Below, piece after piece: positions 1 to 64,000 of a stretch of 64,000 nt of DNA. The DNA is taken from positions 1 to 64,000 of IMG/VR virus record IMGVR_UViG_3300013121_000022. One strand, written 5' to 3'. Every line of letters starts with the position of its first letter. Within the stretch, counting starts at the first letter, position 1. The position numbers and the translations under genes were made by a program. The notes beneath the pieces are model-generated. The model did no database searches, was not told the origin of the DNA, and saw only the letters and a program-made list of their open reading frames with translations. Source of the DNA: a virus. Its lineage: Duplodnaviria; Caudoviricetes.

Positions 1-20
1 ACGTCTATCGTTCGGACAAA

Positions 21-287
21 ATGGATTGCACCAATGGCGGTTTGTCTTCACAGGCCGACAAGGGAGTTCTGGTCAACATCGACTGCCCGATCTTTGTTGC
101 TTCTGAATCCGCTCCCGCTTATAAGCTTGTGCGTCAAACAATTTTGGGCGTGGAAGTTATGCACCTTGAACCCGTTGAAGCTGCGCCTAGCGGGAAGCGT
201 TATATGTCTGGCGGAAACTTCGCCTATACGTCCGACTCGCGCTGGCCGAGCTTCTACCCACTCAGCATTCATGATCGGATTGAATAA
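21..287 (+). CDS. hypothetical phage protein (may start upstream of the window)
   Basis: Stop overlaps the next start (TAATG at 285-289); first of a tightly packed co-oriented run. Confidence 0.6.
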   Translation: MDCTNGGLSSQADKGVLVNIDCPIFVASESAPAYKLVRQTILGVEVMHLEPVEAAPSGKRYMSGGNFAYTSDSRWPSFYPLSIHDRIE

Positions 288-724
288 TGACATATCGAAT
301 CTCTTACAGACAAGTTGAACAACTGGCAGTCGAGCGCGACTTGGTTCTGATCCCATCCGGTGGCTGGTACGAGGTCTGGAACAAAGAACGCAATCAGAGG
401 CTTGAAAGCGGAACACTGCACGAGTGTCTGACATTCATTCGACTGTATGTTGCGCCCGAAAAAATCCTGACCGATCAACAAATCGACGCGGTATCTAAAT
501 TGCGGGTTGAACTCGATCTCGCCCTCAAACGTGAAAGCAATCTGCGCCGAGCAATCATCGCGGAGTGTCGGCAGTTTGTATTTCCCGACGAAGATCGTCA
601 TCAACTGTGGGAAGCATTGCGATCTAACGCCATAGATCGCGGAATTGATCCAGACAGTGACGCTTTCAAGGCCGAGTACAACCCATTGACTAATTCTGAA
701 AAAGAACCTACAATACCGCTATGA
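287..724 (+). CDS. hypothetical protein
   Basis: Start/stop coupling with both neighbours. Confidence 0.7.
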   Translation: MTYRISYRQVEQLAVERDLVLIPSGGWYEVWNKERNQRLESGTLHECLTFIRLYVAPEKILTDQQIDAVSKLRVELDLALKRESNLRRAIIAECRQFVFPDEDRHQLWEALRSNAIDRGIDPDSDAFKAEYNPLTNSEKEPTIPL

Positions 725-1125
725 AAAAACATCTACTCCTGAAACTGGCCGATCACTTAGAACGTGGTCAACTTGGACACAAGAACTTTGATTACAACGC
801 GATCAATCTAGTTGAACAGGGCATTCCGGCTGAACCCAATGGCTGTGGATCATCGGGATGTGCGCTTGGAGAAATGCCCATTGTTTTCCCCGACGACTGG
901 GAATTTGTCTCTATCGGATCGCACATTCATTCAGTCACGCGCAAAAAAGATGTAAACAGTGAATGGCTGGCGTTATCTGTGGCGCAATACTTTGAAATCA
1001 CTTGCAATCAAGTGGAATACTTGTTTTGTCCAGCGTCAACGATCAACCCATTGTTCGGCAACGCAACACGCCATCAGGTCGCGCAACATATTCGAGATTT
1101 CGTGGAGCGCAATGGACAGATTTGA
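721..1125 (+). CDS. hypothetical phage protein (CGSSGCALG motif)
   Basis: ATGA overlap; Cys motif of a kind seen in small phage proteins. Confidence 0.7.
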   Translation: MKKHLLLKLADHLERGQLGHKNFDYNAINLVEQGIPAEPNGCGSSGCALGEMPIVFPDDWEFVSIGSHIHSVTRKKDVNSEWLALSVAQYFEITCNQVEYLFCPASTINPLFGNATRHQVAQHIRDFVERNGQI

Positions 1126-1348
1126 TCTGCGCCGATCCTGTAGTGAGTGCGGCTCAACCGATTACGTGGGCTGGCGCAAAGCCAACACGTTGTATATTGA
1201 CGACTGGAAAAATTACGTCTGGTTGTGCCAACACTGTTTCGATAACTATTGTCACGACATTCAGGAATTGATGGACGATCTTGACTCAGACATACGAGCT
1301 GGAATTTCAGATGCCTTGCATTATTACTACTCTGGCCGGAGCGGTTAA
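1112..1348 (+). CDS. small zinc-ribbon protein (CSECG...CQHC)
   Basis: Start refined to ATG 1112 after GGAG; two CxxC pairs. Confidence 0.6.
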   Translation: MDRFDLRRSCSECGSTDYVGWRKANTLYIDDWKNYVWLCQHCFDNYCHDIQELMDDLDSDIRAGISDALHYYYSGRSG

Positions 1349-1375
1349 CTGGTCGCCGCCAAAAGGAAACACAAC

Positions 1376-1573
1376 ATGTATTTCGCCTATTTTTTTAACT
1401 ACGAAACCCTAGAAACTTTTGAGTCGCACGATCCGGCTGACAATAAGTATGGTCAAGGTTGGTGTCAGGTGAACGCGACTTGCTTTGATTTGATCTTGCA
1501 GGCCAAAACTCAGTCGACCAACGATCAAGCGGTTCGTCGGGTTTTCAATAATTACTATCGGACACACTCATGA
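1376..1573 (+). CDS. hypothetical protein
   Basis: AAGGA RBS, ATG; overlaps next start. Confidence 0.6.
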   Translation: MYFAYFFNYETLETFESHDPADNKYGQGWCQVNATCFDLILQAKTQSTNDQAVRRVFNNYYRTHS

Positions 1574-1764
1574 ACATTTTCTTACCACTTTCACTGGTCT
1601 GGTTCGCTTTAGGATTTGTGACTGGTTGTACTTTTTCGGTCATTGGAATGTTTTTGATCTTATACTTGATTTACCAAATCGGACACAATGCAAACACAGA
1701 CATCGAAAATACCAAAACCCAACAAACGCCAGAGAGTCTTGACGATCATCCTATCGAACGGTAA
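1570..1764 (+). CDS. small membrane protein
   Basis: Hydrophobic N-terminal half; ATGA overlap. Confidence 0.5.
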   Translation: MNIFLPLSLVWFALGFVTGCTFSVIGMFLILYLIYQIGHNANTDIENTKTQQTPESLDDHPIER

Positions 1765-1954
1765 AAACGTTAGAGTTCGGCGCTGTGTGGATGTCAGCAA
1801 GGCCGATATTCCCGCTGTGGCGCGTTTGAGCATCGAACAGATGATAAATATCCTTGAATCGGTAGAAATCGCGTCAGAAGGGCTACCAGAGGCAGGAACT
1901 GGCATTCCTGAACCGTCCGACAAGCCCAATCAGGCTAAATTTGTTGACTTTTGA
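1688..1954 (+). CDS. hypothetical protein
   Basis: ORF in co-oriented run; overlaps previous ORF. Confidence 0.5.
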   Translation: MQTQTSKIPKPNKRQRVLTIILSNGKNVRVRRCVDVSKADIPAVARLSIEQMINILESVEIASEGLPEAGTGIPEPSDKPNQAKFVDF

Positions 1955-1972
1955 TCTGATTTTGTCTATAAT
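1944..1972 (+). promoter_or_regulatory. sigma70-type promoter, probably leaderless
   Basis: TTGACT-17bp-TATAAT, with 6 nt before ATG 1979. Confidence 0.75.
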
Positions 1973-1978
1973 GGCATT

Positions 1979-2833
1979 ATGAATCCAATCAAAATCTCAA
2001 TCCCCGTTCCGAGCAAACAGGTAATCTTTTGTAATTACTTCAACGGCATTCCCGAAGCGCCGAACGCTCACAGGTCGATTGTCGGAGAGGAAGAAATCAA
2101 CAATTTCGCCGGACGAGTCAATTTGGCGATCTACCAAGCTGGACGTGGAGTTGCTTATGCCCAAACCGGAAATTGCTCACTCGCAATTTGGTTCAACGAC
2201 AACACCGGAGAAGGTCTAGTGGTTGACGCGTTGATCGATGAGGACTTTGACTACAATTACAAATCAAACGATCCCCGCCATTATGCAACGGACGGGTATC
2301 AGCTGTATCAGAAATTAGTGGCCGAAGGATTCGACAAAAAAGGCAATGTGTCATGCGAGATGTGGCGGATTGAAGCTGCCGACTCGCAAACCGAATACAC
2401 CCCTTGCGGCGACACTGTATTACTCCCCGTTGCCGCCAACAACATTAACTTTGAAATCTATGATCGTGGCGGCTCGTTTTTACGCTACCGAGACAGTCGC
2501 GCCTCAATCTCAGCCAATTGTTTTGGTACAGGGCGACAAAATTCATATGCCGAATGGTTTGTTTTTATCGGAATGGCGATCACTCAGTCAAGAACAGGCA
2601 CAACAGATCGAATAGATAATTTTGAAATACTCAGAAATTGTCTGCCCGATGCATATCCCCAAAGCTTTGTGTTTTACACCGGAGAGTTTTCGGATGTCCT
2701 TGATTGGTCTGGCGGAATTTATAACGCCCCGCGCCCCGAAACACATCCACTATTCCAAGAACTCAAACAAGCTCTATTTGACGTTTATCGCGTCAATATA
2801 CACACCACTCAAAATTTAGTCGTTCGACTTTAA
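1979..2833 (+). CDS. hypothetical protein
   Basis: 284 aa ORF behind a consensus promoter. Confidence 0.8.
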   Translation: MNPIKISIPVPSKQVIFCNYFNGIPEAPNAHRSIVGEEEINNFAGRVNLAIYQAGRGVAYAQTGNCSLAIWFNDNTGEGLVVDALIDEDFDYNYKSNDPRHYATDGYQLYQKLVAEGFDKKGNVSCEMWRIEAADSQTEYTPCGDTVLLPVAANNINFEIYDRGGSFLRYRDSRASISANCFGTGRQNSYAEWFVFIGMAITQSRTGTTDRIDNFEILRNCLPDAYPQSFVFYTGEFSDVLDWSGGIYNAPRPETHPLFQELKQALFDVYRVNIHTTQNLVVRL

Positions 2834-2859
2834 TATCATTTGATTGCCATGATTTGTGA

Positions 2860-3264
2860 ATGGAGAAAACCATGACCGCTTTTCTTGAAGTTTGTAATTG
2901 CAACGTCTCTTTGATTATCCTTATCTGCGGAGTCGTCGTTTACTTTGCAACCGGAATTGCAACCGCTGTTGGTTATTTGATCGACCTGCAAAATAGTTTG
3001 CCAATCACAAAAATGCATCAATATCAAAACGACATCAATACCAATGTAGCATGGTATGTGTTGTTTGGTGGCTGTATTGGAACGATACAAGCTATCGTCT
3101 GGTGTGCAAAAACACTGTTGGCTGTCATGTTGTGGTTGGTTTCTTTTATTCCAAGACTGATTGCCAATCGTATCGTATTGATCAAAACACGACACGACCC
3201 CGACATAGTTCGGCGGAAGGAAAACACAATCCATGCAAATGACGACACGACTACGCACTCTTAA
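2860..3264 (+). CDS. membrane protein
   Basis: Two hydrophobic segments. Confidence 0.6.
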   Translation: MEKTMTAFLEVCNCNVSLIILICGVVVYFATGIATAVGYLIDLQNSLPITKMHQYQNDINTNVAWYVLFGGCIGTIQAIVWCAKTLLAVMLWLVSFIPRLIANRIVLIKTRHDPDIVRRKENTIHANDDTTTHS

Positions 3265-3649
3265 AGAAACACAATACGATCTGCGCCGATCTTGTGCCGC
3301 AGATTCATCCCCGCCTGCATCAAACGAAAAAATTCAAACATGCCTGTCGTTAGCAAGCCTAGTGGTCGGCGCAAACATCGTTACCCATCAAGATTTATTG
3401 CGTTGGGCATTTGGAGATCGTGACGTTATCTCGGATGCTAATGCCGATGCATTCATAAAATGGTTGACTGTCAATGGCGGCTCTCGTTTGGATGAGGCCG
3501 CAAACCGGGTCGTTCAATTTACGCCTGCCTTTCAGCGTAGTTTGGACACATTAACCGATCCAGTATTAAAATCGTTTACTTTTAGAGAGAACGGTTTTCG
3601 TGAATTGGCAGAATGGTTTAGGGCTTATCAGGCTGAGGTTGAATCATGA
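3233..3649 (+). CDS. hypothetical protein
   Basis: AAGGA RBS; coupled to next ORF. Confidence 0.6.
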   Translation: MQMTTRLRTLKETQYDLRRSCAADSSPPASNEKIQTCLSLASLVVGANIVTHQDLLRWAFGDRDVISDANADAFIKWLTVNGGSRLDEAANRVVQFTPAFQRSLDTLTDPVLKSFTFRENGFRELAEWFRAYQAEVES

Positions 3650-3852
3650 CTTACGTTTGTCCTTACTGTTTACAAGAGGCGACTCAAACTCAAGATGAAA
3701 CCATCTATATCTGTATTCCGTGTAGACAGGCATTGACAATTTCAGATGATCACGAAACACTGGTTGATTATCAAAAATCGTCAAGTGTCATGTGTGTTTA
3801 CGAGTATAAGCGCCGACATCAAGGCAGTTGGTCGGACAGGGAACAAACATGA
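3646..3852 (+). CDS. small zinc-ribbon protein (CPYC...CIPC)
   Basis: GAGG RBS, ATGA overlaps, CxxC pairs. Confidence 0.6.
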   Translation: MTYVCPYCLQEATQTQDETIYICIPCRQALTISDDHETLVDYQKSSSVMCVYEYKRRHQGSWSDREQT

Positions 3853-4163
3853 CTGATTTACTACACAGCACTTGCCTGAGTTGTCATCAACCGATCTCGT
3901 GGATAGCGAGTATGGAATGGAAGCATGATGATCCATCCATACAGCACCCGGCGCGGCATTGGCCTTTCCGCAGAGAGTATGACGATCTGCGCCGATCCGT
4001 TTATCAGCAGACCAAAAATCAAGCCTTGACATTGTTACAAGGTTTGATAGAATATGAACAAAGTGCTCAGTTTGAAGGAATTGGAACGAATCACGCCGAA
4101 CGCATTGAACTCATTGAGTTTTGCATGACCGGAATTCGACAGATGAAACAAAGCGAACCATGA
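3849..4163 (+). CDS. hypothetical protein
   Basis: Start refined to ATGA overlap at 3849. Confidence 0.6.
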   Translation: MTDLLHSTCLSCHQPISWIASMEWKHDDPSIQHPARHWPFRREYDDLRRSVYQQTKNQALTLLQGLIEYEQSAQFEGIGTNHAERIELIEFCMTGIRQMKQSEP

Positions 4164-4414
4164 ATTATCCATCTCAAGATCGATCTCGCCCTAGACGCTG
4201 GTTATCCTGGCAATACAATCGGTTGGGACGCCGAATGTTTTGGATATGTCATTCATGGGCGAGTTACATTTTTTGGCATACACATTTACACGACAGTCGG
4301 AAAACAATCAGCAAATTTGACAAAGGTCTGCACGAATTGTTGTGGGCAATTATTTGTGGGCACAAAGTGTCTTACGCCTTTTATCTGGCATCGATTTATT
4401 GGAAATCAAAATGA
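4160..4414 (+). CDS. hypothetical protein
   Basis: ATGA overlaps at both ends. Confidence 0.5.
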   Translation: MNYPSQDRSRPRRWLSWQYNRLGRRMFWICHSWASYIFWHTHLHDSRKTISKFDKGLHELLWAIICGHKVSYAFYLASIYWKSK

Positions 4415-4755
4415 CAACCGACATTGATCGTTTGGCAAAAAACTCGTTGTATCTTGACAATATCAGTCGGCGCACTGCTACTCGAAAATTCTCAGAGGAA
4501 TACCGCCGACATCAAACGCCAAGAGTTACCCGTCGATTTGGTAATTGGCCGACAACTTTTATGCCGCCCGATTCTTTTGGTTCAAAAGAATTGATCAAAG
4601 ATATGAAACCCACTACCGACAAAAATCCATTCAATTGGGGATCGCGCCTGACTGGTTCAGATGTTATTGTTTGTGATAAGTGCGGCCAGTCGATTGAGCG
4701 CCGTTTGACTTGGAGTTCAACCCCAAAAGAAAAACGCCATGCCTGTTTACGTTGA
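4411..4755 (+). CDS. hypothetical protein with C-terminal CxxC
   Basis: ATGA overlap at 4411. Confidence 0.5.
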   Translation: MTTDIDRLAKNSLYLDNISRRTATRKFSEEYRRHQTPRVTRRFGNWPTTFMPPDSFGSKELIKDMKPTTDKNPFNWGSRLTGSDVIVCDKCGQSIERRLTWSSTPKEKRHACLR

Positions 4756-5026
4756 TAACCTCTATCAAGAATATCGCGGCATGACAATGTGTCACATGAT
4801 GGCGGACACACAGGCCGAACTTTTGGAAATGGCCGACTCTATCGGCTTGCAACACAAATGGATTCAATGTCCCAATACCATCCGCGAACATTTTGATGTA
4901 TCCCTAAGCAAACGACAAAAGGCTATTGAACTTGGAGCACAACCTATTACTAAACGGGAATTGGTGTCTCGAATGCTTCAAAAAGCCAAATCAGAAGATG
5001 ATCTTCCGTCTCCCAAACGCACATGA
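4739..5026 (+). CDS. DUF4031-family protein
   Basis: MPVYVD...MCHMMADT..EL..MA..IGL...WIQ...EHFDV...KR..AI..GA matches the family pattern. Confidence 0.8.
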   Translation: MPVYVDNLYQEYRGMTMCHMMADTQAELLEMADSIGLQHKWIQCPNTIREHFDVSLSKRQKAIELGAQPITKRELVSRMLQKAKSEDDLPSPKRT

Positions 5027-5292
5027 CTCAGTCTTATCAACTCCCTGATGGAACAACAACCCGAAGTTATACCAAGTTTTATCAAGCATGGAAAGAATTA
5101 GTTGCGCCCATTGAAAAAGCAACGGGTTACAAGCTCCAAAGTTTTGTTCCGATGGTTGTCATGTCCAAAGGCGGACGCGAAGTCGAACTTACGACTTCAT
5201 TCATTCGAGAAATCAACAAACACTTAGTATTTATCAAACACGAAAAAATAAAGGTGAAGCATGAAGGCAAAAGAATACGCCGCAAGGCTTAA
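5023..5292 (+). CDS. hypothetical protein
   Basis: ATGA overlap. Confidence 0.6.
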   Translation: MTQSYQLPDGTTTRSYTKFYQAWKELVAPIEKATGYKLQSFVPMVVMSKGGREVELTTSFIREINKHLVFIKHEKIKVKHEGKRIRRKA

Positions 5293-5578
5293 GGCAGTTC
5301 CTCAAGACCAGTATCACAATGAATTAGTCAACGTCCTCTGCGAACTAATTCAAGAGTCTGGACAAATAGCTATTCAGCGCAAGGTGAGCAACGACGAATC
5401 GGCCTGTGCGGTTTTAGAAGAACAAGATCGCAAGTGGCGAGCTATCGTCAACCGACTGAACGATCCAAACGTAAATCTCAACGGATTCGAGTTGGCCTTT
5501 CATAAGATGGTAAAGAAAGACGGGAAAGAGTCCCTGTACGAGTATTGGATGGATTACAGAAAGCGAGTCCGTGTATGA
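5261..5578 (+). CDS. hypothetical protein
   Basis: AAGGTG RBS; coupled to next ORF. Confidence 0.65.
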   Translation: MKAKEYAARLKAVPQDQYHNELVNVLCELIQESGQIAIQRKVSNDESACAVLEEQDRKWRAIVNRLNDPNVNLNGFELAFHKMVKKDGKESLYEYWMDYRKRVRV

Positions 5579-6054
5579 CCAATGAAGTAGAAGTTCATTC
5601 ATGGATTTTTCCAGACGGTTCGCATGGCCTAGAATGGATCGGTGAAAATTTTAGATTTTTGATTTCTATTAATGACGCCGATCCAAGTTTGTCTCGCTGG
5701 ACAGTTATTCTAGGACAAAACGAAATGTCGGGCGAATTGTCTCAGGAAATGATCAAAGCCTTACAGACAAAACAGACAGAGAGTCCGACACTGCCGCCCT
5801 TTTTCGGTTATGGTCTGAAACTGAATATCACCGATGCGCTGTATGATCCGAAAATGTCAGTCGATTGTCCAATTTGTCATCAGCCTTTGTCTCACCCCGT
5901 AACCACTTTGTCTTATACTCGTCCGAACGATAAATTGTATTATTACTGCCGAATGCATTCCGCCTGTTTTTCGTCCGAAGCAATGGATCAAGTTTATAAC
6001 ATGCTGATTGGAGTACAAAAATATACGCCTTATGAAAACAGTGATTCTGGTTGA
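5575..6054 (+). CDS. hypothetical protein with CPIC...CRMH
   Basis: ATGA overlap at 5575. Confidence 0.6.
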   Translation: MTNEVEVHSWIFPDGSHGLEWIGENFRFLISINDADPSLSRWTVILGQNEMSGELSQEMIKALQTKQTESPTLPPFFGYGLKLNITDALYDPKMSVDCPICHQPLSHPVTTLSYTRPNDKLYYYCRMHSACFSSEAMDQVYNMLIGVQKYTPYENSDSG

Positions 6055-6277
6055 CGTTCCAAACGAACGAAGCAATAACTACTATATAGAAATTCATGAT
6101 GCTGGTAAAAAGTCGGGACATTTAGTTCCAGTAAAGAGTTTGCAAAACTGGATACTTGCTCGACAACCTTGCATTTTTCAATTACATGACAGCATTGACA
6201 TCCGAACAATGGACACAAATATCCAAGAACTTTTACAACGCGATTTGGCCTATGGTCTTGGAGTGGGAAGCGTCTAA
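6032..6277 (+). CDS. hypothetical protein
   Basis: ORF in co-oriented run; start uncertain. Confidence 0.45.
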   Translation: MKTVILVDVPNERSNNYYIEIHDAGKKSGHLVPVKSLQNWILARQPCIFQLHDSIDIRTMDTNIQELLQRDLAYGLGVGSV

Positions 6278-6602
6278 TCGTCTGCCCGATCCGTTTCAAA
6301 CGCAGGTGTACTTTGACGATTTTCCTCCCCGCATTGTATTTAATGTCAAAGTCGTTGTGACGAATCAAGTTCGGGCTTTGGCCGAGACATCCGAAGGACA
6401 ATTTGCAAAAAATTTGACTGACAACGAATTGTCTCAGGCCGCAGAATGGGTTGCCAATTGTGCGGATTGTCTTGGTCAATATAGTCATCTCATCAAGGCC
6501 AAGCGCAAATACAAGACAGAGGGACACGTAGAGTACGAATTACGCCCAAAAGACTATCAGGCGTTTCTAGCGATCTGCGCCGATCTGATAGTAACCAAAT
6601 AA
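6156..6602 (+). CDS. hypothetical protein (start uncertain)
   Basis: 148 aa ORF overlapping the previous one. Confidence 0.55.
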   Translation: MLDNLAFFNYMTALTSEQWTQISKNFYNAIWPMVLEWEASNRLPDPFQTQVYFDDFPPRIVFNVKVVVTNQVRALAETSEGQFAKNLTDNELSQAAEWVANCADCLGQYSHLIKAKRKYKTEGHVEYELRPKDYQAFLAICADLIVTK

Positions 6603-6632
6603 TGATCATTTGTAAAACGAAAGTCGCCAACC

Positions 6633-6995
6633 ATGAGAACAATTTACATTGATTACGATGAAAGTAATTCAAACTATTCCACATCTTACAAGGGAGTAGT
6701 AGTGGAGTTTCGCGGACGCATAGATCGAAAAAAATCCAAGCGATTCTTTTGCGGTGATATAGAGTCCGATCTAAAACAAGCATTAGCCTTCAAGCGCACT
6801 GGCGATGCTGTGGTGTTTAGAAGTTCGGTAGATCATTTCTGTTTTGACTTTGAGGGATTTCATTGGGAGTACACACCCGAAATAGGTGAACACATTGTCC
6901 GAGACTTCAAGATCGATCCAATTCCTGCATTTCAGTCGTTGTGTAAAGCAATCTTGAACATCAAGCGAAAGAATTTATATGGGAACACGAATTAA
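6633..6995 (+). CDS. hypothetical protein
   Basis: 120 aa ORF in run. Confidence 0.65.
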   Translation: MRTIYIDYDESNSNYSTSYKGVVVEFRGRIDRKKSKRFFCGDIESDLKQALAFKRTGDAVVFRSSVDHFCFDFEGFHWEYTPEIGEHIVRDFKIDPIPAFQSLCKAILNIKRKNLYGNTN

Positions 6996-7539
6996 CTTCT
7001 ATGTACTGGCAGGCATTCATGATGCAAAAGTCAACACACAAGGTCGATATGTTGACAGTCGGTTTATTGAGCCAGACAATTATCGGGATGAGTCTTTTTG
7101 GAATCGACCCATAAAAGTTGATCGTCGTGCTCATCCGTTTATCAAGGCCGATCTCAAAAACAAAACGCTGTTCGATAAATTCTATAGCGGTGCTGGTACA
7201 GGATCGAATAGCAATTTGATCGGATACATTATTGACAAAGGCAATAATGGATCGTGGCTAATGTATGCTCTAGCCATTCATTTTGGTAAATCTCGATCTG
7301 GATATGCGATTATAAAAAACCGCCAATGGACTAAAAGTGATGCCTTGCGAACTTCATACTTTCCATTGGCTTATCAGGAACACATCGCTCAGGCCAGAAA
7401 AGAAAACAGACATATTCCATACTTCGACTACATTGAAACAGATGGCGAGTATCGTAATGCGGAATATGTTTTGCAATACGCCGGATGGAATATCAAAAGA
7501 CCAGAATTGAAACTTATGCTGGTATGGGATTGGTCATAA
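6979..7539 (+). CDS. hypothetical protein
   Basis: 186 aa ORF; TAATG coupling to next. Confidence 0.7.
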   Translation: MGTRINFYVLAGIHDAKVNTQGRYVDSRFIEPDNYRDESFWNRPIKVDRRAHPFIKADLKNKTLFDKFYSGAGTGSNSNLIGYIIDKGNNGSWLMYALAIHFGKSRSGYAIIKNRQWTKSDALRTSYFPLAYQEHIAQARKENRHIPYFDYIETDGEYRNAEYVLQYAGWNIKRPELKLMLVWDWS

Positions 7540-7739
7540 TGGGATTTCAACGCGGTAGATCAAAGCGAATCAAATACAAGGCATTGACACTCGGTATCAA
7601 TCCGTCTCTTGTTTGTAAACGCAAACAACATGGATCGATTACAGGCTATTGTGTCTACGATCAAGATAAAATAATCGCCTGTAACTCCAATGCTGAATAT
7701 GCTTGGTACATTGCATATTCAATCCTTCACGCAGATTGA
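7539..7739 (+). CDS. hypothetical protein
   Basis: Start refined to TAATG overlap. Confidence 0.5.
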   Translation: MGFQRGRSKRIKYKALTLGINPSLVCKRKQHGSITGYCVYDQDKIIACNSNAEYAWYIAYSILHAD

Positions 7740-7786
7740 CAGCACAAGGAGTATAATTTTTCACCAACAGGAGAATCTAATATGCT

Positions 7787-7993
7787 ATGATAGCACTTCG
7801 AGTTATGGGATTGGATGTTCCGCCAGAAGCTCAAGACACCGAATCGCAAGAACACGCCAGATGGTTAGAAAGTGTTTTTAATTTTCAGTTTTTTGGCACA
7901 CCAACCAAACATATCGCAATCACATGTGATGTATTTGAACCGGACGGAAGTCTAAGCCCTCACCCAACTAAATACATTGAGTACGAGATATAA
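7787..7993 (+). CDS. hypothetical protein
   Basis: AGGAG upstream; followed by a terminator. Confidence 0.5.
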   Translation: MIALRVMGLDVPPEAQDTESQEHARWLESVFNFQFFGTPTKHIAITCDVFEPDGSLSPHPTKYIEYEI

Positions 7994-8026
7994 TACAGGT
8001 GACGACAAATCACCTGTATTTTATTT
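7992..8026 (+). terminator. intrinsic terminator
   Basis: AATACAGGTGA-7nt-TCACCTGTATT followed by TTATTT. Confidence 0.75.
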
Positions 8027-8035
8027 AAGGATTTT

Positions 8036-9361
8036 ATGCATAACGTACTTCCCGCCCTACAATCTTTTTTAGTTCCGATCAATTCTTTAGTGGGAGCATT
8101 AGTCAATCCACGCACTCATTCAATCGAAAATCTAAAAGACATCAAATCAAGTCTGGAAACATTCGGACAAGATCAATTGATTGTTGTTCGCAAGGCCAAT
8201 AACGAAATCATCAAAGGTAATGGACGCTGGACGGGCATGAAGGAACTTGGCTGGACTGAATGCGCGGCTGTATTTGTGGATGACGACGAACTCAAGGCAA
8301 TGGCAAGAGGTATTGCCGACAATCGATCCAGTGAAACATCTGATTGGGACAACGAACTTTTACTTCGAGAATTAAAGCTTATCGAGCCAACTGATTTTGC
8401 AGACTCGACTGGTTTTAGTTTGGAAGAAATCAAAGCCCTTGCCGAATCGCTTGGACAATCTATAGATCAAAACGAAAAAGGCCGAGCGCCATTTGAGACT
8501 GCCGATGTAAGTGCACTTACCGAAAAATGGAATGTCAAAGTTGGAAAAACATGGAACATTGGTCAACATCGATTGATCTGCGCCGATCCAACCGATCCGC
8601 AGGCGGTAGCCAACGTCATGCGGGATGACAAAGCAAGCATGGTATTTGGTGATTTTCCAGACGATCATGACGCTGAATATATTCAAAGAGTTTTGGCGAA
8701 CATTATTCGTTACTCAATCGATAAATGGACTGGCTATTTATTATGCAACGATCAATATCTTCGTCGGGCAGCTAATGCTTATGCCTTGCGACTCGGACAT
8801 CCCATTGTTTGGATACGCAAGGAAAAAAAGAAAACAGGGGAAGGCTTTTATCAAAAAGGGCATGAATTTATTTACGTTCTAGGAAAAGGATACGGACTTA
8901 AGGAACGCTGGTTTGGATCGACATCCGAATCAGGAACTTGGAACATCAATTCAGTCAAAAGCAAGATAGATCAAATTCCGGTTGAACTCCCTGAACGAGC
9001 AATACGAAATTCAAGTCAAGAAGGCGAAACAGTTTTAGATTTATTTGGAGGCGTCGGCGCAACCATGATGGCCTCACATCTCAATAATCGTAAATGCATC
9101 TCGATTGAATTCGATCTGGCGCATTGCGCGATGATTCTTGAACGCATGAGTCAAATAGTTGAAATTACCGAAGCGGATTATGTGTCTTATCCAATACCAG
9201 ACGCACCGGAACTTTGGCAGACAATCTATTATAATTTAAGCGACTCGCAGGCGCGTATAGTCAATGAGGCTATTAAGCGAGTTTCGCAAACCCTAGACGG
9301 AAACAATCTTGACGCCAGAGCACTTGAACTAATCTGTGCTGACTATCTGGCCGGAAACTAA
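8036..9361 (+). CDS. ParB/Srx-like domain fused to a degenerate N6/N4 DNA methyltransferase
   Basis: NPRTH...SLETFG..Q.IVV...IIKGNGR...IADNR (ParB-like); W.IGQHRLIC.D and VLDLFGGVGAT (MTase); DPPY position reads DFPD. Confidence 0.8.
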   Translation: MHNVLPALQSFLVPINSLVGALVNPRTHSIENLKDIKSSLETFGQDQLIVVRKANNEIIKGNGRWTGMKELGWTECAAVFVDDDELKAMARGIADNRSSETSDWDNELLLRELKLIEPTDFADSTGFSLEEIKALAESLGQSIDQNEKGRAPFETADVSALTEKWNVKVGKTWNIGQHRLICADPTDPQAVANVMRDDKASMVFGDFPDDHDAEYIQRVLANIIRYSIDKWTGYLLCNDQYLRRAANAYALRLGHPIVWIRKEKKKTGEGFYQKGHEFIYVLGKGYGLKERWFGSTSESGTWNINSVKSKIDQIPVELPERAIRNSSQEGETVLDLFGGVGATMMASHLNNRKCISIEFDLAHCAMILERMSQIVEITEADYVSYPIPDAPELWQTIYYNLSDSQARIVNEAIKRVSQTLDGNNLDARALELICADYLAGN

Positions 9362-9362
9362 T

Positions 9363-12300
9363 ATGACATTCTACGATCCACTAACAAGCATTTTACGAAG
9401 CAAAATCAAAAAGCACTTACGCGGTACACAATTCGACCATGATCAATCTTCACATGGAGGCGGACAGATTGGACACGTATCAACGCCTGCCGTTTCCTCA
9501 GCGCCTGCCAGTGGCAAGGGGAATAAGCGATCTATTCCATATCCAGTCAAGCCAACAGTCTTGTCGAGTGTAACTCCGCAAGTAACACTAAGTGGTGTCG
9601 CAGCTAGTAACGTTCCGTTTTCTCCAGCTACACAACCATTGCCAGTCTTTACAGGCAAACCGGGATCGAAATCCAACGAAGCATTTGATTCACTGGCGAA
9701 AATTCAAAACGAAATTAATCAAGCAGTGGCGAACGGAACTCCGCCCAACATGACTAACATTCGTCAATTTACTCGTGAATTCAATAAAGCACGAATGAAC
9801 TTGACTACCTATTACACCGACAAGAAGCGACAGGCCAAGTGGTTGGCCGCAAACCCGGGACAGTCGCTTCCCAATCCGTTGTCGGTTGGTTGGGCAAATA
9901 TGCCGACAGAAGTTATTGGGCCACGTGAGCACTACTCAATGCTGTTAGATGATTTGCAGGCCGCAATAGGTCAAGGCAAACAGGTTTGGTTGGTCAGAGA
10001 ATTTGGAAATCAAGTTCCGCCAGTTATCCCCGGAATGGCAAATGCAGTAGGCACACCAGTCAACACAACTCCATTTGAACCCTGGAAATATGATGTTCCT
10101 CAGTTCATCAACACTTCACGCGCCACATCAATGAACGCGTACAATGCACTCGGAACAATGCAACACGAAATCAATAAAGCGGCGGCGAGTGGACAAGCTA
10201 TTGACGCGGCAATTTATAAGGACATGCGAACCGAAGCGGCAACCAATCTCAAAAACATGAAATGGATTGCTCAAAAGTTGACAACTCAAGAGGCGAACGG
10301 AACATCAAAAGTTAATCCAAACTGGAATGCCAAGATCGCCACAGACAGTTACAATCACTATAACAAAATTCTCAACATTCTCGATCAAGCGGCATTGTAT
10401 GATTCGTCTTCCGATTCATTTGGTGGGCCTCCACAACTTGTATGGGCAGTCTATGAATTTGGAGAGGGAATCGATCTGCCAAACATTCCGGGTCTTGATA
10501 TTGGGCAAACCCAACGTCCGCCAACTGGACTTTCGGTAACGTTTGCGGCTAATACGCCAACTCCCCCGCAATCTGCTCCAGCTACAGCATCGCCTCAGTC
10601 AACCATCGATCTTCGTAAGTGGGGAGGAATTAAGCCTCAGAAAGAAGTATTCTTGACTCCGGGCGTTGCCAATCCGCTAAACGGAAAATTCACTCCCGAT
10701 CCACGTGCCTATACAGAAGCGCAAGCAGCTCCCGATCTTGATCATTCGGCGGCATTTGATATGCACTATGAAGGGCCAACTGGTGAAATTGTCACGATGT
10801 ATCATGGCGTTTCCAGTGGGTTAACTTCTGCGTTAAAAAATGGAGTTCGCGCAGGCGATCCAGCTGGAAACAATGTGTCGGGATATGGTATCTATACAAC
10901 TAATTCAGTGAGTACAGCGCGGGGATATACCGGAACTGGATCGGATGGCGGAATGCTTGCGCTTGAAGTACACACAGGGCGCACTATTCATATCAACGAT
11001 TTGCGTCGAAATATTCTTCCAGCATGGAGAACACAAAATCCAAATCGAGCATCCAAAATGCACTCCAGCGAACAAGAGCGACAGGCCGCAATGGACGCGG
11101 GTTACTCTACGATTGCATGGAGCTATTCTGGAGGAAGTGAAACAACTTTAATTGTCCTTGATCCAGCACGAGCGCGAATACTTGGGGTTTATGATTCATC
11201 TTCTAATCCACAAACAGTCAAAGACTACACCGATCAAATACTCAATCAACCCGCTAGTTTTGTATCACCTAAATTACCGAAAAGTACATTAGCAACACCA
11301 CAAACTATTGGGTATCGTAAGAGTCCGTCTACAGCGCAAACATATGCACGAAACACTAATGTTGATGCCCCGCCCGGGATACCGCTAAGTGACAAAGCAT
11401 ATCAAGAACTACAAGAATTAGCTAAAGCGCGACAAAACAACCCAAGCTTGCAATCGGCATTCAAATCCAATATTGCGGCAGCTCGATCATTGATAAGCAA
11501 TCTTGTACCCATTCGTACCATGCCAGATACAGCTATTCTTGAAAATATGATTCGAGCAGGAGGGTTGTGGGCTAGAGATTCTATGCCAGCGGTTGCCAGT
11601 GCTTTACGCGCCTCTGGAGATAAGAATGCAATCTCTGCCGCCGATACATTAGACAAGGTTTACAACTCGCCATTATTTAATCCATCGGATGCTCAACTTG
11701 GATTGACTAAAGTTGCTCAATTAGCATATGGGCCACCCATGCGTAACGCCAGAATGTCAGGATATGGAAACATTACATTGGTCGGAAAAAAGGGCTTGCT
11801 TCAAAAGCCGGGCGTTAAAGGCAATACAACATCAGTGTCAGCTTATGGAGGCGGACAAGCAGGAGCAACTATCGATAAACAAGCTTTCGATGATCACGTA
11901 CACGACACCAATTCATTCAAAGAGGTTATGGCGCAACGACTTGCTATGGGCATGATTCAACCTTTCGTAAGTAGTAATGGAAAAATTGACGAACTCCATA
12001 CACCAAAAAGCGGAAAAATTCTATCGCCCGACGATTATATTAGTCAAGCACCAATGTTTACATCCGAAACTCCAGAAGTATACGTCCCGGGTGGAGTGGC
12101 TATGTCGGAATTTAGTCACCTGTTAATTGAAAAGGGTACGCAACACATGATTGATACTCCGGCCAAACCAGCAGTTCCAGAAAAAACAGCACCAACATTA
12201 ACACGTGATAATCAAGGAACTATCGAAACGATGGTTGCCGATAAATATGTTTCCTTTGAATCGCAAGCAACTATTACAGATCGTCAAGGTAACACCCGCG

Positions 12301-12674
12301 CCGGAAAATTGTGGGATGCAAATAACAATCGGCCAATGACTGATGCGGAAATTGAAAAGAATGCAACTGCCGAGTGGTGGAGTGGGCCAACTCGTAACCA
12401 GATGAAACAAATTAAAACTCCGATGAAAAAGATCAACGGTGTATGGGAATTTGTAACTCAACAAGCCGAATCCGCAAAACCTGCATCTAAAACGCCAACT
12501 GATGCCGTTGCGTATTTCACCAAATTGTTTAGTGACCTTAATATTGATATTCAAATTATTGAAACCGATCCTAATGCACCCAATATGCACTCAGCTTATG
12601 CATCACGATATGGCGGATATGGAAATACACCGTATGAAGATATTATGTACGCACGAGCAGGATTAAATAACTAA
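9363..12674 (+). CDS. tagged multidomain cargo protein with two ADP-ribosyltransferase-like domains
   Basis: Start refined to ATG 9363; tag KHLRGTQFDHDQSSHG at 9411; MYHG...GYGIYTT...ARGY...AGY...LIVLDP (PARP/ART-PolyVal-like); MIRAGGLWAR...YGNITLV...PEVYVPGGV (DarT/DUF3626-like, weaker). Confidence 0.6.
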   Translation: MTFYDPLTSILRSKIKKHLRGTQFDHDQSSHGGGQIGHVSTPAVSSAPASGKGNKRSIPYPVKPTVLSSVTPQVTLSGVAASNVPFSPATQPLPVFTGKPGSKSNEAFDSLAKIQNEINQAVANGTPPNMTNIRQFTREFNKARMNLTTYYTDKKRQAKWLAANPGQSLPNPLSVGWANMPTEVIGPREHYSMLLDDLQAAIGQGKQVWLVREFGNQVPPVIPGMANAVGTPVNTTPFEPWKYDVPQFINTSRATSMNAYNALGTMQHEINKAAASGQAIDAAIYKDMRTEAATNLKNMKWIAQKLTTQEANGTSKVNPNWNAKIATDSYNHYNKILNILDQAALYDSSSDSFGGPPQLVWAVYEFGEGIDLPNIPGLDIGQTQRPPTGLSVTFAANTPTPPQSAPATASPQSTIDLRKWGGIKPQKEVFLTPGVANPLNGKFTPDPRAYTEAQAAPDLDHSAAFDMHYEGPTGEIVTMYHGVSSGLTSALKNGVRAGDPAGNNVSGYGIYTTNSVSTARGYTGTGSDGGMLALEVHTGRTIHINDLRRNILPAWRTQNPNRASKMHSSEQERQAAMDAGYSTIAWSYSGGSETTLIVLDPARARILGVYDSSSNPQTVKDYTDQILNQPASFVSPKLPKSTLATPQTIGYRKSPSTAQTYARNTNVDAPPGIPLSDKAYQELQELAKARQNNPSLQSAFKSNIAAARSLISNLVPIRTMPDTAILENMIRAGGLWARDSMPAVASALRASGDKNAISAADTLDKVYNSPLFNPSDAQLGLTKVAQLAYGPPMRNARMSGYGNITLVGKKGLLQKPGVKGNTTSVSAYGGGQAGATIDKQAFDDHVHDTNSFKEVMAQRLAMGMIQPFVSSNGKIDELHTPKSGKILSPDDYISQAPMFTSETPEVYVPGGVAMSEFSHLLIEKGTQHMIDTPAKPAVPEKTAPTLTRDNQGTIETMVADKYVSFESQATITDRQGNTRAGKLWDANNNRPMTDAEIEKNATAEWWSGPTRNQMKQIKTPMKKINGVWEFVTQQAESAKPASKTPTDAVAYFTKLFSDLNIDIQIIETDPNAPNMHSAYASRYGGYGNTPYEDIMYARAGLNN

Positions 12675-14701
12675 TGTACAAACTCGCCACAATCACAGAT
12701 GGTAATAAAACCATACAGGTTCAAATTAATATTTGTAGCACTTGTCGATTTTTTATCGATCCGCCAATGATGCCGCCAAACACTGAACGTCGATGCGCCA
12801 GACCCGCGATTACTCAGGATGGATATATGCATTACATTGCGTATGGCGGATGTCCAGAGTGGCAAGCAGGTGTTCCAATTGGTCATGATTTACCCGAAAA
12901 ACCTATATGGTTAACCATGCTTGAACGAGCGGGACTATCCGATGGTCTTGGTGTACACGGTGTATCAGTCACAATTGACTCGAATCCGTCCAATGGCGAT
13001 CAAGATCACGACTCGCAATATGATTTGCCGAGCGAATATGCACAAGCAAATAAACCAAAAGGTAATCTATTCAAGGCCGTGAAAGATAAACTATTAAAAC
13101 ACGATCATAAAAACGGAGCTCCCCAATCTGTTCACGATCCAACAAAGGGAGTATCAAAATTTAAGATTGGTGAAGATGTAATTCACGCTGTGTATGGCAA
13201 GGCCAATATCGTAAACATTTTTCAGAATGGCCGAGCAATGATTCGCTATACTGCCAGCGATGGAAGCGATGATTACAAAGCGGTAGACGCCAGCGAGCTC
13301 AAGTCTCAATACCAAACACAATACACTAACACGCCTGCTATTCCAAAATTTCCGCCAAAACAAAACAATCTGTTTGGTCATTCGTGGGCGGCGCTAAATC
13401 CCGATCCAAATATGAACAAGCCAAGTAAACGGGACATTCCGGGAAAGAAACCTGACTCGATCACTCAAATCGGAAAGTCAAAAAATGTTTACAAGGTATC
13501 ATTGGAAGGAAAAGACTATATTTACAAGCCCCGCTATGAGGAAGATGACGTTAAGGGAGATCATTACGCCGATTCTAACTTGTGGCAACGCGAAATTGCG
13601 GCTTACGAAATAGATCGAGCACTTGGTTTAGGAATCGTTCCCAAAACAATCAAAGAATCTATTGCCGGAAAAGGGCCGGGTTCGCTTGCCGAAGTTGTCT
13701 CTGGCTTTACACCCGCTCAAACAGGTGACAACACGCTTATCGATAATGGAGAAAGTTTTGCGGTCTTGGATGCACTTACATTACAAAGCGGACGCGAATG
13801 GGGATGGGGTAAAGTTGGCACTCATGGATACGCTACCGGAAATGGTCAGTCGTTTCTGAGAGCTTCACAAGATGAAAAAGGGAGAGGTTCGCCCTTTCAA
13901 AAGAAATACGCCGGACAACCAATTCCCGACGCAATTTTGACTAAGCTCCGATCACTTACCAACGAGCAATTCAACGGATTCATTCCGGCCAGCGTCGATC
14001 CAAACATCAAAGAACAAGCAAACCTGAATTTCACCTACATGCGAGATACCGGACTGATTCCGCCTCCATTATCTGGCAAGTGGTGGTTAGACCCGGGAAA
14101 GAAATTGGATGCATATATCTCAACATTTAAGCAACCATTTGCCGATGCAATGCAAAAACTTAAATCGGTATTACCCAACGCCCAAGTAGACGGAAGACTT
14201 AAAACAGTCGACTCGCTTGTAAGAGATTCAAAACATCTGAAAGTCGATCCACTTAAATTAGGTGATGTTGCTGGTACGCGGGTTATTGTCGAAGACTTTG
14301 ATGCACAAAAAGATGCGGCCAAAAAAATCCGCTCAGCGTTCAATATTACGGTGGATCGATCTCTTGGATTAAAGGGTGCAGGATCACCAACAGAGATCGA
14401 TTACAAGGACAGCGCCGGATACAAAGCTATTCACATGATCGCCAGAGATGGAGATGGAACAAAACCAGTCGAAATTCAAATCAGAACCAAGCGACAAAAT
14501 GTATTGGGCGAATACATGCACGATGTCTTTATGTATCCTGAATTCGAGACGGATAAAGCATTTAATGATTATGTTCAATCAATGGGAGATCATTATTATC
14601 GACTTGATCAAGGATTACAATCGACTTCGCCTAAAGCCCCGCCAATTGCCAAGAAATACCCGAAAGGCGAATTGCCGGACGATCCACTTAATACAAAATG
14701 A
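12674..14701 (+). CDS. tagged cargo: Cys-rich N-term, degenerate HipA/PI3K-like kinase, RelA/SpoT small alarmone synthetase
   Basis: Variant tag KHDHKNGAPQSVHDP at 13097; YKP...REIAAYEIDRALGLGIVPKT; GRLKT..S...DVAGTRVI...GYKAIH...EIQIRT. Confidence 0.8.
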   Translation: MYKLATITDGNKTIQVQINICSTCRFFIDPPMMPPNTERRCARPAITQDGYMHYIAYGGCPEWQAGVPIGHDLPEKPIWLTMLERAGLSDGLGVHGVSVTIDSNPSNGDQDHDSQYDLPSEYAQANKPKGNLFKAVKDKLLKHDHKNGAPQSVHDPTKGVSKFKIGEDVIHAVYGKANIVNIFQNGRAMIRYTASDGSDDYKAVDASELKSQYQTQYTNTPAIPKFPPKQNNLFGHSWAALNPDPNMNKPSKRDIPGKKPDSITQIGKSKNVYKVSLEGKDYIYKPRYEEDDVKGDHYADSNLWQREIAAYEIDRALGLGIVPKTIKESIAGKGPGSLAEVVSGFTPAQTGDNTLIDNGESFAVLDALTLQSGREWGWGKVGTHGYATGNGQSFLRASQDEKGRGSPFQKKYAGQPIPDAILTKLRSLTNEQFNGFIPASVDPNIKEQANLNFTYMRDTGLIPPPLSGKWWLDPGKKLDAYISTFKQPFADAMQKLKSVLPNAQVDGRLKTVDSLVRDSKHLKVDPLKLGDVAGTRVIVEDFDAQKDAAKKIRSAFNITVDRSLGLKGAGSPTEIDYKDSAGYKAIHMIARDGDGTKPVEIQIRTKRQNVLGEYMHDVFMYPEFETDKAFNDYVQSMGDHYYRLDQGLQSTSPKAPPIAKKYPKGELPDDPLNTK

Positions 14702-15381
14702 TGCGATCTAAAGTATTGCTTGCTCTAAATAAACACAATCCCGGAGAACATGATCAACTTACTCACGGCAACCGATCTGCGCCTATGGGACGAAACATAG
14801 AATTCGGACGCGGAGTTGACGAAGAAAAAATATGGCTCAACCCCGAACCATACACAACTAGCGGCGAAGAATCGGATGCGGGATCATGGGGAACAAATCT
14901 TGGGTTTGAACCGCCCACATACTCAAGTAAACAATTGGAGTCTCTGGCGATTTATCAGGGCGCATACTATAGAGGAATAAATGCATCACTTCGCAACAAT
15001 ACGCCAACAACTTACAAGCCATTTATCGATGCGATAGACTCAATGATGCTTGCAACTTCTGAACCAATAACGGTGTACAGAGGATTGTTGCTACAGGATA
15101 AGGCACAGCGCGAAAATTTCAAAAAAGGAAAAAGATTTACGGATAGAGGATATTCGTCAACCAGCATTAACAAAAGAGTCGCTCAAAAGTTTGCTCCGCC
15201 CGAAAATCCACGTAGCTTGACTATGAAAATTCATGTTCCCAAAAAAGCAAAAGCACTGCCAGCGTTCCTTATCAAGAACGTCATGAATGAAGACGAAATT
15301 ATCTTGTCCCGAAACACCACTTACGAAGTCATCAGCGATATTGATGCTGACGGACAATTTGAGGTCAAGGTAGTATCATGA
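14698..15381 (+). CDS. tagged cargo: VIP2/C3-type (R-S-E) ADP-ribosyltransferase
   Basis: Tag KHNPGEHDQLTHG at 14731; YRGINASLR, VYRG, YSSTS, EDEIIL (ExE). Confidence 0.88.
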   Translation: MMRSKVLLALNKHNPGEHDQLTHGNRSAPMGRNIEFGRGVDEEKIWLNPEPYTTSGEESDAGSWGTNLGFEPPTYSSKQLESLAIYQGAYYRGINASLRNNTPTTYKPFIDAIDSMMLATSEPITVYRGLLLQDKAQRENFKKGKRFTDRGYSSTSINKRVAQKFAPPENPRSLTMKIHVPKKAKALPAFLIKNVMNEDEIILSRNTTYEVISDIDADGQFEVKVVS

Positions 15382-16226
15382 TTAACGATAGATTTGTAGT
15401 AAAGGCCGACGATCTGGAATTTGAAACAACCAAACATTTAGGGCCACACAATCACCCGAATGGTACACCCCAATCTGTACATGGCAATCATGGGGATTTG
15501 AAAATAATTGATTCTACAGAGGCCAAAAAACAGGTTGAGAATTTTATGAAAACCGTTCCGGCGGAAACCATGAAAGAAATCAATGCCGTTCGAGATCGAG
15601 TGCGCTTTGGAATGACAACTACTGCAACCCACAGAAATCCAGTCACACGCGAGTGGTATCCAGACCGATCTGCATTACATGAAAAAATAATCGAATCGTT
15701 TTTTGAGGGCAAACAACCAGTCGAAAATCCAGAAATGATTTTTTTGGGAGGTTTACCCGGAAGCGGAAAAACAAGCGCAATGCGCGGACGGATGGATAAT
15801 TACGTAGTTTTAGATGCTGATGAAGTTAAAAAACAATTGCCCGAATATGAGGGTTGGAACGCTCCATTGCTACACGGCGAATCGGCCATTCTCGCTCAAA
15901 TGGTTTTTGATAAAGCTATTCAAGGCGGATATAATATAGTCAATGATGGCACACTGCGAAACAAAGACCTTGCCCTAGATTTATTGACACAGGCAAAACA
16001 AGCAGGCTATTCGACAAAAATTGTATTCGTAGGTGCAACAATCAAAACCGCCCTATCCAGAATGCTTAAGCGATTCAAGGAAACATCGCGCTTTATCGAT
16101 CCGGCATTTTATGTTGCAGTCGCTGGTAATCCAGCGAAAACATTTCACACAATCAAGGACATGGCCGACGCATATGAAGTATGGGACAATAATGGCGACA
16201 AGCCTACACTCATGGAGTCGACATGA
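15378..16226 (+). CDS. tagged cargo: zeta toxin-family P-loop kinase
   Basis: Variant tag KHLGPHNHPNGTPQSVHG at 15432; GGLPGSGKTS, LDADEVKKQLPEY, HGES, NIVNDGT. Confidence 0.88.
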   Translation: MINDRFVVKADDLEFETTKHLGPHNHPNGTPQSVHGNHGDLKIIDSTEAKKQVENFMKTVPAETMKEINAVRDRVRFGMTTTATHRNPVTREWYPDRSALHEKIIESFFEGKQPVENPEMIFLGGLPGSGKTSAMRGRMDNYVVLDADEVKKQLPEYEGWNAPLLHGESAILAQMVFDKAIQGGYNIVNDGTLRNKDLALDLLTQAKQAGYSTKIVFVGATIKTALSRMLKRFKETSRFIDPAFYVAVAGNPAKTFHTIKDMADAYEVWDNNGDKPTLMEST

Positions 16227-16609
16227 CCTACGATCTAAGTTTTAATACTGAACCAGATGATATTCCCTTACAGGAAAACTATCTGCAAGCACTAAGGAGT
16301 CATAACATGACAACAAACATCAAAGATTCCTCTGTAGTCCGAAGGTTACAGAGCATCGAACCCAAGCAAGAAGATTTATCAAAAAGCGTTCTGCTTAACG
16401 AGAATGAAATGATTTTGAGAGGCGAACACGTGGAAGTGTCCGCCAAAGACAATCACGCTCAACACATTGCTTCACACCTATCCATCAAAGGCCAAGTTCT
16501 ATCGAAAACATTGCGCGGATCAATGTCCAGTGATATTTTAGAAGCACTTGAACATCACATTGAAATGCACAAAGCGGCAAAGCAAGGTCAAGACCCAAAA
16601 AAAGTGTAA
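16223..16609 (+). CDS. hypothetical protein; may extend by -1 frameshift to 16950
   Basis: GGAG RBS, ATGA overlap; ends at a slippery A-run plus hairpin. Confidence 0.7.
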   Translation: MTYDLSFNTEPDDIPLQENYLQALRSHNMTTNIKDSSVVRRLQSIEPKQEDLSKSVLLNENEMILRGEHVEVSAKDNHAQHIASHLSIKGQVLSKTLRGSMSSDILEALEHHIEMHKAAKQGQDPKKV

Positions 16610-16701
16610 CTCCCTTAGATAGTAAGGGAGAGTCAAACACCAAGATAAAGGGCAACAGCAACACAACGGGAGCGGTTACAGCTGCGCCAAGCGATGCTTT
16701 A

Positions 16702-16950
16702 TTGCAATCGATTTATGATAAATACGCCAGAGTATATTCCGGCAAACTAATTGCGGCAGCTATCAAATCGTGGAAAGAAGGCGACTTTGAATCGGCGGAA
16801 TACAATTTTCAAAAATCACGCGATGGTTTTCAACGCGCCAAAAATCCGACTGAATGGAATGCCCTAGAAGCATGGCGTATTGCGGCTGAAAAGAAAATCG
16901 CAGGACAAACTGGCGAAAACAAAAATGAATCTGAGAACGAACAAGGGTAG
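16702..16950 (+). CDS. hypothetical helical domain; possible frameshift extension of 16223-16609
   Basis: Frame is open back to 16564; only a TTG start without a clear RBS. Confidence 0.5.
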   Translation: MQSIYDKYARVYSGKLIAAAIKSWKEGDFESAEYNFQKSRDGFQRAKNPTEWNALEAWRIAAEKKIAGQTGENKNESENEQG

Positions 16951-18028
16951 TGATCTGCGCCGATCAATTGAATACGTCTTGCAAAAGCACTTACCCGGTA
17001 AACACGATCAAAGCACTCACGGCAGAAGATCGAATGCTTCTGCCGAATCGGATGGGGTTGGCGGAGGCGGATCGCCGCTGGACTTTGAAGATCATGTCAT
17101 TCGCATTGAAACTGGAAGACATATTGAAAAAGTTACTCTTAAAAACGGCGAAACACGCGACAAGGAAATAATTGATTTTGATTATCAGCACAGTGCGGGA
17201 TCGAAATTAGATTCCAAGACCCTGCAACGGATCAAATCAGTCAAAGTTCCGCCCGGTGTGACCAACGTTCAAATTAGTCTCGATCCAAACGCCATGCTTC
17301 AAGCGGTATGGCAAGACAGCAAAGGTCGTGATGTGTATTTGTACTCGAAAGAACACGCTCGACAAGCGGCGGCTGAGAAATTTGAACGACTCAAAGACTT
17401 CAACGATGCTTTGCCGCAAATTCGCAAAACAATCGAATCAACTCTTTACGACAAAAACGCCGATCCCGAAACAAGAGATGTGGCCGCAGTGTTGTACTTA
17501 ATTGATAAGACTGGATTTAGAGTCGGATCGGATACAGATACGAAAGCGGAAAAGCAGGCATATGGCGCGTCAACACTATTAGGAAAACACGTCAAGGTTG
17601 ATGGGGACTCGGTTATATTTGACTTTGTGGGTAAAAAAGGCGTTGACATTCACAAACGCATTACCGATCCGATTATTGCCGACATTATTTCAACACGCAA
17701 AACAAAGAACTGGAGTCAAAAACTATTTCAGGTGTCCGATGATCAAGTTAGGACATTTCTAAAGCAGTTTGGTGATTTCAAGGTAAAAGATTTCAGAACA
17801 TGGAACGGAACAAACAAAGCACTTGAAGAACTCGCCAAAGTCAAGCGTAAGCCAAAGTCAGAATCTGAATTCAAAAAAGTCCAGCGAAAGATTGCGGACG
17901 CAGTAGCCAAGCACTTGGGAAACACTGCGTCAGTTTGTTTATCGGCCTATATCGATCCGTCGATTTGGGGAAGAATTCGCAAAGAAGAATGGGGCGCATA
18001 TGTCCCGCCAAGTCTCAAGGGCGACTAA
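16925..18028 (+). CDS. tagged cargo: type IB DNA topoisomerase
   Basis: Tag KHLPGKHDQSTHG at 16985; QAVWQDSKGR..YLY, GFRVG, FVGKKG, KDFRTW, LGNTASVCLSAYIDP (catalytic R,K,R,N,Y); start uncertain. Confidence 0.92.
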   Translation: MNLRTNKGSDLRRSIEYVLQKHLPGKHDQSTHGRRSNASAESDGVGGGGSPLDFEDHVIRIETGRHIEKVTLKNGETRDKEIIDFDYQHSAGSKLDSKTLQRIKSVKVPPGVTNVQISLDPNAMLQAVWQDSKGRDVYLYSKEHARQAAAEKFERLKDFNDALPQIRKTIESTLYDKNADPETRDVAAVLYLIDKTGFRVGSDTDTKAEKQAYGASTLLGKHVKVDGDSVIFDFVGKKGVDIHKRITDPIIADIISTRKTKNWSQKLFQVSDDQVRTFLKQFGDFKVKDFRTWNGTNKALEELAKVKRKPKSESEFKKVQRKIADAVAKHLGNTASVCLSAYIDPSIWGRIRKEEWGAYVPPSLKGD

Positions 18029-18032
18029 TGCT

Positions 18033-18230
18033 ATGCCTCAAAGCGAAGATCAATTACACGAGATATATGATAGGGCATGGAGTCGTACAATGAAAAAAAG
18101 CATCCTCAAACAAGAAGTTGAAAAGTCAATCAAAGATCAAACTTTGATGGATGACTACTTAGAAACAACCATATACGATGAACCCGCAACGTGGAATGAT
18201 AAAAATTCTGGAGATGATCCTGACGAATGA
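18033..18230 (+). CDS. small hypothetical protein
   Basis: Fills the gap; ATGA overlap with the next gene. Confidence 0.55.
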   Translation: MPQSEDQLHEIYDRAWSRTMKKSILKQEVEKSIKDQTLMDDYLETTIYDEPATWNDKNSGDDPDE

Positions 18231-19303
18231 AAATCAGAGATCGGATTCAAACTTTAATCAAACATCTTCCGGGAACACACAATCAACTCGATCATGGCCG
18301 ACGAAAAAACCAACCCGCTGTCCCCGAAACGTCAAATGTTGATTCGGATAATCAGTCGACTCAAGCCCCCACTCGCGCAAGGACAAACAGAAATCCAACA
18401 CTGGCTCAGGGTGTAACAGAAGAACAAGTCGAACAAAAAATAAAAGAGTGGTACATGAATTTTATGATGGAGGGAAATGAGGCGATTGGCGCACCCCAAG
18501 ACTGGTATGATCGCATGAATGAAATTAATGACGCAGAAAATTCAGATGATCCTGACTACGATCAAATCGAATCGGATCGAGATGAATTATATTCCGAAGC
18601 ATACGATCACTTGATGAAGGCGGCGGCTGACAAGATGTTTGAATTAGTAAATGACCCCGATACTGATTTAAGAATTCGCATCTCTCCAAACAAGCTTCAA
18701 CAATTAGTTGAAGATGGAAAATACAAGACCCTGCACGATGTTGTTGCAGAGCTTGATCCCGACGAAGAAATACCTAGCGATATAAATGGCGGCTGGAAAG
18801 ACAACGGACTTCGGCGCACTGCCGAAGATGGTATGTTGGGAGAAGATTCTGAACCAGTTTATGGATACATTTATCATCCCGAACTTGGTAATTACATGGT
18901 TGATTCAAGTCATACTATTAAAGATAGTCTTGATTCGTATGGTACATTAGATTTGATTCTTAAAGAAGATGTTCGTCAACGATCTACCTTTACAGTTGGC
19001 GATTCTTTGGCAATCAATGCTGATGACAACCTAGAATTTGATCCTAGACTTATTCCGTCTCGACTAGATAATCCGAGCGGACTATCTTTTCCGTTCAAAA
19101 TAGACGACAAACATCAAACCCTTGATCCCGATGTTTTATTTCAAGCAAACAGCGTTGCAGAGTTACAGACATACGTTGAAGCACAGATATTAGGTGGAGT
19201 GAAGCTATCCGATATAAAATCAGTCCTTGTGCGCGATGACAATATATCTAATGAACTAACTCAGCAGCTAATCGATGCTGGTATTGAAGTGGAGTATGAA
19301 TGA
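18227..19303 (+). CDS. tagged cargo: DUF3626-like putative ADP-ribosyltransferase
   Basis: Tag KHLPGTHNQLDHG at 18260; L..LV.DG.YK...R..AE...PVYG...YG...LK..V..R.TFT.GDS...YVEAQI.GGV.L.DI. Confidence 0.7.
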   Translation: MKIRDRIQTLIKHLPGTHNQLDHGRRKNQPAVPETSNVDSDNQSTQAPTRARTNRNPTLAQGVTEEQVEQKIKEWYMNFMMEGNEAIGAPQDWYDRMNEINDAENSDDPDYDQIESDRDELYSEAYDHLMKAAADKMFELVNDPDTDLRIRISPNKLQQLVEDGKYKTLHDVVAELDPDEEIPSDINGGWKDNGLRRTAEDGMLGEDSEPVYGYIYHPELGNYMVDSSHTIKDSLDSYGTLDLILKEDVRQRSTFTVGDSLAINADDNLEFDPRLIPSRLDNPSGLSFPFKIDDKHQTLDPDVLFQANSVAELQTYVEAQILGGVKLSDIKSVLVRDDNISNELTQQLIDAGIEVEYE

Positions 19304-20409
19304 AAAAATTAATAGCAACAGCAGGCGACAGAAAATTATATGCACTCGGCAGACGTATGGGAGTTGTTGAAAGCAACGGCAAGACATCTCCGCCTCAGTT
19401 TATTCCATCCATACTACGATCTGATGACTGGACTATGATTCCTGATAAAGTTGAAAAGGCCGGAAACTCCGAATCGGTACGACGCGGCTGGTTGAAGCGT
19501 AAGGCGCTTGAATCGGCCAATCATCTCAGGAGTTTTCAGACTGGATTAGCCGGAATTCCAGATCGGTTCACTCGTGCCGCTTTGCGCCAAAAGCAACAGC
19601 AACACGCTAAAGTAATTTCAGATGTATCAAGAGAGCTATCCAACATGCAACACAAAAAACTACGAGACATTGTAACGGGCAACGTTCAAAAACATTTGCA
19701 AGGCCGACACGATCAAAAGGATCATGGCCGCAAGCAATTTAGCTTTGCCAGTGAAGTGCAATCAGTAATAAATTCTTTGCCAGTTCTGGATACAACTTTT
19801 CGAGACAGCAGAACCAGCGATGCTTATGTACAATGGAAAAAAGATATAGTCAATGCATCCATGAATGGTCGGTTGCCTGAATTAGCGGAAGCATGGTCAC
19901 AGGGTTGGTCAAACACAATTCGCGAAAAGTTGACTCCATCTACAGTTAAGACATTGGACGCACTTACCAATGATCAAAACAGTCGATCTAACACCATCGT
20001 TCCCGAATCTCAACTCTCAGATATTTTGAGCGAGATTACTACCGATGGCTATTATGAAGGAATGAACTCTGTTCGACTAGATCGTCCTGAACTTATTAGC
20101 GAGTTTTTGACTCCGGCAAATCAAGCAATGAGGGCTATTGATTCGTTTTTGACTTCACTTGGACACCCCGCTGGTGTATTGAACGGACTACAACTAGATG
20201 ATTTTAGAGGAATAGACAAAATACATCGTGGTGTATATGACTCTGCGGGATATGATCGAAACAAAGTCGAGTCGGCGGTTGTGTTTGACGACATTAATTT
20301 TTCGGATTTATCAGCCTCTATTGGCAATTATTTAATGATGTACTACCGAGACAATCCAGAAGACATTCCGGCCAATTTCCGAAACTCGATTGTGATTGCA
20401 GGCGATTAA
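19300..20409 (+). CDS. tagged cargo protein, unknown function (two tags)
   Basis: KAGNSESVRRGW at 19456 and KHLQGRHDQKDHG at 19690. Confidence 0.75.
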   Translation: MKKLIATAGDRKLYALGRRMGVVESNGKTSPPQFIPSILRSDDWTMIPDKVEKAGNSESVRRGWLKRKALESANHLRSFQTGLAGIPDRFTRAALRQKQQQHAKVISDVSRELSNMQHKKLRDIVTGNVQKHLQGRHDQKDHGRKQFSFASEVQSVINSLPVLDTTFRDSRTSDAYVQWKKDIVNASMNGRLPELAEAWSQGWSNTIREKLTPSTVKTLDALTNDQNSRSNTIVPESQLSDILSEITTDGYYEGMNSVRLDRPELISEFLTPANQAMRAIDSFLTSLGHPAGVLNGLQLDDFRGIDKIHRGVYDSAGYDRNKVESAVVFDDINFSDLSASIGNYLMMYYRDNPEDIPANFRNSIVIAGD

Positions 20410-20410
20410 T

Positions 20411-21550
20411 ATGTTGCGTGACATTGTGGTTGATGTTTTGGAAAAAGGCGGCAAGGGTTCGGGTTTTTTTGCTCCCCGTCATCAAGGCCGCATTGGTCAG
20501 ATTGGCGGATCAACATCAGAAAATGTTGCCGCTCAGTCGTCGGGACGAAGAATTTATACTGAACTTCTGACAATCGACAATGACAAACTCAACGATCCAA
20601 AGGAAGTTGCCAGAGCTAATCGCTGGACTAAAAAACATATCAACATACTATTGAGGTCGGGCAAACAGAATGTCACAGTCAAAAAGATTAATGGAAACAA
20701 TAAAACCATTTTTACGATTGAATATGACATGCCAGTTGTTCAGGTTGATCCTAAACCGGATGAGTCGGTGTCCGAGAACGTTGATTTATACACTCCGGTT
20801 TCAGTCAAGAAAAAAATAACCGTACCGTCAACTGCCAAAACTGAGGCAGGCAAAAAAATATATACCAACGCACGAGAAATTATCGATGCTATTGATTCGA
20901 TTCATAAAATGCCAAGCAATGCCCCTGTCGTAAACGTACATGTTTATGGTTTGAGATCGGGATTTGGTGAATACCGATATGGGACAGATGTTTCTACAAT
21001 TCGTGTATCTTCTAAGAGAACAGAGAATAATGAAGCAGAAGAAACTATCACACACGAAATGGGACACTGGCTAGATCATGCGTTAGGAAAAAGATTTACC
21101 AAATACAAGCAATCTCTTTTTACCGATGTTGCCTATAAGCCGGACTCTAATGCCGATCCAGCGATAAAAGACGCAATAGATGATTGGGTAAATGCCGTTA
21201 TGAATTCTCAGGCGGTAAACGAACTCGCTCAAACCAAACACAAAAAAACCTTAACAAAATTGATTCGCACTAAAAACGCCGATGGATCGTTGACGGTGGA
21301 AAGTAAGAGCATCAATGTTGACAGGAAAATCGTTAGATATTTCTTAAGCACCGCTGAATTGTTTGCCCGATCCTATTCTCAGTATATTGGAACTAAAACC
21401 GGACGAAAGGGAATTATGGATGCAATCAATAAAGTGAAACAAGGAAGCGATCAAACTTTTTATCCTCAACACTGGACTGACGATGATTTCAAGCCCATAT
21501 ACCATGCTATGGAAAACATTCTCAAAACAGCAGGACTACTAAATGAATAA
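20411..21550 (+). CDS. tagged cargo: zincin (HEMGH) / LPD1-like domain
   Basis: Start refined to ATG 20411; alternative tag KGGKGSGFFAPRHQGRIGQIGGS at 20444; HEMGHWLD; YFLSTAELFARSYSQY. Confidence 0.75.
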   Translation: MLRDIVVDVLEKGGKGSGFFAPRHQGRIGQIGGSTSENVAAQSSGRRIYTELLTIDNDKLNDPKEVARANRWTKKHINILLRSGKQNVTVKKINGNNKTIFTIEYDMPVVQVDPKPDESVSENVDLYTPVSVKKKITVPSTAKTEAGKKIYTNAREIIDAIDSIHKMPSNAPVVNVHVYGLRSGFGEYRYGTDVSTIRVSSKRTENNEAEETITHEMGHWLDHALGKRFTKYKQSLFTDVAYKPDSNADPAIKDAIDDWVNAVMNSQAVNELAQTKHKKTLTKLIRTKNADGSLTVESKSINVDRKIVRYFLSTAELFARSYSQYIGTKTGRKGIMDAINKVKQGSDQTFYPQHWTDDDFKPIYHAMENILKTAGLLNE

Positions 21551-22289
21551 CGACATAATTAATGATCGGGTTGTCAAAATAGTTGATGGACGCGAAATCG
21601 AAACCGATTCACCGTCCATCGAAGATGTTTATCGGTCTTTGCGATCTCACGGAAAACTTCGCAACAAAGTTGCCGCAGTCATAAAACATTTGTCAGGCAA
21701 ACACGATCAATCAAGTCACGGAAATCGAAACGGCAGTAACATTGTCACAAAAAAAATTGGCAATGCAACCATATCTTTGAATCAGGGCGATCTCACTAAA
21801 GTTCCGGTAGACGCCATTGTAAATGCCGCCAACGATCATTTACAACACGGTGGTGGACTTGCTCGTGCCATTGTAGTACGTGGCGGAGATTCGATTCAAG
21901 ACGAAAGCGATCAATGGATTCAAGAAAACGGCAACCCATCTTCAACTCGTCCGGCAATCACATCAGCGGGATCGTTGCCAGCAAAAATGATCATCCATGC
22001 TGTTGCGCCTAGATGGAACGAAAAACAAGAACCACAGATGTACGAACAACTCAAGTCGGCTTACAGATCGGCGCTAGATGTCGCACATCAAAAAAACCTA
22101 AAATCAATTTCGTTTCCATCATTGGGAACTGGAATATTTGGAGTTCCAATTTCAGTCGGAGCAAAAGCCTCAAGAGAGGCAGTAGAAGATTTTGTTCGTG
22201 ACAATCCAGATTCTTCGTTGAAAGATATTCGCTTTACAATCTTTGACGACAAAACTGTGTCGGTTTTTGAAAGTGAGTATTCTAAATAA
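21543..22289 (+). CDS. tagged cargo: macrodomain (MacroD/YmdB-like ADP-ribosylhydrolase)
   Basis: Tag KHLSGKHDQSSHG at 21684; GDLT...DAIVNAAN..L.HGGG.A.AI...IIHAV.P...SISFPSLGTGIFG. Confidence 0.92.
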   Translation: MNNDIINDRVVKIVDGREIETDSPSIEDVYRSLRSHGKLRNKVAAVIKHLSGKHDQSSHGNRNGSNIVTKKIGNATISLNQGDLTKVPVDAIVNAANDHLQHGGGLARAIVVRGGDSIQDESDQWIQENGNPSSTRPAITSAGSLPAKMIIHAVAPRWNEKQEPQMYEQLKSAYRSALDVAHQKNLKSISFPSLGTGIFGVPISVGAKASREAVEDFVRDNPDSSLKDIRFTIFDDKTVSVFESEYSK

Positions 22290-22291
22290 TT

Positions 22292-23989
22292 ATGACTAAA
22301 CCAACTCTTGACAATAATATGTTGTCGTACTATGATTACATCGCTAATCATGGTAATTCTGCATTACGTAGAAAGGTTGGTAAACATTACATGGGACAAC
22401 ACGATCAAAAAAAGCATGGCCGAAAAACAACTCATCTGTTGGATTTTCCGGTAAACGCCAATCTCAGGGCTATTGCTGATAAATTTGACGCGGCTGGATT
22501 TAAGATTTACGTAGCAGGCGGAGCGGTACGAGATTATATTGTCGGTAAGACTCCCAAAGACTTTGACCTAACAACCGATGCTACTCCCACTGAAACCAAG
22601 TTTCTATTTGGTACAAAACAAATCAAGCCAGACTTGGGCGGAGAGTCGCATGGTACAGTTCGCATTCAAGAGGGGCATGAGATTTTTGAAATCACCACAC
22701 ATCGCACAGACGTTGAAACGGACGGGCGTCATGCAGTCGTGGCGTTTTCGCGATCCTTGACTGACGACTTGGCACGTCGCGATCTAACCTGTAACGCAAT
22801 GGCCTTAGACCTGAAAGATAAAAGGCTGTACGGTACATCTCCAGACGGATCGGCAGAAGACAATATCTCCGACATTGAAGATGGAGTCGTTCGATTTGTC
22901 GGCAATGGATCGGATCGGATTCGCGAAGACGCTTTACGTGGCTTACGAGCTATTCGCTTTGCAATCAAACTGAACGCAAAGTTGCATCCTGATACAAAGG
23001 CGGCGATCACTCAGGCAGTTGACAACGGATTAATTCCCGGCAATTTATCCGCTGAACGAATCCGAGATGAAATGATTCGCACTTTTGGCATGGAACATGG
23101 CGCAAACGCTATCCGATGGTACAAGGAAACCGGATTGCTGTTCGCTATCTTTCCTGAATTGAAGGCGTCTGAAAATCAATCGCAAAACAAACATCACGGT
23201 GATGTCAAGGTATTGGAGCACATCTTTCGCACTACTGAAACAGTCGATGTTCCGAAAACGGACTTGAAGTTGTTTAACGGTATGGCAACATTGTTGTTTG
23301 GACACAGGGACGAAAGCGAAGTAACAGAATCTGAGCGTATTGATACTGCCAGAGGAATTTTGCGCTTGACTATGCTGATGCATGACATTGCCAAACCACA
23401 AACAGCGGCAGAAAAACCCAACGCACCGGGTGAATACTCGTTTTTGACGCATGAAATCAAAGGAGCAGAAATTGCAAATGCCATTGCCAGACGTTTACGA
23501 ATTCCAAACACATTCGTTGACTTGATTACAATGGGTGTAGCCGAGCACATGGCAGTTCCTCATCCCGATGCATCCGATAGTTCAATCCGCCGATGGGCAA
23601 GACGACTGTATGACGAAAACAAGGGATTAGCCGAAAGCGGAATGAATTTGGTTGATTGGATGATGGCAGTACGGGCAGCTGATTGGGGATCGTTAGGACG
23701 TGAGCACAGCATTCAAGATATGGGCTTTGACAAAATCCGCTCAGTATTAACCGCAGTTCCAGTAACAACTAAACCGCCAGTTAGGGGTGAACGTATCATG
23801 TCGCTGACGGGATTGAGTCCTAAAACAAATGGTAAAATGATCGGACAAATTGTAAGACACATCGGTGAATTTTTGGATACCATGCCAGATGCACCCGATC
23901 ATGTTATCGATCAAGAGATTATGTCCGCGTTTCATTCTCTAACCGATAACAAGCCATTAGGAAAACAAGTCAAAGATGCACTCCAATAA
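22292..23989 (+). CDS. tagged cargo: CCA-adding enzyme / poly(A) polymerase family nucleotidyltransferase with HD domain
   Basis: Tag KHYMGQHDQKKHG at 22382; GGAVRD...KDFDLTT, EITTHR, DLARRDLTCNAMA, EDALRGLRAIRF, HDIAKP. Confidence 0.92.
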   Translation: MTKPTLDNNMLSYYDYIANHGNSALRRKVGKHYMGQHDQKKHGRKTTHLLDFPVNANLRAIADKFDAAGFKIYVAGGAVRDYIVGKTPKDFDLTTDATPTETKFLFGTKQIKPDLGGESHGTVRIQEGHEIFEITTHRTDVETDGRHAVVAFSRSLTDDLARRDLTCNAMALDLKDKRLYGTSPDGSAEDNISDIEDGVVRFVGNGSDRIREDALRGLRAIRFAIKLNAKLHPDTKAAITQAVDNGLIPGNLSAERIRDEMIRTFGMEHGANAIRWYKETGLLFAIFPELKASENQSQNKHHGDVKVLEHIFRTTETVDVPKTDLKLFNGMATLLFGHRDESEVTESERIDTARGILRLTMLMHDIAKPQTAAEKPNAPGEYSFLTHEIKGAEIANAIARRLRIPNTFVDLITMGVAEHMAVPHPDASDSSIRRWARRLYDENKGLAESGMNLVDWMMAVRAADWGSLGREHSIQDMGFDKIRSVLTAVPVTTKPPVRGERIMSLTGLSPKTNGKMIGQIVRHIGEFLDTMPDAPDHVIDQEIMSAFHSLTDNKPLGKQVKDALQ

Positions 23990-25031
23990 CACGTTTTCCG
24001 GCAAGGCATTCAAACACCTTGCCGGAAAACATGACCAATCTACACATGGGCGCAGAAATTTACATTCGACTGTTTATGCCGCACTGGAAGGATTGAAAGA
24101 GGGTGTTGCATACGTCGATCCCGATCCTAGTCCAGAGATCGCCAATCTAATCAATCGCATGAAAGAGATCAAAAACTCTGTAGGCGAAACTCTCCGAAGT
24201 CAAGAACAAGAATTGGCGAACATGGAACGCGACTTAAACAGTGTTCTCGAAAAGATGAACGACAACTCTAGGCAGTTCGGTAAAGTTTATAACGCATTAA
24301 AAAAACTAGACAGCACATCGGATGCATATATACAAAAGAACGCGGAACTAAATGAGATTGAAAAACAAATCGATCAACTCACGGATACTCGTGATGAACT
24401 CCTGATGGCGTTAGCCAACAAAAAACATGTAGCCAAAAATGCCCAAGCGGTTATTAATGCTGAAATCAGAAAACAACTGTTTCAACACGAGAATCCATTA
24501 AAGGTTGCGCCACGATCAAACTGGACTTCTTTTGGCGTGAAAGGTGGAGCGCAAGATGTGATACAGGAATTCTCTAAAATGCTGAATGGCAATAACGTTG
24601 ATCGAGACGAAGTGCTTTTAGACTTTTCAGACACCGGACGATCTTCATTTATCGATTTGAAAAACATGATTCGTCTAGCCGATCAAGACATGACTGCCGG
24701 AGGCGTAATTGCTCATGAATTTGGACACTGGTATGAAAACTCATCAAAAGGTGTTCAAGAGAAAGCGGTAAAATTTTTAGATAAGCGCCGAACTTCAAAA
24801 AAACTAGCACCGATAAAATTTTTTATTCCCGGAAGCACATACGACGCAAGTGAAGTTGGTTACGCAGATCATTTTATTCATCCCTATACTGGAAAGATGT
24901 ACTCAGACGGAGCAACCGAAATTGTATCCACTGGTTTCGAGTATATGTGGAACGATCCCATTGATTTTGCTGAACGCGATCAAGATCATTTTGAGTTCAT
25001 TGTCGATATTATGAAGAACGGAGGCGGATAA
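23976..25031 (+). CDS. tagged cargo: coiled coil plus zincin-like domain
   Basis: Tag KHLAGKHDQSTHG at 24012; HEFGHWYE; PYTGKMY...TEIVSTGFE. Confidence 0.75.
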   Translation: MHSNNTFSGKAFKHLAGKHDQSTHGRRNLHSTVYAALEGLKEGVAYVDPDPSPEIANLINRMKEIKNSVGETLRSQEQELANMERDLNSVLEKMNDNSRQFGKVYNALKKLDSTSDAYIQKNAELNEIEKQIDQLTDTRDELLMALANKKHVAKNAQAVINAEIRKQLFQHENPLKVAPRSNWTSFGVKGGAQDVIQEFSKMLNGNNVDRDEVLLDFSDTGRSSFIDLKNMIRLADQDMTAGGVIAHEFGHWYENSSKGVQEKAVKFLDKRRTSKKLAPIKFFIPGSTYDASEVGYADHFIHPYTGKMYSDGATEIVSTGFEYMWNDPIDFAERDQDHFEFIVDIMKNGGG

Positions 25032-26147
25032 ATGACTGTTGTTGTTTCGATTATGGGATCAACGGCTACGCTCAGTAATTACGTTTGGACATCAACGGAC
25101 AAATTGGTAGCCAACACACTGAATGCTTATGTGCCAGTTGGCGGATTCGCAACGCATATTCCCGATCCAGATTACGAACTCGCACAGGCTATGATAACAA
25201 AATTTGGTGGAAAGATTATTTCCAACACTCCCCCCGTTTGGATACCAGACTATCACCCACGAACTAGCCTGCTTGACAAAGTGCTGAAACATCTTCCGGG
25301 ACAGCACAACCAACTGGATCATGGTAGAAAACAGAACTCGACTGATTTGCGATCTGACGAATCGGCAGAGTGGATGTTAGAGTATCACGACTCAGCGACC
25401 CCAATATCAGAAATGTCGATGAATAGCGTGTACATTCTTGAGTTCGCTAATGGCCGCAAGTCAATCGGAAAAACAATACAGCCAAACAGACAATACGGAA
25501 TAGACGCTGACCATGTAAGACAAGAAGCAATCAATGAAGTAACAGTGGCGTCACTTGCAAAAATACTGAATGTCAACGTTCCTCCAACGGTAGCAGTCAA
25601 AGATTCGGGATCAAGCTACACTATTAAGCAGGAGTTTGTCGATGGAAAAAATGGCGGCGAACTCTATTCGCTGAAAAAGGTGTATCAACGACTTCAAGAA
25701 CATCCCGATCATTTATTCCGAGCGGCGATACTGGACTTCATTACCGGACAAACAGATCGGCACGTTGGCAATGTAATGTTTACTAAAACCAGCTTTGCGT
25801 TAGTGGATAATGGCAACACCACACAACCTAGTAACATGACCAACCTAAAACTATGCGTTGGTCAAGCTAGTACAGAAGATCGATCTTTGATGGTGTCAGC
25901 ATACAACAAAATCTTTGATGCTAATTCTGCTCCAACTAAAGAACAATTCAATATTTTGAACTCTGTAATCAAGGCAAAGCAGTTTCCAAAACCAATTCGA
26001 GCACGAGCGGAATTCCTTAAGCGTCTTTGGACAGAAACTAACAGCACACAGATTCCGCCAATGACCAAAGAATCAGACTGGATCAATACCGAATCCAAAC
26101 TATGGAATTCGGTGGTCGCTCAGTACAATAATGAGGACGACAAATGA
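25032..26147 (+). CDS. tagged cargo: HipA/PI3-PI4-kinase-like protein
   Basis: Tag KHLPGQHNQLDHG at 25287; EV..A.LA..L...VPPT, DFITGQTDRHVGNVM, LVDNG. Confidence 0.82.
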   Translation: MTVVVSIMGSTATLSNYVWTSTDKLVANTLNAYVPVGGFATHIPDPDYELAQAMITKFGGKIISNTPPVWIPDYHPRTSLLDKVLKHLPGQHNQLDHGRKQNSTDLRSDESAEWMLEYHDSATPISEMSMNSVYILEFANGRKSIGKTIQPNRQYGIDADHVRQEAINEVTVASLAKILNVNVPPTVAVKDSGSSYTIKQEFVDGKNGGELYSLKKVYQRLQEHPDHLFRAAILDFITGQTDRHVGNVMFTKTSFALVDNGNTTQPSNMTNLKLCVGQASTEDRSLMVSAYNKIFDANSAPTKEQFNILNSVIKAKQFPKPIRARAEFLKRLWTETNSTQIPPMTKESDWINTESKLWNSVVAQYNNEDDK

Positions 26148-26776
26148 TTAACATTGTTAGCAATCAATCGATCATAGCCACTTACGACAACGATATGGGC
26201 TGGTCGGGAAATCCGAATCAGGTTCAGGTTCTAATAGAAACATTTGGTAAGCAAACCGAAGATCAATATCTTCGGACGATATGTGGATCGTACTTGTTTG
26301 CCCAAAAATCAAAACAAACACTAATGCAGACGATCAAGCACCTAATCGGTCAGCACGACCAAAAAACACACGGTGGACTCAAAGGGACTTTGCTTAGTAT
26401 TCGTGAAAACATTGTCCAGAAGGCTCAGGAAGTCTTGGACGACTGGAAACCGAACGAAGATGGCTTTGACGAGTTATTCGGCTCAGGCGGGGCGTGTGAC
26501 GAGATTGCAAGGGTAATGAGTGACGTTATCACGGAACAAATACCAGACGCCGAGATATTTGATGGTGGTCAGGACGGTGATGATCACGCCTTTATCTATG
26601 TCAAACAAAACAATAAGGCTTTTGCGGTTGATATTCCGCCGGGCGTCTATGAAACAGGTGGGGGATACAATTGGAAAAAGAAAGAGGGAGTCAAGCTCGA
26701 ACCGGACGATGTAGTTATATATGAAATTGACGCCTCTGTACTTGAATCGGAATTTGACGATCACGATTACGATTGA
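26144..26776 (+). CDS. tagged cargo: possible papain/transglutaminase-fold enzyme
   Basis: Tag KHLIGQHDQKTHG at 26336; GGAC.EIA...DHAF...VDI suggests a Cys-His-Asp triad. Confidence 0.55.
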   Translation: MINIVSNQSIIATYDNDMGWSGNPNQVQVLIETFGKQTEDQYLRTICGSYLFAQKSKQTLMQTIKHLIGQHDQKTHGGLKGTLLSIRENIVQKAQEVLDDWKPNEDGFDELFGSGGACDEIARVMSDVITEQIPDAEIFDGGQDGDDHAFIYVKQNNKAFAVDIPPGVYETGGGYNWKKKEGVKLEPDDVVIYEIDASVLESEFDDHDYD

Positions 26777-26803
26777 TCGGCGCAGATCGGATATAATTTA
26801 GGT

Positions 26804-27475
26804 ATGATGGACAGAAAAATAGACTACAAACAACTTGGAATTGATTTTGACTATCTCAAAGGACTTCCGTTAGGTGGTGGAGGTCGAGAGTGGCCTGCTC
26901 CCTGGGCGGTTGCCGCCAAGATATTATTCGTCAATGGATTTTCGGCCAGAGACATTGAAGACATTCTTCAAGGGCCAAAACGAATAACAATCTATTCATG
27001 GATCGATAAATACAAGTGGCAAGAAGAACGCGACAAGTACATGCAAGAGTTGGCCGAAAAAGCGTTAGTAGCCAGTCAAGAAACGCAAGTAGAGGTCAAC
27101 CAGCGACACTTAAAATCGCTTATTGCTATGCAGAATGCCGCAATCCTGCCAATCCTCAATAGGCAAGTTCAACCCAAGTCATTGGAAGGTACAATGACAG
27201 CGGCAATTTCGGCCATGCGAATGGAGCGTGACATTCTTGGACTCGCAGGTGGAACACCGGAAACAACCATTCTACAAGACAATCGTGTTCAAACGGTTTT
27301 GACATCATTGGACGGAATTCCGACAGATAAGTTGGAAGAATTTTTCGCCCTTCAACAAAAGAAAATGGAGTTAGACGGAGAGATCGCCAATCTAACTACT
27401 GAAAATAAAACGGACGATCATTTTGCAGGAGATGAAGAACATGACTCAATCATTGAAGCGACAGTTGCTGAGTAA
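26804..27475 (+). CDS. putative terminase small subunit (HTH)
   Basis: A...F..G.S...I...L......TIYSW...Y.W HTH followed by helical region; upstream of TerL; TATAAT at 26792. Confidence 0.55.
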   Translation: MMDRKIDYKQLGIDFDYLKGLPLGGGGREWPAPWAVAAKILFVNGFSARDIEDILQGPKRITIYSWIDKYKWQEERDKYMQELAEKALVASQETQVEVNQRHLKSLIAMQNAAILPILNRQVQPKSLEGTMTAAISAMRMERDILGLAGGTPETTILQDNRVQTVLTSLDGIPTDKLEEFFALQQKKMELDGEIANLTTENKTDDHFAGDEEHDSIIEATVAE

Positions 27476-28235
27476 ATTAGACAACGTTGCAACCAAAATG
27501 CCGCGTTGCCCAAAATGCAACAAGCGCATGAAAGATAAACACGGTGGGGGTTATAAGTGTCCCGCGTGTAAGCACGAAGTTGAGGCCGAAGAATCAGTCG
27601 AAAAAAGTTTTGTGCCTGATACCTTTCCCCAAATAGAATCTGTGTCAAAAAAAAAGCTAAGTAAGCAGGTTGCCGAAAAACTTGAAAAACACCCGGGACA
27701 TCCCGATCAATCTGTTCATGGGAGTTGGGCAAGAAACGCTGATACTCGCGGAAACATACTAGAGCGTAAGGGAAAAATTTCAGGTAAAGGACGCAAGACC
27801 GTCGAAGTAGGCGCAAGCGCACAGTTCAAAGCAAAAAAACTCAAGATGCGTCCGAGCACCTTGAAACAGATTCAAAATGGATGGAAAAGCAGGCTTGACG
27901 ATGTAGCTTTTTCGCGAGAAGACCTACAGGGACAGACACCCTATATTCCCGTAGCCGAATCCAGATTTCCCAAAGGATCGGTTGGAGCAAAAATCAATCA
28001 ATTGATTGGTAATCAAGTTGGTCGGGCGGATGCTTATTATCGACACGCCATGACCCTGAATCCACTGACGCATAACACTGAACGACAGTCGTTATTGTAT
28101 CGCGCTGAAAAATTTTTGGAATTCTCAAACAAAGTCTTAGGGCCAGCACTACAACGAGAACTCAAGAAGCTTGATCCTGTAGTAGTCACTAAGCAAAAAA
28201 TTCTTTCCACTTTACGGGGATACTCACATGCTTAA
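27441..28235 (+). CDS. tagged protein with N-terminal zinc ribbon
   Basis: CPKC...CPAC; variant tag KHPGHPDQSVHG at 27687. Confidence 0.7.
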   Translation: MTQSLKRQLLSKLDNVATKMPRCPKCNKRMKDKHGGGYKCPACKHEVEAEESVEKSFVPDTFPQIESVSKKKLSKQVAEKLEKHPGHPDQSVHGSWARNADTRGNILERKGKISGKGRKTVEVGASAQFKAKKLKMRPSTLKQIQNGWKSRLDDVAFSREDLQGQTPYIPVAESRFPKGSVGAKINQLIGNQVGRADAYYRHAMTLNPLTHNTERQSLLYRAEKFLEFSNKVLGPALQRELKKLDPVVVTKQKILSTLRGYSHA

Positions 28236-29016
28236 TAACCTATCTCAAAAACAGCGCCAAAAACTCGAACAGATAGACTCGGTACAAAAGCATTCCTTTC
28301 CGTTCGATCATCCAGACGACCTACATAGAATTTTAGAACAGTCAGTCGAATACGCCGAAACACCCATGCCCGAATCCACTGTGGAATTATGGGATCAACT
28401 TGACGACTGGATTGATGGACTTGTCGATCAAGAGTCGGACGAAGATCGCAGCTTTGAAGAAGTTGACGAACTGGATAAAGGCGATAGTCCCGGACATCCA
28501 TTTAGAGGAAATCAATACGTTGACGGTGAAGGTGGCTCGTCGCTATCTGAGGAAGAAAAAGCCAGCATTAAACAACACATAGCCGATCACGGATTCCCAA
28601 GCAAAAAAACCTTGATTCATGATTTGGACGCATATCGCGAACGGGCAATTCGTCGCAAGCAAGAATTAGATGACATCACGGAAAAGTTGAACAACGAAAC
28701 AAACAAGAAAAAACTTATGTTGTTGAGAGGCGCACACACCACTGCTACCAAAGATTATGAAAGTGCTATTAATTTAGTCGAACGAACAAAATATAAACTC
28801 GAACTGGCAGAAAACGATCCAGATACGCTAAATGCAAGTCAGCAATACAAACAGGCATTGGATGACTTTTCGAGAGCGGCGGAGAAATGGCAGGCCGCAA
28901 AGACTGATTTCCGATCACGCAAAATTGGTGACGCTGAATATTTCAAAGCCAGAGACGAATTTAAGTTGGCCGAACAAGCAATGAATCAAGCGGAGAAAAA
29001 AGAACAGAATCGATGA
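28228..29016 (+). CDS. tagged helical cargo protein
   Basis: Alternative tag KGDSPGHPFRGNQY at 28477; coiled-coil C-terminus. Confidence 0.7.
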   Translation: MLNNLSQKQRQKLEQIDSVQKHSFPFDHPDDLHRILEQSVEYAETPMPESTVELWDQLDDWIDGLVDQESDEDRSFEEVDELDKGDSPGHPFRGNQYVDGEGGSSLSEEEKASIKQHIADHGFPSKKTLIHDLDAYRERAIRRKQELDDITEKLNNETNKKKLMLLRGAHTTATKDYESAINLVERTKYKLELAENDPDTLNASQQYKQALDDFSRAAEKWQAAKTDFRSRKIGDAEYFKARDEFKLAEQAMNQAEKKEQNR

Positions 29017-32000
29017 AAAAAACCATTTGGCAGGATCATCGTTATTCAATCCAAGAAGAAGATGTGAATGACGACAAAACTGTATATTATTTGTCTGGCA
29101 AAGGCATCGAAACAACTCCTGTATTGTTTGTGCATGGCACAGTATGGGGATCGTATTCAGGTCGCCTGTCCGACATGGCCGATCAACTATCCCGCAAGGG
29201 GTATATGTCGTTAAGTCCAAATACAAAATCACTTGCCAAACAAATTATCACACTTGCACCAAAGGGCATTGGTCTGTCAAAGAAATTCAACCCCGATCAA
29301 CCAAGAGATGAAAACGGGCAGTGGACAGATACCAACATTTCTAAGCATAAACCCTCAACCAAGATTACTCAATCGCCAGAATTCAAAAGATGGTTCGGAA
29401 ATTCTCGCGCAATAAATCATGATGGAACACCCCAAATTCTATATCATTCCACTACTAAAGATTTTGATGAATTTGCTTCCGGCCAAGAAACAGTCAATGG
29501 CGGATCGTTTGGAAACTGGACAGTAAAGCGATCTGGTATATTTTTTGCGGAATCACCTGTCGATTCCCAAGCATATACAAGTGATGGCAAAAGACAGAAA
29601 CAAAACGCAAGAACTATTCCAGTATTCTTGAAAGAGGTCAACCCACTTGATCTGGTATCCGATGGACTAACATTTGATATTGTTAATTCATTAGTTTCAA
29701 CTGGCTATGTCACCGAGAAGTTTCTATACAGCAAAGACTTCAATTGGGAATTATTTGATGATGAAGATGGAATCGCATTTACCAACGCAGTAAAGGCGGC
29801 TGGATATGACTCAGTTAGATTTTGGGACAACAACCCCGATACAGGCAAATCATTTGTTACTCATGTCGTGTTTGATCCAACTCAGATTAAGTCTGCTATC
29901 GGAAATTCTGGCGAATTCAATCCTGACAACCCAAAGATAACCAAACATCTTCCGGGAGAACACGATCAACTTACTCACGGACGCCAAACATCTGGCGAAG
30001 TACAATCAAACAGCGATCAACCAAAACAAACAACGCCAATCAAACAACCACGCACCAGAGAGGATGTTATTCGATCCAAAGAGTTCAAGAAATGGTTCGG
30101 AGATTCAAAGGTTGTCGATGAAAATGGCGATCCGTTGGTGGTGTATCACGGAACAACTCACACATTCGATCAATTCGATCTCAACAAAGCGCCCATTGAA
30201 AATGCCGTTGGACGCGGATTTTATTTTTCGTCTGACTCATATGACGCCGGAAACAATTATGCAACTCCGCTAGGGCCAGACATCACTGAACGAATCGCAA
30301 ATTACGCCGATCAACTTAAAGATTCCGAAGACGAAGACGGAAATCCTATCGACCATGATCGGGCAATGGAACTTGCTAGAGAGAAATTTGTTGGCGATCA
30401 TGAAGGGGCGGTTTTACCCGTCTACTTAAAAATCGAAAATCCAGTCTATTTGAACAAAAATTCTCGCGCCTACGACAAAAATACTCGATTTGAAATTATT
30501 GAGAATTTCGATGAAGATGGAAACGAAACAGACGATCCCGAAGGCAACGGAATCCAGTTACTGGAGTCTATTGATAATGCGTGCGCCAACTATAACTTAG
30601 ATTCTGATATTGTCAAAGAGAAGTTATATGAAGGTCTTATAGATGGATCGTTGACTGCTTATGACGTTATGAAAACGATTGGAGATACATTCTCTGATGT
30701 TTATGACGAAAACACAGGAGAATATGCTGGAGGTCAGTTGATTAGCGACATATTTCAAGGCATGGGATATGATGGCATTATATTTGAAAATGCAAATCAA
30801 TTCTTTCCAAAAATGGGCATTGAATACGAAGCTGATCACTATGTTGTATTTGATCCGACGCAAGTCAAATCGGCTATTGGCAATTCTGGAGAATTCAGTC
30901 CTGATAATCCAAAGATCAACAAAAGTCTCAGGAAGTCGGTTGAGAATGTTTTCAAGCACTTACCGGGTCAACACGATCAATCTACTCACGGCAGGAAACA
31001 TTCACTAGATTCTTCTGGTACAAGTTCAAACTCGTCAAATGTTAGAATCCCAAACGATGACGAGGCCAAGAAAATTTCAGACCTTATGTGGCATATTCGT
31101 CAAAGCGGATTTGACGGAGTCTATGTCAATGATCGAAAAGTGACACCAGAGCAGGCCATTGAAAGTCTGTCAGAGGTTGTCGATCAACTTGATACGATCA
31201 AAAAAGTGTTTCCAACTCTTGATTTGTTCAATCTATCAATCAGATTCAATCTCCAAGATGCTTATGACGGAACTAATGCATTTTACTCGCCGGAAGATCG
31301 GGTAATAGAAATTCACGAAGGCAATGGCGAAGGGTTTGCACACGAATTGTTTCACGCTATCGATCATGGATTTAGTAAGTCTATAGCTCGTAATCACCCA
31401 AGCCGTTTAGCCTCAGAAATTACAGACATATATGCTGTCGAGTTATTGAATGACACTCCGCAGGCAATGGCGATTCACAAAGCCTTTAAGGATTTCTTTG
31501 GCGCAGTAAAAAATACAAAAACGTTTACGGACGACTGGAGTGATATTGCCAATCTCATAGATGAGGATAAAAGAAGAAACGCTCATCCAGATCGTGTAGC
31601 AAACTTTATTAGATACTACAAATCACCAGTAGAGTTTTCGGCGCGATTTTTTGAACAATACATGCAGAAAGAACACGGACTCAAGCAGGTTGGGTATTCA
31701 CGATCTACTCATTACATGCGCGACGCAGACTATCAAGCAGTCAAACCGTATTTTGAGAGTGTACTAGAGTCTTTTGGTCTAATGACCAAGACATCTAAGC
31801 ATTATCCCGGTCTTCACAACCAACAAGATCACGCTCCAAACGAAAAGGTCGCCAGAGAACACCAAGATTCGCACAAGTTTCTCGATTCCTTGAAACAGGC
31901 CAATTTACAGCCGGACGATGTACGCACAATCAGTAAAAAGAAAACCAAGATGAGGCTTGAACTCATTTATCATGACGAAACTAGGGCAAAGCAGGCATTC

Positions 32001-33290
32001 GATAAATCTAAAGCAATGGGATTTGATACATCCACCAGCATTTATCGCTTGCCACTAAACGCCGACATGACAAAATTCAAGCATGGATTTTTGGTGACAG
32101 CGCCCGATTACTATACTCCAAGAGGGCCAAGCTCCAACAACGAAGTTCGCCAAGTGTTCGGCAAGCATCTTCCGGGACAACATGACCAGAGAGATCATGC
32201 ACCTGCCCATCTATCCGACTCTGAGCATCAACGCTATGCCCGAAGTCGAGTTAAACGAGAATCGCTGGTGGCTAATGGACTCAAGGGTTATCGAGCACTA
32301 ATTCAGTTGGTCGGCGGAGATCGCGCCAGTGAATTAGTCGCGTCTTATCGTCGCTATCGTCCAAGCAGATCGGCGCAGATCGTTTCTCGCTGGTTATTAG
32401 ACCTGCATATCCCCCACGAGATGGAAGTAAAGCTTGCCCCTGAAATCTATGTTGACATCATGTTTGGGAACAAGATTATTGAACTACGTGGAAAGAATCA
32501 TGCCAATCGATCAAAAGAATATGCCGCACAGCGCAAAGAAATTCAAAAGCGCAAAGCGGATATTGCTCAAAATCGCGGCATGTCTATATTGTATTTAACT
32601 GATACAGAAATTCAAACTGGCAAAGCACTCGATAAATTGAAAGTGTTTGTGAACGAGCCTGCTCAAAAGCATCTGGCCGGAATGCATAATCAACAGGATC
32701 ATGGACGCAAGAAACGCGAGTACGCCTTGACTGAAATCACTAAACAAGATGATAGTACGTGGTCAAAATCAGCAAATCAACTTTCAAAGCCCAATCATCC
32801 GCGTTTTGATGACATCTTGAAATCAGCAATCTATATATATTCAGCCCTTGAAGATCAACAAAAATCAAAAGGCACATACAAGGTTGTTGGTCTGCGAGAC
32901 AATTCCAATGTACTACAAGCGTTTTTTGGAGTAGATACATTAGACGCAGGCAAACTAAATAAGCTGAAAGACTATGGCATGTCTAATTCAGACGCAGATC
33001 AAATCAAAGATGCGTTGTACCTTGATTCCTTGTCGGTAGCTCCCTGGCATTTTGGAGATGACGGTGTTTCTGGTTGGGGAATTGAGATTATGAGATCGGC
33101 CATTAATTATGCCAAAAACAATCACAAGAATGGTATATTTCTAGTATCTGCCGATTCGGGATCGGACTCTTTTTACAATCTAATTGACATGAAGAAAATA
33201 TCAACACTCAACAATAAGCAGGGCTATTTTTGGAATACGCAAGACATGGAGGCGTTTTTGAATGAGTATCAACTTAGACAAAGCAAGTAA
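29013..33290 (+). CDS. tagged polyvalent polyprotein: 2x ART-PolyVal, zincin/LPD1, unknown module, PD-(D/E)xK nuclease-like, GNAT-like
   Basis: F..WFG.S.....G.P...YH.T twice, each ending VVFDPTQ.KSAIGNSGEF; HELFH...YY..PVEF.AR.FEQY; VDI......IELRG..H; LYLDSLSVAPW; six tags at domain borders. Confidence 0.85.
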   Translation: MKKTIWQDHRYSIQEEDVNDDKTVYYLSGKGIETTPVLFVHGTVWGSYSGRLSDMADQLSRKGYMSLSPNTKSLAKQIITLAPKGIGLSKKFNPDQPRDENGQWTDTNISKHKPSTKITQSPEFKRWFGNSRAINHDGTPQILYHSTTKDFDEFASGQETVNGGSFGNWTVKRSGIFFAESPVDSQAYTSDGKRQKQNARTIPVFLKEVNPLDLVSDGLTFDIVNSLVSTGYVTEKFLYSKDFNWELFDDEDGIAFTNAVKAAGYDSVRFWDNNPDTGKSFVTHVVFDPTQIKSAIGNSGEFNPDNPKITKHLPGEHDQLTHGRQTSGEVQSNSDQPKQTTPIKQPRTREDVIRSKEFKKWFGDSKVVDENGDPLVVYHGTTHTFDQFDLNKAPIENAVGRGFYFSSDSYDAGNNYATPLGPDITERIANYADQLKDSEDEDGNPIDHDRAMELAREKFVGDHEGAVLPVYLKIENPVYLNKNSRAYDKNTRFEIIENFDEDGNETDDPEGNGIQLLESIDNACANYNLDSDIVKEKLYEGLIDGSLTAYDVMKTIGDTFSDVYDENTGEYAGGQLISDIFQGMGYDGIIFENANQFFPKMGIEYEADHYVVFDPTQVKSAIGNSGEFSPDNPKINKSLRKSVENVFKHLPGQHDQSTHGRKHSLDSSGTSSNSSNVRIPNDDEAKKISDLMWHIRQSGFDGVYVNDRKVTPEQAIESLSEVVDQLDTIKKVFPTLDLFNLSIRFNLQDAYDGTNAFYSPEDRVIEIHEGNGEGFAHELFHAIDHGFSKSIARNHPSRLASEITDIYAVELLNDTPQAMAIHKAFKDFFGAVKNTKTFTDDWSDIANLIDEDKRRNAHPDRVANFIRYYKSPVEFSARFFEQYMQKEHGLKQVGYSRSTHYMRDADYQAVKPYFESVLESFGLMTKTSKHYPGLHNQQDHAPNEKVAREHQDSHKFLDSLKQANLQPDDVRTISKKKTKMRLELIYHDETRAKQAFDKSKAMGFDTSTSIYRLPLNADMTKFKHGFLVTAPDYYTPRGPSSNNEVRQVFGKHLPGQHDQRDHAPAHLSDSEHQRYARSRVKRESLVANGLKGYRALIQLVGGDRASELVASYRRYRPSRSAQIVSRWLLDLHIPHEMEVKLAPEIYVDIMFGNKIIELRGKNHANRSKEYAAQRKEIQKRKADIAQNRGMSILYLTDTEIQTGKALDKLKVFVNEPAQKHLAGMHNQQDHGRKKREYALTEITKQDDSTWSKSANQLSKPNHPRFDDILKSAIYIYSALEDQQKSKGTYKVVGLRDNSNVLQAFFGVDTLDAGKLNKLKDYGMSNSDADQIKDALYLDSLSVAPWHFGDDGVSGWGIEIMRSAINYAKNNHKNGIFLVSADSGSDSFYNLIDMKKISTLNNKQGYFWNTQDMEAFLNEYQLRQSK

Positions 33291-35829
33291 AATAAATCCA
33301 TTCGCCGGACACAAGTCAAGTAAGTTACGATCATCGATAACTCGCGCAATCAAACACTTGCCTGGCGAACACGATCAACTTACTCACGGTCATGGAGATG
33401 GTGTTAATAACTCTCAATCGCCTCAGCCTAACACAAGTTCAGTCGCACCAAAGCCCAAATCTTTGGGATCGCAATTGCAGGGACTTTCCATTCAGGAACG
33501 CAAGGCAATGTGGCAGGCCATGTCACAAGAACAACAAGACGAACTTGTTAACGCAAAAGAATACATCAAAAACACAATCGCAACTCGCCTGAAATTCGCT
33601 GGTAGGCGTCCCACCGAAGGCGAACCAGTCAAAGCGGTCAATCAACGATTGAAGCAGATTGGGGATTTTATTACTCCTGATGCTGGTAAGCAAATTCAAA
33701 AACACATGAAAGCACTTGACGGGTTTTTGAAGGCAAGTAAAGTGGACGACGATTCAATTCGAGAAATTTTACTAGAATCAGTCGATGCCCTTGCGGTTCA
33801 GGAAAACGAGAGCTTGTCTCGATCATTGGGAGATCACGGTGTTCGTCACTTGCTAGGCGATGTCGATGCCGCACTCAGTATTCTTGAAACAGTTCCGGGG
33901 TTTGATTCTCCACAAACCAAAGCGGTAGTAACATTGGCAGGTGTCTTTCACGATTCGGGATACCTAACCGAACCAAGTCACTTCTTTTTGGATTCCGAAC
34001 ATCCACACCATTCTACTCAACACTATGAGGCCAATATTAGTCCAATGATCAAGGACGCACTCGGAGATGCCGCTGATGCCTTGTTAAAGAAAACCATTGA
34101 AACACACTATAGCAATGAACTGGATTGGGAAAACGATCCGGTGGCAAGTGCATTTCGTGTGGCTGATAACGTGGCCTTATTTCATAAGGAAAAACTACCC
34201 GGCCTTATTCATCACGTACCAGAAAACAAGCAGGTAATTTTTGACTTTGCCGATAAAAAAATTGACGTACCCGAAGCAATCAAGCGGATGAAGGCAAACA
34301 TTAAGTCCAGTTCCTTATCCGACTCAGTCAAGGCAGTGCTATCTCATGCCGCCGACGAATTCTCGCCCGTCCTTGTCAAAAATACATTGGGTATGTTGGC
34401 CGGAGAAATAAAAGGCTTTGACTGGCAAGACAATTCTCTGGTCGTAAAGGTAAAGCGCGACCAAGAAAATCTCAAGATGCATCAAGTATTTGATCTTGGG
34501 CAAAAGAACTTCACCAAGTTTGCGGAAGCATTTGGAGTTGATCCAAAGAAATTTGAGACTGAAAACAAATTTGAATTCATCGATCCACAAACAAGCAAGC
34601 TGGATATGCTGGTATTGGTAGAGGGAAAACTTGAAAAAGAATTGTTTGCCAGAATTATGAAAAGTATGAATTCATACTTACGCAAGCATCATGCCGGAGA
34701 GCACGATCAACTTACTCATGGAAACTGGTCGGATGCCACATGGAAGTCGCTCGAATCCGAATCGCAGGACAAAATTATCAATACCATGAAACACGCAAAG
34801 CCTGTAAAAGTTTTTGGTAGCAATCTTGCCAATGTATATACGTTAGACTTGAATGGCGACAGGCGTGTTGTTGAATGGGACGGTGAAGATGACTTGTATC
34901 CAGCAGTGTCGCCAATTGACGACTTTGTGTATTCCAGTTCCGGCGAACGCATGATAAATAAGATCGTCTCTAAACTTTCTGAACAATTTTCATCTGACTT
35001 CAATCAACACCCACAAACACTGTATCATGCAACTGACAGTAAAAACGTTGCATCAATAACGTCGCAAGGGCTAAAACCGTCTGACAAGACCAGAGGCATT
35101 ACAAATCGTCATGTGCATAACGCGATTTTTACAACACTCAATGAGAATTCAGCACTGTCAGGATCATATGGAGATTCGGTATTCAAGATTGACACACAGG
35201 CTATGAAACGTGACGGAATCGATCTGTCAGTCGAAAAAGAACCAGAAGCATTTCGTCAAGAAGCAACTCAAATTTTAGCCAATGCCATTGGGATTGAAGA
35301 TTTTGAGAGCAATGAATCTTTCGATAACGCTGACGACCCTGAAACGGTAATTGCCTACAATTCAATTCCGCCAAAATATCTAACGCTGGTAACTCAAAAG
35401 TCACAAGGCGATAACGCCATACTATATCATGGCACAGGCGCAGATGTAGTTGAACGCATCAAAAAGGAAGGGTTACTTCCTCCATCTCTAACTGGCAACG
35501 CAGTGGCAATGGCACATTCAATTGAAAGTGAGGAAGACGCAGATCGATACGCGTCGGTGTACTTGACTGGCAATAAAAAAAAGACATTGGCCTACGCTTT
35601 ACAATCAGCAAAGTTTCATAATGCATCTCAGGCCGCAATCATAGAGGTTGAATTGCCAGAATCGGAATCGACTATAATCGATGAATACGATTCGGAGTCG
35701 GTGAGACTTCCAGAGGTAAAGCCAGAATGGATCAAAAATATTTCGTTGTTATCTGTCGGTGATTTGGAGAGAATGACAAAAAGCGCAAGAGATAGAGAGA
35801 CTCTATACGCTGTTGTTGTAATAAAATAA
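33262..35829 (+). CDS. tagged polyprotein: HD phosphohydrolase plus two ART-fold (Tpt1/DUF952-like) domains
   Basis: Tags at 33352 and 34684; DHGVRH...FHDSGY...H...VAD; LYHAT...I...GL.P and LYHGT...IKKEGL.P...VYLT...PEWI. Confidence 0.75.
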   Translation: MSINLDKASKINPFAGHKSSKLRSSITRAIKHLPGEHDQLTHGHGDGVNNSQSPQPNTSSVAPKPKSLGSQLQGLSIQERKAMWQAMSQEQQDELVNAKEYIKNTIATRLKFAGRRPTEGEPVKAVNQRLKQIGDFITPDAGKQIQKHMKALDGFLKASKVDDDSIREILLESVDALAVQENESLSRSLGDHGVRHLLGDVDAALSILETVPGFDSPQTKAVVTLAGVFHDSGYLTEPSHFFLDSEHPHHSTQHYEANISPMIKDALGDAADALLKKTIETHYSNELDWENDPVASAFRVADNVALFHKEKLPGLIHHVPENKQVIFDFADKKIDVPEAIKRMKANIKSSSLSDSVKAVLSHAADEFSPVLVKNTLGMLAGEIKGFDWQDNSLVVKVKRDQENLKMHQVFDLGQKNFTKFAEAFGVDPKKFETENKFEFIDPQTSKLDMLVLVEGKLEKELFARIMKSMNSYLRKHHAGEHDQLTHGNWSDATWKSLESESQDKIINTMKHAKPVKVFGSNLANVYTLDLNGDRRVVEWDGEDDLYPAVSPIDDFVYSSSGERMINKIVSKLSEQFSSDFNQHPQTLYHATDSKNVASITSQGLKPSDKTRGITNRHVHNAIFTTLNENSALSGSYGDSVFKIDTQAMKRDGIDLSVEKEPEAFRQEATQILANAIGIEDFESNESFDNADDPETVIAYNSIPPKYLTLVTQKSQGDNAILYHGTGADVVERIKKEGLLPPSLTGNAVAMAHSIESEEDADRYASVYLTGNKKKTLAYALQSAKFHNASQAAIIEVELPESESTIIDEYDSESVRLPEVKPEWIKNISLLSVGDLERMTKSARDRETLYAVVVIK

Positions 35830-37313
35830 TGGCCTCCAGCCTAGAAGAAAAAGCACTATACGTCAAAGCACTTTACAAACAAGGTCTAAAGTTTCCGGCA
35901 TGGAGTGTGGAACGCACTAAGTTTCATACTGAATCGTTTTGGTTATTTTCAAATTGGTTTAGACCACAATCCGAACCATATCAACCATTTCATAAAGAGT
36001 GGATGGAAATTGCTTGTGGTCAACAATTCTTTGGAGTTCTCGCACCCCGCGATCATTCAAAGTCAACAACCTTTGGATCGAACTACCCGATCTGGAGATT
36101 GTTTATGCAACCCGAATCGACTATTATGCTGGTCGCTTCTGCCGCCTCAGTTGCTGAATTACAAATGCGACGTATCAAAGAGTGCATCGAAACTGACGAC
36201 TTGCTAAAAAAGTATTTTGGAAATTTATATCCCACCAATCCAATCAAATGGACAAACACAGAAATTATCGTGGAGCGACCCGCTGGTATCGCCCATCCCT
36301 CAGTCGTAGCTCTAGGTGTTGGGGCAGCTATCCTGTCTCGTCGTGCTAAATTCGTAATAGCCGATGATATTGTGCGAGATGACGAAGTTGGAGATGAACA
36401 GCGCGAACGACTGGCGGCATGGGTTAATGGAGTTTTGCTTGGAGTTCTTGAACCTGATGATCAAGTGGGCTTTATTGGCACAAAGAAACACGAGTGGGAT
36501 TTTTACGGGCAATTAGAACAAAATCGAAAATACTTTTATCGGCGCTATGACGCGATTCAAAAAGAAAATCCAGATGGATCATGGGAAACATTGTGGCCGA
36601 GTAAATGGCCGGACAAAGCCCTAAAAGATCGTCTGGAATTACTTGGATCGCATGAATTTAATCGCAACTACCGCAACATCGCAATGGGTGACAACGAATC
36701 ACCTTTTCCGCTCAAGTGGCTTGAAAAATGCAAGCAATGGGACTTAGATTTGCATTGGGAGTATCCTTATCAAGACATCAAAAAGGTGATTTCCATAGAC
36801 TTGTCAATGAACAGTCAAACTAAAGGATCATCGGGATCGTACTTTGTTGCATTGGTCTTGGGATTGCTCCCTGATAACCGCTATATTGTGCTCAACATGA
36901 TTAGAAGCAAGACATTTAACTTTCCGCAACAGGTTGAGGAAGTGTCGCATCTTATTGAAAAATTCCCGCCCGATGCCGTGATTGTTGAAACTAATGCCTA
37001 TCAACGCGCCATGTATGATACTTTGGTGTTAAAATATCCACATATCAACATCGAATCGCACGTTACTGGTCGGAATAAAAATTCACCCGATGAAGGCATT
37101 CCAATTTTACAGCCAATCATTGAATCTGCTCGTCTTCTGTTTCCATATGCAAATCCAACTGCCAGAGCAATTAGCGATGTCATTATCGAGGAATTGAATC
37201 GACTGTTAGTTGCAAGGTACACTGATACAGTTATGGCGCTGTGGTTTGGAGTCAAGTGGTTGGCGCAATACGTGAAAACCACCAAGTACAGAACCAGAGC
37301 TGCTATTCTTTAG
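35829..37313 (+). CDS. terL: terminase large subunit
   Basis: APRDHSKS Walker A, VIADD Walker B, IGT coupling motif, ISIDLS...VETNAYQ...DTVMA nuclease. Confidence 0.93.
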   Translation: MASSLEEKALYVKALYKQGLKFPAWSVERTKFHTESFWLFSNWFRPQSEPYQPFHKEWMEIACGQQFFGVLAPRDHSKSTTFGSNYPIWRLFMQPESTIMLVASAASVAELQMRRIKECIETDDLLKKYFGNLYPTNPIKWTNTEIIVERPAGIAHPSVVALGVGAAILSRRAKFVIADDIVRDDEVGDEQRERLAAWVNGVLLGVLEPDDQVGFIGTKKHEWDFYGQLEQNRKYFYRRYDAIQKENPDGSWETLWPSKWPDKALKDRLELLGSHEFNRNYRNIAMGDNESPFPLKWLEKCKQWDLDLHWEYPYQDIKKVISIDLSMNSQTKGSSGSYFVALVLGLLPDNRYIVLNMIRSKTFNFPQQVEEVSHLIEKFPPDAVIVETNAYQRAMYDTLVLKYPHINIESHVTGRNKNSPDEGIPILQPIIESARLLFPYANPTARAISDVIIEELNRLLVARYTDTVMALWFGVKWLAQYVKTTKYRTRAAIL

Positions 37314-37322
37314 GAACACTGA

Positions 37323-39062
37323 ATGAGAAAATCAAAAACACCGACAAAGCCGCTAATCCCTAAAACAGACATCAAAGTTATTCCAGTCGAAAAGGGAATG
37401 AAAGACGATGGAACACCATTTGTTAAAGCCGTTGTGTTGAAGGGTGCAAAAAAATCACGCGTCAAGCGAGACATTTCCAAGTCGGCCTACAAAGACAATA
37501 AAATAGTTGAACCGTATCTTAAGCCAGCAGTGTTAGACGAGTTTTTGGTTGCCTCTCCAACTCATGCAATCTCAGTACACAAAAAAGCCAGACTAGTCGC
37601 CGGACTCGGCATTAAGATCATTACCCGATTTAACGCTGGAGAGGCTAGGGTAAAAATGCGAAAATGGGAAAATGCCGATCCCGAACAACAAAAAAAGCTC
37701 GATAAAAAAGAGTACGATGAAGCTAAAAAGAATTTGGCGGCATTCAAGCTCGAAAAAGAAAGATTACAAAACTGGCTGGACAGCGCAACAGACGAATCGA
37801 TCTTATTGGATATTATTGAAAACTTTTGGGCGGACTATGAGGCATTTGGTAACGGCAACTTAGAAATTCGCCGCGACGATAATGATGAAGTTGCCAAAAT
37901 CGGACACATCCCCTCACTTCGACTGAAAGTAGTTCAGGGCGGAGAGAAGTTCGCTTACTTCGCCACACCCAATCAAATCAATCCAGAATATTTCAAGCGA
38001 TTTGGCGATCCCCGACACCTAAACGCCAAAACTGGTGAATGGCGAGAGTGGAAAGGATCGATTGACGATGACGATTTTGACGCAGGCAAAGATTGGGGAG
38101 ATGACGAAGCGAATGAGGTATTGCGCTATCTGTGCTACAACTCTCGCGACATGAATTACGGCATTCCTGTTTGGTATTCAGCTTTGGCCGATATGATCGG
38201 CGCAATCGAATCGCGTGACTTCATGCTCAAGTTCTTCACCGAAAAAGCTGTGCCCATGTATGCGGTTCTACTGGAAGGCGGATCGTGGTCGGATGAAACC
38301 ATTGCCACTATTCAAAATTTCTTTCGTCGTGAACTTAACGGAAACTATCACGCGACACTCGCCCTAGAAGTTCCAGAGAATGGCAAGATTACGTTTGAGC
38401 AAATCAGCCAAGAGCCGCGCTGGTGGCCTTTCATTCTAAAATATCGTGACACTGTGCGAGATATTATTGTCTCGGTACACGGCCTTACTCCGTCCCTTGT
38501 GGGCGTCATTGAAACGGCGCACTTGGGAGGCGGAGATGGATCGGCGCAAATGGAAATGGTCAAAACCGCCGAAATCAAGCCGCGTCAAGAAAAACTTGAA
38601 TGGCTGATGAATCAAAAATTGATCAAGGATGGCATGGGATTGTCGCATGTCATGATCAAGTTTGATGAGATTGATGTCAAAGACGAATCTGCAACCGTTC
38701 AATCAGTTAATACACTTTACTCAAGTCCGCAAAGACCTGCTATTACGACCAATGAAGCAAGAGAAATGTTACGCCTTGCGCCCGTTGATGCAGAATGGGC
38801 GGACGAGCTATTGTTGCAAGACCCGCAATTCGGGTTGTTGCCTATCAGTCAAATTTCAGAGGCAGTTCGCAATCAAGCAAAGTCGGCGCAGATCGCTGGA
38901 CAGGCACAGGGCATTGAGTCTCAAACACAAAACGTTGATGGCCTGCCAGCATCGAAACCAACAGGACAACCAGAACAAGTCCCTGATTTCAACAGTATCT
39001 TTTCTGGATTACAAAAATCAAAAATCAATTTGAGGAAAGAGGTTCGAGATGCTATTAAATAG
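37323..39062 (+). CDS. portal protein (PBSX/XkdE-like)
   Basis: Follows TerL; DYEAFGNG.LEI.R, YGIP.W, FF...A.P, T.NEAREML.L.P. Confidence 0.9.
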   Translation: MRKSKTPTKPLIPKTDIKVIPVEKGMKDDGTPFVKAVVLKGAKKSRVKRDISKSAYKDNKIVEPYLKPAVLDEFLVASPTHAISVHKKARLVAGLGIKIITRFNAGEARVKMRKWENADPEQQKKLDKKEYDEAKKNLAAFKLEKERLQNWLDSATDESILLDIIENFWADYEAFGNGNLEIRRDDNDEVAKIGHIPSLRLKVVQGGEKFAYFATPNQINPEYFKRFGDPRHLNAKTGEWREWKGSIDDDDFDAGKDWGDDEANEVLRYLCYNSRDMNYGIPVWYSALADMIGAIESRDFMLKFFTEKAVPMYAVLLEGGSWSDETIATIQNFFRRELNGNYHATLALEVPENGKITFEQISQEPRWWPFILKYRDTVRDIIVSVHGLTPSLVGVIETAHLGGGDGSAQMEMVKTAEIKPRQEKLEWLMNQKLIKDGMGLSHVMIKFDEIDVKDESATVQSVNTLYSSPQRPAITTNEAREMLRLAPVDAEWADELLLQDPQFGLLPISQISEAVRNQAKSAQIAGQAQGIESQTQNVDGLPASKPTGQPEQVPDFNSIFSGLQKSKINLRKEVRDAIK

Positions 39063-39360
39063 TTCAGGTGTTATTCGTCCAGAAGGAATTCCGTTTGGAC
39101 ACGCCTACAGAATTCAACCAGAGATTATCAGGCATGGCATACCCGAAGGCAACATATTAAGATGTTGGCAATGCGGATCAATCATTGGAGAAAAACAGTC
39201 GGGAACTTTTTTGGTGTCATCCAATAAAGTTGAGATTGGCGGGATACCACTGAGCCTGTCGGTCTGGCGCAGATGTCGTGGTGGAAAATCACATCCTAAT
39301 TGTCGAGCAGTCAACAAACTTCCAACAGAATGGGTTGTTACCGACAAACTTCTACAATAA
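39049..39360 (+). CDS. zinc-ribbon protein, Com-like
   Basis: RCWQCG...RC......C.AVN. Confidence 0.5.
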   Translation: MLLNSSGVIRPEGIPFGHAYRIQPEIIRHGIPEGNILRCWQCGSIIGEKQSGTFLVSSNKVEIGGIPLSLSVWRRCRGGKSHPNCRAVNKLPTEWVVTDKLLQ

Positions 39361-39361
39361 A

Positions 39362-39389
39362 AAAATCACCGTCTCAGGACGGTGATTTT
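39362..39389. terminator. bidirectional intrinsic terminator
   Basis: AAAATCACCGTC-TCAG-GACGGTGATTTT between convergent genes. Confidence 0.85.
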
Positions 39390-39393
39390 CGTT

Positions 39394-39873
39394 TTACTTG
39401 TTTCCAAACAGATGCTTGCGCCAAAATTGAATGCGCCCAACCCGCATCATGGATGCATACAAATTCCGATCCATAGAAATGATGTCGGTTGTTTTTAAGT
39501 TGTCTGGAACTAGATCGATCTTCCGGCTTGAAAAAATTTCCTTGAGCCGATTGGTCAGCCGTTCGACTTTTTTGGATCGGCGCAGATCGGCGTAATCGTT
39601 GTACGACACGCCATGCTTGCTTAAAATGTACCGAATACTGCCAGATGATACATTGGAAATTCGCACAGCATCAGTCAGGGTTTCGCCACTCTTGATGAGA
39701 TTAATGATACCCCGCTCATTTTCGGACGAGAGCGCCGAGATAATCGGGTTTGTTTTTCGCGTACCAGCAATTTGTCCAATGCGTTGGCGCGACAATCCCA
39801 TTGATCGGGCGATCTCTGCATCAGAACTACCCGCAATACGCATTGATTCGATTTTTTCTTTTACCTTATCCAT
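39394..39873 (-). CDS. HTH DNA-binding protein
   Basis: G.S.AEIARSMGLSRQRIGQI. Confidence 0.75.
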   Translation of the reverse strand: MDKVKEKIESMRIAGSSDAEIARSMGLSRQRIGQIAGTRKTNPIISALSSENERGIINLIKSGETLTDAVRISNVSSGSIRYILSKHGVSYNDYADLRRSKKVERLTNRLKEIFSSRKIDLVPDNLKTTDIISMDRNLYASMMRVGRIQFWRKHLFGNK

Positions 39874-39906
39874 ATTTCACCTTAAATGATAAATCCCATA
39901 ACGGGC

Positions 39907-40341
39907 TTATTTTTTCTTATCAACAACAATGAATATTTTTTTGGCCTCTGGATGAGACTCCAGCGTGATCATCTTGCTGGTCTTTGCCGACAAACGTATC
40001 AGCCGTTGGGCGTCGTCAATTGATTCGCAGACATAGCCAACCATGTTTTGTAATTCCAGCGAGTGCAAGATAGCTGCAATGGAATGATAACAAACTGTCT
40101 TTCCGTTTCCCTGACAATCTTGTAATGTGTTATCGACATCTCGCATCATCAAGTGACATGCACACTGAACAATGCTATTGGCCTTGCGTGTAATGGTCAC
40201 GAAATACTGATTGCCACTTGTACCGGGGATGACAAACGACAGTGGTCTGCCGCTTGGATCATGGGCAACCACTCCCGCAAAGATTGAGGCCGCATACGCC
40301 TTAGAGTGTCTTGTTTTTGCCAGTTCTCTCAATGAATTCAT
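39907..40341 (-). CDS. SWIM-type zinc finger protein
   Basis: Y.V.I...CAC...CYHSIA. Confidence 0.65.
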   Translation of the reverse strand: MNSLRELAKTRHSKAYAASIFAGVVAHDPSGRPLSFVIPGTSGNQYFVTITRKANSIVQCACHLMMRDVDNTLQDCQGNGKTVCYHSIAAILHSLELQNMVGYVCESIDDAQRLIRLSAKTSKMITLESHPEAKKIFIVVDKKK

Positions 40342-40362
40342 ATCAATTCCTTTCTAAAAGCA

Positions 40363-40390
40363 ATTGTACCTATTACCAGTAAGATGTCAA
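40363..40390 (-). promoter_or_regulatory. sigma70-type promoter overlapping an inverted repeat
   Basis: Minus strand TTGACA-16bp-TACAAT upstream of 40341. Confidence 0.65.
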
Positions 40391-40416
40391 GCTCGTTTAA
40401 CATCTTACTGGTAATA
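40371..40416. repeat. perfect 17-bp inverted repeat with 12-nt spacer
   Basis: TATTACCAGTAAGATGT...ACATCTTACTGGTAATA. Confidence 0.9.
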
Positions 40417-40418
40417 TA

Positions 40419-42095
40419 CTATTCCTCATCTGCTACAAAAATCAACTCGTGTTTTGCTCTAGTGTAGGCTACGTACACAATGTTCATTTCTTGAACAACT
40501 TCCCAATCCTTTTGATTCTTGCGAACCAACGGCAGTTGTTGAGGTTTCAAAATCCACACTCGATTTGCCTCAAGACCTTTGGCCTTGTGCACAGTCGAAA
40601 GCACGACAGCTGCAACGTCATCCGAAAACAGTTTATCAATTTCCAAGTAAATGTCTTTCGTGGACTGGCATTCAGCCAAGATTAGCCGGAGGGTTTCAAC
40701 TCGATCATTCAATGCTTCAATTTGTGAAACAGAGGCGTTGCGTTTGTTCAGTCGAGCAAGTTCTTTCACCTGATATGCATCGATTTTGGCAAACATCGTA
40801 TCGAACGTATCAGCAAAAACTTTCTTGGCAAAGCCCTTAAGCCCACCAGCAATGTCACGCCCATAAACCACTGCCTTGATTCCAGCCTTCAATAAAGCAT
40901 AGCAATTTGGAATAAGCGGAGCGTTTGTTCGGCACAAAACCATATCACCCGCTTTGATCTCTGCTTGAAAATCTTCTTGAGTAGCATGGCGAACTACGCC
41001 TTCACCAGCATTGTCATTATACTGAATGTGAGGCACAATGGTCTTTGCCAATTCAACAATCGCTTTGTCGCAACGATAGCAAACCGACAACGGCAAAACT
41101 TGGGCATTCAACAATTCGATGAGTTTAGGCATTGCCTGAGTATCAGCACCCCGAAACCCATAAATAGATTGAAAAGGATCACCTACCGCCACAATGCGGC
41201 CTGCCGGACAAGCGTTCAAAATCATCCACGCCTGAGATTCGTTCAAGTCCTGAGTTTCATCAACGCACAGAAAATCAACCGGATCGATCTGGAGTTTCAA
41301 AATATACGGCAACCAAATCATATCGTCATAATCAATTTCCTTGATGTCCGTTCGACTCTTGGCTAAGATGAGTTTCAGGGCATCTAAATACGCATCGACA
41401 TCGCCATTCAAAGCAATATTGAAATGATCAGCCATGTCAAGAACTTCATTCTTGTTGTTAGGATTGACGCACAGGTTTTTCGCTTTACTGACCAAGTGCA
41501 ACAGAGTTTGCCGACGAATAGCCGACGTTTCATCGTCTTTGTCTGTCACACGAAAAGCCGACAAAGCCTGAGTGTTATCAATCATATCGGCAACCTTGAA
41601 TTCATTTACCTTAACTCTGCCGAACTGCTTGGTGATGACAGACAAACCAAACGAGTGCAACGTACACACCCGAATCCAATTGGGTAAACGTGCTTCCAGT
41701 TCCTGCTTAATTCTTTTATTGAAGGCAACCATTACAACGGAGGGATTGCTGATGTTGTTTTTGTTTGCCCATTTAATAATTGAACCGATCATGCCTTCTA
41801 GGGTTGAAGTTTTTCCAGAACCCGCAACAGCGTCGATTACAATATGACCACGACCATTTTCAACCGCATCAAAAATTGCGGCCTGAAAAACTGAGGGGGT
41901 ATATTTCAAAGCGGGAGCGGTAAGATTTTGAATCGCATTCTGAAAGGCATCACCAACCGATTGAACTTCAACGTTCTGGCAATCAACATGAACCCAATTG
42001 CCCTTGCGATTGGTAATCATCGCACCCTGAGCAATGGGTTGCCCACACTCTTTGCATTTTGCTCCGCCGAACTTGGAAGGGAAGATTTTTGCCAT
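40419..42095 (-). CDS. UvrD/Rep-like SF1 helicase with N-terminal Zn finger
   Basis: AVAGSGKT, VDETQD, VGDPFQSIYGFRGAD, STVHKAKGLE, YVAYTRAK. Confidence 0.93.
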   Translation of the reverse strand: MAKIFPSKFGGAKCKECGQPIAQGAMITNRKGNWVHVDCQNVEVQSVGDAFQNAIQNLTAPALKYTPSVFQAAIFDAVENGRGHIVIDAVAGSGKTSTLEGMIGSIIKWANKNNISNPSVVMVAFNKRIKQELEARLPNWIRVCTLHSFGLSVITKQFGRVKVNEFKVADMIDNTQALSAFRVTDKDDETSAIRRQTLLHLVSKAKNLCVNPNNKNEVLDMADHFNIALNGDVDAYLDALKLILAKSRTDIKEIDYDDMIWLPYILKLQIDPVDFLCVDETQDLNESQAWMILNACPAGRIVAVGDPFQSIYGFRGADTQAMPKLIELLNAQVLPLSVCYRCDKAIVELAKTIVPHIQYNDNAGEGVVRHATQEDFQAEIKAGDMVLCRTNAPLIPNCYALLKAGIKAVVYGRDIAGGLKGFAKKVFADTFDTMFAKIDAYQVKELARLNKRNASVSQIEALNDRVETLRLILAECQSTKDIYLEIDKLFSDDVAAVVLSTVHKAKGLEANRVWILKPQQLPLVRKNQKDWEVVQEMNIVYVAYTRAKHELIFVADEE

Positions 42096-42118
42096 GTTTT
42101 TTCTCTCTTTCGAGAGTC

Positions 42119-42147
42119 ATTTTAGCATGTCGGAAGTGAAAAGTCAA
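42119..42147 (-). promoter_or_regulatory. sigma70-type promoter for the helicase
   Basis: Minus strand TTGACT-17bp-TAAAAT with extended -10 TG. Confidence 0.8.
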
Positions 42148-42188
42148 GTGTCATTTCAGTTCTCGTATCTTAGTGGTATAATCGCCCC

Positions 42189-42930
42189 ATGCATCTTAGA
42201 AAAAGCGTTCAGCGCATCGTCAAACACTATGGCCCGGGCGACCATAAATCTGGCTCGCCTCAATTGGTTCATAACCCGCATCATTCGAGTGAATCGGACG
42301 ACATTGTTTCTACAGGCGAATCGGTTGGGTATCCAGATATACACGTATCATTCAAAAAGTCCAATCCAAGCGAATTCAAAAAAGCCATACAGTCAACTGA
42401 AAATCGCAGCTCATTTTTAGGTGGATACTCGGAAGACGACTATAAAAAGATGTCGGTGTATCTATCAACTGATGGAAAGACGGGATTTGCAATCAAGCCT
42501 GATGGCGATCTTGTCTCAGTGTTCAACAATGGCGGAGTGAAGGGAGCTGGAAAAGTTGCAATCAAAACTGCTTTGAAGCAGGGCGCAAAAAAACTCGACT
42601 GCTTTGATGGATTTCTACCTAATTTCTATGCCAGCTTTGGTTTCAAAGAAAGTGAGCGCATGAAATGGGACGACCAGTACGCTCCAAAAGATTGGGACTA
42701 TAAGAACTATAACAGACGTTGTTTTTATGGTTGTTGGAGATGAACAAGTGAACAAACAATTGAACAATAAACTAAAACTAAAAATTGAATCAAGATACGG
42801 AAAAGGGTATCTCGATAAATACAGAAAAATGTTCCTAGATCAATTGAATTACATCGAATCTCTTGGTGTTCCAGATAAAATGACTGAACAAGAACTAAAA
42901 GAACTAAGAGAATTCCTTGAAAGCGAATAA
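42189..42930 (+). CDS. tagged GNAT-like cargo gene, apparently frameshifted near 42715 (ORFs 42189-42743 and 42727-42930)
   Basis: Variant tag KHYGPGDHKSGSPQLVH at 42222; GFAI..DGDLVSVF...G.G...A...G..KLDCFD..L..FY..FGF; expected DVVFM continues in another frame. Confidence 0.65.
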
Positions 42931-42934
42931 CCAA

Positions 42935-42964
42935 AAAGGCCGCACAATAACTCGTGCGGCCTTT
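42935..42964. terminator. bidirectional intrinsic terminator
   Basis: AAAGGCCGCAC-8nt-GTGCGGCCTTT between convergent genes. Confidence 0.8.
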
Positions 42965-42966
42965 GT

Positions 42967-43239
42967 TTATAACTCAAACTGATCAAGAACGTTTTGTAAA
43001 CTCTGCTTTTTCTCATTGACTTTCTGGATAAACAACGGAACTTGTTTATCCAGAAAGTTAGACGGATCATTCTTGAGGACAAAATCAATATCGTATCCTA
43101 AAAGATGAAACTTGAGTTGATATTGATTCAAGATTTGATACATCGATTGAGGATCGATGCCTTCAATCATGGCGAGAAATTGACATTGACTCGCCAGATC
43201 AACAAATTGTTGAATACCTTGAAAAATGTCTCTATTCAT
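42967..43239 (-). CDS. hypothetical protein
   Basis: Directly downstream of rtcB, same strand. Confidence 0.6.
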   Translation of the reverse strand: MNRDIFQGIQQFVDLASQCQFLAMIEGIDPQSMYQILNQYQLKFHLLGYDIDFVLKNDPSNFLDKQVPLFIQKVNEKKQSLQNVLDQFEL

Positions 43240-43244
43240 TGTCT

Positions 43245-44432
43245 TTAGTCCTTATATGGATCAAATTCATCATTTCCGGCCATGCACACGATCAACGGGC
43301 GCAACACATTCGTTACCCGAATAGTGTCAGCATGTTGTTGAATTACATTGTACAAACGCTTGTAGCAATGAGGCGATTCATCAACATCGCCGCCCCGACG
43401 AATAACCCCCAATGAATTTACCCATTCATCCATCATTGACTGAGTAACCAATCCCTCTGACTTGCGTTGACCTGTCTTGCGATCAACCTTACCTTTAGCC
43501 TGAGTACGACTCATTACTCGGCCAGCACCATGCATTGTGGAATAAAATCCGGCAGCTGATTGGCTAGATTCCACTCCCTCTAAAATCACTGAGTGTTCCG
43601 CCATTGTCGCACCGACAAAGCCTGCCTGATTTGGAAATGCCGGAGTAGCACCCTTACGAACTACGATCAATTCTTCTCCGCCATGAATTTCCTTCCAAGC
43701 AAAGTTGTGGTTGTTATGAATTGATCGTTCAATCTGTCCGCCGATCAAGTCAGTAACCGCCTGACAAACCCAATCGCGTCCGGCATAAGCATATAATCCG
43801 GCTAATTGCATAGCATCCCAATAGTCCTGACCGATTTGAGACTCAAGAGTAAAAACGACTGGTTCAGCATCAATCGAATCAATGGCATTAGCCGCCTTCA
43901 AAAAATACGTGGCTAACTTGTGTCCAAGTCCGCGTGATCCAAAGTGAACTCCAACCCAAATCGAATTGTCCGAGTCATCTACAAATACATCAACGTAGTG
44001 ATTGCCAGACCCGACTGTGCCAAGTTGAGATTGAGCCAAGTGCTTCAATAACTTAAAGGGTTCATCGTTCCAGATCGACAGGTCAAACAGCGGACTATCA
44101 ACCGAAACGTTGTTTGGGCGTCCAACACCAAACGATACAATCCGACGAATTTCATCGGCCAGCGTTTCCAGCGAAACTGATTCGAGCAATTCTGATAAAG
44201 TGACATTCAGGCGCACCGCTTTGTTTCCACATCCGATGTCGTAACCAACTCCCGTTGGGCTAACGGCATTTCGATAAGCAATAACTCCGCCGATTGGAAC
44301 ACCGTAACCTTGATGAGCATCACCCATCAACGCCGTTCCGACAACGCGTTCATGCTGACCTGCTTTGTCGATTTGGCGCAAAGCACCTTCCTCAACTCCA
44401 TATGGATTGTACAAAATTCTAAGTTTTGACAT
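43245..44432 (-). CDS. rtcB: RtcB RNA ligase
   Basis: DAHQGYGVPIG, VGYDIGCG, LGTVGSGNHY, HFGSRG, HNNHN, HGAGR, DESP..YK; start refined to 44432 (promoter lies within the longer ORF call). Confidence 0.95.
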   Translation of the reverse strand: MSKLRILYNPYGVEEGALRQIDKAGQHERVVGTALMGDAHQGYGVPIGGVIAYRNAVSPTGVGYDIGCGNKAVRLNVTLSELLESVSLETLADEIRRIVSFGVGRPNNVSVDSPLFDLSIWNDEPFKLLKHLAQSQLGTVGSGNHYVDVFVDDSDNSIWVGVHFGSRGLGHKLATYFLKAANAIDSIDAEPVVFTLESQIGQDYWDAMQLAGLYAYAGRDWVCQAVTDLIGGQIERSIHNNHNFAWKEIHGGEELIVVRKGATPAFPNQAGFVGATMAEHSVILEGVESSQSAAGFYSTMHGAGRVMSRTQAKGKVDRKTGQRKSEGLVTQSMMDEWVNSLGVIRRGGDVDESPHCYKRLYNVIQQHADTIRVTNVLRPLIVCMAGNDEFDPYKD

Positions 44433-44454
44433 TGTTGTCTCTCTTTCTGGATGG

Positions 44455-44483
44455 ATTTTAGTACATATACCAAAATATGTCAA
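44455..44483 (-). promoter_or_regulatory. sigma70-type promoter for rtcB
   Basis: Minus strand TTGACA-17bp-TAAAAT. Confidence 0.8.
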
Positions 44484-44998
44484 GAATTATTCTTAGACTT
44501 GCTTCGGTAGAAGTAAAAGCAAAACGGAGGATTTTCCAACATCTCGGCAACCAGTGTTTCCGCTTGCTCGCCATATTGTCTTTTGATGGCCTGCTTGAGA
44601 GACTCGTTTGATCGTGGTTGCAGACGATCATCCAGTTTGATTACATCTACTCCGCAAATATCCACTGGCAGATTGAACTTGAACAATGCATAAAAATCTT
44701 TAGCGTAATGCTGATACCACGTTGGGAACATTTTCGATTCCGGCAAACCGCTTGCCTTCCCAAAGTAATCGATCATGCGACTGATCTCAGATTCGATATA
44801 CTCTAAGTTTTCAATAACATAATCGGGCAGACCACACAACATACCCGATTCGATGTTATGAAGTAGTTTTCGCTTGTCTTGGGCAAAGGTGTACTTGGAG
44901 TTTGGAACAATAAATTTTTTGCCGGATGCCTCTCGTGTTTCTACCTTGCCATTCGGATAGATTGAAAGCGTCTTGAATTTCACGTTAGTCCTCATCAC
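44480..44998 (-). CDS. hypothetical protein
   Basis: 172 aa ORF overlapping the ligase 3' end. Confidence 0.65.
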   Translation of the reverse strand: MMRTNVKFKTLSIYPNGKVETREASGKKFIVPNSKYTFAQDKRKLLHNIESGMLCGLPDYVIENLEYIESEISRMIDYFGKASGLPESKMFPTWYQHYAKDFYALFKFNLPVDICGVDVIKLDDRLQPRSNESLKQAIKRQYGEQAETLVAEMLENPPFCFYFYRSKSKNNS

Positions 44999-46148
44999 TC
45001 TGTGAGTTCGGTTTGTAAATCAACTGATTCAATAAACATTCTTTCGGATACTTGTCCGTTCGTCCGCCACGCCAGCGCGGTTGAAACAGATTATTAGTTT
45101 CGGGATTGGCATACAAATAACGCACCTGACCAACCGATCCAATGGGCGGCATTTCGTATTTGACTGAGATCGATGTGTTGCCCACAAAAACAAGTTTGCC
45201 CGTAGAGTCATTCAGCCACATACTGACACTACGCTTGCCCGAACGACTTTCGCCAACGATGACATCGGCCTCTTTTACAAACTTGTACTTGAACTGATCG
45301 CCGCCTGAATTTGGCTTGCCAGCAGTATAAGGCGCATCGATTCGTTTGAATACAACCCCTTCCTCTGCGGAATACATCAATCCATTGTCGTCATACACAA
45401 CCCGACTGGCATTCTCGAATGCATTCAATTTTTCTTGCGTCGAGAAATACGCGTGAACATAATCGACATTCTTGTAGTTCTTGTGAAACAACCGAATAAG
45501 GGCATCGTATCGTTGTCCGAATCCATAAGATCGTAAATCAATATCACCGTACTTAAGCAAATCGAATACGTAATAAAATGCACTGACATCTTCACCGTCA
45601 ACTAACAAATGACTGGTCAACCCGAATGTTGCCAGATGATTTAGATCGGCCTGTATTTCTCTGGCGCATTCCGTTAGCAGACCTTTCTTGTTGATCCCAA
45701 AAGTTCCATGACTCGCATCATAATCAATCAGTAAGCGCCGACCATCCTTTTTGAATTGCATCGCATACTCAGGATTGCGACACAAGTCTAAGGCTTGTTC
45801 GTATTCAATTTCATTCAAGAGCTGCGGATAAGTCTGAGGCGGAACGATCCCGATAATTTTTCCGGCACTGTCAGCGATTGGAGTTGACTGAGGGGCGTAT
45901 CCAGAAATCGCCATTGGCAGATAACCCTCTTTGCGTTTCTCGGTTTCTTTAGCGTCGTAAAGTTTTATCGCCTGATCATACGGAACATTTATTGCCACGT
46001 CCCGTCGAGTTAAAGTCCCACCGTGTCGGCCATTGCGAGTTACAACGTTCCATTTTCCGGCAACAGCAGACTTCTCAAGAACGATCTCGAAGTCTTTATT
46101 CGATGTACCCGACTCAAAATGAAGCATAATACTTTTTGGTTCGTTCAT
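44985..46148 (-). CDS. WGR-domain ATP-dependent DNA ligase
   Basis: GTSNK.F...W.V..RNGR.G...K.KEGY (WGR-like); KKDGRR, VDGE, VFDLL, EGVVFK, YTAG, KYKF. Confidence 0.88.
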   Translation of the reverse strand: MNEPKSIMLHFESGTSNKDFEIVLEKSAVAGKWNVVTRNGRHGGTLTRRDVAINVPYDQAIKLYDAKETEKRKEGYLPMAISGYAPQSTPIADSAGKIIGIVPPQTYPQLLNEIEYEQALDLCRNPEYAMQFKKDGRRLLIDYDASHGTFGINKKGLLTECAREIQADLNHLATFGLTSHLLVDGEDVSAFYYVFDLLKYGDIDLRSYGFGQRYDALIRLFHKNYKNVDYVHAYFSTQEKLNAFENASRVVYDDNGLMYSAEEGVVFKRIDAPYTAGKPNSGGDQFKYKFVKEADVIVGESRSGKRSVSMWLNDSTGKLVFVGNTSISVKYEMPPIGSVGQVRYLYANPETNNLFQPRWRGGRTDKYPKECLLNQLIYKPNSQSDED

Positions 46149-46186
46149 TGTTAATTTATCTCTCTCGGATGAAATCGCTAATCTGT

Positions 46187-46546
46187 TTATTCGGCATCAA
46201 AATCAAGCTTACCCCGCCGAATCAAATCATCCCATTCGGGAATATCCAATTGATTGGCAACAGCATCAATCTGCATGATGGGAATGTGACGTTCAATCAG
46301 AAAGACAAAATTTTTCAACTCTTGCAATGTCACATGTCCGCCTCCATCAATTCGATCTGCTACTTTGGCAAGGGGCGGGATAATACTCATTTTTCCAAAC
46401 AGATAGGGATTGATGACACCAAGATTGACATAGGCATCGATGTCTGTATCACCCACTGCTTCACTTTCAATGCTTTTTGTCTTTTGGGCACATGTCAAAA
46501 GATTCCGAATCAAGGTATCGGCCTGTGATTGAGTAAGTGTTGTCAT
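46187..46546 (-). CDS. hypothetical protein
   Basis: AAGGGA RBS; in operon. Confidence 0.6.
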   Translation of the reverse strand: MTTLTQSQADTLIRNLLTCAQKTKSIESEAVGDTDIDAYVNLGVINPYLFGKMSIIPPLAKVADRIDGGGHVTLQELKNFVFLIERHIPIMQIDAVANQLDIPEWDDLIRRGKLDFDAE

Positions 46547-46547
46547 T

Positions 46548-46860
46548 TTATCCCTTCAGAATCGCCAGAGCTGTGGTGTATCGATAAACTTGGGACGGGC
46601 GCAGTGTTGCACGATGATCTAAATAATCAGTGAGATCGGCAATCTTGATCGGCGCAGACTCAGTTGGCTTTAGAGATCGAATGTAATCAAAATATCGAAC
46701 ATCTTCATTACGAGTCACGATTTGAACTAAAGCCAAGACCCGTTCTCCAAACTTATCACGAATAAGATGAGGCACGATATTATTTGAAAGATCGTCCTCA
46801 ATTGTGTCGTGCAAAATGGCGTGCGGCAAAAATTTTTGATCTCTCTAAAATGTTATCCAT
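46548..46860 (-). pseudogene. internally deleted SpoT/Mesh1-like HD hydrolase
   Basis: ATG 46860 gives MDNILERSKIFAA; another frame gives AILHDTIED...FGERV..LV..VT...IKIAD; the segment with the first His motif is missing. Confidence 0.65.
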
Positions 46861-46866
46861 GCCAGT

Positions 46867-46895
46867 ATTGTAATACCGTTTGAAGTAAACGTCAA
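46867..46895 (-). promoter_or_regulatory. sigma70-type promoter, probably leaderless
   Basis: Minus strand TTGACG-17bp-TACAAT, 6 nt before ATG 46860. Confidence 0.75.
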
Positions 46896-46929
46896 TACCA
46901 TTATTCTAGGTAGTGTCCCTTGATTTCAT

Positions 46930-46958
46930 TTGACAGAATATTACATACCTATTAAACT
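46930..46958 (+). promoter_or_regulatory. sigma70-type promoter for the head operon
   Basis: TTGACA-17bp-TAAACT. Confidence 0.7.
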
Positions 46959-46989
46959 GAACTCAATAAAAATACAGCCGGACATTCAC

Positions 46990-47023
46990 GCCGCAAATTC
47001 TCTTAGAGAGTTTGCGGCTTTTT
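46990..47023 (+). terminator. terminator-like hairpin in the head operon leader
   Basis: GCCGCAAATTCTC-TTA-GAGAGTTTGCGGC-TTTTT, 12 nt before ATG 47036. Confidence 0.7.
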
Positions 47024-47035
47024 CGTTAATGGACT

Positions 47036-48010
47036 ATGACATCAAAACAAGAATTGATTAAAAACATAACCGCACAAATTGCAAGCCTGCTCGACAAAGG
47101 ACTTGAGACATCAAATCTTAGTCAAGGTGGCATGTTGAATTCGGCACAACTTGTTTTGCCAAAGTCGGTTGATGAATTGCCCGACTCAGCAAAAGAAGAA
47201 TTTATTTCAGTGTACAAATCAACAGACGGTGGGGAAGAAACAAAACTCTCCACTGCATGGAAGGCAGTCAAGCGCAAGTGGAAAAAAGTTGAACCCGAAG
47301 ATTCGGAAGACGAAGAATCTGCCGATCACGAACAGGGTGAAACTCCCGACGAAGAAAAAACCGAAGACGAGAATGGCAAGAAAAAGAAAAAGCCGTTCTG
47401 GATGAAAAAAGATGTCTTAGGGCCAATCGTTGGCGATGTTGATCAGTTGCGTCGTCAGTTGATTACAGATGGCTACCCCGAAGCGGCAGAAGAAGTTCAG
47501 ATGGTTGCTGACTCTGGATGGACAATGCCTCTCGCTTTAGACTCAATCCCTCATGGATACAGGGAAACAATTTCGGAGCGATATTTTCATGCTCGCAAGG
47601 ACTTGACTGAAAACGCCGACGAAGCGTTTGAAGTTCAAGTTGCTTTCAAGGCATTGCTTGATGAGCGCAAGATTACTTATGGGGTTGTGTATCCAGCCAA
47701 TGAGGTTGATTTGCAGAAAGAATGGGCGACGGAAAATGTAATTGAAAACGCCGCGCATAATTTCATGGCAAATTACCGACAGCACGACACCTTCCACAAC
47801 GAACGTGCTGGAGCAGGCGTACCCGTTGAATCGTTTATCGCGCCATGCGATATAACCGAATTTCACGGCAAGCGTCTAACTCCCGATCAAGTTATCAAGA
47901 AAGGTTCGTGGATCATGGCAACGAAGTGGAACGATGATACTTGGAACTTGGTCAAGAGCGGAAAGATTAAAGGTTACAGTATCGGCGGATTCAAACGAGT
48001 TCGGAGATAA
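47036..48010 (+). CDS. prohead protease (XkdF/S78-like) with N-terminal capsid-arm-like peptide and ChaB-like domain
   Basis: ITYGVVYP...D...E......IENAAHNFM...H...VESFI...GSWIM...W..VKSG.IKGYSIGG; LP..A...F..VY......TAW.AVK.KWKK (ChaB). Confidence 0.88.
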   Translation: MTSKQELIKNITAQIASLLDKGLETSNLSQGGMLNSAQLVLPKSVDELPDSAKEEFISVYKSTDGGEETKLSTAWKAVKRKWKKVEPEDSEDEESADHEQGETPDEEKTEDENGKKKKKPFWMKKDVLGPIVGDVDQLRRQLITDGYPEAAEEVQMVADSGWTMPLALDSIPHGYRETISERYFHARKDLTENADEAFEVQVAFKALLDERKITYGVVYPANEVDLQKEWATENVIENAAHNFMANYRQHDTFHNERAGAGVPVESFIAPCDITEFHGKRLTPDQVIKKGSWIMATKWNDDTWNLVKSGKIKGYSIGGFKRVRR

Positions 48011-48012
48011 AT

Positions 48013-48921
48013 ATGACGAACAAATTAACTAAAGACGATCCAGAAGCGAAAGAGCTTACACACTTAGATGTTCAATTTGTAAGTGCAGTTGGTAATCCAG
48101 CTACTGGAAAGGACTTCTTACTTTACAAGTCGAAAGACAAAGAGGCACACAACATGAGTGATAAACTTACAGCCGATCAAGGCGTCTTTAAGGAATTTGG
48201 ACGCAAGCTTGCTCAGGCATTTGGCGTTGAAACCGTTGACGAAAGTTTGGCGGAAGCAACTCAGCATCTTGCTGAAATTGCAGCTAAGGCCAGCGGACGC
48301 GCACCAGCTGATGATGCAGGCAATGGTCGTAATCCAAACTATCCCAACCCACCCTATGCGAAATCTCAGGGTATTCCAAATTCAAATGGCGCAACCGCGT
48401 CAGTTGGTAGTTCCGCTCCGGGAACAACTATGAAGCAACAGGCTGAAATTGTACAGGGCAACCCAGCTTTCAATTCCAGCATGAGCGATGTAGTTTCGGG
48501 ACAACCAGTTACAAAAGACGCAATTCAGGAATTTTTGAATCGTGTCGAGAAATCAGCAATCAACCCAAGCGCACTGGAAACAGCTCGTGAAGCTTTGGAA
48601 GCGGCATTCAATCCTGCGCCGGAGGAAACACACATGACATCCGAAGAAGTTAAAGAACTTGTCCTCAAAGCACTCGATCCAATCATCGAGCAAGTTGAGG
48701 AACATGATGAAACAATTACAACCCTTAAGAGCTCGACTGATTGGGAAGCGAAATACAACGAGCTGTTGTATCGCGTCGATGCACTTGAAGCTACCTTCAA
48801 GAATGCAGATGGCACACGCAAAGTTGCAAAAAGTCGTGTTCCGCCTGTCACCGAACCCGTAGCGAAGTCCAGCGGTGTTTGGGCAGGTTCGCCGTTTGAC
48901 ATCTCGGAAGATTTGCTGTAA
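48013..48921 (+). CDS. capsid scaffolding protein carrying a protease-like N-terminal strand
   Basis: Between protease and capsid; ELTHLDVQFVSAVGNPA..K.FLLYKS; coiled coil; many K-S/K-A sites. Confidence 0.7.
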   Translation: MTNKLTKDDPEAKELTHLDVQFVSAVGNPATGKDFLLYKSKDKEAHNMSDKLTADQGVFKEFGRKLAQAFGVETVDESLAEATQHLAEIAAKASGRAPADDAGNGRNPNYPNPPYAKSQGIPNSNGATASVGSSAPGTTMKQQAEIVQGNPAFNSSMSDVVSGQPVTKDAIQEFLNRVEKSAINPSALETAREALEAAFNPAPEETHMTSEEVKELVLKALDPIIEQVEEHDETITTLKSSTDWEAKYNELLYRVDALEATFKNADGTRKVAKSRVPPVTEPVAKSSGVWAGSPFDISEDLL

Positions 48922-48954
48922 TTGCTCACCAACAAAGGATAAGGTAACTATACA

Positions 48955-49932
48955 ATGGCTATGACACCAGAAGAAATTCAGAAACTTGCAGAAGAAATGA
49001 CCCTTCGCAAGTCTTTGCAAACAAGCAACTTGGTTAATGGTGGTTTATTGAATCCGGCGCAAGCTGATGCATTTATCACCTATATGTTCGAGTTGACTGT
49101 GTTGACCAAGCTCCGCTTGATCCGCATGACAACTCCAAAGCAGGACATCGACAAGATCGGTGTTGGTACACGTTTGCTCCGCAAGGCAAGCGAAATGACC
49201 ACTGTTTCCGACTCCACAACGTTTACGTTGGGTAAGGTTCAGTTGGTTACTCAGAAATTGGTATTGCCCTGGGATATTTCCCGCGATACCTACAAATCAA
49301 ACATCGAACGCTCAGGCGTTGCTGATACGGTTCAGCGATTGATGGCTATTCAGGCCGGAAACGATGTTGAAGATTTAGCTATCAACGGTGATACCGCGTC
49401 CGGCGATTCATTGCTATCGGCTAACGATGGTTGGTTGAAGTTGGCAAAGGCATCCGCCGATACCGTTCAGATCATGGCATCTGGTTCTGGTATTTCAAAG
49501 GCGTTGTTCAGTCGAATGATCAAGGGCTTGCCCAACAAGTTCAAGACTCGTCGTTCAGAATTGCGCTTCTATGCCGCACCGAACATCGTTCAGGATTACG
49601 TCGATCAATTGTCAGATCGCGAGACACAATTGGGCGATAGCTTGATCCAAGAAGGCGCTCGTGCAATGGTCTTTGGTATTCCGTTGATCGAAGTTCCATT
49701 GATCCCAACCGATACCGCTGGTACATACGTTGGAGCAACCGGAAACCACTCCGATGTTATCTTGACCTTCCCTGAAAACTTCGTAACTGGAGTTTTGGAA
49801 GACATCGTAGTGTTCCACTGGTTCAATGCTCGTAAAGACGCGCATGAATTTACCATGTACGTTGAAACAGATTACCAGTGGGAAAACTTGCAGGCAGTTG
49901 TTCTACTGCGAGATACCAAAGTATTAAGCTAA
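48955..49932 (+). CDS. major capsid protein (HK97 fold, XkdG-like)
   Basis: GGLLNPAQAD.F, IDKIGVG.R.LR, NIE, D.E.LAINGD, DGWLK, Y..QL..RET.LGD; strong RBS; followed by terminator. Confidence 0.93.
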   Translation: MAMTPEEIQKLAEEMTLRKSLQTSNLVNGGLLNPAQADAFITYMFELTVLTKLRLIRMTTPKQDIDKIGVGTRLLRKASEMTTVSDSTTFTLGKVQLVTQKLVLPWDISRDTYKSNIERSGVADTVQRLMAIQAGNDVEDLAINGDTASGDSLLSANDGWLKLAKASADTVQIMASGSGISKALFSRMIKGLPNKFKTRRSELRFYAAPNIVQDYVDQLSDRETQLGDSLIQEGARAMVFGIPLIEVPLIPTDTAGTYVGATGNHSDVILTFPENFVTGVLEDIVVFHWFNARKDAHEFTMYVETDYQWENLQAVVLLRDTKVLS

Positions 49933-49958
49933 CCATTAATACCTGATACTACAAGCCG

Positions 49959-49996
49959 ACAGGCGACGATCTAAACAGTCGTCGCCTGTTTTGTTT
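49959..49996 (+). terminator. intrinsic terminator after the capsid gene
   Basis: ACAGGCGACGA-9nt-TCGTCGCCTGT-TTTGTTT. Confidence 0.8.
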
Positions 49997-50032
49997 CCCC
50001 GTATAAAGAGCGCCAGATAAACGAGATTTATC

Positions 50033-51121
50033 ATGCCCATTCGCCAGCGTATTAGATCGATCCTTGTCAAACATTTAGCTGGACAACACGATCAATTAAC
50101 TCATGACCCAACTCCCGATTGGGATGCTCAGGATTCCAAGTTTGAATACGAAGTGGTTTCACACACCAGTGCAGTCAATAAAGACTTGCTAGATTGGCGC
50201 GATCAAATTGGTAAAGTAATGAGCAAATTTAATCAGCGGTATGACTTTGAAAGATTTTTTGGATTCCGTCCAAATCGAGACGACCTTGATCAACTGGATG
50301 AATCGGCCACTATTCAGTACAACGCAGTGACTTTTCTATTAAATCGATCCGGTGGATCGTTGCAAGACGACTTTCAAACAGAAAAAACCATTGTTGAGTC
50401 TCGGCTACAGCAAGCACAAGATGCGTTAGACAACGCAACTTTCAAGACTGATGAATATCGCAAGATTTGGAAAAAAGCAGATCAAGAATATGAAGATTAT
50501 GATGGGGACGATGAATACACCATTAATGTACTCAGTCGTCGAGTGAGCGATGCCAAGTATAATTTTGAAGAATATGAAGACTACCAAAAAAGCTACGAGA
50601 ACGATCTTGAGGAAGTGCAGAATGAACTCGACAACCTTGAAACATCTTGGGAGGATGGTACATATGCAAAGGATCATGACAGCGCCTACAATGAAGCTGT
50701 GGCATCAACTTATCGAGATTCGAGTGGTATACTACAAGCGTTTGCAGTATTTTCTGGAAAACCCGAACCCAATGGCGAGTGGTATATGGAATTTATGTCT
50801 GTAGCTCCCTGGAACAATCCTAATGCCAGTCGCATTCGAGACGAGGAAACAGGTAAGCGAGTAAACATTGATCGTCAAATCGAAAATCTTTTTGGTCACA
50901 AAAAAGACGCAACTGCTTCATTGAAATTGGCTTTGAAAATATGCAAAGATGCGGTAAAATCAAATTCAACTCTCAGGTTTCAGCCAGCCACAGATCAAGT
51001 TCAAAAGCTGTATGAATTCGTGGGCGCAAAAGTTGTCGGGCGTGAGGAAAACATGCCAGTGATGACATGGGACGTTAATTCTATGAAGAAATTCATAGAG
51101 AACTACAAAGGGAATTCCTAA
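50033..51121 (+). CDS. tagged cargo: acidic coiled coil plus GNAT-like domain
   Basis: Tag KHLAGQHDQLTHD at 50069; RDSSGILQAF...YMEFMSVAPWN...LYE..G resembles the last domain of 29013-33290. Confidence 0.7.
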   Translation: MPIRQRIRSILVKHLAGQHDQLTHDPTPDWDAQDSKFEYEVVSHTSAVNKDLLDWRDQIGKVMSKFNQRYDFERFFGFRPNRDDLDQLDESATIQYNAVTFLLNRSGGSLQDDFQTEKTIVESRLQQAQDALDNATFKTDEYRKIWKKADQEYEDYDGDDEYTINVLSRRVSDAKYNFEEYEDYQKSYENDLEEVQNELDNLETSWEDGTYAKDHDSAYNEAVASTYRDSSGILQAFAVFSGKPEPNGEWYMEFMSVAPWNNPNASRIRDEETGKRVNIDRQIENLFGHKKDATASLKLALKICKDAVKSNSTLRFQPATDQVQKLYEFVGAKVVGREENMPVMTWDVNSMKKFIENYKGNS

Positions 51122-51747
51122 TGAAAAAACCAGATGATTTAGAATGGGACTTTACAGTTGTCAAGCCCAAGAAAAAAACAAATCTTAAAAAAGCAGTCGC
51201 TCAAGCACTTGAAGTCAACAAGCATTTGCCGGGACAGCACGATCAATCAAGTCATGCTGGTAATCGAGCTAAAGCAAAAATGTTTGATCGGACGCAGTTT
51301 TCAAACCATGATGAAAATTCTTTTAAGCAAGTAGCCAAAAAAAACCAAGAGAAGTTTGCCAAACTTTCATCAGTAGAAAAAGGCAGTCTCATTAGACAGT
51401 GGGCGAATAACAACCCGCATCAATTGTTCAAAACGTTAGCTGCTTTTTTGGATAACAACAATCAGTCCACTCTATCGGGAATCGTGGATAAAATGGCGAG
51501 TCATTATCCCGACATACATGATACAGTTGGAAACACCGCAAACGGCATGTTTCATATCGCCGGACGTGACGCCTTAGAACTGGATACATACCACAGAACA
51601 CTCGATCCTGACGTTGAGCGAGAGGGTATTGTACAACTCATAAGCCGAACAGGAAGCAACCCAAGCGATGTGTTTAGATCGGCATTTGGTCAAGCACAAC
51701 TCACCGTTCAGGATCGAAATTGGCTTGATAAAAAGTTGTCATGGTAA
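51121..51747 (+). CDS. tagged cargo protein, unknown function
   Basis: Tag KHLPGQHDQSSHAG at 51220. Confidence 0.75.
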   Translation: MKKPDDLEWDFTVVKPKKKTNLKKAVAQALEVNKHLPGQHDQSSHAGNRAKAKMFDRTQFSNHDENSFKQVAKKNQEKFAKLSSVEKGSLIRQWANNNPHQLFKTLAAFLDNNNQSTLSGIVDKMASHYPDIHDTVGNTANGMFHIAGRDALELDTYHRTLDPDVEREGIVQLISRTGSNPSDVFRSAFGQAQLTVQDRNWLDKKLSW

Positions 51748-51853
51748 AACAAAGTCACAACTCAAGAAACAAGTCGAAGAAATTTTACAAAAAGCAGGAA
51801 CGTCAGCCGGAGTAAAAGACTTGGATCAAGAATCCAAGTATCAGGAGTATTAG
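51741..51853 (+). pseudogene. decayed tagged-gene remnant
   Basis: SQLKKQVEEILQK-AGTSAGVK is out of frame with ATG 51741; closely resembles the leader of the next gene. Confidence 0.45.
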
Positions 51854-51856
51854 ATT

Positions 51857-52384
51857 ATGGGAAAACATACACCCGAATTTGAAAGGTGTGTAGAATCGGT
51901 CATGGAGTCTGGCAAAGACAAGTCCAGCGCATTCGCTATTTGTACCGCTTCTTTCAAAAAGGCAGGGAAACCAATTTTGAAATCACCACTCAAAAAGCAA
52001 GTTGAAGAAGTTTTGCAGAAACACCCAGGACACCCCGATCAAAAAGTACATGGTCATAAAGGTCGCGGTACATCTCAGAACGAATCGGCAAGTGCAACCA
52101 AACCATCGTCTAATAGCCCCAAGATCATTGAGTGGGAAAAATCGAAAGCAACAATCTCCAAACGAAATGATGGTGGTCACGACGTTGAATACAAGGGCCT
52201 GAAGGTTGAAATCAAACCTCATTCATTGGGCGGATTCATGGCGCACTTTAGACCCCCGCCAATTGGCGGCAAAAAATCGAATGAAATAACTTCAATGAGA
52301 CTCAACGGGCAAGACAATTTATTGCAATGGGCAAAAAGCACTCTTATTGAGTTCAGTCGAAACAATTTGTACGATAAAGACTAA
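51857..52384 (+). CDS. tagged protein with N-terminal RCV...AFAIC module
   Basis: FERCVESV...SAFAICTAS; variant tag KHPGHPDQKVHG at 52019. Confidence 0.75.
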   Translation: MGKHTPEFERCVESVMESGKDKSSAFAICTASFKKAGKPILKSPLKKQVEEVLQKHPGHPDQKVHGHKGRGTSQNESASATKPSSNSPKIIEWEKSKATISKRNDGGHDVEYKGLKVEIKPHSLGGFMAHFRPPPIGGKKSNEITSMRLNGQDNLLQWAKSTLIEFSRNNLYDKD

Positions 52385-52415
52385 TACGCATCACTTAGCA
52401 GAAAGGCTAAACAAC

Positions 52416-53417
52416 ATGTTTTCAGTAGTCATCCCCGTTGGGGGAGGCAGGATGAAAAACCTGCAAAACGTTTTACATAGTTTGACCCTGCAAACATTCA
52501 AGGATTTTGAGGTAATAGTTGTCAATGACGGATCGAGCGACGATATTTTGTCGGTGTGCAATCTCTTTCCAACCCTAGATGTTGACTATGTGTATGGAAA
52601 AAAATTCGAGATCGGTAAGGATATTCCGCCACGCAATAAAGGGGCACGACTCGCTCGTTATCCATTCTTGATTTTTCTGGACTCTGACGTAATCTTGGAC
52701 AAGCAGGCAATGGAGTTTTACGCCGAAGACTTTGACAAAAACCCGATTGGAATTGTGGCCGGACTATACGACTGGTTGTTCCCCTGTCGCATTGGCCCTG
52801 ACGAAATCGAACGAGGTCTTGATTCGATCTATCACATTGACGGTGATCACTTGGTGATGGACATCAAAATGCAAGACTGGCCGAAAGGTCATCAAACTCA
52901 TAATGCCTGTCGAGATATGCGGCGACCCATGTTTATGGAAACAAACCCGTCAGTGGTATATACTGGCCCAGGCAACATGAATGTTTATCTTGGAATGTTT
53001 TCCGGAAACTTGGGATTTGCGGCCAAGACATTTTGGGGCGCGGGTGGATATTGGGATTCGCTTACTCCGGGCATTGTGGACGATGGCGCATTTGGATTGA
53101 CTAATTGGGTATTAAGCGCCAAGCGTGATGATACCGGACGATTACTGACAGATGAAAACGGCGAACCAATTCCCGATCCAATGTTTGGCGTTAGATTGGA
53201 TAAGCGCATTCGCGGAGCGCATCAATACCATGATCGCAACGTGCAATTCGTGCAAGTCACATCCACGCGAGAAGTAGATTTAATCAATCGCAGATTTCGA
53301 CTGGAAAAATACGCGGATGGTGGAATTCCGATTATTCCAAAACCAGTTTATGAACTAACTCGTGAAGCTCAGGTTTCATGGGGAGTAGATAAGTGGGAAA
53401 AAAGATGGGACAAGTAA
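52416..53417 (+). CDS. glycosyltransferase family 2
   Basis: FSVVIP, L.SL..QT...FEVIVVNDGS, RNKGA..A....LIFLDSD; start refined to ATG 52416. Confidence 0.88.
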   Translation: MFSVVIPVGGGRMKNLQNVLHSLTLQTFKDFEVIVVNDGSSDDILSVCNLFPTLDVDYVYGKKFEIGKDIPPRNKGARLARYPFLIFLDSDVILDKQAMEFYAEDFDKNPIGIVAGLYDWLFPCRIGPDEIERGLDSIYHIDGDHLVMDIKMQDWPKGHQTHNACRDMRRPMFMETNPSVVYTGPGNMNVYLGMFSGNLGFAAKTFWGAGGYWDSLTPGIVDDGAFGLTNWVLSAKRDDTGRLLTDENGEPIPDPMFGVRLDKRIRGAHQYHDRNVQFVQVTSTREVDLINRRFRLEKYADGGIPIIPKPVYELTREAQVSWGVDKWEKRWDK

Positions 53418-53593
53418 GAACATTTTGTTACAACTGCAAACAATGGGGAGATGTTGAGGCCAATGCACCGGACGAAGTATATTGTCAATGGTGTTTGGCT
53501 ACATCCGCTGTCGTTGTTTATCCATTGTACAAATGGCATTCCGAAATGATTCCAAGAATGTCATTTTGGGGCATTCTGAAATTCAGGTGGTAA
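53393..53593 (+). CDS. small zinc-ribbon protein
   Basis: CYNC...CQWC. Confidence 0.5.
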   Translation: MGKKMGQVRTFCYNCKQWGDVEANAPDEVYCQWCLATSAVVVYPLYKWHSEMIPRMSFWGILKFRW

Positions 53594-53649
53594 GTGATAA
53601 CCTGATAAAATAATGGAACACGTAGGTTTATAAATACAGGAGATTCAAT

Positions 53650-53976
53650 ATGCCCGGACAAGTTAATACATTTGCAAAGTTAGCCCTTGCAATCGACAAA
53701 GGTACAAAAGGTGGAAACCTGACTGATAAAGAAATCGCAGACGCTTTGCGTGATATTGCGGCCTTTATCGGGGTTACTGGAGTGGGACAACAGACCAGTA
53801 ACGTGGTTCTGGACACAGCTACCGCACCCACAGATGCCCTTGTGCAAGCTTCGTTAGGCGGATTGGAAGTTTATGACGGACAAGAAGTTTATGTTCGCAA
53901 TTCTTCAAACAACGCCCAACTGAAAAAGTGGCGTCGTCACGCTGGATCGTGGTTAGCGGTTGTCGCCGCTCCATAA
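53650..53976 (+). CDS. hypothetical protein, possibly structural
   Basis: AGGAG RBS; followed by a terminator. Confidence 0.65.
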   Translation: MPGQVNTFAKLALAIDKGTKGGNLTDKEIADALRDIAAFIGVTGVGQQTSNVVLDTATAPTDALVQASLGGLEVYDGQEVYVRNSSNNAQLKKWRRHAGSWLAVVAAP

Positions 53977-53991
53977 CATTTGGCCTCTATC

Positions 53992-54018
53992 AAAAGGGGG
54001 AGATTGACTCCCCCTTTT
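53992..54018 (+). terminator. intrinsic terminator
   Basis: AAAAGGGGGAG-loop-CTCCCCCTTTT. Confidence 0.75.
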
Positions 54019-54026
54019 CAATTCCT

Positions 54027-54479
54027 ATGGATTGGTCTGTCTTTATTGAACGCGTCGGAGTGCCGATAGCAATTCTATTTGCTATTGGAATGTTCATATA
54101 CTTCAAGGCATGGCCTTTCTTAACTCAACAAATCATATCGTTCAACAAAGAACGAACAGACGAACGTAAAAATCAAATCAAAGAACGCGAAGATTTTATC
54201 AGCGCTCTGCATCAAATTACCCATGAACGTTCAGTTGAAAATACTCGCATTCAAGAATTCTTGAGTCTGGTAGAGCGAGAACGAGAAGGCAACACCAAAA
54301 TATCTCAATCAGTCGAAAACTTGGCAATACACATTCGAGAAATGGACGAATCAAAACGTATTCGCGATGAAAAAATTGCAGAGATATTGACCGACCTAAC
54401 GGTTAGTGTCAGGCAGCTTAGCGAACAAATTTCGGCACAAACAAAAACTAAAAGGAAAACAAGGAATGCTGATAAGTGA
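54027..54479 (+). CDS. single-TM plus coiled-coil protein (holin-like candidate)
   Basis: IERVGVPIAILFAIGMFIY then coiled coil; start refined to ATG 54027. Confidence 0.5.
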   Translation: MDWSVFIERVGVPIAILFAIGMFIYFKAWPFLTQQIISFNKERTDERKNQIKEREDFISALHQITHERSVENTRIQEFLSLVEREREGNTKISQSVENLAIHIREMDESKRIRDEKIAEILTDLTVSVRQLSEQISAQTKTKRKTRNADK

Positions 54480-54924
54480 ATTAGTAATAATTCAATGGAT
54501 TAGAGAAAGTCGAGCAATGATAGGAATTGCTCATGGGTTGATTGGGTTTTTGATCGCGCTTAGATTAGCAACATGGGACAAAAGCGAAAACACTAACAGA
54601 AGCAAATACTTAATTTTATTATTAGTGGGTATTGGACTGTCGGGTGTAATAGAAGGCATATCGTTGATCATCGGACAATCCTTAGATCGTCAAACGCTTG
54701 GCGTTATTCCTCAAGTCTTTTTGCTTGTGTCAGGATTGTTCGACCTAATCCCAACGATGATTTACACCCTTTATATTTTTGGAATTGTAAATGGAGTTGC
54801 ACCATATTCAAACAAGATCATGGAAGAACGAATTTACGAATTCCTGCATAAAGAAATAGAAAAAGTAGTCGATCAAAGGATCGAAGAAAGAACAGCTAAA
54901 CAAGATGAAACTCGATCTGTGTAG
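54466..54924 (+). CDS. multi-pass membrane protein
   Basis: Three hydrophobic segments. Confidence 0.6.
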   Translation: MLISELVIIQWIRESRAMIGIAHGLIGFLIALRLATWDKSENTNRSKYLILLLVGIGLSGVIEGISLIIGQSLDRQTLGVIPQVFLLVSGLFDLIPTMIYTLYIFGIVNGVAPYSNKIMEERIYEFLHKEIEKVVDQRIEERTAKQDETRSV

Positions 54925-55477
54925 CGGAACTGCCGCACCACAACGCAAACGCGAGGGTTACACAACAATTGATGCCAGACCTTTTGATGGGGTTGATTTC
55001 GTGTGCGAACTCGGATCAGCCCCATTGCCTTTTGCGGATAATTCATTTACGGAAATTCGAGCACATGACGCTTTGGAGCACATTCGGGATGGATTTTTTG
55101 AGCTCATGGATGAATGTTGGCGAGTAATGCAACCGAAAGGCATATTCGATATTCATGTACCGCGCTTTCCGTCTCCAGCAGCTATCATGCATCCTGAACA
55201 TTGCCAGTATTTTGTGGGCGAACAAGATGCCATTCCGTTTGCCAAAGCCTTAGCACCACTTATCAATCGTGAGATAGATCGACTATTTTGTATTCATAGT
55301 TGGGCGTTTTTTCTTCCATCTGCCGATGGGATCGATCCGCATGGATACCTCAAGGGGTTCTGGCATCTTGTCAGTCAACGAGAAATCGACAGTCACATTC
55401 AAGTAAAGCTAACCCCCAATAAACCCAACGGTTTATTTCCATACAAACATATCATTCGCAAAGACACGATTCTTTAA
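54905..55477 (+). CDS. class I SAM-dependent methyltransferase
   Basis: KLDLCSG...ID...LPF.DNS...I.A...LEH...E..RV..P.G...I.VP. Confidence 0.82.
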   Translation: MKLDLCSGTAAPQRKREGYTTIDARPFDGVDFVCELGSAPLPFADNSFTEIRAHDALEHIRDGFFELMDECWRVMQPKGIFDIHVPRFPSPAAIMHPEHCQYFVGEQDAIPFAKALAPLINREIDRLFCIHSWAFFLPSADGIDPHGYLKGFWHLVSQREIDSHIQVKLTPNKPNGLFPYKHIIRKDTIL

Positions 55478-55538
55478 TATTCACAATCTTGAAGTAATGT
55501 GTTAAAGTCGATAATCCTAATCAAAAAAAGAGACAATT

Positions 55539-56363
55539 ATGAATTCACTTCCTCCATTGGTTGTTGTAATTGGCGATACCCACTATGGTTCGGCGGTAGC
55601 AAGTTGTACTCCCACTTATGAATTAAGACCCGGACACGTTGTAAACTGTAATGCCCTTAACGCTTGGTTGTATTCACGTTGGTGTAGCTTTTGGGAGTCC
55701 ACAGTTATGCCGCAGATCGTGGATCGGCAAGGTAAAAAACTCAGACAATTATTTGTCTTTCACAATGGCGACATCATCGATGGGATTCATCATGGCGGGA
55801 ATGAACTCATCGTTCGCTCCCTGAGCGGTCAGAAGAAAATCGCACTCGCTCATCTTACTCCAATAAAACAATACGCAGACTGGATTGGAATGACCAAAGG
55901 AACGGAAGCTCATGACACCGACGAACATGAGGCCGCGACTGGTATTGCCGACTCGCTAAACGTTGACGAATACGATCAGCGACTACGTGTATGGGTGGGC
56001 GACATTCTTATTGATGTTGCACATCATGGGCGATCCAAATCAAGTCCCTGGACATCCTCAGCCGCCAATCTGGTATCTAAAGTTGTAATGGATTGTGCGC
56101 TTTATGATGAGGAAATTCCTCACTACATCTTTCGCGGACATCGCCATGTGGTAGACGATTCGGGCTTGCAATTTGACAGGGTTCGTGCTATTATCTGTCC
56201 TGCATGGCAGCTATCCAATAACTTTGCATGGAAGGTTGCCACAGAAACAAGACCTGATATTGGAGGAGTCATAATTGATGGCAAAAAAACCTGTGAAATT
56301 GTTCGGTATGTCGCAAAACGAAATCCGCCAACAAGACCAAGTATCCGAGAAAAATCTTCTTGA
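55539..56363 (+). CDS. calcineurin-like metallophosphoesterase
   Basis: GDTHYG, NGDIIDG, GTEAH, AHH, RGHRH. Confidence 0.82.
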   Translation: MNSLPPLVVVIGDTHYGSAVASCTPTYELRPGHVVNCNALNAWLYSRWCSFWESTVMPQIVDRQGKKLRQLFVFHNGDIIDGIHHGGNELIVRSLSGQKKIALAHLTPIKQYADWIGMTKGTEAHDTDEHEAATGIADSLNVDEYDQRLRVWVGDILIDVAHHGRSKSSPWTSSAANLVSKVVMDCALYDEEIPHYIFRGHRHVVDDSGLQFDRVRAIICPAWQLSNNFAWKVATETRPDIGGVIIDGKKTCEIVRYVAKRNPPTRPSIREKSS

Positions 56364-56613
56364 CGAGCTAGTGTCAATTTTTAGGCCAGAGCGCCAAACA
56401 AAAGACGATGTGACAATCAACGAATTAGCGTCTAAAACCGGACGATCAAAAGATTTTCTGAGACGAGAACTAGATAAATTGGTTGACGCCGAACAACTAA
56501 CGTCTTTTGAGGGTATAGCCAACACAGGGCGAACAACCACTATTTACAGGCGAATCAAGGGGAAAAAAGTCGACTTTTCCGTTTTGCAAGCACCACCCAA
56601 GAAAAAGAAATAA
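56308..56613 (+). CDS. winged-HTH-like protein
   Basis: TINELASKTGRS...LRR.L..LV. Confidence 0.55.
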   Translation: MSQNEIRQQDQVSEKNLLDELVSIFRPERQTKDDVTINELASKTGRSKDFLRRELDKLVDAEQLTSFEGIANTGRTTTIYRRIKGKKVDFSVLQAPPKKKK

Positions 56614-56615
56614 CA

Positions 56616-56933
56616 ATGCCCCTACAAACCCCTACAACCGTTGATCCACGCGATGGACGTTATTATGTGTCTGTAGTCGATGGAAAGCGCTTTACACTGC
56701 TTCTAGGGCCATTCCAGAGGCATCAGGACGCACTAAACAGAGTAGACGAATGTTATCAGCTGGCCTGTAAACTCAATTCGTGGGCGCATTTCTATGCATA
56801 CGGAACTGTTAGAATGGATGACAATTTCACTCTGGCAGGCAAATTCAATGACCTTTTGAAGTACAAGCCGCCTGACTATACAATCGGATCGGCACAGATC
56901 AAAAACAACAAAAAAGCCTCTCGCAAAAAGTGA
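56616..56933 (+). CDS. hypothetical protein
   Basis: YYVSV.DG....LLLGPF..H..AL; last gene before the terminator. Confidence 0.65.
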   Translation: MPLQTPTTVDPRDGRYYVSVVDGKRFTLLLGPFQRHQDALNRVDECYQLACKLNSWAHFYAYGTVRMDDNFTLAGKFNDLLKYKPPDYTIGSAQIKNNKKASRKK

Positions 56934-56945
56934 GAGGCTTTTTTT
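56911..56945. terminator. bidirectional intrinsic terminator
   Basis: AAAAAGCCTCTCGC-loop-GTGAGAGGCTTTTTTT between convergent blocks. Confidence 0.8.
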
Positions 56946-56961
56946 ATTCGTGTATTTCACG

Positions 56962-57717
56962 TTACTCGACTTTTGGTGAAATTCCTTGATTCATACCAGT
57001 GTCAATAAACATTCGGATACTGGTAAATAAATCGTTAGGATTGGTCAAATCTCCTGAATCGTCCATCAAATCCATGAGCCAGAACTGCAATGGCTTGACG
57101 ATCAAAGCGGTTCGACTGAACTTCACGCGGGGAGCGGCAAGTTCATACAACTCTCTCTCGAAAACATCAAAATTGGGAATCTCAAAATCTGGATCGCGCT
57201 GTTTCATGTGTGCATGATTAGCCGAGCAAGACATCATTTGCCCTTCTGGTTGCCCGTTTTCGTTCATCTTCACTCTTGCGGCCTGACCAAAACCACGACA
57301 AATTAATGGACGAGAATCATAAACGGTACACAGGTTGTTATCGCCCAATAAAGGACAGACATGATCAACTTTTCCGATTGCTTCTGTTACTTTACCGATT
57401 GTGTCTCGATCTAAACGCTCACGATCATCAACCGAATCAAATAATTCAGGACTAGCTGCTCGAATAGCATTCACTTGATCTTTAGCTTTTTTGGCTAACG
57501 ATCTTCTGTCGGCAGGTGTCCAGTCTTGAATGCGACTCCAGATCAATTCCATTTCAATCCAAGTCAACATTGCTTGCAACGAATGCCGACAACAATCAGC
57601 GTTTCCATCGCAACATCCCTTTTGGTTACACAAAAACCAGTCAGGGGCTTGTAATCGCTGGTCGACTTGGGCAAAAAAATCACGCGATTCTTCAATCGTC
57701 GGCAAAAAACTATTCAT
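56962..57717 (-). CDS. YkgJ-family (CxxCxxCC) cysteine cluster protein
   Basis: C.KGC.....CC, CPLL....C.VY..RPLICR.FG. Confidence 0.85.
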   Translation of the reverse strand: MNSFLPTIEESRDFFAQVDQRLQAPDWFLCNQKGCCDGNADCCRHSLQAMLTWIEMELIWSRIQDWTPADRRSLAKKAKDQVNAIRAASPELFDSVDDRERLDRDTIGKVTEAIGKVDHVCPLLGDNNLCTVYDSRPLICRGFGQAARVKMNENGQPEGQMMSCSANHAHMKQRDPDFEIPNFDVFERELYELAAPRVKFSRTALIVKPLQFWLMDLMDDSGDLTNPNDLFTSIRMFIDTGMNQGISPKVE

Positions 57718-58120
57718 CTTTCAACCATCCTTTTTCTTTGGCTATACCAAGATAATATACCCACAGCCTATCGGTGTATATATATCCATGATACTTCATC
57801 ATTAGCGGCAACCAAAACTCAGGCTTACAGTCATAATCCATGTGATGCGCCCGACACGTCCCAACCAAATTACGCGGGTTATGCAAAATGTTGAAATTGC
57901 TTTCTCCGGGAAGTCTTGAGCGCGGGATCACATGATTGTAATCGTCAATACGACCTGTTCCCATGCCGCCATTTAGCAACGGAATGCCTTCTAAACAGGC
58001 AATACACCTACCCAAAATTCTGAACGACGAATCCCTGTGCTGAGAATCTTGAATAGCCGCCGAAAGAATACTGTTTTCGCGCAAGCGACGTTCTTTTTTG
58101 GGTTTAGATGTTTTGATCAT
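57710..58120 (-). CDS. HNH endonuclease
   Basis: CIAC...NHVIPRS...NLVGTCRAHH. Confidence 0.7.
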   Translation of the reverse strand: MIKTSKPKKERRLRENSILSAAIQDSQHRDSSFRILGRCIACLEGIPLLNGGMGTGRIDDYNHVIPRSRLPGESNFNILHNPRNLVGTCRAHHMDYDCKPEFWLPLMMKYHGYIYTDRLWVYYLGIAKEKGWLKDE

Positions 58121-58311
58121 TGAACTTGATCGGGAATATGTTTCACAACTTCAACATTGATAGGCAGCTCGTCATCTTCTGAACCGCCGAACATGATCTT
58201 GTCATTGACTAATGTGTTGCCGTTGTTTAAGTTGTCAATGTCTTGTTGAGTTAAAACAACCTTGAGAGTTGCGGCATTGCCATTCTGAGGGTAAACTTTT
58301 ACAATATCCAT
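58117..58311 (-). CDS. hypothetical protein
   Basis: ATGA overlap with the HNH gene. Confidence 0.5.
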   Translation of the reverse strand: MDIVKVYPQNGNAATLKVVLTQQDIDNLNNGNTLVNDKIMFGGSEDDELPINVEVVKHIPDQVQ

Positions 58312-58377
58312 GATCGTCTTTCTAAAAAGTGGGTTACACCATTGCGATGTAACCCACTTGATTTCATTTGAAGCAGA

Positions 58378-58998
58378 TTACAAGATGACTGATTTGCCAG
58401 ACATTTCAGCCAGAGTCTCGATACGAGACTTCACTACTTTGGCCTCATCCGGTGACAATTCAGAAACCTTACGACTCTCTCCATCCGGCAATTTCAGCGC
58501 CTTACGCACCAACTCAGCTGCTTTGACCGGAACTTCTTCTTCGGGCACATCCGAGAACAACGTCCTGATTGCGGTACGAATCAATTCCGCTTCCTCTGCG
58601 CTGATCAATTGCTTGGGAGCGGGGCGAATGTCGTTGATCATCCACATTGGATCACCAGCATTCTTGCTTTTCGCGCCTTTGACTCCATGTTTTGATTCGA
58701 TTTCGACTAAGCAGTCGACAGGTTCAATCTCGTCATCGAAAGTAACGCCTTCTGGAAGTTCGGCCAATCCGCGACAAGCGGCAATCAACTTCGCAATCAA
58801 ATGCTTGGTTGGGATACCGCCGCTTTTAGGAACTGACAACCATGCGTTCCACTGAGATTTATCGGACATCAAACGCAGAGTTAATCCCAATTGTGTTCCA
58901 TATTGGGTGTCCTTGCGAGTTGACGCCAAAACCTTGACCAAATGCCAACCTTCCGGCAAGAGTGGATATACGTTTGCGGTGCTTTGTGTTTGAGCCAT
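58378..58998 (-). CDS. hypothetical protein, possibly ssDNA-binding (DUF669-like)
   Basis: AAGGA RBS; PLLPEG.H.V.V start. Confidence 0.45.
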   Translation of the reverse strand: MAQTQSTANVYPLLPEGWHLVKVLASTRKDTQYGTQLGLTLRLMSDKSQWNAWLSVPKSGGIPTKHLIAKLIAACRGLAELPEGVTFDDEIEPVDCLVEIESKHGVKGAKSKNAGDPMWMINDIRPAPKQLISAEEAELIRTAIRTLFSDVPEEEVPVKAAELVRKALKLPDGESRKVSELSPDEAKVVKSRIETLAEMSGKSVIL

Positions 58999-59089
58999 TG
59001 TTTATTTTCCTTTTTCAAGAGTAATGTGATGTTTAGTAATAAGATGCAATAAGATTTTGTTCAAGTTTCATTCAATAATTTTATTCCTT

Positions 59090-59902
59090 TCAACGAGAAG
59101 CGTGAAGCATATCGACTAGCATATTGATATGCCTTTTATCTTTTGTAACTACCCGACCCAACTTTACGGGCTTATCATTTACCCATGCTGTCACGCTATC
59201 AGCATCAATGGTTGCACTATCCCATTTATCGTGAAAGATCATAACCAAAGCCCTAGCAACTAGGGGAGTAATTTCATCAAATACCACAACGGGATTTCCC
59301 TTTGAATCAAAAATGGTCTTTCTTCTTGAATCAAAAGTGTACTCTGATTGAATTGTAGACTGTCGATTCTTGTTGTGATCTCGCCAATGGGTATTTTGAA
59401 TTTCAGTAATCTGAGATCGCAAGCGTCCCAATTCTTTCGCCCGACTAGGATCACTTGGAGGCGGAAGAAGTGCTACCGCATTTTCTAAAACTGGCATAGC
59501 AGGTGAAGATGTAACAGATCGCGGCAATTCCGAAAACAAATCAATTTCAGGAACAAGCAATTGTAAATCCACCAACCGAACCAGTCGATTGCGCGTTGCA
59601 TTTCCCACAACCTCACGACCCCATAAGGCCGATGCAATTTCAGGATCACGAATCATTTCGTAAAAATCAGTATAACCCAAACATCGAACTCGTTCGTCAT
59701 CCTGAGAAAACCAAATCAAAATTTCGCGCTGTTTCATGGACAGCGCTTCTTTTTGTTCGCCCATGTTGATCAAGTCGCGCTGTTTACTGGACGCCTCATT
59801 AATCATGGCAGTTGAAAACGTTGTTACCAAAGTTGTTTGGATCATAGAGAGAGTATCCTTGTGGGTGAGTGGCATTTTACGACACTCGCTAAATTTTGTC
59901 AC
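59090..59902 (-). CDS. hypothetical protein
   Basis: 270 aa ORF; LGY..F.E motif. Confidence 0.65.
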   Translation of the reverse strand: MTKFSECRKMPLTHKDTLSMIQTTLVTTFSTAMINEASSKQRDLINMGEQKEALSMKQREILIWFSQDDERVRCLGYTDFYEMIRDPEIASALWGREVVGNATRNRLVRLVDLQLLVPEIDLFSELPRSVTSSPAMPVLENAVALLPPPSDPSRAKELGRLRSQITEIQNTHWRDHNKNRQSTIQSEYTFDSRRKTIFDSKGNPVVVFDEITPLVARALVMIFHDKWDSATIDADSVTAWVNDKPVKLGRVVTKDKRHINMLVDMLHASR

Positions 59903-59904
59903 TA

Positions 59905-60690
59905 TTAAACTTTTTGAACTTCAAGCCGGATACGTTCTGTCGCAATATCGCAGTACGCTTGGTTGAAATCAATTCCAAGAGCCTGCCGATTATTTTTCAA
60001 CGCCATGACAACGGTTGTGCCTGAACCACAAAATGGATCGAACACAAAATCACCCTCTGCGCTAAAGCACATGATAATGTCTTCGGCCAGTTTATCTGGA
60101 AATGTTGCGGGATGACCAGATTTCACCTTATTGCGTTCGCTGTTTGAAGTAGCATAATGCCAAATCGTCCCGCGACACTTGGTGGGATTGACTGTTTTGG
60201 GTTCAATTTTAGAAAGCGATCCATCGCTATGGCGATCTGTGCCAGAATATGTCTTGCCTGCATGTTTGCTTGGGATCATTATATGACTCTTGTTGAAGAT
60301 TCGTGGTCGTTTTCCCTTAAAGAATATGAAAATAAATTCGTGATCAACTCGAAATCGTTTAGACCACCATGCACCCGGATTACCATCACGAGCGTAGATA
60401 CAGGTTTCAAACATCTTCCAACCAAGATCGACCCAATCCACTGCCAAGCGCATAGATGTCATGGACTTGGCAAAGTCTTTCGTTTGATCACCAATAATCA
60501 CTACGCAGACTCCACCTTCTTTTGTACGACTGAGCAATCGAGTGCCAAATGTTTTGAAATCCATCGGCGGAAGATCGCTGACACCATACGTTCGCAAGTC
60601 GTCGTATTGTGGACTAAAAATTGTAAGATCGATTGAATTTTCAGGTAACGATTGCAGGGCAACTTGACAATCTGCTTTTAGGATGTTCAT
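59905..60690 (-). CDS. N4-cytosine/N6-adenine DNA methyltransferase (beta class)
   Basis: IDL..FSPQY (SPPY-like), HE.IF.F.K, HPATFP..LA...I, DPFCGSGTT. Confidence 0.9.
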   Translation of the reverse strand: MNILKADCQVALQSLPENSIDLTIFSPQYDDLRTYGVSDLPPMDFKTFGTRLLSRTKEGGVCVVIIGDQTKDFAKSMTSMRLAVDWVDLGWKMFETCIYARDGNPGAWWSKRFRVDHEFIFIFFKGKRPRIFNKSHIMIPSKHAGKTYSGTDRHSDGSLSKIEPKTVNPTKCRGTIWHYATSNSERNKVKSGHPATFPDKLAEDIIMCFSAEGDFVFDPFCGSGTTVVMALKNNRQALGIDFNQAYCDIATERIRLEVQKV

Positions 60691-60703
60691 GGATATGGAA
60701 TCA

Positions 60704-60741
60704 AAACGGCGAATCGATCTGTGCAGATCGATTCGCCGTTT
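60704..60741. repeat. perfect palindrome/hairpin upstream of the methyltransferase
   Basis: AAACGGCGAATCGATCT-GTGC-AGATCGATTCGCCGTTT. Confidence 0.9.
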
Positions 60742-60759
60742 GGGATATGAGATTATTAA

Positions 60760-61047
60760 TTAAGGATGTGGCAGTGTGCGCTGAAACAATCGCGCCTCAT
60801 TTCCACCAACTTCTGCGCCAAAAATCACGGCGTAGTCATTGACGTGAGGCATAGCCGCCAAAATCAATCCGCGAATAGCTTCGTGCGAAATTTCAAGATT
60901 TGGACTCGACTTGCGAGCTTGCAGAGTCACGTGATGGGCAGTGTATGGCAGATTGTGTTTTTCGATGTCGGCAACTGCTTGGACAAATGTGGTTAATAGT
61001 TCAGCGAGTGTTGGTTTTGTGCGTTCAACTTCGGTAGGCTGTGTCAT
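60760..61047 (-). CDS. hypothetical protein
   Basis: AAGGA RBS; in operon. Confidence 0.6.
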   Translation of the reverse strand: MTQPTEVERTKPTLAELLTTFVQAVADIEKHNLPYTAHHVTLQARKSSPNLEISHEAIRGLILAAMPHVNDYAVIFGAEVGGNEARLFQRTLPHP

Positions 61048-61061
61048 ATTTCATGTTCCTT

Positions 61062-62315
61062 TCAAGAACGAGTAATTTCCGCTATGTAGCGGAGAGTGAT
61101 TTGACTTTCATTATAAACGATAAACTCATTGTAGGCAAGAGAATATCCGGCCTCACCTTGAACTGAATGATAACCAGCGGGAGCACGTTGCAACGAAGAA
61201 TCGCTATGCTGGAGCTTTTTGATATTTCCTAATTTGACTTCACAGACAAACAGATAGTGTGGATTGCGTTTTGCGTTTCTGTGAAACGTGTATTGTGCTG
61301 ACTTAGTGGATTTGTCGGCGGTATAAATACCATTGCCAAACATCGCGCCAGACAAAGGAACATTCTGAGGACGTAACAGCAATCCACGACTGATAATACC
61401 TACCGAATTAGCATTACCAGACCCATGAAACAACTCGACAGGGTTATGAACGTCGCAACGATCATAGCGAGTGTTCAGGAATGGATTATTGATCTCGAAC
61501 ACGTTCCCTACCTTCAAATGGAAATGACGACCCTCTGATCCAATAATAAAATCGCGAATGCGCTTGGTCGTTTTTGAATCGGCCAACGTAATTTCTGCGC
61601 CCAATGCATCTTGTTGCTTGGTTTGGCCTTGATTGCCAAATCCGGCCTTAGCCTTGACTGCGTCTTCAATGCTTTGAAGGAAGTCGTACTCATCTTCAAG
61701 TTTTTGGGTTGAATTAACAGCCACATCTAAGGCGTCGTGAATGTGACGCGGAATCTGTAAATGACCTGAACCTGTTTGATGGGGAATTAGAGAGTAATAG
61801 CGCGACGAAGATCGAATGATCTCTTTTCTGTTGTTGGTCTTGATTGACTTTGACAGAGTCAATAGATGATCTCGTGCTTCGGCAATTCGATCTGGATGAA
61901 TATCGGTGAACTCACCCAACAAGACCTGCCGAATTGAATTATCAGCCTCATCAAAAATGTGATCCAAGAACATCGACACCGGATCGTTTGCTTTAGACTT
62001 GGAAATTACAACGGGAGTGGCCAAATTTGCGCGGGGAACTTTCGTGTATTTCCGAGACTTAGATCGGATATATGACTGGAATGCCTTTTCAGAAGTTGGA
62101 TACGTCCAATCAACAGCGGCGGATTTTGCCTCCACCGATCCAGTCTTTCCAAACTGAACTTTCTGAATCAGCGTTCCATTAGCGTCTCGCCACAGCTCTG
62201 CAAGAATTTCTTTGTTTGTTCCAAATGTACCTGCTTCAAGATCGCATTGAATCATGTATTCCGAATCGATGACTTTACTGTTATCAAGATTGTAAGCCTT
62301 CAAGTTTTTAGTCAT
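61062..62315 (-). CDS. PARP-family ADP-ribosyltransferase with WGR-like and regulatory domains
   Basis: S.RYYSLIPH (regulatory); LFHGS...N..GI...GL, G.MFG.GIY.AD...KSAQY, YNEFIVY...Q...RY (H-Y-E). Confidence 0.9.
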   Translation of the reverse strand: MTKNLKAYNLDNSKVIDSEYMIQCDLEAGTFGTNKEILAELWRDANGTLIQKVQFGKTGSVEAKSAAVDWTYPTSEKAFQSYIRSKSRKYTKVPRANLATPVVISKSKANDPVSMFLDHIFDEADNSIRQVLLGEFTDIHPDRIAEARDHLLTLSKSIKTNNRKEIIRSSSRYYSLIPHQTGSGHLQIPRHIHDALDVAVNSTQKLEDEYDFLQSIEDAVKAKAGFGNQGQTKQQDALGAEITLADSKTTKRIRDFIIGSEGRHFHLKVGNVFEINNPFLNTRYDRCDVHNPVELFHGSGNANSVGIISRGLLLRPQNVPLSGAMFGNGIYTADKSTKSAQYTFHRNAKRNPHYLFVCEVKLGNIKKLQHSDSSLQRAPAGYHSVQGEAGYSLAYNEFIVYNESQITLRYIAEITRS

Positions 62316-62350
62316 GTCAATCTCCTATTCAAGTTTCAGGTAATTATATG

Positions 62351-62827
62351 TCAAAATGGATGGGCGTCAAGGTAGTTTTCAGGCGGAAACAAATCTCGTT
62401 CTCTTTCAAGAGTATAGACATTCCAACTCTCAGGAATCATTCTGACGATTCGCGTCCAATCTCCGCCTGCCAAACCACAGCCGATGCGGGGAATATGCAC
62501 ACTTGCACCAGCGTTTAGGGCAAATCTTTGGGTATGCCCTATGCACAGTTTTAGTGCCTCATAGTCCAATGGATGTTTAACTCCAAGTGTTTGAGCGCAC
62601 ATATTCACAACGCACCCAACCCGATAATCAATCGATACACCGACAATCTGAATCAGGCCGCGTATATGTTCGTGTAGTCCAAGATATGCCTGCCTGCTGG
62701 CCGGAAACTTTTTTGCAAGCGGAACAACAAAACCAGCACCCCATGCGTGTTTGTCGTTTACGATATGGGCAATCACAAATCGATCTGTTCCTACCGGATC
62801 AAGTGCTGAACCAATGTAGTGCTTCAT
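62351..62827 (-). CDS. macrodomain protein (Poa1p/TARG/DarG-like)
   Basis: IAHIVND...WGAGF...L...FP, VVNMCAQ, PRIGCGLAGGDW. Confidence 0.88.
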   Translation of the reverse strand: MKHYIGSALDPVGTDRFVIAHIVNDKHAWGAGFVVPLAKKFPASRQAYLGLHEHIRGLIQIVGVSIDYRVGCVVNMCAQTLGVKHPLDYEALKLCIGHTQRFALNAGASVHIPRIGCGLAGGDWTRIVRMIPESWNVYTLERERDLFPPENYLDAHPF

Positions 62828-63180
62828 ATTTTTTCTCCAATAATCTCAAGATCGCTAATTGCATACCATGCCGACTCGCCGGACTGATTGAGAAGTTCTA
62901 CATAAGTATGAGAATCTTCAAGGCCAATAACTCGATATACCTGTACGCGTGAGTAATTAGTTTTGATTACCACTTTTTTACTGGAAATCGTTGACGGGTG
63001 CGACAACCATCCACAAAGCCTATCGTACTTTCGTTCTCTTTGATGGTCGCGAAGTTTGGTTTGCGCTTTGAGCGCAAAAGACAAGCGATCAATTTTGTAG
63101 TTATCAGTCATTGAATAAACTCCTATTTGCTTTACGAATGGGCTTGAATGCTTTTTGCTTCTTGCCAACATGACATCCAT
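62824..63180 (-). CDS. hypothetical protein (start may be internal)
   Basis: ATGA overlap with the macrodomain gene. Confidence 0.5.
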   Translation of the reverse strand: MDVMLARSKKHSSPFVKQIGVYSMTDNYKIDRLSFALKAQTKLRDHQRERKYDRLCGWLSHPSTISSKKVVIKTNYSRVQVYRVIGLEDSHTYVELLNQSGESAWYAISDLEIIGEKI

Positions 63181-63334
63181 GTGGGCAAGTTAACGAGAAA
63201 CTGTATCCATGTTGATACCAATATTGCGAACATGGATACAGTCGTTTATAGCGCAAGGCCAGAATATCGGCCTGAGCGCGATCATAGCCTCTTGCCCGAT
63301 AATGCAAAAAAGCTTCTCCGCCTGTTATAGCCAT
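63104..63334 (-). CDS. hypothetical protein
   Basis: Overlaps the ThiF 3' end. Confidence 0.35.
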   Translation of the reverse strand: MAITGGEAFLHYRARGYDRAQADILALRYKRLYPCSQYWYQHGYSFSLTCPHGCHVGKKQKAFKPIRKANRSLFND

Positions 63335-63906
63335 CGGATACCTATTTTCGTTGTTACCGCATTCATTTTCTTGCCAGTAAAGATGTATTCACGAGCGGCA
63401 ACCAGTGCGGCGGCAACAGTCATATCAATTATCGGAACTCCGAGTTGATTGGTGCAAATAGCCTCCCCTTCAACGTCTTCGCCCATTGCATATCCATCAT
63501 TCCAAAGAACAGCTCCAGTTCCAAGACCAACACCAACATGCAAAACCTCTGGATAGGTGGCCGCAACGATTTTTCGACTGGCAAAGTTATCGAAACAATC
63601 AATCGAGAATTCACCTACTTGCCAATCGTCGTTCCAACCGGAATCGACGGGCATAAAAAATTCTTCTACACGGCGACGATATTTCAAATACGTCAACTGT
63701 GAAAATGCCTTGACCTTTGGCATACCAATTTGATTTGATTGATAAGCGCTTGTGCCAGTCAAAACATTTTCGCTGGACACCCTATCACTGTCAATTACCC
63801 TTATCGTTAAGTCTTCAATGTATCCAAGACCTAATCCGATTTTACTTCCCAATGCACCTACTCCAAAAATTGTAATTGCGTTGTTCATTTGAAAATTCTC
63901 TTCCAT
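63325..63906 (-). CDS. ThiF/E1-like adenylyltransferase
   Basis: IFGVGALGS, VIDSDRV...N, IG.PKV, DCFDNF.SR. Confidence 0.85.
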   Translation of the reverse strand: MEENFQMNNAITIFGVGALGSKIGLGLGYIEDLTIRVIDSDRVSSENVLTGTSAYQSNQIGMPKVKAFSQLTYLKYRRRVEEFFMPVDSGWNDDWQVGEFSIDCFDNFASRKIVAATYPEVLHVGVGLGTGAVLWNDGYAMGEDVEGEAICTNQLGVPIIDMTVAAALVAAREYIFTGKKMNAVTTKIGIRWL

Positions 63907-64000
63907 TCAGGATGTCTTTCTAGTTCAAGATTCGCTTGCCCGATTTCACTGGCAATAAAGTGTTGAACCGCCAAACATTCATCGTTTCCACAGTATAAAA

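Follow-up and report, generated by a model that had tools for sequence, protein, structure and literature searches.

The 14-bp word GATCTGCGCCGATC, which recurs in the genes and spacers of a tailed phage genome, may be that phage's own spelling of a palindromic site common to a whole clade of phages, at which a two-fold symmetric phage protein would dock. We give this explanation roughly even credence, and protein binding is the part of it that we infer. The window analysed here is a stretch of 64,000 nucleotides from a genome of 172,504 bp, the ends of which share an identical 141 bp and thereby indicate a circular assembly. Nine exact copies of the word lie in the window, all of them at the coordinates and on the strands given in an earlier sequence-only reading of this DNA (Table 1), and the complete circular genome holds 22, divided evenly between the plus and minus strands (11 each), together with seven copies that carry one mismatch. 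The three near copies of the sequence-only reading were also found, that at 56887 with one mismatch and those at 38881 and 46647 with two each.

Table 1. Copies of GATCTGCGCCGATC in the window and the genes discussed in the text
Feature	Coordinates	Strand	Context
Exact copy	1124..1137	+	Overlaps TGA stop of ORF 721-1125
Exact copy	3278..3291	+	DLRRS reading in ORF 3233-3649
Exact copy	3984..3997	+	DLRRS reading in ORF 3828-4163
Exact copy	6572..6585	+	Intergenic; ORF 6633 begins 47 bp downstream
Exact copy	8575..8588	+	Within ParB_N-methyltransferase gene, reading HRLICAD
Exact copy	16952..16965	+	Topoisomerase IB N-terminus; DLRRS, 7 aa ahead of His-rich tag
Exact copy	26775..26788	-	Between stop of ORF 26144-26776 and terS
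Exact copy	32368..32381	-	RSAQI reading in 1425-aa ORF
Exact copy	39575..39588	-	DLRRS reading in minus-strand 159-aa ORF (weak HTH_28 hit)
One-mismatch copy	56887..56900	-	
Two-mismatch copy	38881..38894	-	In portal gene; position differs from that of relative's portal copy
Two-mismatch copy	46647..46660	-	
ParB_N, short helical (HTH-like) region and beta-class N6/N4 DNA methyltransferase	8036..9361	+	Candidate reader
Small terminase candidate	26804..27475	+	Pfam Terminase_5 HTH; alternative candidate reader
Topoisomerase IB gene	16880..18028	+	Holds positionally conserved copy

The abundance of the word is far beyond what base composition or short-word bias would produce. Markov models of order 0 to 6 predict 0.0007 (order 0), 0.055 (order 5) or 0.42 (order 6) copies as against the 22 seen, the expectation drops further when the motif's own copies are taken out, and none of 100 dinucleotide shuffles contained even one copy. 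This comparison with a Markov background, which the sequence-only reading had proposed, disposes of its fear that a lower-order bias for GATC or CGATC might explain the count, although GATC is indeed enriched about 1.8-fold genome-wide. Its second worry, that the copies might be assembly or adapter artefacts, is answered on the side of assembly by the presence of the same word in independent assemblies from other samples, which excludes an assembly artefact. Of the 27 GATC-N6-GATC pairs in the genome 22 are GATCTGCGCCGATC, and the 10-bp spacing is otherwise without enrichment. Exact copies are spaced no more evenly than at random (CV 0.81, p 0.23), and with the one-mismatch copies included the spacing becomes weakly more even (CV 0.68, p 0.02). 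A search of the literature found no paper with the 14-mer.

Selection on GATCTGCGCCGATC evidently works on the DNA and not on the peptides that it happens to encode. Exact copies occupy all three reading frames, both strands and the spacers, with 12 oriented with transcription and 10 against it, and between 7 and 11 of the 22 lie in spacers or at gene borders in a genome that is 9.5% non-coding. The readings DLRRS, ICAD and RSAQI that had been noted before are confirmed, and IGAD can be added to them. Among ORFs of at least 120 aa, every DLRRS (4/4), RSAQI (2/2) and IGAD (3/3) peptide is spelled with the codons of the motif, a spelling that codon usage predicts at 0.5-1.6% for each. A further case is the methyltransferase gene, in which GC-rich relatives read HFLMIGD and lack the site, whereas our phage reads HRLICAD and has it; by this comparison, conserved residues of the enzyme have been rewritten from LMIGD to LICAD so as to keep the site. 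The "DNA-level signal" of the sequence-only reading, one that a protein would read, is the best-supported view of the motif. Frame has some bearing on orientation, in that seven of the eight copies in frames 0 and 1 of solid ORFs are turned so as to keep the peptide of the palindrome (the exception is at 76045), and frame 2 copies are of mixed orientation.

Comparison with relatives recovered from metagenomes indicates that GATCTGCGCCGATC is how this genome spells a site found across the clade, the core of which is TC-N-GCGCAGA. Core sites number 37 in our genome (0.6 expected), 5 and 6 in two Hainich loci of ~22 kb, and 6 and 5 in the GC-rich loci L339 and L340 (0.2 expected in each), where most are perfect palindromes of 16-20 bp. 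In the GC-rich relatives the perfect palindrome GTGTCTGCGCAGACAC is about as dense as the motif is in our genome, and across loci of at least 10 kb the density of the core is 0.14-0.30 per kb, with the exception of L120 (0.08). The core is conserved in the clade: it is found in every relative with a TerL identity of at least 58% and is missing at 29-39%, a range in which the distant relatives show no convincing dispersed motif. It is common to relatives of 43-46% GC and of 60-63% GC, which points to a phage-borne reader. Because the GC-rich relatives retain the core and swap its GATC flanks, GATC is not the conserved feature, and the earlier suggestion of a methylation-sensitive binding protein is correspondingly weakened. 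An IMG/VR search with TerL gave one useful relative and a scan of JGI metagenomes with a TerL alignment gave three loci, the replication initiator found no relative in IMG/VR, and scans of IMG/VR with the 14-mer and with the GC-rich 16-mer returned random single hits and three single hits, respectively. Among GenBank phages, megablast of 20 kb was without a match and tblastn gave remote hits only.

The odd, asymmetric spelling of the motif in our phage has a cause that the sequence-only reading missed, namely the total avoidance of TGCGCA, GGCGCC, RGATCY and CGATCG, none of which has a single copy in the genome. Nineteen palindromic hexamers are altogether absent from it, and this near-total lack of 6-bp palindromes is among the strongest signatures of restriction avoidance known to us in a phage and narrows the range of possible hosts. 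Since TGCGCA and GGCGCC are both absent, both symmetric spellings of the core are forbidden, and symmetric variants of GATCTGCGCCGATC have no copies in the genome; the motif's asymmetry, its two "orientations" and its Y...H flanks all follow from avoidance of the four sequences. The relatives bear this out: in the GC-rich loci that tolerate TGCGCA, some of which overlap, all 19 core-site counts have T at position 3 of the core, and our genome and five loci with no TGCGCA have G or A there in each of their 52 counts. The motif's asymmetry is linked to restriction avoidance. The asymmetry itself would be non-functional, one half-site being obliged to bear G (sometimes A) in place of T, and the flanking bases would be set by avoidance of RGATCY and CGATCG. 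The result is a comparative series: some phages have the core as a perfect palindrome, and others have it in a forced, asymmetric form. Because the symmetry of the core tracks the tolerance of TGCGCA, the series shows restriction avoidance reshaping what is presumably a protein-binding site.

Most positions of the motif turn over among relatives, and the copies in the portal gene and in most other genes have no positional conservation. The comparisons nevertheless point clearly to three places where a copy persists, one ahead of a terminase gene, one at the topoisomerase IB N-terminus and one within the ParB_N-methyltransferase gene. Relatives L337 and L338 match the copy at 8575..8588 in both its position and its silent bases, and that at 16952..16965 has an orthologous DLRRS site in the Hainich relative and, in another frame, a palindrome at the same place in the GC-rich relatives. 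At 26775 the layout is motif, 3 nt, TATAAT, 6 nt, ATG, so that the copy said to abut a TATAAT before a putative terS does so, 15 bp ahead of a Pfam Terminase_5 gene that is consistent with terS. The succession of stop codon, site and -10-like box recurs before TerL in L120 and in L334/L335, and in L209 a copy stands 78 bp ahead of TerS. Copies that are held in place in this way single out sites for mutation.

The ancestral core would have been the palindrome TCTGC|GCAGA, read by a two-fold symmetric DNA-binding protein that the phage encodes. Selection would maintain docking sites along the phage chromosome at a density of about one per 5-8 kb; a few would have fixed places, and most would fall where the sequence can accommodate them. 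Dispersed and invariant palindromes have already been described in phage genomes, as in the Cluster O mycobacteriophages, whose 17-bp dyad repeats (TGTTCGG-N3-CCGAACA) number in the tens per genome, are conserved within the cluster and occupy spacers, gene starts and positions deep within ORFs with no meaningful orientation (PMC4351075); the 34 copies of phage Corndog comprise 14 that are intergenic, 10 near 5' ends and 10 that are internal (PMC4351075). GATCTGCGCCGATC is likewise invariant, present in tens of copies, conserved among relatives in its core and distributed over spacers and ORFs with no rule of orientation. It differs in sequence and in the host range and type of its phage, in its lower density (1 per 5-8 kb as against 1 per 2 kb) and in the half-site that restriction avoidance has forced to degenerate, and the likeness is one of kind, not of mechanism.

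As to which protein reads the site, the leading candidate, put forward tentatively, is the ParB/KorB-like N-terminal module of the fusion encoded at 8036-9361. Its protein matches ParB_N above the Pfam cut-off, its N-terminus matches the N-domains of Noc and ParB in sequence, and an AF2 model of residues 1-170 superposes on KorB of RK2 with Z 12.2 and rmsd 2.9 over 129 aligned residues, the alignment extending through residue 141 and covering the N-domain and the first part of the HTH domain. KorB at the OB sites of RK2, ParB at parS and Noc at NBS are dimeric ParB-fold proteins that load at dispersed palindromes of 13-16 bp, situated at promoters or within genes, and then spread. The phage resembles these systems in its several dispersed palindromic sites and in the predicted KorB-like fold of its ParB_N module; it departs from them in that its candidate reader forms part of a methyltransferase fusion and lacks the canonical box II (GNGRW in place of ParB's GERRxRA) and the full HTH and dimerisation domains, with ~40 residues (~3 helices) between the N-domain and the linker that precedes the methyltransferase. 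The gene is syntenic in the site-bearing AT-rich and GC-rich relatives (L337-L340) and has a site within itself in three lineages, so that the earlier proposal of the 8036 gene as the binder stands as a reasonable candidacy, although the sampled parts of the Hainich phage, which shares the motif, gave no detectable close ortholog. A 349-aa Hainich neighbour carries a weak precomputed ParB_N flag, for which our own hmmscan and BLAST gave nothing, and a Pfam scan of ten small ORFs adjoining copies revealed no DNA-binding domain. ParB_N-methyltransferase fusions are reported to be enriched in phages, with a role that is unknown (PMC12704722), and confirmation of this concrete candidate would give a role to a widespread family of phage genes.

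Both the identity of the reader and the events after binding are matters of inference. The candidate would load at the sites much as KorB does at operators or ParB at parS, and would then act along the phage DNA through methylation or silencing. In a specific version that we regard as rather improbable, the copies are parS-like loading sites from which the ParB-fold methyltransferase recognises the phage chromosome, spreads or slides, and methylates phage DNA in cis. If true, such loading would amount to a self-addressed anti-restriction system and would give the phage-enriched fusions a function, with the corollary that restriction pressure from the host turns the docking site itself from a palindrome into a forced, half-degenerate form.

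Somewhat less probable still is a role in packaging or late-gene control, in which the small terminase (26804) or a late regulator would bind the copies, and the one ahead of the terminase gene would serve as the primary pac site or as an operator, with the rest secondary. Four lineages have a copy no more than 100 bp ahead of TerS or TerL, and a fifth has a near copy; the arrangement of stop codon, site and -10-like box recurs; TerS has its Terminase_5 HTH; and a circular assembly fits headful packaging. A single pac site would suffice, however, and turnover among 22-37 copies would not be expected; moreover, a -10-like box follows only 2 of the 22 copies (0.8 expected), and the terminase link is post hoc, drawn from ~15-20 genes per locus. 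With regard to promoters in general, a strict scan placed one of the 22 copies near a sigma-70-like promoter (0.86 expected), promoter-like or terminator-like sites were not in excess at copies in a relaxed scan, and of 44 flanks 2-3 have a -10 box after the motif as against ~1.5 expected. Lacking such a genome-wide association, a classic operator role is unsupported for most copies.

We think it quite unlikely that the copies are sites for a phage nicking or cutting enzyme, comparable to the localized nicks of T5, tf/LUZ24-like and phiKMV-like phages, even though exact words dispersed within genes in lineage-specific versions are common to both, the genome has two HNH genes and G/GCGCAGA resembles the T5 major-nick consensus R/GCGCRGG (PMC3517423). 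The nick sites of those phages all lie on one strand (PMC3517423), whereas the strand ratio here is 11:11, and the perfect palindrome of the relatives would mean cuts on both strands.

Recombination or module-boundary signals for swappable cargo, or an RNA-level signal such as processing stems, are very doubtful. Copies do lie 1-7 aa ahead of a His-rich tag in an L207 protein and in the topoisomerase IB of our phage, L339 and L340; helix P1 of an RNase P-like RNA is made up of two copies, and two bracket a cluster of five tRNAs. Only one of the seven His-rich tags in our genome has an adjoining copy, however, and with 10 copies opposed to transcription and 12 aligned with it most cannot act in RNA; a search with Rfam at its gathering threshold yielded tRNAs and a tmRNA, and RNase P was not among its hits.

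Least probable is a word derived from the host, as the sequence-only reading had suggested by analogy with HIP1, or the borrowed site of a conserved host protein. HIP1 (GCGATCGC) is a feature of cyanobacterial chromosomes with about one copy per kb, and like it the phage motif is an over-represented palindromic word that contains GATC and is indifferent to reading frame; the enrichment of GATC and its non-avoidance also fit Dam-type methylation. Our genome has no copies of GCGATCGC or CGATCG, and the core is retained in phages of 43% and 61% GC. The search of bacterial genomes for the 14-mer that had been suggested earlier gave at least 120 single hits in 185,579 species genomes, from unrelated and mostly GC-rich taxa, with no multi-copy genome, and hence no host, among the matches listed. 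Paired GATC sites of the SeqA or P1-pac type are a poor parallel, since the TGCGCC core is invariant here and not free, and GC-rich relatives retain the core without GATC.

Two readings of the motif as a directional signal were set aside. The stoperators of Cluster A phages (L5) and the C1 operators of P1 are tens of dispersed 13-17-bp sites for one protein, a lysogenic repressor, and are truly asymmetric and linked either to promoters or to the direction in which transcription runs. Many short sites over one phage genome are seen here too, but the relatives carry palindromes, orientation is 12:10 and no integrase of the PF00589 family was found in the complete genome, so stoperators are not supported. 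The other is replication-arm polarity. The strand choice of the 22 copies is clustered, with 6 runs on the circle (p ~0.02), and a two-arm split at ~76 kb, near the initiator gene and the GC-skew minimum, fits 19 of them (p ~0.03). Arm polarity was rejected on the ground that orientation follows frame in 7/8 copies of frames 0 and 1 and that relatives carry palindromes; the clustering itself leaves some room for a polar function.

The 14-mer GATC-TGCGCC-GATC was first reported in the window, from a sequence-only reading, as nine exact and three near copies, and all of these lie where that reading had put them. The window covers the opening 64 kb of one virus record of 172,504 bp, which is rated 100% complete in IMG/VR and can be taken as a circular assembly because the same 141 bp stand at both of its ends. 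The whole genome contains 22 exact copies, 11 on the plus and 11 on the minus strand, together with seven one-mismatch copies, and the word is the most over-represented of all 14-mers in it. A bias towards GATC or CGATC, which the same reading had named as a possible source of the count, does not account for it, since Markov models predict only 0.0007 (order 0), 0.055 (order 5) or at most 0.42 copies (order 6). GATC is enriched about 1.8-fold genome-wide, and 22 of the 27 GATC-N6-GATC pairs are the 14-mer itself. The genome is that of a large tailed phage, whose principal features are listed in the table; no tyrosine integrase was found in it.

Features of the 172.5-kb phage genome, with positions where assigned
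Feature	Position	Remarks
ParB_N-methyltransferase fusion	8036-9361	one of three N6/N4 methyltransferases
Topoisomerase IB, bacterial-type	16880-18028	Pfam Topoisom_I and Top1B_N_bact
Small terminase candidate (TerS)	26804	Terminase_5-type
Large terminase (TerL)	35829	
Portal	37323	
159-aa protein	39394	candidate reader of the site; HTH match sub-threshold only
DnaB-like helicase and O/DnaD-like initiator	73.6-76.0 kb	
Tape measure gene		
SNF2 helicase		
Sliding clamp		
RtcB		
CCA-adding enzyme		
HNH genes		two
tRNA genes and tmRNA	114.8-164.8 kb (L202-L205)	44 tRNA genes
RNase P class A-like RNA	125196-125574 (L203:1196-1574)	
His-rich tag (KH-L-PG-x-HDQ...H)	14734, 16988, 29946, 30957, 32166, 33355, 51223	seven places in five proteins

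The spelling of the motif is bounded by an extreme avoidance of palindromes. Of the 64 palindromic hexamers, 19 are missing altogether from the 172.5 kb and 29 occur at most three times; TGCGCA, GGCGCC and CGATCG are absent against Markov expectations of 121 (both strands), 88 and 275, and all four words of the form RGATCY stand at zero. In its general form, GATC-K-GCGC-M-GATC, the T..A and G..C spellings are barred because TGCGCA or GGCGCC would arise, and both of these symmetric versions have zero copies in the genome; only T..C and G..A remain, which are mutual reverse complements, so that one word is observed in two "orientations". A pyrimidine stands ahead of the motif and G never behind it, because a purine ahead gives RGATCY and a G behind gives CGATCG. 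Within solid ORFs, orientation largely tracks reading frame: DLRRS is kept in frame 0 through a silent change of AGA to CGA, RSAQI in frame 1 through a silent change of TCT to TCG, and IGAD is mostly favoured over ICAD in frame 2, the sole exception in frames 0 and 1 being the copy at 76045 (RSAPI). Since spelling limits and reading frame largely account for it, orientation as such probably carries no function. The strand clustering of the copies (around the circular genome they form 6 same-strand runs, p about 0.02; a two-arm split at about 76 kb accommodates 19 of 22, p about 0.03) may leave room for a polar role of the sites. Also strongly depleted are CCWGG, GCWGC, CTGAAG, CGAGG and CTGGG, as well as the 7-mer TCGGCGA (1 copy vs 37 expected); TGATCA, ATCGAT, TCGCGA and GAATTC escape avoidance, as would be expected if the phage DNA carried Dam-type methylation.

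The nearest relatives, reached through TerL homologues, include AT-rich Hainich groundwater contigs (L206, L211 and L344; 43-45% GC; TerL 62%) and a JGI fragment (L207; TerL 67%), to which the ParB_N-methyltransferase added two AT-rich fragments (L337 and L338). GC-rich relatives are L208/L209, L339/L340 and L334/L335 (about 60-61% GC) and L120 (63% GC), with TerL at about 58-59% where present. The AT-rich lineages, from which TGCGCA and GGCGCC are missing as well, have the site GATC-[G/A]-GCGCAGATC, whereas the GC-rich lineages tolerate TGCGCA and have a perfect palindrome, (A)GTGTCTGCGCAGACAC(T), in place of which L120 has GCCTCTGCGCAGAGGC. The core common to the clade, TC-N-GCGCAGA, occurs at 37 sites in this genome (0.6 expected); two Hainich loci have 5 and 6 such sites, and L339 and L340 have 6 and 5 (0.2 expected in each). 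In loci of at least 10 kb its density is 0.14-0.30 per kb, except for L120 (0.08). Its variable base is T in 19 of 19 counts from TGCGCA-tolerant loci, some of which overlap, and G or A in 52 of 52 counts from this genome and five loci without TGCGCA. Nothing comparable to the motif was seen in relatives with TerL at 29-39%. L120 has no GATC over 12.4 kb, and the comparison indicates that the GATC flanks are lineage-specific, which together weaken explanations centred on methylation.

Selection on the motif works on DNA: all three reading frames contain copies, in sense and antisense, and so do spacers. Among ORFs of 120 aa or more, every DLRRS (4/4), RSAQI (2/2) and IGAD (3/3) is spelled by motif codons, a spelling predicted from codon usage for 0.5-1.6% per peptide. 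In the ParB_N-methyltransferase gene a conserved N-terminal segment of the methyltransferase reads HFLMIGD in GC-rich relatives and HRLICAD in three AT-rich lineages, with silent positions changed too; in those lineages it has been rewritten so as to hold the site. Between 7 and 11 of the 22 copies are non-coding, against a non-coding fraction of 9.5% genome-wide; sigma-70-like promoters and terminators show no excess beside copies across the genome.

Most copies are at non-orthologous positions in this phage and its Hainich relative, so the sites turn over, and persistent places number three: ahead of a terminase gene, in the N-terminal linker of topoisomerase IB, and inside the ParB_N-methyltransferase gene, where the copy is kept in the three AT-rich lineages. 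In this phage a stop codon is followed by the motif, 3 nt, TATAAT, 6 nt and the ATG of terS; in L209 a palindrome lies 78 bp ahead of terS. For TerL, a stop codon, palindrome and -10-like box stand about 75-80 nt ahead in L120 and L334/L335, and a near copy 15-28 bp ahead in the Hainich phage. The topoisomerase copy, directly ahead of the His-rich tag, is read as DLRRS in this and the Hainich phage and in another frame, as GVSAQT, in L339/L340. Because the TATAAT (26792-26806 region) is exactly 6 nt from the terS ATG and a Shine-Dalgarno sequence is not in place, a leaderless terS transcript is suggested.

The core is palindromic and its outer bases differ by lineage, density is broadly similar across lineages, sites turn over apart from a few anchored ones, and coding makes no difference; together this fits docking sites for a phage-encoded protein of two-fold symmetry. 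One rival is that the sites are nicked, as in T5, whose consensus R/GCGCRGG the core resembles; known phage nick motifs are confined to one strand (PMC3517423), whereas in this phage both strands have copies and the sites of relatives are palindromes. A general role in RNA cannot hold because 12 copies run with and 10 against transcription. Locally, helix P1 of an RNase P class A-like RNA is built from the copy at 125192 and a near copy at 125561; the RNA is a full-length match at 58.9 bits (E 2.5e-17), under Rfam's gathering score of 100. A promoter-like TTGACT-17-TAATAT stops 6 nt short of copy 125192; other copies lie 4 nt ahead of a minus-strand tRNA-Lys and 18 nt ahead of tRNA-Asn, and those at 141400 and 142558 flank a five-tRNA cluster. 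A HIP1-like or host-derived word is not supported (HIP1 has 0 copies in the genome), and the matches listed for the 14-mer in bacterial genomes are only unrelated single ones. Stoperators do not fit in symmetry, orientation or lysogeny genes.

For the docking protein, the ParB_N-methyltransferase is a candidate on sequence and model. Its N-domain has a sequence match to Noc/ParB, and a predicted structure of residues 1-170 (pLDDT 83) aligns best with RK2 KorB (Z 12.2, rmsd 2.9, 129 residues, model 6-141) and also with Caulobacter ParB bound to parS (Z 10.1, 122 residues); in the model both alignments extend beyond the N-domain and take in the helices with which the DNA-binding domain begins. 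C-terminally, the protein is a beta-class N6A/N4C methyltransferase (Z about 20 against M.MboIIA, CcrM and M.BceJIV), and the gene is syntenic across AT-rich and GC-rich relatives. Such fusions are reported to be phage-enriched and without an assigned role (PMC12704722). Against this candidate count a box II of GNGRW, a short HTH region, and the failure to find an ortholog in those parts of the Hainich phage that were sampled. TerS is another candidate, favoured by the terminase-proximal copy.

The closest described case comes from Cluster O mycobacteriophages, whose 17-bp dyad repeat is present in Corndog in 34 invariant copies over spacers and ORFs without an orientation rule (PMC4351075). 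New in this case are a rewriting of the site driven by restriction, a comparative series that shows it, the small number of positions that persist, and, as a candidate reader open to testing, a specific ParB-fold methyltransferase.

Cumulative GC skew reaches its minimum in the divergent region at 76024-76563, flanked by the initiator/helicase operon and by the SNF2 helicase, and the region may therefore be the replication origin; a 94-aa ORF (76024-76308) is real, as its ortholog exists in the Hainich relative. The DNA motif lies 1-7 aa ahead of the His-rich tag in topoisomerase IB (this phage and L339/L340) and in one L207 protein. Topoisomerase IB of GC-rich relatives carries a long fused N-terminal extension (821-1078 aa), and the tag peptide of the tmRNA is unusual. 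In L211 (Hainich), five separate N6_N4 methyltransferase genes lie at 8.6-19.6 kb amid glycosyltransferase and epimerase genes, adjoining the SNF2 helicase, and inteins are present in both its TerL and SNF2 genes.

Follow-up and report, generated by a model that had tools for sequence, protein, structure and literature searches.

The genome of an uncultured 172-kb phage (172,504 bp) places the same short His-rich peptide before 24 unrelated enzyme modules around its head genes, which raises the question of what one peptide does on so many different proteins. T4, P1 and phiKZ-like phages are known to package enzymes in their heads and to inject them; outside these models, to our knowledge, such cargo is not predictable from sequence. 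We analysed the first 64,000 nt of the genome (the window), for which the initial annotation had listed 24 Lys codons and proposed a portable, MuF-independent, tag-and-cleave signal for loading enzymes into the head. All 24 positions translated to the motif. A six-frame regular-expression scan of the window found exactly these copies and none besides, in agreement with the earlier statement that the 1-8 kb block and the − strand genes lack the tag, and six frames of the rest of the 172,504-bp genome held 0 further in-ORF copies. The tags lie in frame in 19 + strand ORFs between 9.4 and 52 kb, with five in ORF 29013-33290, two in ORF 33262-35829 and one in each of the remaining tagged ORFs:

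9411..9458, + strand: tag copy 1, variant with a 3-residue insertion, at residue 26 of ORF 9336-12674 (1112 aa, without a Pfam family)
13097..13135, + strand: tag copy 2, G-x-P-Q-x-V-H variant, at residue 142 of ORF 12674-14701, followed by RelA_SpoT
14731..14769, + strand: tag copy 3, at residue 12 of ORF 14698-15381, followed by ADPrib_exo_Tox
15432..15485, + strand: tag copy 4, P-Q-x-V-H variant, at residue 19 of ORF 15378-16226, followed by Zeta_toxin
16985..17023, + strand: tag copy 5, at residue 36 of ORF 16880-18028, followed by topoisomerase IB; the peptide used in the complex model
18260..18298, + strand: tag copy 6, at residue 12 of ORF 18227-19303, with a weak DUF3626 match
19690..19728, + strand: tag copy 7, at residue 131 of ORF 19300-20409
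21684..21722, + strand: tag copy 8, at residue 48 of ORF 21543-22289, followed by a Macro domain
22382..22420, + strand: tag copy 9, at residue 31 of ORF 22292-23989, followed by a PolyA_pol/CCA-type nucleotidyltransferase and HD
24012..24050, + strand: tag copy 10, at residue 13 of ORF 23976-25031
25287..25325, + strand: tag copy 11, at residue 86 of ORF 25032-26147
26336..26374, + strand: tag copy 12, at residue 65 of ORF 26144-26776
27687..27722, + strand: tag copy 13, K-H-P-G-H-P-D-Q variant, at residue 89 of ORF 27423-28235, preceded by a zinc ribbon
29943..32705, + strand: tag copies 14-18 (Lys codons 29943, 30954, 31797, 32163 and 32667), at residues 311, 648, 929, 1051 and 1219 of the 1425-aa polyprotein ORF 29013-33290
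33352..34722, + strand: tag copies 19-20 (Lys codons 33352 and 34684), at residues 31 and 475 of ORF 33262-35829, with a PTS_2-RNA/KptA-like ART fold
42222..42272, + strand: tag copy 21, P-Q-x-V-H variant, at residue 12 of ORF 42189-42743
50069..50107, + strand: tag copy 22, at residue 13 of ORF 50033-51121, directly 3' of the capsid gene
51220..51258, + strand: tag copy 23, at residue 34 of ORF 51121-51747
52019..52054, + strand: tag copy 24, K-H-P-G-H-P-D-Q variant, at residue 55 of ORF 51857-52384

The tag has the consensus hydrophobic-x-K-H-(x2-4)-H-D-Q-x-x-H-G, with about 20 conserved residues, among them three His, one Asp and often a Trp; its most conserved part is H-D-Q-x-x-H-G, with x-W-A often next. 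The canonical form K-H-x-x-G-x-H-[D/N]-Q-x-x-H accounts for 18 of the 24 copies, the others being the copy with the 3-residue insertion (9411), three G-x-P-Q-x-V-H variants and two K-H-P-G-H-P-D-Q-x-V-H variants, and all four forms were found again in other phages. The P3 position was hydrophobic in 85% of 406 unique tags, against 31% at other Lys residues of the same proteins. A degenerate DNA pattern gave 18 matches where 100 dinucleotide-preserving shuffles predicted 0.00, and this result, together with the absence of the tag elsewhere in the genome, rules out a chance or low-complexity artefact. The mean pairwise nucleotide identity of the copies was 67%, and in the invariant columns the synonymous codons tracked the genome's own usage. 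Since synonymous codons are free to vary, selection acts on the peptide; a DNA repeat or recombination site is ruled out, the variation at synonymous positions being like that elsewhere in the genes. A promoter and terminator scan of 7-27 kb found such sites no more often than in shuffled sequence, the sole strong + strand hairpin of that scan lying at 7992-8020.

Pfam bore out a large part of the domains that had been listed for these proteins: RelA_SpoT, ADPrib_exo_Tox, Zeta_toxin, topoisomerase IB, Macro, PolyA_pol (CCA-type) with HD, two ART-PolyVal domains and PTS_2-RNA/KptA were all recovered, whereas the zincin, GNAT and nuclease calls had no Pfam confirmation at E<=0.01 (LPD1 weakly). 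A − strand PARP gene (61062-62315) is untagged, as described, but the untagged − strand macrodomain reported with it was not found with Pfam. The 1425-aa polyprotein contains two ART-PolyVal domains and a weak LPD1 match, with one tag per module boundary, and ORF 33262-35829 consists of two modules. In an AF2 model of the ADP-ribosyltransferase cargo ORF 14698-15381, residues 1-59 (leader, tag and linker) had pLDDT below 50 and the domain above 90, which suggests that an exposed and flexible arm carries the tag.

The tagged genes flank the head genes, as had been claimed, with those for TerL, portal, XkdF protease, scaffold-like protein and capsid interspersed:

35829..37313, + strand: large terminase subunit gene (terL), whose start adjoins the stop of the final tagged ORF in the 9.3-35.8 kb block
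37323..39062, + strand: portal protein gene, PF04860 type
47036..48010, + strand: prohead protease gene, XkdF type, with Peptidase_S78_2 at residues 209-319
48013..48921, + strand: scaffold-like protein gene, whose first ~40 residues hold a strand found N-terminally in canonical XkdF proteases
48955..49932, + strand: major capsid protein gene, phrog_1623

All tagged ORFs are co-directional with the head genes, and their stops and starts abut or overlap, running straight into terL and the portal gene. The protease, which also gave a weak ChaB match, has a copy of the capsid N-arm at its N-terminus, and the peptide common to the two likewise follows hydrophobic-x-Lys. The catalytic His and Ser are residues 60 and 121, respectively, of the protease segment 47618-48007. 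A search of the complete genome for MuF (PF04233) gave no match at E<=0.1.

A wider search found the motif in more than 117 IMG/VR stretches (~450 copies) and 1444 metagenomic protein clusters; a single protein can carry as many as 20 copies. The usual gene order in these relatives is portal, MuF, 2-9 tagged genes, XkdF protease, scaffold/decoration genes and capsid, and independent metagenome contigs had the same head-gene context. Tags were spaced at a median of 222 residues, corresponding to one per module of ~220 residues; the first tag lay at median residue 21, and the leader before it was never shorter than 3 residues. The 420 tagged modules formed 72 sequence clusters, mostly without a Pfam family. 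In many relatives the tag comes directly after a MuF or portal domain or lies beside the protease domain, positions in which sites of processing in head precursors would be expected. The proposed MuF independence thus held for this genome but not as an alternative to MuF, and the tag instead marks module boundaries. The motif was essentially absent from 185,579 prokaryote genomes (596 Gb), which gave 16 single hits, nearly all chance-like in off-frames of high-GC DNA, so a cellular or prophage protein motif is ruled out; only the hit in L129, a contig of a Saccharibacteria bin, looked real. Among 50,697 cultured phage records, tblastn with the tag peptide found no match and the polyprotein matched via its ART domain only; Lactococcus phage 28201, Bacillus phage BMBtp14 and Streptomyces phage BillNye had no tag near their head genes. 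The tag of the initial annotation is real and portable, occurring before many unrelated enzyme domains and confined to phage head-gene operons.

Co-occurrence of the tag with the XkdF-type protease was strong. Among 15 gene families conserved around the tags of relatives, XkdF alone has a homologue in this genome, and the portal and capsid families differ between this phage and its tag-bearing relatives. XkdF was present in 39 of 115 tag-bearing stretches; of the 30 that reach at least 3 kb beyond the last tagged gene, 20 had it. Pfam PF14550 matched two of five whole tag-bearing contigs, and a custom XkdF profile recovered the protease in L010 and L140, where precomputed Pfam hits had missed it. 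The custom profile had no match in L032, L060 or L141, the last of which fuses a different protease family to tags, nor in L031, L005 and L055; these three tag-bearing contigs, with no detectable XkdF, and the different protease of L141 count against reading the tag as an XkdF cut signal. The XkdF domain of the window matched 44 of the 50,697 cultured phage records, against 36 of 117 tag-bearing stretches, and cultured XkdF phages without tags indicate that the protease does not depend on them. In the XkdF literature we found no cleavage specificity.

A three-chain model of the XkdF core, the scaffold N-terminus and the tag peptide gave ipSAE values of 0.81, 0.77 and 0.82, against 0.03 for the best of three controls; the ipSAE mark was attained by 58 of 80 solved complexes and 2 of 110 mismatched pairs, although our run, with three chains and custom alignments, differed from that calibration and is a prediction rather than a measurement. 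The three runs had at least 72% of contacts in common, with a partner pLDDT of 54-56. In the predicted interface, formed by tag residues 7-17, the invariant Lys contacts Ser121, Asp31 and Gln33, and the residue before it contacts His60; tag residues 9-11 would pair with scaffold residues 17-20 as well as with the strand that follows the catalytic Ser, and scaffold-like residues 17-31 would line the cleft. The model thus supports binding of the tag in the active-site cleft of the protease, with Lys at the catalytic Ser/His. An AF2 model of a natural XkdF-linker-tag fusion (L066, residues 1-300) had a confident protease core and a low-confidence helical leader, and its tag, a region without alignment depth, had pLDDT below 50 and was not seen to dock.

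These results lead us to favour, with moderate confidence, the reading that the tag directs the cutting, and probably also the loading, of capsid cargo. Each cargo module would begin with a flexible extension, namely a short leader ending in hydrophobic-x-Lys and then His-x-x-(Gly-x)-His-Asp-Gln-x-x-His-Gly. Within the procapsid, the XkdF-type prohead protease, its fold here seemingly completed by the N-terminus of the scaffold-like protein, would hold hydrophobic-x-Lys-His in its cleft and cut at or beside the invariant Lys. Cleavage would strip the leaders and split polyproteins into single enzymes with the His-rich peptide at the new N-terminus. Since the presumed reader of the tag belongs to the procapsid, the same contact may also bring precursors into the head. 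At infection, the enzymes released in this way (ADP-ribosyltransferases, alarmone synthetase, zeta kinase, topoisomerase IB and macrodomain, among others) would exit with the DNA. The modelled position of Lys backs the cleavage half of the earlier tag-and-cleave idea more directly than the loading half. Against the reading stand the position of the most conserved part of the tag outside the confident model interface and the ~20 conserved residues, which far exceed the needs of a protease site and point to a second function that cutting does not account for.

By analogy, the tag may best be read as a counterpart of the T4 capsid-targeting sequence (CTS), which is carried by IPI-III and Alt and removed by the prohead protease gp21 (PMC9026906). 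The CTS is a ~10-residue leader, portable to foreign proteins, after which an S77 protease cuts at L/I-x-Glu (PMC9026906). Both systems place a short N-terminal leader on unrelated proteins, here 3-60 residues before the tag, and both include an ADP-ribosyltransferase among their cargo, the head location being predicted in our case. They differ in that hydrophobic-x-Lys and XkdF (Peptidase_S78_2) would take the place of L/I-x-Glu and S77; moreover, the CTS is not followed by a conserved peptide and is not used between polyprotein domains, whereas here a conserved His-rich peptide lies just after the presumed cut. Phage-type polyvalent proteins, multidomain head-module effectors predicted to be injected (Iyer et al. 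2017, PMC5512222), have ART-PolyVal, LPD1, ddrB-ParB, MuF and C-terminal prohead peptidase families in common with tagged proteins. Like them, ORF 29013-33290 carries several effector domains in one chain of the head module, and both it and the two-module ORF 33262-35829 lie upstream of terL and the portal gene; a MuF or virion anchor in the same chain is found in many relatives but not in this phage. That paper proposes processing by a zincin-like metallopeptidase, and its text yielded no HDQ motif, linker or conserved inter-domain motif, while the modules here are mostly separate tagged genes. In the phiKZ-like giant phage SPN3US, a gp21-like protease cuts ejection and inner-body proteins after S/A/G-x-Glu (PMC7411985, PMC5694885). 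Many head-internal proteins are thus processed at a short consensus and then enter the host, as we infer here, but the protease family is different and there is no common 20-residue tag. The MuF polymorphic toxins of temperate phages carry variable toxin domains behind a head-morphogenesis domain (Jamet et al. 2017, PMC5576092); they occupy the same position between portal and protease, and relatives of our phage have MuF-tag-domain fusions. They are, however, defined by MuF and prophages, whereas this phage lacks MuF and its tag is essentially absent from cellular genomes. We found no linker or cleavage motif in the text of PMC5576092, no description of the tag in the literature and no paper joining HDQ, phage and capsid.

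It is unlikely that the tag is a cleavage site only, with loading left to variable leaders, MuF/portal fusions or passive capture and the modules separated afterwards. Tagged chains of relatives do often start with MuF or portal, themselves head components, and the leaders in the window have a common amphipathic L-R-x-x-V-x-x-x-L pattern; two untagged ORFs within the block (20396 and 28228) have the same leader-Lys and then other peptides. This phage, however, has no MuF, leaders can be as short as 3 residues, and conservation downstream of Lys exceeds what cutting needs.

Encapsulin cargo-loading peptides are short, conserved and usually C-terminal, and bind the shell directly without being cut. 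They resemble the tag as short conserved peptides on diverse enzymes, and direct them into an HK97-fold shell. That our tag is likewise a pure docking peptide, binding the capsid inner face, the scaffold or the portal uncut, with the modelled protease contact incidental, seems to us quite improbable. Its length and its His, Asp and Trp residues suggest a binding or metal-bridged handle over a cleavage site, its His-rich core (H-D-Q-x-x-H-G) falls outside the confident model interface, and every module has its own copy; yet one tag per polypeptide would suffice for docking and every internal boundary has one, the protease is the family common to tag-bearing phages while portal and capsid vary, and the invariant Lys with its hydrophobic P3 lies at the modelled catalytic site. 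Least probable, and in our view very doubtful, is a role after injection or outside the capsid, as a metal-binding (His3-Asp) switch, host-factor site or tail-passage handle in genes that are merely co-expressed late with the head operon: the spacing H-x(2-4)-H-D-x3-H is compatible with metal-ion binding, a cut after Lys would leave His as the mature N-terminus and the domains are effectors active in the host cell, but the adjacency to portal, MuF and protease genes and the protease-domain fusions indicate assembly, and the model sets the tag in the protease cleft.

If the tag does mark substrates and passengers of the prohead protease, injected phage effectors would be recognisable from sequence alone, and an easily searched conserved peptide would predict cargo modules in hundreds of uncultured phages. 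The tag flags about 70 module clusters as candidate first-minute host-takeover or anti-defence effectors, suggests hydrophobic-x-Lys as a candidate specificity of the uncharacterised XkdF proteases and might serve as a portable address by which foreign proteins are brought into phage heads. More tentatively, the prohead protease might itself be the cargo receptor: a split XkdF, active only once the scaffold N-terminus completes its fold in the assembling procapsid, would capture tagged proteins, cut them at Lys and release them inside the shell, and the retained His-rich N-terminus would then serve a further function, for instance in metal-dependent anchoring or in preparing the protein to leave through the tail. 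The tag would in that case act as a universal address for loading and cutting that could be engineered, and hundreds of unknown injected effectors could be found through its sequence.

The His-rich tag, a peptide of the form hydrophobic-x-K-H-(x2-4)-H-D-Q-x-x-H-G, is present in 24 copies in 19 + strand ORFs, five of them in the 1425-aa ORF at 29013-33290 and two in the ORF at 33262-35829. Each of the 24 positions proposed in the initial annotation translates to the motif, and a six-frame scan returned the same 24 copies only, which bears out the absence of the tag from the - strand and from the first 8 kb. The strict back-translated pattern matched 18 times, whereas 0.00 matches were expected in shuffled sequences. 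The window covers the first 64 kb of a virus record that comprises 172,504 bp with direct terminal repeats and has a completeness rating of 100%; a scan of all frames in the other 108 kb found no in-ORF tag copies. At the invariant residues (Lys, His, Gly, and Gln), codon choice differs among the copies about as much as in neighbouring genes, and the mean nucleotide identity among copies is 67%; the conserved object is therefore the peptide.

The tagged genes lie around the head module, as follows:
9336-35829, + strand, block of co-directional tagged ORFs, almost without gaps, with stops and starts that abut or overlap
35829, terL, into which the tagged block leads directly
37323, portal gene
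39394-46829, - strand, gene block that breaks up the head module by separating the portal gene from the protease gene, encoding an HTH protein, a UvrD-type helicase, RtcB, and an ATP-dependent ligase-like protein
42189, + strand, tagged ORF 5' of the protease gene, amid - strand genes
47036-48010, + strand, XkdF-type prohead protease (Peptidase_S78_2)
48013-48921, + strand, scaffold-like protein
48955-49932, + strand, capsid protein, after which come three tagged ORFs
61062-62315, - strand, PARP
63325-63906, - strand, ThiF/E1-like protein near the PARP

The Pfam domains behind the tags include RelA_SpoT, ADPrib_exo_Tox, Zeta_toxin, topoisomerase IB, Macro, a PolyA_pol/CCA-type nucleotidyltransferase with HD, two ART-PolyVal domains, and one KptA-like domain. 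The PARP carries no tag, as had been claimed; it contains both catalytic and regulatory (PARP_reg) domains, a eukaryote-like architecture found here in a phage. A strong terminator-like hairpin on the + strand (7992-8020; stem of 11 bp, then a T run) lies directly 5' of the ParB-methyltransferase gene (8036-9361), the first gene of the tagged block, and may mark the start of a late unit. A leader-Lys like that ahead of the tags, but leading into other conserved-looking peptides, was also seen in untagged ORFs at 20396-20480 and 28228-28560, and at the first polyprotein boundary (29283-29324) it likewise precedes a non-tag peptide. These peptides, which are Gly-rich or of the G-H-P-F-R-G-N-Q-Y or N-P-D-Q-P-R-D-x-x-G-x-W type, may be alternative module headers.

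A search of IMG/VR with a DNA pattern indicated that the tag occurs in at least 117 stretches, with up to 13 exact matches per stretch among the matches listed; looser protein matching gave approximately 450 tags in these stretches. In an unbiased survey of every H-[D/N]-Q-x-x-H in the listed tag loci (402 unique sites), K-H was found four or six residues upstream at 381 sites and, when rarer spacings were counted, within 14 residues upstream at 392. In 85% of 406 unique tags, the residue two before the tag Lys was hydrophobic, compared with 31% for other Lys residues of the same proteins, and the tag extends into G-x-W-A in most relatives. A leader of at least three residues was always present. 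A profile search against 1.84 billion protein representatives recovered 1444 clusters at E<=0.001, 389 of which reached E<=1e-10; the first tag lay at a median of residue 21 and successive tags were a median of 222 residues apart. Single proteins had as many as 20 tags (7059 aa) or 12 tags (3023 aa); the former, metagenomic protein P0002, is a single tagged polyprotein that occupies about one quarter of its 84-kb contig. The ten top clusters whose source was looked up came from metagenomes only. Since 596 Gb of prokaryote genomes yielded just 16 single pattern matches, nearly all chance-like, and 50,697 cultured phage records yielded none, the finding that the initial annotation named as refuting, a motif just as frequent outside phages or head regions, was not borne out.

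The usual gene order in the relatives is a Mu-type portal, MuF, two to nine tagged genes, the XkdF protease, small scaffold/decoration genes, and the capsid gene, and contigs found independently by the profile search had this context as well. The tag was found behind MuF domains, behind a portal domain (stretch L140), on the flanks of the protease domain itself (L014, L023, L057, and L066), and behind a prohead protease of another family (L141). The portal protein of L140 (1102-4215), of Mu type, runs on into two tagged modules. Among the cargo families seen outside this genome are ADPrib_exo_Tox, zeta toxin, DUF3626, SprT-like, GNAT, ddrB-ParB, and Arr; the majority of the 72 module clusters match no Pfam family. 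A 134-residue family 3' of XkdF in L015, L078, L107, and others, often ending in a tag plus 50-150 residues, looks Tudor-like by eye; in the Pfam survey, Hva1_TUDOR matched a single cargo module, and it also occurs in the gene of L143 that carries XkdF.

The relatives have fifteen conserved gene families near their tags, and XkdF alone among them has a homologue anywhere in this genome. Its portal and capsid families are unlike those of the relatives, and MuF was not found in this complete genome. The XkdF domain of the window matched 36 of the 117 listed tag-bearing stretches, in contrast to 44 of the 50,697 cultured phage records; by profile, XkdF was detected in 39 of 115 listed stretches, always on the same strand as the tags. 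Co-occurrence of the tag with XkdF-type proteases, which the initial annotation had put forward for testing, was seen in 20 of the 30 listed stretches that reach at least 3 kb past the last tagged gene; exceptions exist, and no tags were found in the cultured XkdF phages. The tag and XkdF are strongly, though not absolutely, linked.

The XkdF of the window (47036-48192) looks split or permuted. The strand that is canonically N-terminal, as in the proteases of Lactococcus phage 28201 and Bacillus phage BMBtp14, is instead encoded at the 5' end of the following ORF (48013), in a different frame and 2 nt past the protease stop; the IMG/VR relatives have a similar segment after the catalytic Ser in one chain. 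This arrangement could reflect a programmed frameshift or a two-piece enzyme dependent on assembly. A peptide at the capsid N-terminus (49009-49065) is repeated in the protease ORF (47096-47152; 11/18 residues identical by our count), where it comes after a leader of approximately 20 residues ending in hydrophobic-x-Lys and is followed by a weak ChaB match.

We modelled a complex of three chains: the XkdF core (47618-48007; alignment A3), residues 1-60 of the scaffold-like protein, and a tag peptide of 33 residues (alignment A2). The ipSAE values were 0.81, 0.77, and 0.82, and the best of three controls scored 0.03. Of the solved complexes, 58 of 80 attained the calibrated mark, as did 2 of 110 mismatched pairs; our model, with three chains and our own alignments, is unlike the calibration. 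At least 72% of the contacts were common to the three runs, with partner pLDDT of 54-56. The confident interface in the model spans tag residues 7-17, which would correspond to P7 to P4' if cleavage occurs after the invariant Lys, and the H-D-Q-x-x-H-G core is predicted to fall outside it. The tag Lys is modelled in contact with the catalytic Ser121 and with the invariant Asp31 and Gln33, and the preceding residue with the catalytic His60. Tag residues 9-11 are predicted to pair with the post-Ser strand and scaffold residues 17-20, and scaffold residues 17-31 would line the substrate cleft. When a natural fusion of protease and tag was modelled with AF2, the tag did not dock in cis, but it had no alignment depth in that run, which therefore carries little information. 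For an ART cargo protein, AF2 predicts that the tag is on a flexible arm, because pLDDT stayed under 50 across residues 1-59 and exceeded 90 in the domain.

Three observations are consistent with cleavage: the presence of one tag per module, the location of tags beside the domains of the protease, MuF, and the portal, and the hydrophobic-x-Lys rule, which also holds ahead of the peptide that the capsid and protease N-termini have in common. It is already known in principle that injected proteins can carry leaders cut by the prohead protease and that effector proteins can be polyvalent; our literature search found no description of the tag peptide, a Lys-type site, the link to XkdF, or use as a universal module header. 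The T4 capsid-targeting sequence comes with a gp21 site (PMC9026906), and the ejection proteins of giant phages are processed. The tag most likely marks the modules as prohead protease substrates and, by analogy with these two systems, as capsid cargo too. Contact with the protease may also load the cargo, and the position of the genes and the kinds of enzyme suggest that the modules are packaged and injected.

Follow-up and report, generated by a model that had tools for sequence, protein, structure and literature searches.

Comparison across phages supports the view that the longer protein segments preceding the tags in an array of phage head-cargo genes are small autonomous proteins, which appear to have been inherited together with the enzyme encoded just upstream. 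The array lies within a stretch of 64,000 nucleotides of DNA from a member of the Caudoviricetes, called the window here. We propose that this window carries a late operon of head-cargo effector genes, each marked by a KHLxGxHDQxxHG tag, that would correspond to a split form of the phage 'polyvalent protein'. The split form comprises the single-cargo genes 12674 to 26776, wherein a cassette consists of a cargo domain that is the last in its polypeptide, an overlapping stop/start, and then a partner of ~45 to 130 aa. The full explanation, in which a late operon of tagged head-cargo effectors includes fused partners that are cognate inhibitors, is given a probability of about one half.

The core tag pattern [HP][DN]Q..HG has 17 exact matches in the window, all on the + strand, whereas a rough estimate of the chance expectation is fewer than one in the ~128,000 residues of the six frames. 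A tag HMM recovers 21 copies. An earlier, sequence-only reading of the window had noted that several tagged ORFs carry additional residues before the tag, and this observation is confirmed: about 10 tagged ORFs have 18 to ~140 residues ahead of it, with segment length defined as the residues ahead of the tag HMM start. Among these are ORFs 22292 (19 residues), 51121 (22 residues) and 51857 (43 residues). Window parts given below with start and end coordinates are all on the + strand. The shortest segments (15378, part of 21543, and 51121) look like alternative tag leaders, not partners. Starts also overlap or abut the preceding stops, with ATGA overlaps at 15378, 16223, 18227, 19300, 26144, and 29013, overlaps of 1 at 12674 and 51121 and of 8 at 21543, and direct abutment at 25032. 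These junctions are compatible with translational coupling, although they do not prove it. No enrichment of promoter-like or terminator-like sites was found within the array, which fits a single long operon.

Some of these ORFs contain an in-frame ATG, GTG, or TTG nearer to the tag, as would be expected if the pre-tag stretches were start-codon artefacts and the true starts were located close to the tags. However, there is zero intergenic gap between the preceding stop and the first ATG, which either overlap or abut, GGAGG and GAGGA motifs are present ahead of 25032 and 26144, the segment of 25032 has family members that are genuine small proteins, and segments of this kind are under purifying selection (see below). 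We consider such an artefact highly improbable.

The comparison set consisted of 117 other tag-bearing IMG/VR phage contigs with 460 tags, which are on one strand per locus throughout. A pre-tag stretch of 20 to 120 aa occurs in 87 of 272 tagged genes. When homologous pre-tag segments were compared between loci (n = 110 pairs), 78 pairs shared only the upstream cargo, 30 shared both neighbors, and two shared neither. The result that would contradict the sequence-only reading, wherein segments co-vary with their own downstream cargo alone, was observed for none of the 110 pairs. Upstream cargo is common to 108 of these pairs and downstream cargo to 30, against background rates of 8.4% and 5.1%, respectively. 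Likewise, of 140 pairs drawn from within segment families, 138 have homologous upstream cargo and 41 have homologous downstream cargo. The segments are as highly conserved as the cargo, and they experience purifying selection (median dN/dS of 0.28 for 74 pairs). The presence of a module also depends on the cargo family (chi-square p = 8e-34): none follows the C3-like ADP-ribosyltransferase (ART) in 37 of 42 cases, and one is present after SopF-like cargo in 24 of 26 cases and after another family in 22 of 24.

Linkage alone could be explained by recombination at conserved tags: were these the sole conserved sequence, exchange would occur at them and anything lying between two tags would be passed on as a block. 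Pure hitch-hiking of this kind, wherein the segments are functionally unrelated to their neighbors or are mere N-terminal extensions, draws on the fact that tags bound the modules in all loci, and on the 29013 segment and a Zn ribbon described below, which indicate that upstream-linked or free segments need not involve toxins. However, the same cargo-partner pairing is found without a tag array, both after a MuF protein and after 2′-5′ RNA-ligase-like proteins, and it is kept in phages in which the next gene is an untagged protease. The dependence of module presence on cargo family, the purifying selection acting on the segments, and the agreement of partner type with deep cargo clades likewise argue against hitch-hiking, which we judge to be unlikely.

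This agreement was evaluated with the SopF-like family, in which no fewer than four unrelated partner types are paired with one type of cargo. When partner type is mapped onto the tree of these cargos, four changes are needed, the minimum possible, whereas shuffled labels require a mean of 13.4 and were as low in 0 of 200 trials. Cargos with partners are the last domain of their polypeptides in 23 of 26 SopF-like cases, in 10 of 10 zeta cases, and in all cases of small-alarmone-synthetase (SAS)-like cargo. Three SopF-like cargos run directly into the next tag, with only a linker between. Together with the presence of a five-tag polyvalent protein in the same window (29013), these three stopless cargos are what would be expected if the segments were C-terminal sub-domains of the upstream cargo that were split off by a stop/start during fission of a polyprotein. 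Yet the segment is not needed to complete any of the known catalytic domains (the ART extends through its ExE motif and last strands), the partners are predicted with high confidence to fold alone, and the fused SopF-like forms contain a linker and no partner type. The multiplicity of partner types for one cargo family and the conservation of only the boundary between cargo and partner further oppose this interpretation, which we regard as quite unlikely.

The same module type occurs either free or fused to whichever gene comes next. The module that follows SAS-like cargo, which is predicted to fold independently (pLDDT 92), is fused to a prohead protease in 17 cases, precedes a tag in three, and stands alone in four. 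The module that follows zeta is fused to a prohead protease in eight cases and stands alone in two; in these two the protease is located upstream of zeta, and thus it is zeta that the module accompanies. A boundary separates cargo from partner in 24 of 24, 10 of 10, and 23 of 26 cases, whereas the partner often runs on into the next gene without one. Free-standing, untagged partners account for 58 of 91. In the window, the segments of 19300, 25032, and 26144 are fused in frame into the next tag, and ORFs 16223 and 18033 are free-standing.

The strongest case within the window is segment 25032, whose similarity relationships argue strongly that it belongs with an upstream domain of the type encoded by gene 23976. 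This tagged cargo gene (positions 23976 to 25031) ends in an HExxH zincin-like peptidase domain (approximately 24573 to 25028), for which residues H48, E49, H52, and E55 are invariant in our family alignment A5. The partner module (25032 to 25253) comprises 74 aa fused ahead of the tag. A phmmer search with this segment gave 43 matches, of which ~38 are stand-alone proteins of 74 to 87 aa (family length ~76 residues). It had been proposed that homologues of such segments should follow the same effector family in other phages, and this is borne out for 25032: the A5 domain is encoded directly upstream of its homologues in six of seven metagenomic contexts (L202-L206 and L208/L209, with A5 HMM E values from 5e-40 to 5e-10). 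The remainder of the upstream protein varies between contexts, and one is a MuF protein. The segment is predicted by AlphaFold2 with a mean pLDDT of 88.5, and the confident fold stops near residue 66, giving a folded core of residues 1 to 66. Its stand-alone homologues terminate in ..(V/I)Y, equivalent to Y73 of the window protein and ~6 residues before the tag leader.

The tag and cargo of ORF 25032 (25254 to 26147) include an enzyme-like domain homologous to that encoded at 3-986 of a relative, L002 (E = 3e-9). The next segment, 26144 (26144 to 26305), is a module of 54 aa fused ahead of the tag and is homologous to a stand-alone 78-aa ORF of L002 (tblastn E = 0.001; z = 9.4) that comes after the homologue of the 25032 cargo. 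This arrangement is good evidence that segment 26144 goes with its upstream gene. A pre-tag Zn ribbon of 74 residues (27432 to 27653; PF23783) also tracks its upstream gene, in this instance a non-toxin, the small-terminase-like gene 26804; L002 likewise carries the Zn ribbon after a terminase-like gene, with the rest of the protein being different. The exception to upstream linkage is segment 29013 (29013 to 29297), the N-terminal 95 aa of a 1425-aa polyvalent protein in which ~95 residues precede an RDENGQW motif and 300 precede the first KHL tag. This segment is homologous to the N terminus of L002 2736 (z = 13.3). Two multi-tag polyproteins are encoded in the window: 29013, which has five tags along with ART-PolyVal and LPD1 domains, and 33262, which has two tags.

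The tagged cargo gene at 18227 to 19303 is SopF/DUF3626-like and ART-like, based on a weak match to PF12294; the DUF3626 family is that of SopF (PMC6682159). In our alignment A1 of this cargo family, positions with invariant Arg, Ser, and Glu can be read as an R-S-E-type pattern. At the N terminus of the following ORF is a partner-type segment of ~55 aa (19300 to 19464); the ORF has 119 residues before its KHL tag and ~50 before a GNSxxxxRGW motif. Compared with shuffled sequences, this segment resembles the 'type B' modules found behind SopF-like cargos in other loci (z = 5.7, 5.2, and 3.6), and in the cargo tree the window cargo groups with the B/E half. These similarities lend moderate support to the assignment of segment 19300 to upstream cargo 18227. 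Taken alone, the similarity of 19300 and 25032 to array loci is weak, as small HMMs are not significant. The pre-tag segment of the Macro-domain gene 21543 (21543 to 21653) has 37 aa, including the hairpin INDRVVKIVDGREIET, and is missing from the Macro homologue of L002. Its hairpin resembles that of 15378, which follows the ART, but the cargo upstream of 21543, encoded by 20411, shows no relationship to that ART; the segment provides no evidence on a link to its upstream gene.

Similarly, no evidence on upstream linkage comes from the Cys-rich segment of 12674 (12674 to 13078; ~135-148 aa), which follows the 1100-aa cargo gene 9336, is joined to a degenerate tag, LLKHDHKNGAPQSVH, and gave no family match or homologue. 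The cargo of 12674 includes a RelA/SpoT domain. The gene for the C3-like ART (14698 to 15381; PF03496, E = 1.6e-18) has its tag at the extreme N terminus with no pre-tag segment. The zeta-toxin gene that follows (15378 to 16226; PF06414, E = 3e-29) opens with an 18-aa, hairpin-like leader (15378 to 15431), MINDRFVVKADDLEFETT, ahead of a variant tag, KHLGPHNHPNGTPQSVHG. Leaders of the type MNLDRFQYDSSxGLxLVxEKH open the gene after C3-like ARTs in at least 15 other loci, wherein the downstream cargo varies, and the 15378 leader is probably not a folded partner but a variant form of tag leader.

Small untagged ORFs had been reported to occupy the partner slot after the zeta toxin and after topoisomerase IB, and both are present. 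The first (16223 to 16609; 128 aa) is an orphan with no homologue in a search of 5.8 billion proteins and no Pfam or PHROG match at E values up to 1, and it shows no relationship to the module that follows zeta in other phages. The second (18033 to 18230; 65 aa, or 76 aa from 18000) follows the tagged topoisomerase IB gene (16925 to 18028; PF01028, E = 5e-31), and its stop overlaps the 18227 start; it has no family match. The broader claim, that the exchangeable unit runs from tag to tag across a gene boundary, is supported in the general data set and for 25032, 26144, and 19300, but it does not stand as a general rule, given that both neighbors differ for 29013, the upstream cargo is unrelated for 21543, and the Zn ribbon of 27432 comes after a terminase-like gene that is no toxin.

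We reasoned that in-frame fusion of a partner to the next gene might be tolerated because the tag would also function at internal positions, as in multi-tag polyproteins, and that tag processing would then release the partner. Most likely, the partner would be a cognate inhibitor (immunity protein or antitoxin) of the upstream enzyme. Translational coupling would cause partner and enzyme to be made one-to-one, which would allow the phage to make toxic cargo late in infection. An antitoxin role is plausible by analogy with known systems, and cleavage at the tag is suggested by the same analogy (PMC5576092, PMC12226406) and by indirect features. No match to known immunity or antitoxin families was found among 66 non-redundant partner modules or the window segments, and no known domain was found in the 66 partner families examined. 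Several toxic-looking cargos lack a partner, including the RelA/SpoT domain of 12674, the C3-like ART, and a CCA/HD enzyme.

Alternatively, the partners might be packaging or folding helpers that tether the upstream cargo to a procapsid-bound protein, such that the chain re-creates a polyprotein non-covalently. This idea is served equally by the linkage data; moreover, 25 prohead-protease fusions and the tagged-gene fusions place the partner at the packaging site, and the Zn ribbon after a terminase-like gene reveals that non-toxin genes have modules too. However, the cargos are themselves tagged and would need no tether, the 58 free-standing, untagged partners would be unable to provide one, and the boundary between cargo and partner is retained almost always. 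We rate such helpers as a doubtful alternative. An equally tentative variant of the inhibitor reading holds that in-frame fusion tethers the inhibitor either to the tagged cargo that comes next or to the prohead protease itself, so that it is co-packaged and then cut off or destroyed by the head protease in the procapsid, so that the toxin is armed only in the virion. The toxin would be silenced in the producing cell until its inhibitor is lost in the sealed procapsid.

The T4 capsid targeting sequence is a short peptide on internal proteins and on Alt that directs them to the head, where the head protease presumably cleaves it off. In both systems, a varied set of proteins would carry a short label that destines them for the head. 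Unlike the T4 peptide, the window tag is unrelated in sequence and appears to work at internal positions, and T4 has no counterpart of the N-terminal partner modules. Removal of the window tag by the prohead protease is hinted at indirectly by the 25032 homologues that end ~6 residues before the tag leader and by the predicted end of the fold near residue 66.

Orphan toxin-immunity arrays, in which units occur in tandem, are known from CDI/Rhs-type systems. As in CDI/Rhs-type polymorphic toxin cassettes (Zhang et al. 2012, PMC3482391), a short motif opens an exchangeable toxin and putative immunity unit. The window differs in that delivery would be by a phage capsid and not by a secretion system, all units are apparently expressed, and the immunity-like part is joined to the next unit. 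The epsilon/zeta (PezAT) type II toxin-antitoxin system also pairs a zeta-toxin kinase domain with a small ORF next to it. In the window, however, the small ORF is downstream rather than upstream and the toxin has a capsid-type tag. No epsilon/PezA-type antitoxin was found adjacent to zeta: ORF 16223 has no epsilon/PezA similarity, and the gene upstream of zeta is the ART.

Small putative immunity ORFs follow 89% of MuF toxin genes (Jamet et al. 2017, PMC5576092), and Apk2, a head-associated RelA/SpoT-like toxin, has its active site blocked by the protein IapK (PMC12226406). MuF toxins resemble the window proteins in being head-associated with a variable C-terminal toxin domain, directly after which is a domain-specific small ORF. 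The window array has variable C-terminal cargo behind a trafficking tag and downstream small ORFs that co-vary with cargo, and a stand-alone 25032 homologue is located directly after a MuF protein ending in the same peptidase-like domain (L203). No window array gene contains a MuF domain (PF04233/PF06152); a tag of ~27 residues is present instead, and many cassettes are chained in one operon. Also unlike MuF systems, the partner is often stopless and in frame with the next cargo gene or, in other phages, with the prohead protease, and immunity remains putative here. Polyvalent proteins (Iyer, Burroughs, Anand, de Souza, Aravind 2017, PMC5512222) have the same domain repertoire (ART, ART-PolyVal, Macro, zeta kinase, zincin-like peptidase, and LPD1), and the window genes are likewise beside terminase and portal genes. 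Genes 29013 and 33262 lie among head genes and each encode a single polypeptide with at least two effector domains that are unrelated to each other, whereas the window domains are mostly in separate, translationally coupled genes. Term searches of PMC5512222 turned up neither partner modules linked to cargo nor any reference to immunity in connection with polyvalent proteins.

Whatever the function of the partners, these findings correct the gene-by-gene annotation of such arrays, in that what a tagged gene encodes at its N terminus is often a protein in its own right, tied to the upstream neighbor. If the partners are inhibitors, then the stretch between a cargo domain and the next tag would belong to that cargo, and hundreds of enzyme-inhibitor pairs from uncultivated phages would become findable. 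That partners are recurrently fused to either the head protease or the cargo that comes next suggests that disposal of the inhibitor may be built in at packaging. An inhibitory role of the partners, if true, would also account for how lytic phages make a dozen toxic effectors while they are still dependent on their hosts.

The source virus record, of which the window is the first 64 kb, is 172.5 kb long with direct terminal repeats. On its plus strand, an unbroken row of overlapping genes runs from approximately 9.3 to 35.8 kb, up to the large terminase (ORF 35829; ORFs are named by start coordinate) and the portal (37323). The cargos, meaning the domains that follow the KHLxGxHDQxxHG-type tag, include a RelA/SpoT-like domain (12674), a C3-like ADP-ribosyltransferase (ART; 14698), zeta toxin (15378), topoisomerase IB (TopIB; 16925), a weak match to DUF3626 (18227), Macro (21543), a CCA/poly(A) polymerase with an HD domain (22292), and a 1425-aa ART-PolyVal/LPD1 protein (29013), all encoded on the plus strand. 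The effector SopF belongs to DUF3626 (PMC6682159). Across 24 aligned relatives of the 18227 cargo, Arg, Ser and Glu positions are invariant, which we read as a putative R-S-E-type ART pattern.

The tag has 17 exact [HP][DN]Q..HG matches in the window, on one strand only, and a tag HMM brings the number to 21; together with its leader helix it is approximately 27 residues long. In six genes (9336, 14698, 16925, 18227, 23976, and 50033) it lies at the start or within about 15 residues of it. The sequence-only reading had proposed that segments ahead of the tag elsewhere are partners, possibly antitoxins, of the cargo of the upstream gene. Pre-tag sequence is indeed present in the ORFs that it named, and also in 27432; measured up to the tag, the segments comprise 18 residues in 15378, 37 in 21543, 74 in 25032, 54 in 26144, 74 in 27432, 119 in 19300, approximately 135 to 148 in 12674, 95 to 300 in 29013, and 22 in 51121. 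Untagged small ORFs also occupy the partner slot as described, with 16223 (128 aa) after zeta and 18033 (65 aa) after TopIB. Start codons overlap the preceding stop, in most cases as ATGA, or directly adjoin it, a layout compatible with translational coupling. Within the window, the array is not enriched for promoter-like or terminator-like sites. Its sole sizeable gap (16609–16925, 270–315 nt) lies 3′ of ORF 16223 and contains a doubtful 82-aa TTG ORF (16702–16950); TopIB could start at either TTG 16880 or ATG 16925. The tag position is also occupied by other short motifs that may be alternative tags: GNSxxxxRGWLKR (19300; 19453–19500), GGKGSGFFAPRHQGRIGQIGG (20411; 20440–20510), PGHPFRGNQY (28228; 28480–28520), and NPDQPRDENGQWT (29013; 29290–29330), as well as PAGSPKGGEFAPK and GQPGGGQWT in L002 (L-numbers denote other phage or metagenomic loci compared with the window).

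A wider data set was assembled to examine the inheritance of these segments. Megablast of the array against isolated phages gave no match; the TerL relatives of the phage yielded one useful locus, L002 (58% identity, 12.4 kb), and none of the 81 loci from this stage fits the tag patterns. Searching IMG/VR contigs with K-H-x2-G-x-H-D-Q-x2-H-G as a degenerate DNA pattern retrieved at least 117 stretches with at least 460 copies of the tag, all of which share a single strand within any given locus. Genes were called with a simple caller that also reproduced the genes of the window. Among the matches listed, 87 of 272 complete tagged genes carry a pre-tag stretch of 20 to 120 aa. In 93 such units, three elements were compared: the segment itself, the cargo at the end of the upstream gene, and the cargo downstream of the segment in the same unit.

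Segments track the cargo encoded upstream. Among the matches listed, homologous segments were paired across loci; of the 110 pairs, 78 share the upstream cargo only, 30 both cargos, and 2 neither, and no pair shares the downstream cargo only, against background homology of 8.4% for upstream and 5.1% for downstream cargos in the same listed matches. Upstream cargo is therefore common to 108 of 110 pairs, as the partner idea predicted for other phages, and covariation of a segment solely with its own downstream cargo, the outcome that would have spoken against it, occurs in 0 of 110. When the listed matches are grouped into 12 segment families, upstream cargos are homologous in 138 of 140 pairs versus 41 of 140 for downstream cargos. 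The segments are under purifying selection (median dN/dS 0.28, 74 pairs) and are conserved to the same degree as the cargos, indicating that they are coding modules rather than drifting linkers. Linkage between segment and upstream cargo is shown by these comparisons, and we assign a probability of about 0.8 to the genetic statement that the longer pre-tag segments are inherited with the upstream cargo as part of a tag-to-tag unit.

Whether a module follows at all depends on the cargo family. When terminal cargo domains were clustered and the following sequence was scored per family, the overall association was strong among the matches listed (chi-square p 8e-34). In these listed matches, 37 of 42 C3-like ARTs are followed by the next tag without a module, whereas a small module follows 24 of 26 SopF-like cargos (19 fused ahead of the next tag, five as stand-alone ORFs of 58–66 aa), and two more families have one in 22 of 24 and 14 of 14 cases. 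On a SopF-like cargo tree, the five kinds of following sequence require just four changes, the fewest possible; shuffled labels gave a mean of 13.4, and none of 200 shuffles was as low as four. Small-alarmone-synthetase (SAS)-like cargos (match to SaSAS 8vx3, E 1e-15) are, among the matches listed, always followed by one conserved module of approximately 75 aa with a predicted autonomous fold (pLDDT 92), which is fused to the N terminus of an untagged XkdF-like prohead protease in 17 listed loci, lies ahead of a tag in three, and stands alone in four. In the listed tag loci, zeta cargos invariably precede a different module (approximately 80 aa), protease-fused in eight loci and stand-alone in two.

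It might be argued that the post-zeta module is simply part of the protease. This was ruled out by the two stand-alone loci (L118 and L162), in which the protease gene precedes zeta yet the module remains behind zeta, placing it with the toxin gene rather than the protease. The N-terminal 75 to 90 residues of XkdF-like prohead proteases (L089, L096, L100, L114, L158, and others) vary with the upstream cargo, one module occurring after zeta and a different one after SAS-like cargos; these "protease" genes thus each join a cargo partner to a protease. Among the matches listed, the cargo-partner boundary is almost always kept and the boundary between partner and next gene is often lost.

The strongest case among the window segments is that of 25032. 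When 1.84 billion representatives were searched in full with HMMER, using only the 80 residues of this segment (E up to 0.001), 43 proteins matched, approximately 38 of which are stand-alone proteins of 74–87 aa that align end to end. Nine homologues were looked up; one lacked DNA and one lay on a 1-kb fragment without an informative upstream gene, leaving seven distinct contexts. The HExxH zincin-like domain of 23976 ends the gene directly upstream in six of seven (L202–L206, plus L208/L209 counted once; profile A5 of this domain, E 5e-40 to 5e-10), and in the seventh (L201) it lies two genes downstream instead. The remainder of the upstream protein varies, from a MuF head protein in L203 to 2′-5′ RNA-ligase-like proteins of 810–940 aa in L202 and L206. 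The peptidase-like domain and the 76-aa protein therefore form a conserved two-gene cassette, and in the window version the second gene is fused to the tag belonging to the cargo that comes next. Stand-alone homologues terminate in ..(V/I)Y, aligned to Y73 of the window protein some six residues before the tag leader, and the AlphaFold2 model of 25032 (mean pLDDT 88.5) is confident to about residue 66 and weak after it. Small proteins after the HExxH domain, both in the A7 family and among the small ORFs of L191, L111, L133, and L117, all terminate in a hydrophobic residue plus Tyr (..VY/..IY), an ending kept even where they are otherwise barely alignable. A conserved C terminus beside a peptidase-like domain could be a product-like or inhibitory tail. 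Segments 19300 and 25032 were not significantly detected by small HMMs from the array loci and came to light only through pairwise shuffle tests and the large phmmer search. Scanning viral contigs with the 25032 cargo as a single protein gave one weak locus only.

Within the window, upstream linkage holds for 25032 and 26144, more moderately for 19300, and for the Zn ribbon of 27432, and fails for 29013. Segment 26144 matches an L002 ORF of 78 aa (z 9.4), which stands alone and comes after a homologue of the 25032 cargo. Segment 19300 resembles "type B" modules found after SopF-like cargos (z 5.7, 5.2, and 3.6), and the 18227 cargo is placed in the B/E half of the SopF-like tree. The Zn ribbon of 27432 follows a small-terminase-like gene in both the window and L002, although the remainder of the protein differs. 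This small-terminase-like gene (26804–27475, PF06056) sits within the effector row, far from the large terminase, with tagged effector genes on both sides and in identical order in L002. Segment 29013 is kept in L002 (z 13.3) though the upstream gene and downstream cargo both differ. The hairpin of 21543 resembles that of 15378, their upstream cargos being unrelated, and is absent from the Macro gene of L002. The 18-residue segment of 15378 shares its type with the leader MNLDRFQYDSSxGLxLVxEKH, which opens the gene after C3-like ARTs in at least 15 loci with differing downstream cargos, and we read the segment as a probable tag-leader variant; completion of the ART fold by this segment was ruled out, since the ART ends with ExE and its last strands. 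The pre-tag segment of 51857 (51857–51985) has a C..V...G......A.AIC.AS motif that recurs inside a 427-aa L183 protein (blastp E 5e-5), and may be another mobile small module.

Word-based searches returned nothing for segment 12674, ORF 16223, or segment 26144, and relatives of the first two were not found; 16223 and the post-zeta module (A3), compared as profiles, matched with a probability of 0.2%. ORF 12674 (12674–14701) combines a Cys-rich 135-aa N terminus, a degenerate tag, approximately 330 aa without assignment, and a diverged RelA/SpoT domain (PF04607, E 4e-12; FaRel2 in PDB only at E 0.3). No partner module comes after it, in contrast to SAS-like cargos in other tag arrays.

That the modules inhibit their upstream cargo is a tentative proposal by analogy, to which we give an even chance or somewhat less. 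Inhibition accounts better than a sub-domain, linker, or tether role for the several unrelated partner types within one cargo family, for the conserved cargo-partner boundary, and for the many partners that are free and untagged. Against it, no known immunity family matched any of 66 non-redundant partners, several toxic-looking cargos lack a partner, and the terminase-like gene also has a linked module; these points place the inhibitor role well below the genetic statement. Complex prediction for the SopF-like cargo (A1) with the 19300-type segment (A2) scored below the mark and speaks neither for nor against binding. Fold searches with the post-SAS and 25032 modules produced nothing clear, with no Foldseek match at E ≤0.001 and best VIA-align Z scores of 4.5 and 3.5; the Tas1 immunity protein 6ox6_B appeared in Foldseek at a nonsignificant E of 1.1 and was absent from the 50 VIA-align rows listed. 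Profiles A3 and A4 returned only chance-level rows from PDB and Pfam sequences.

The domain repertoire of polyvalent proteins (Iyer et al., PMC5512222) is that of the window, where it is mostly split into separate genes; in the part of that article covered by a term search, partner modules are not mentioned. Polymorphic toxin-immunity cassettes likewise consist of a variable C-terminal enzyme domain and, after it, a small ORF that diversifies fast, is specific to its family, and overlaps at its start, and the MuF toxins of temperate phages are especially close to the window in arrangement. We found no published description of in-frame partner fusion to the next cargo or protease, nor of a tag-to-tag unit spanning a gene boundary. 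The simplest account of fusion to the next gene would be tolerance, an N-terminal extension being harmless because the tag works internally, with five tags in 29013. A bolder idea, prompted by the repeated fusions to the head protease, is that an inhibitor might be carried into the procapsid and removed there. In the isolate Nodularia phage vB_NspS-kac65v151 (L200, record positions 10743–14688), two large genes after the portal are each succeeded by an overlapping small ORF (gp017/gp018 and DUF3626 gp019/gp020), with no KHL tag; the latter pair shows the arrangement of 18227 and segment 19300, with weak similarity (z 3.6). This phage would offer a cultivable system for the partner idea.
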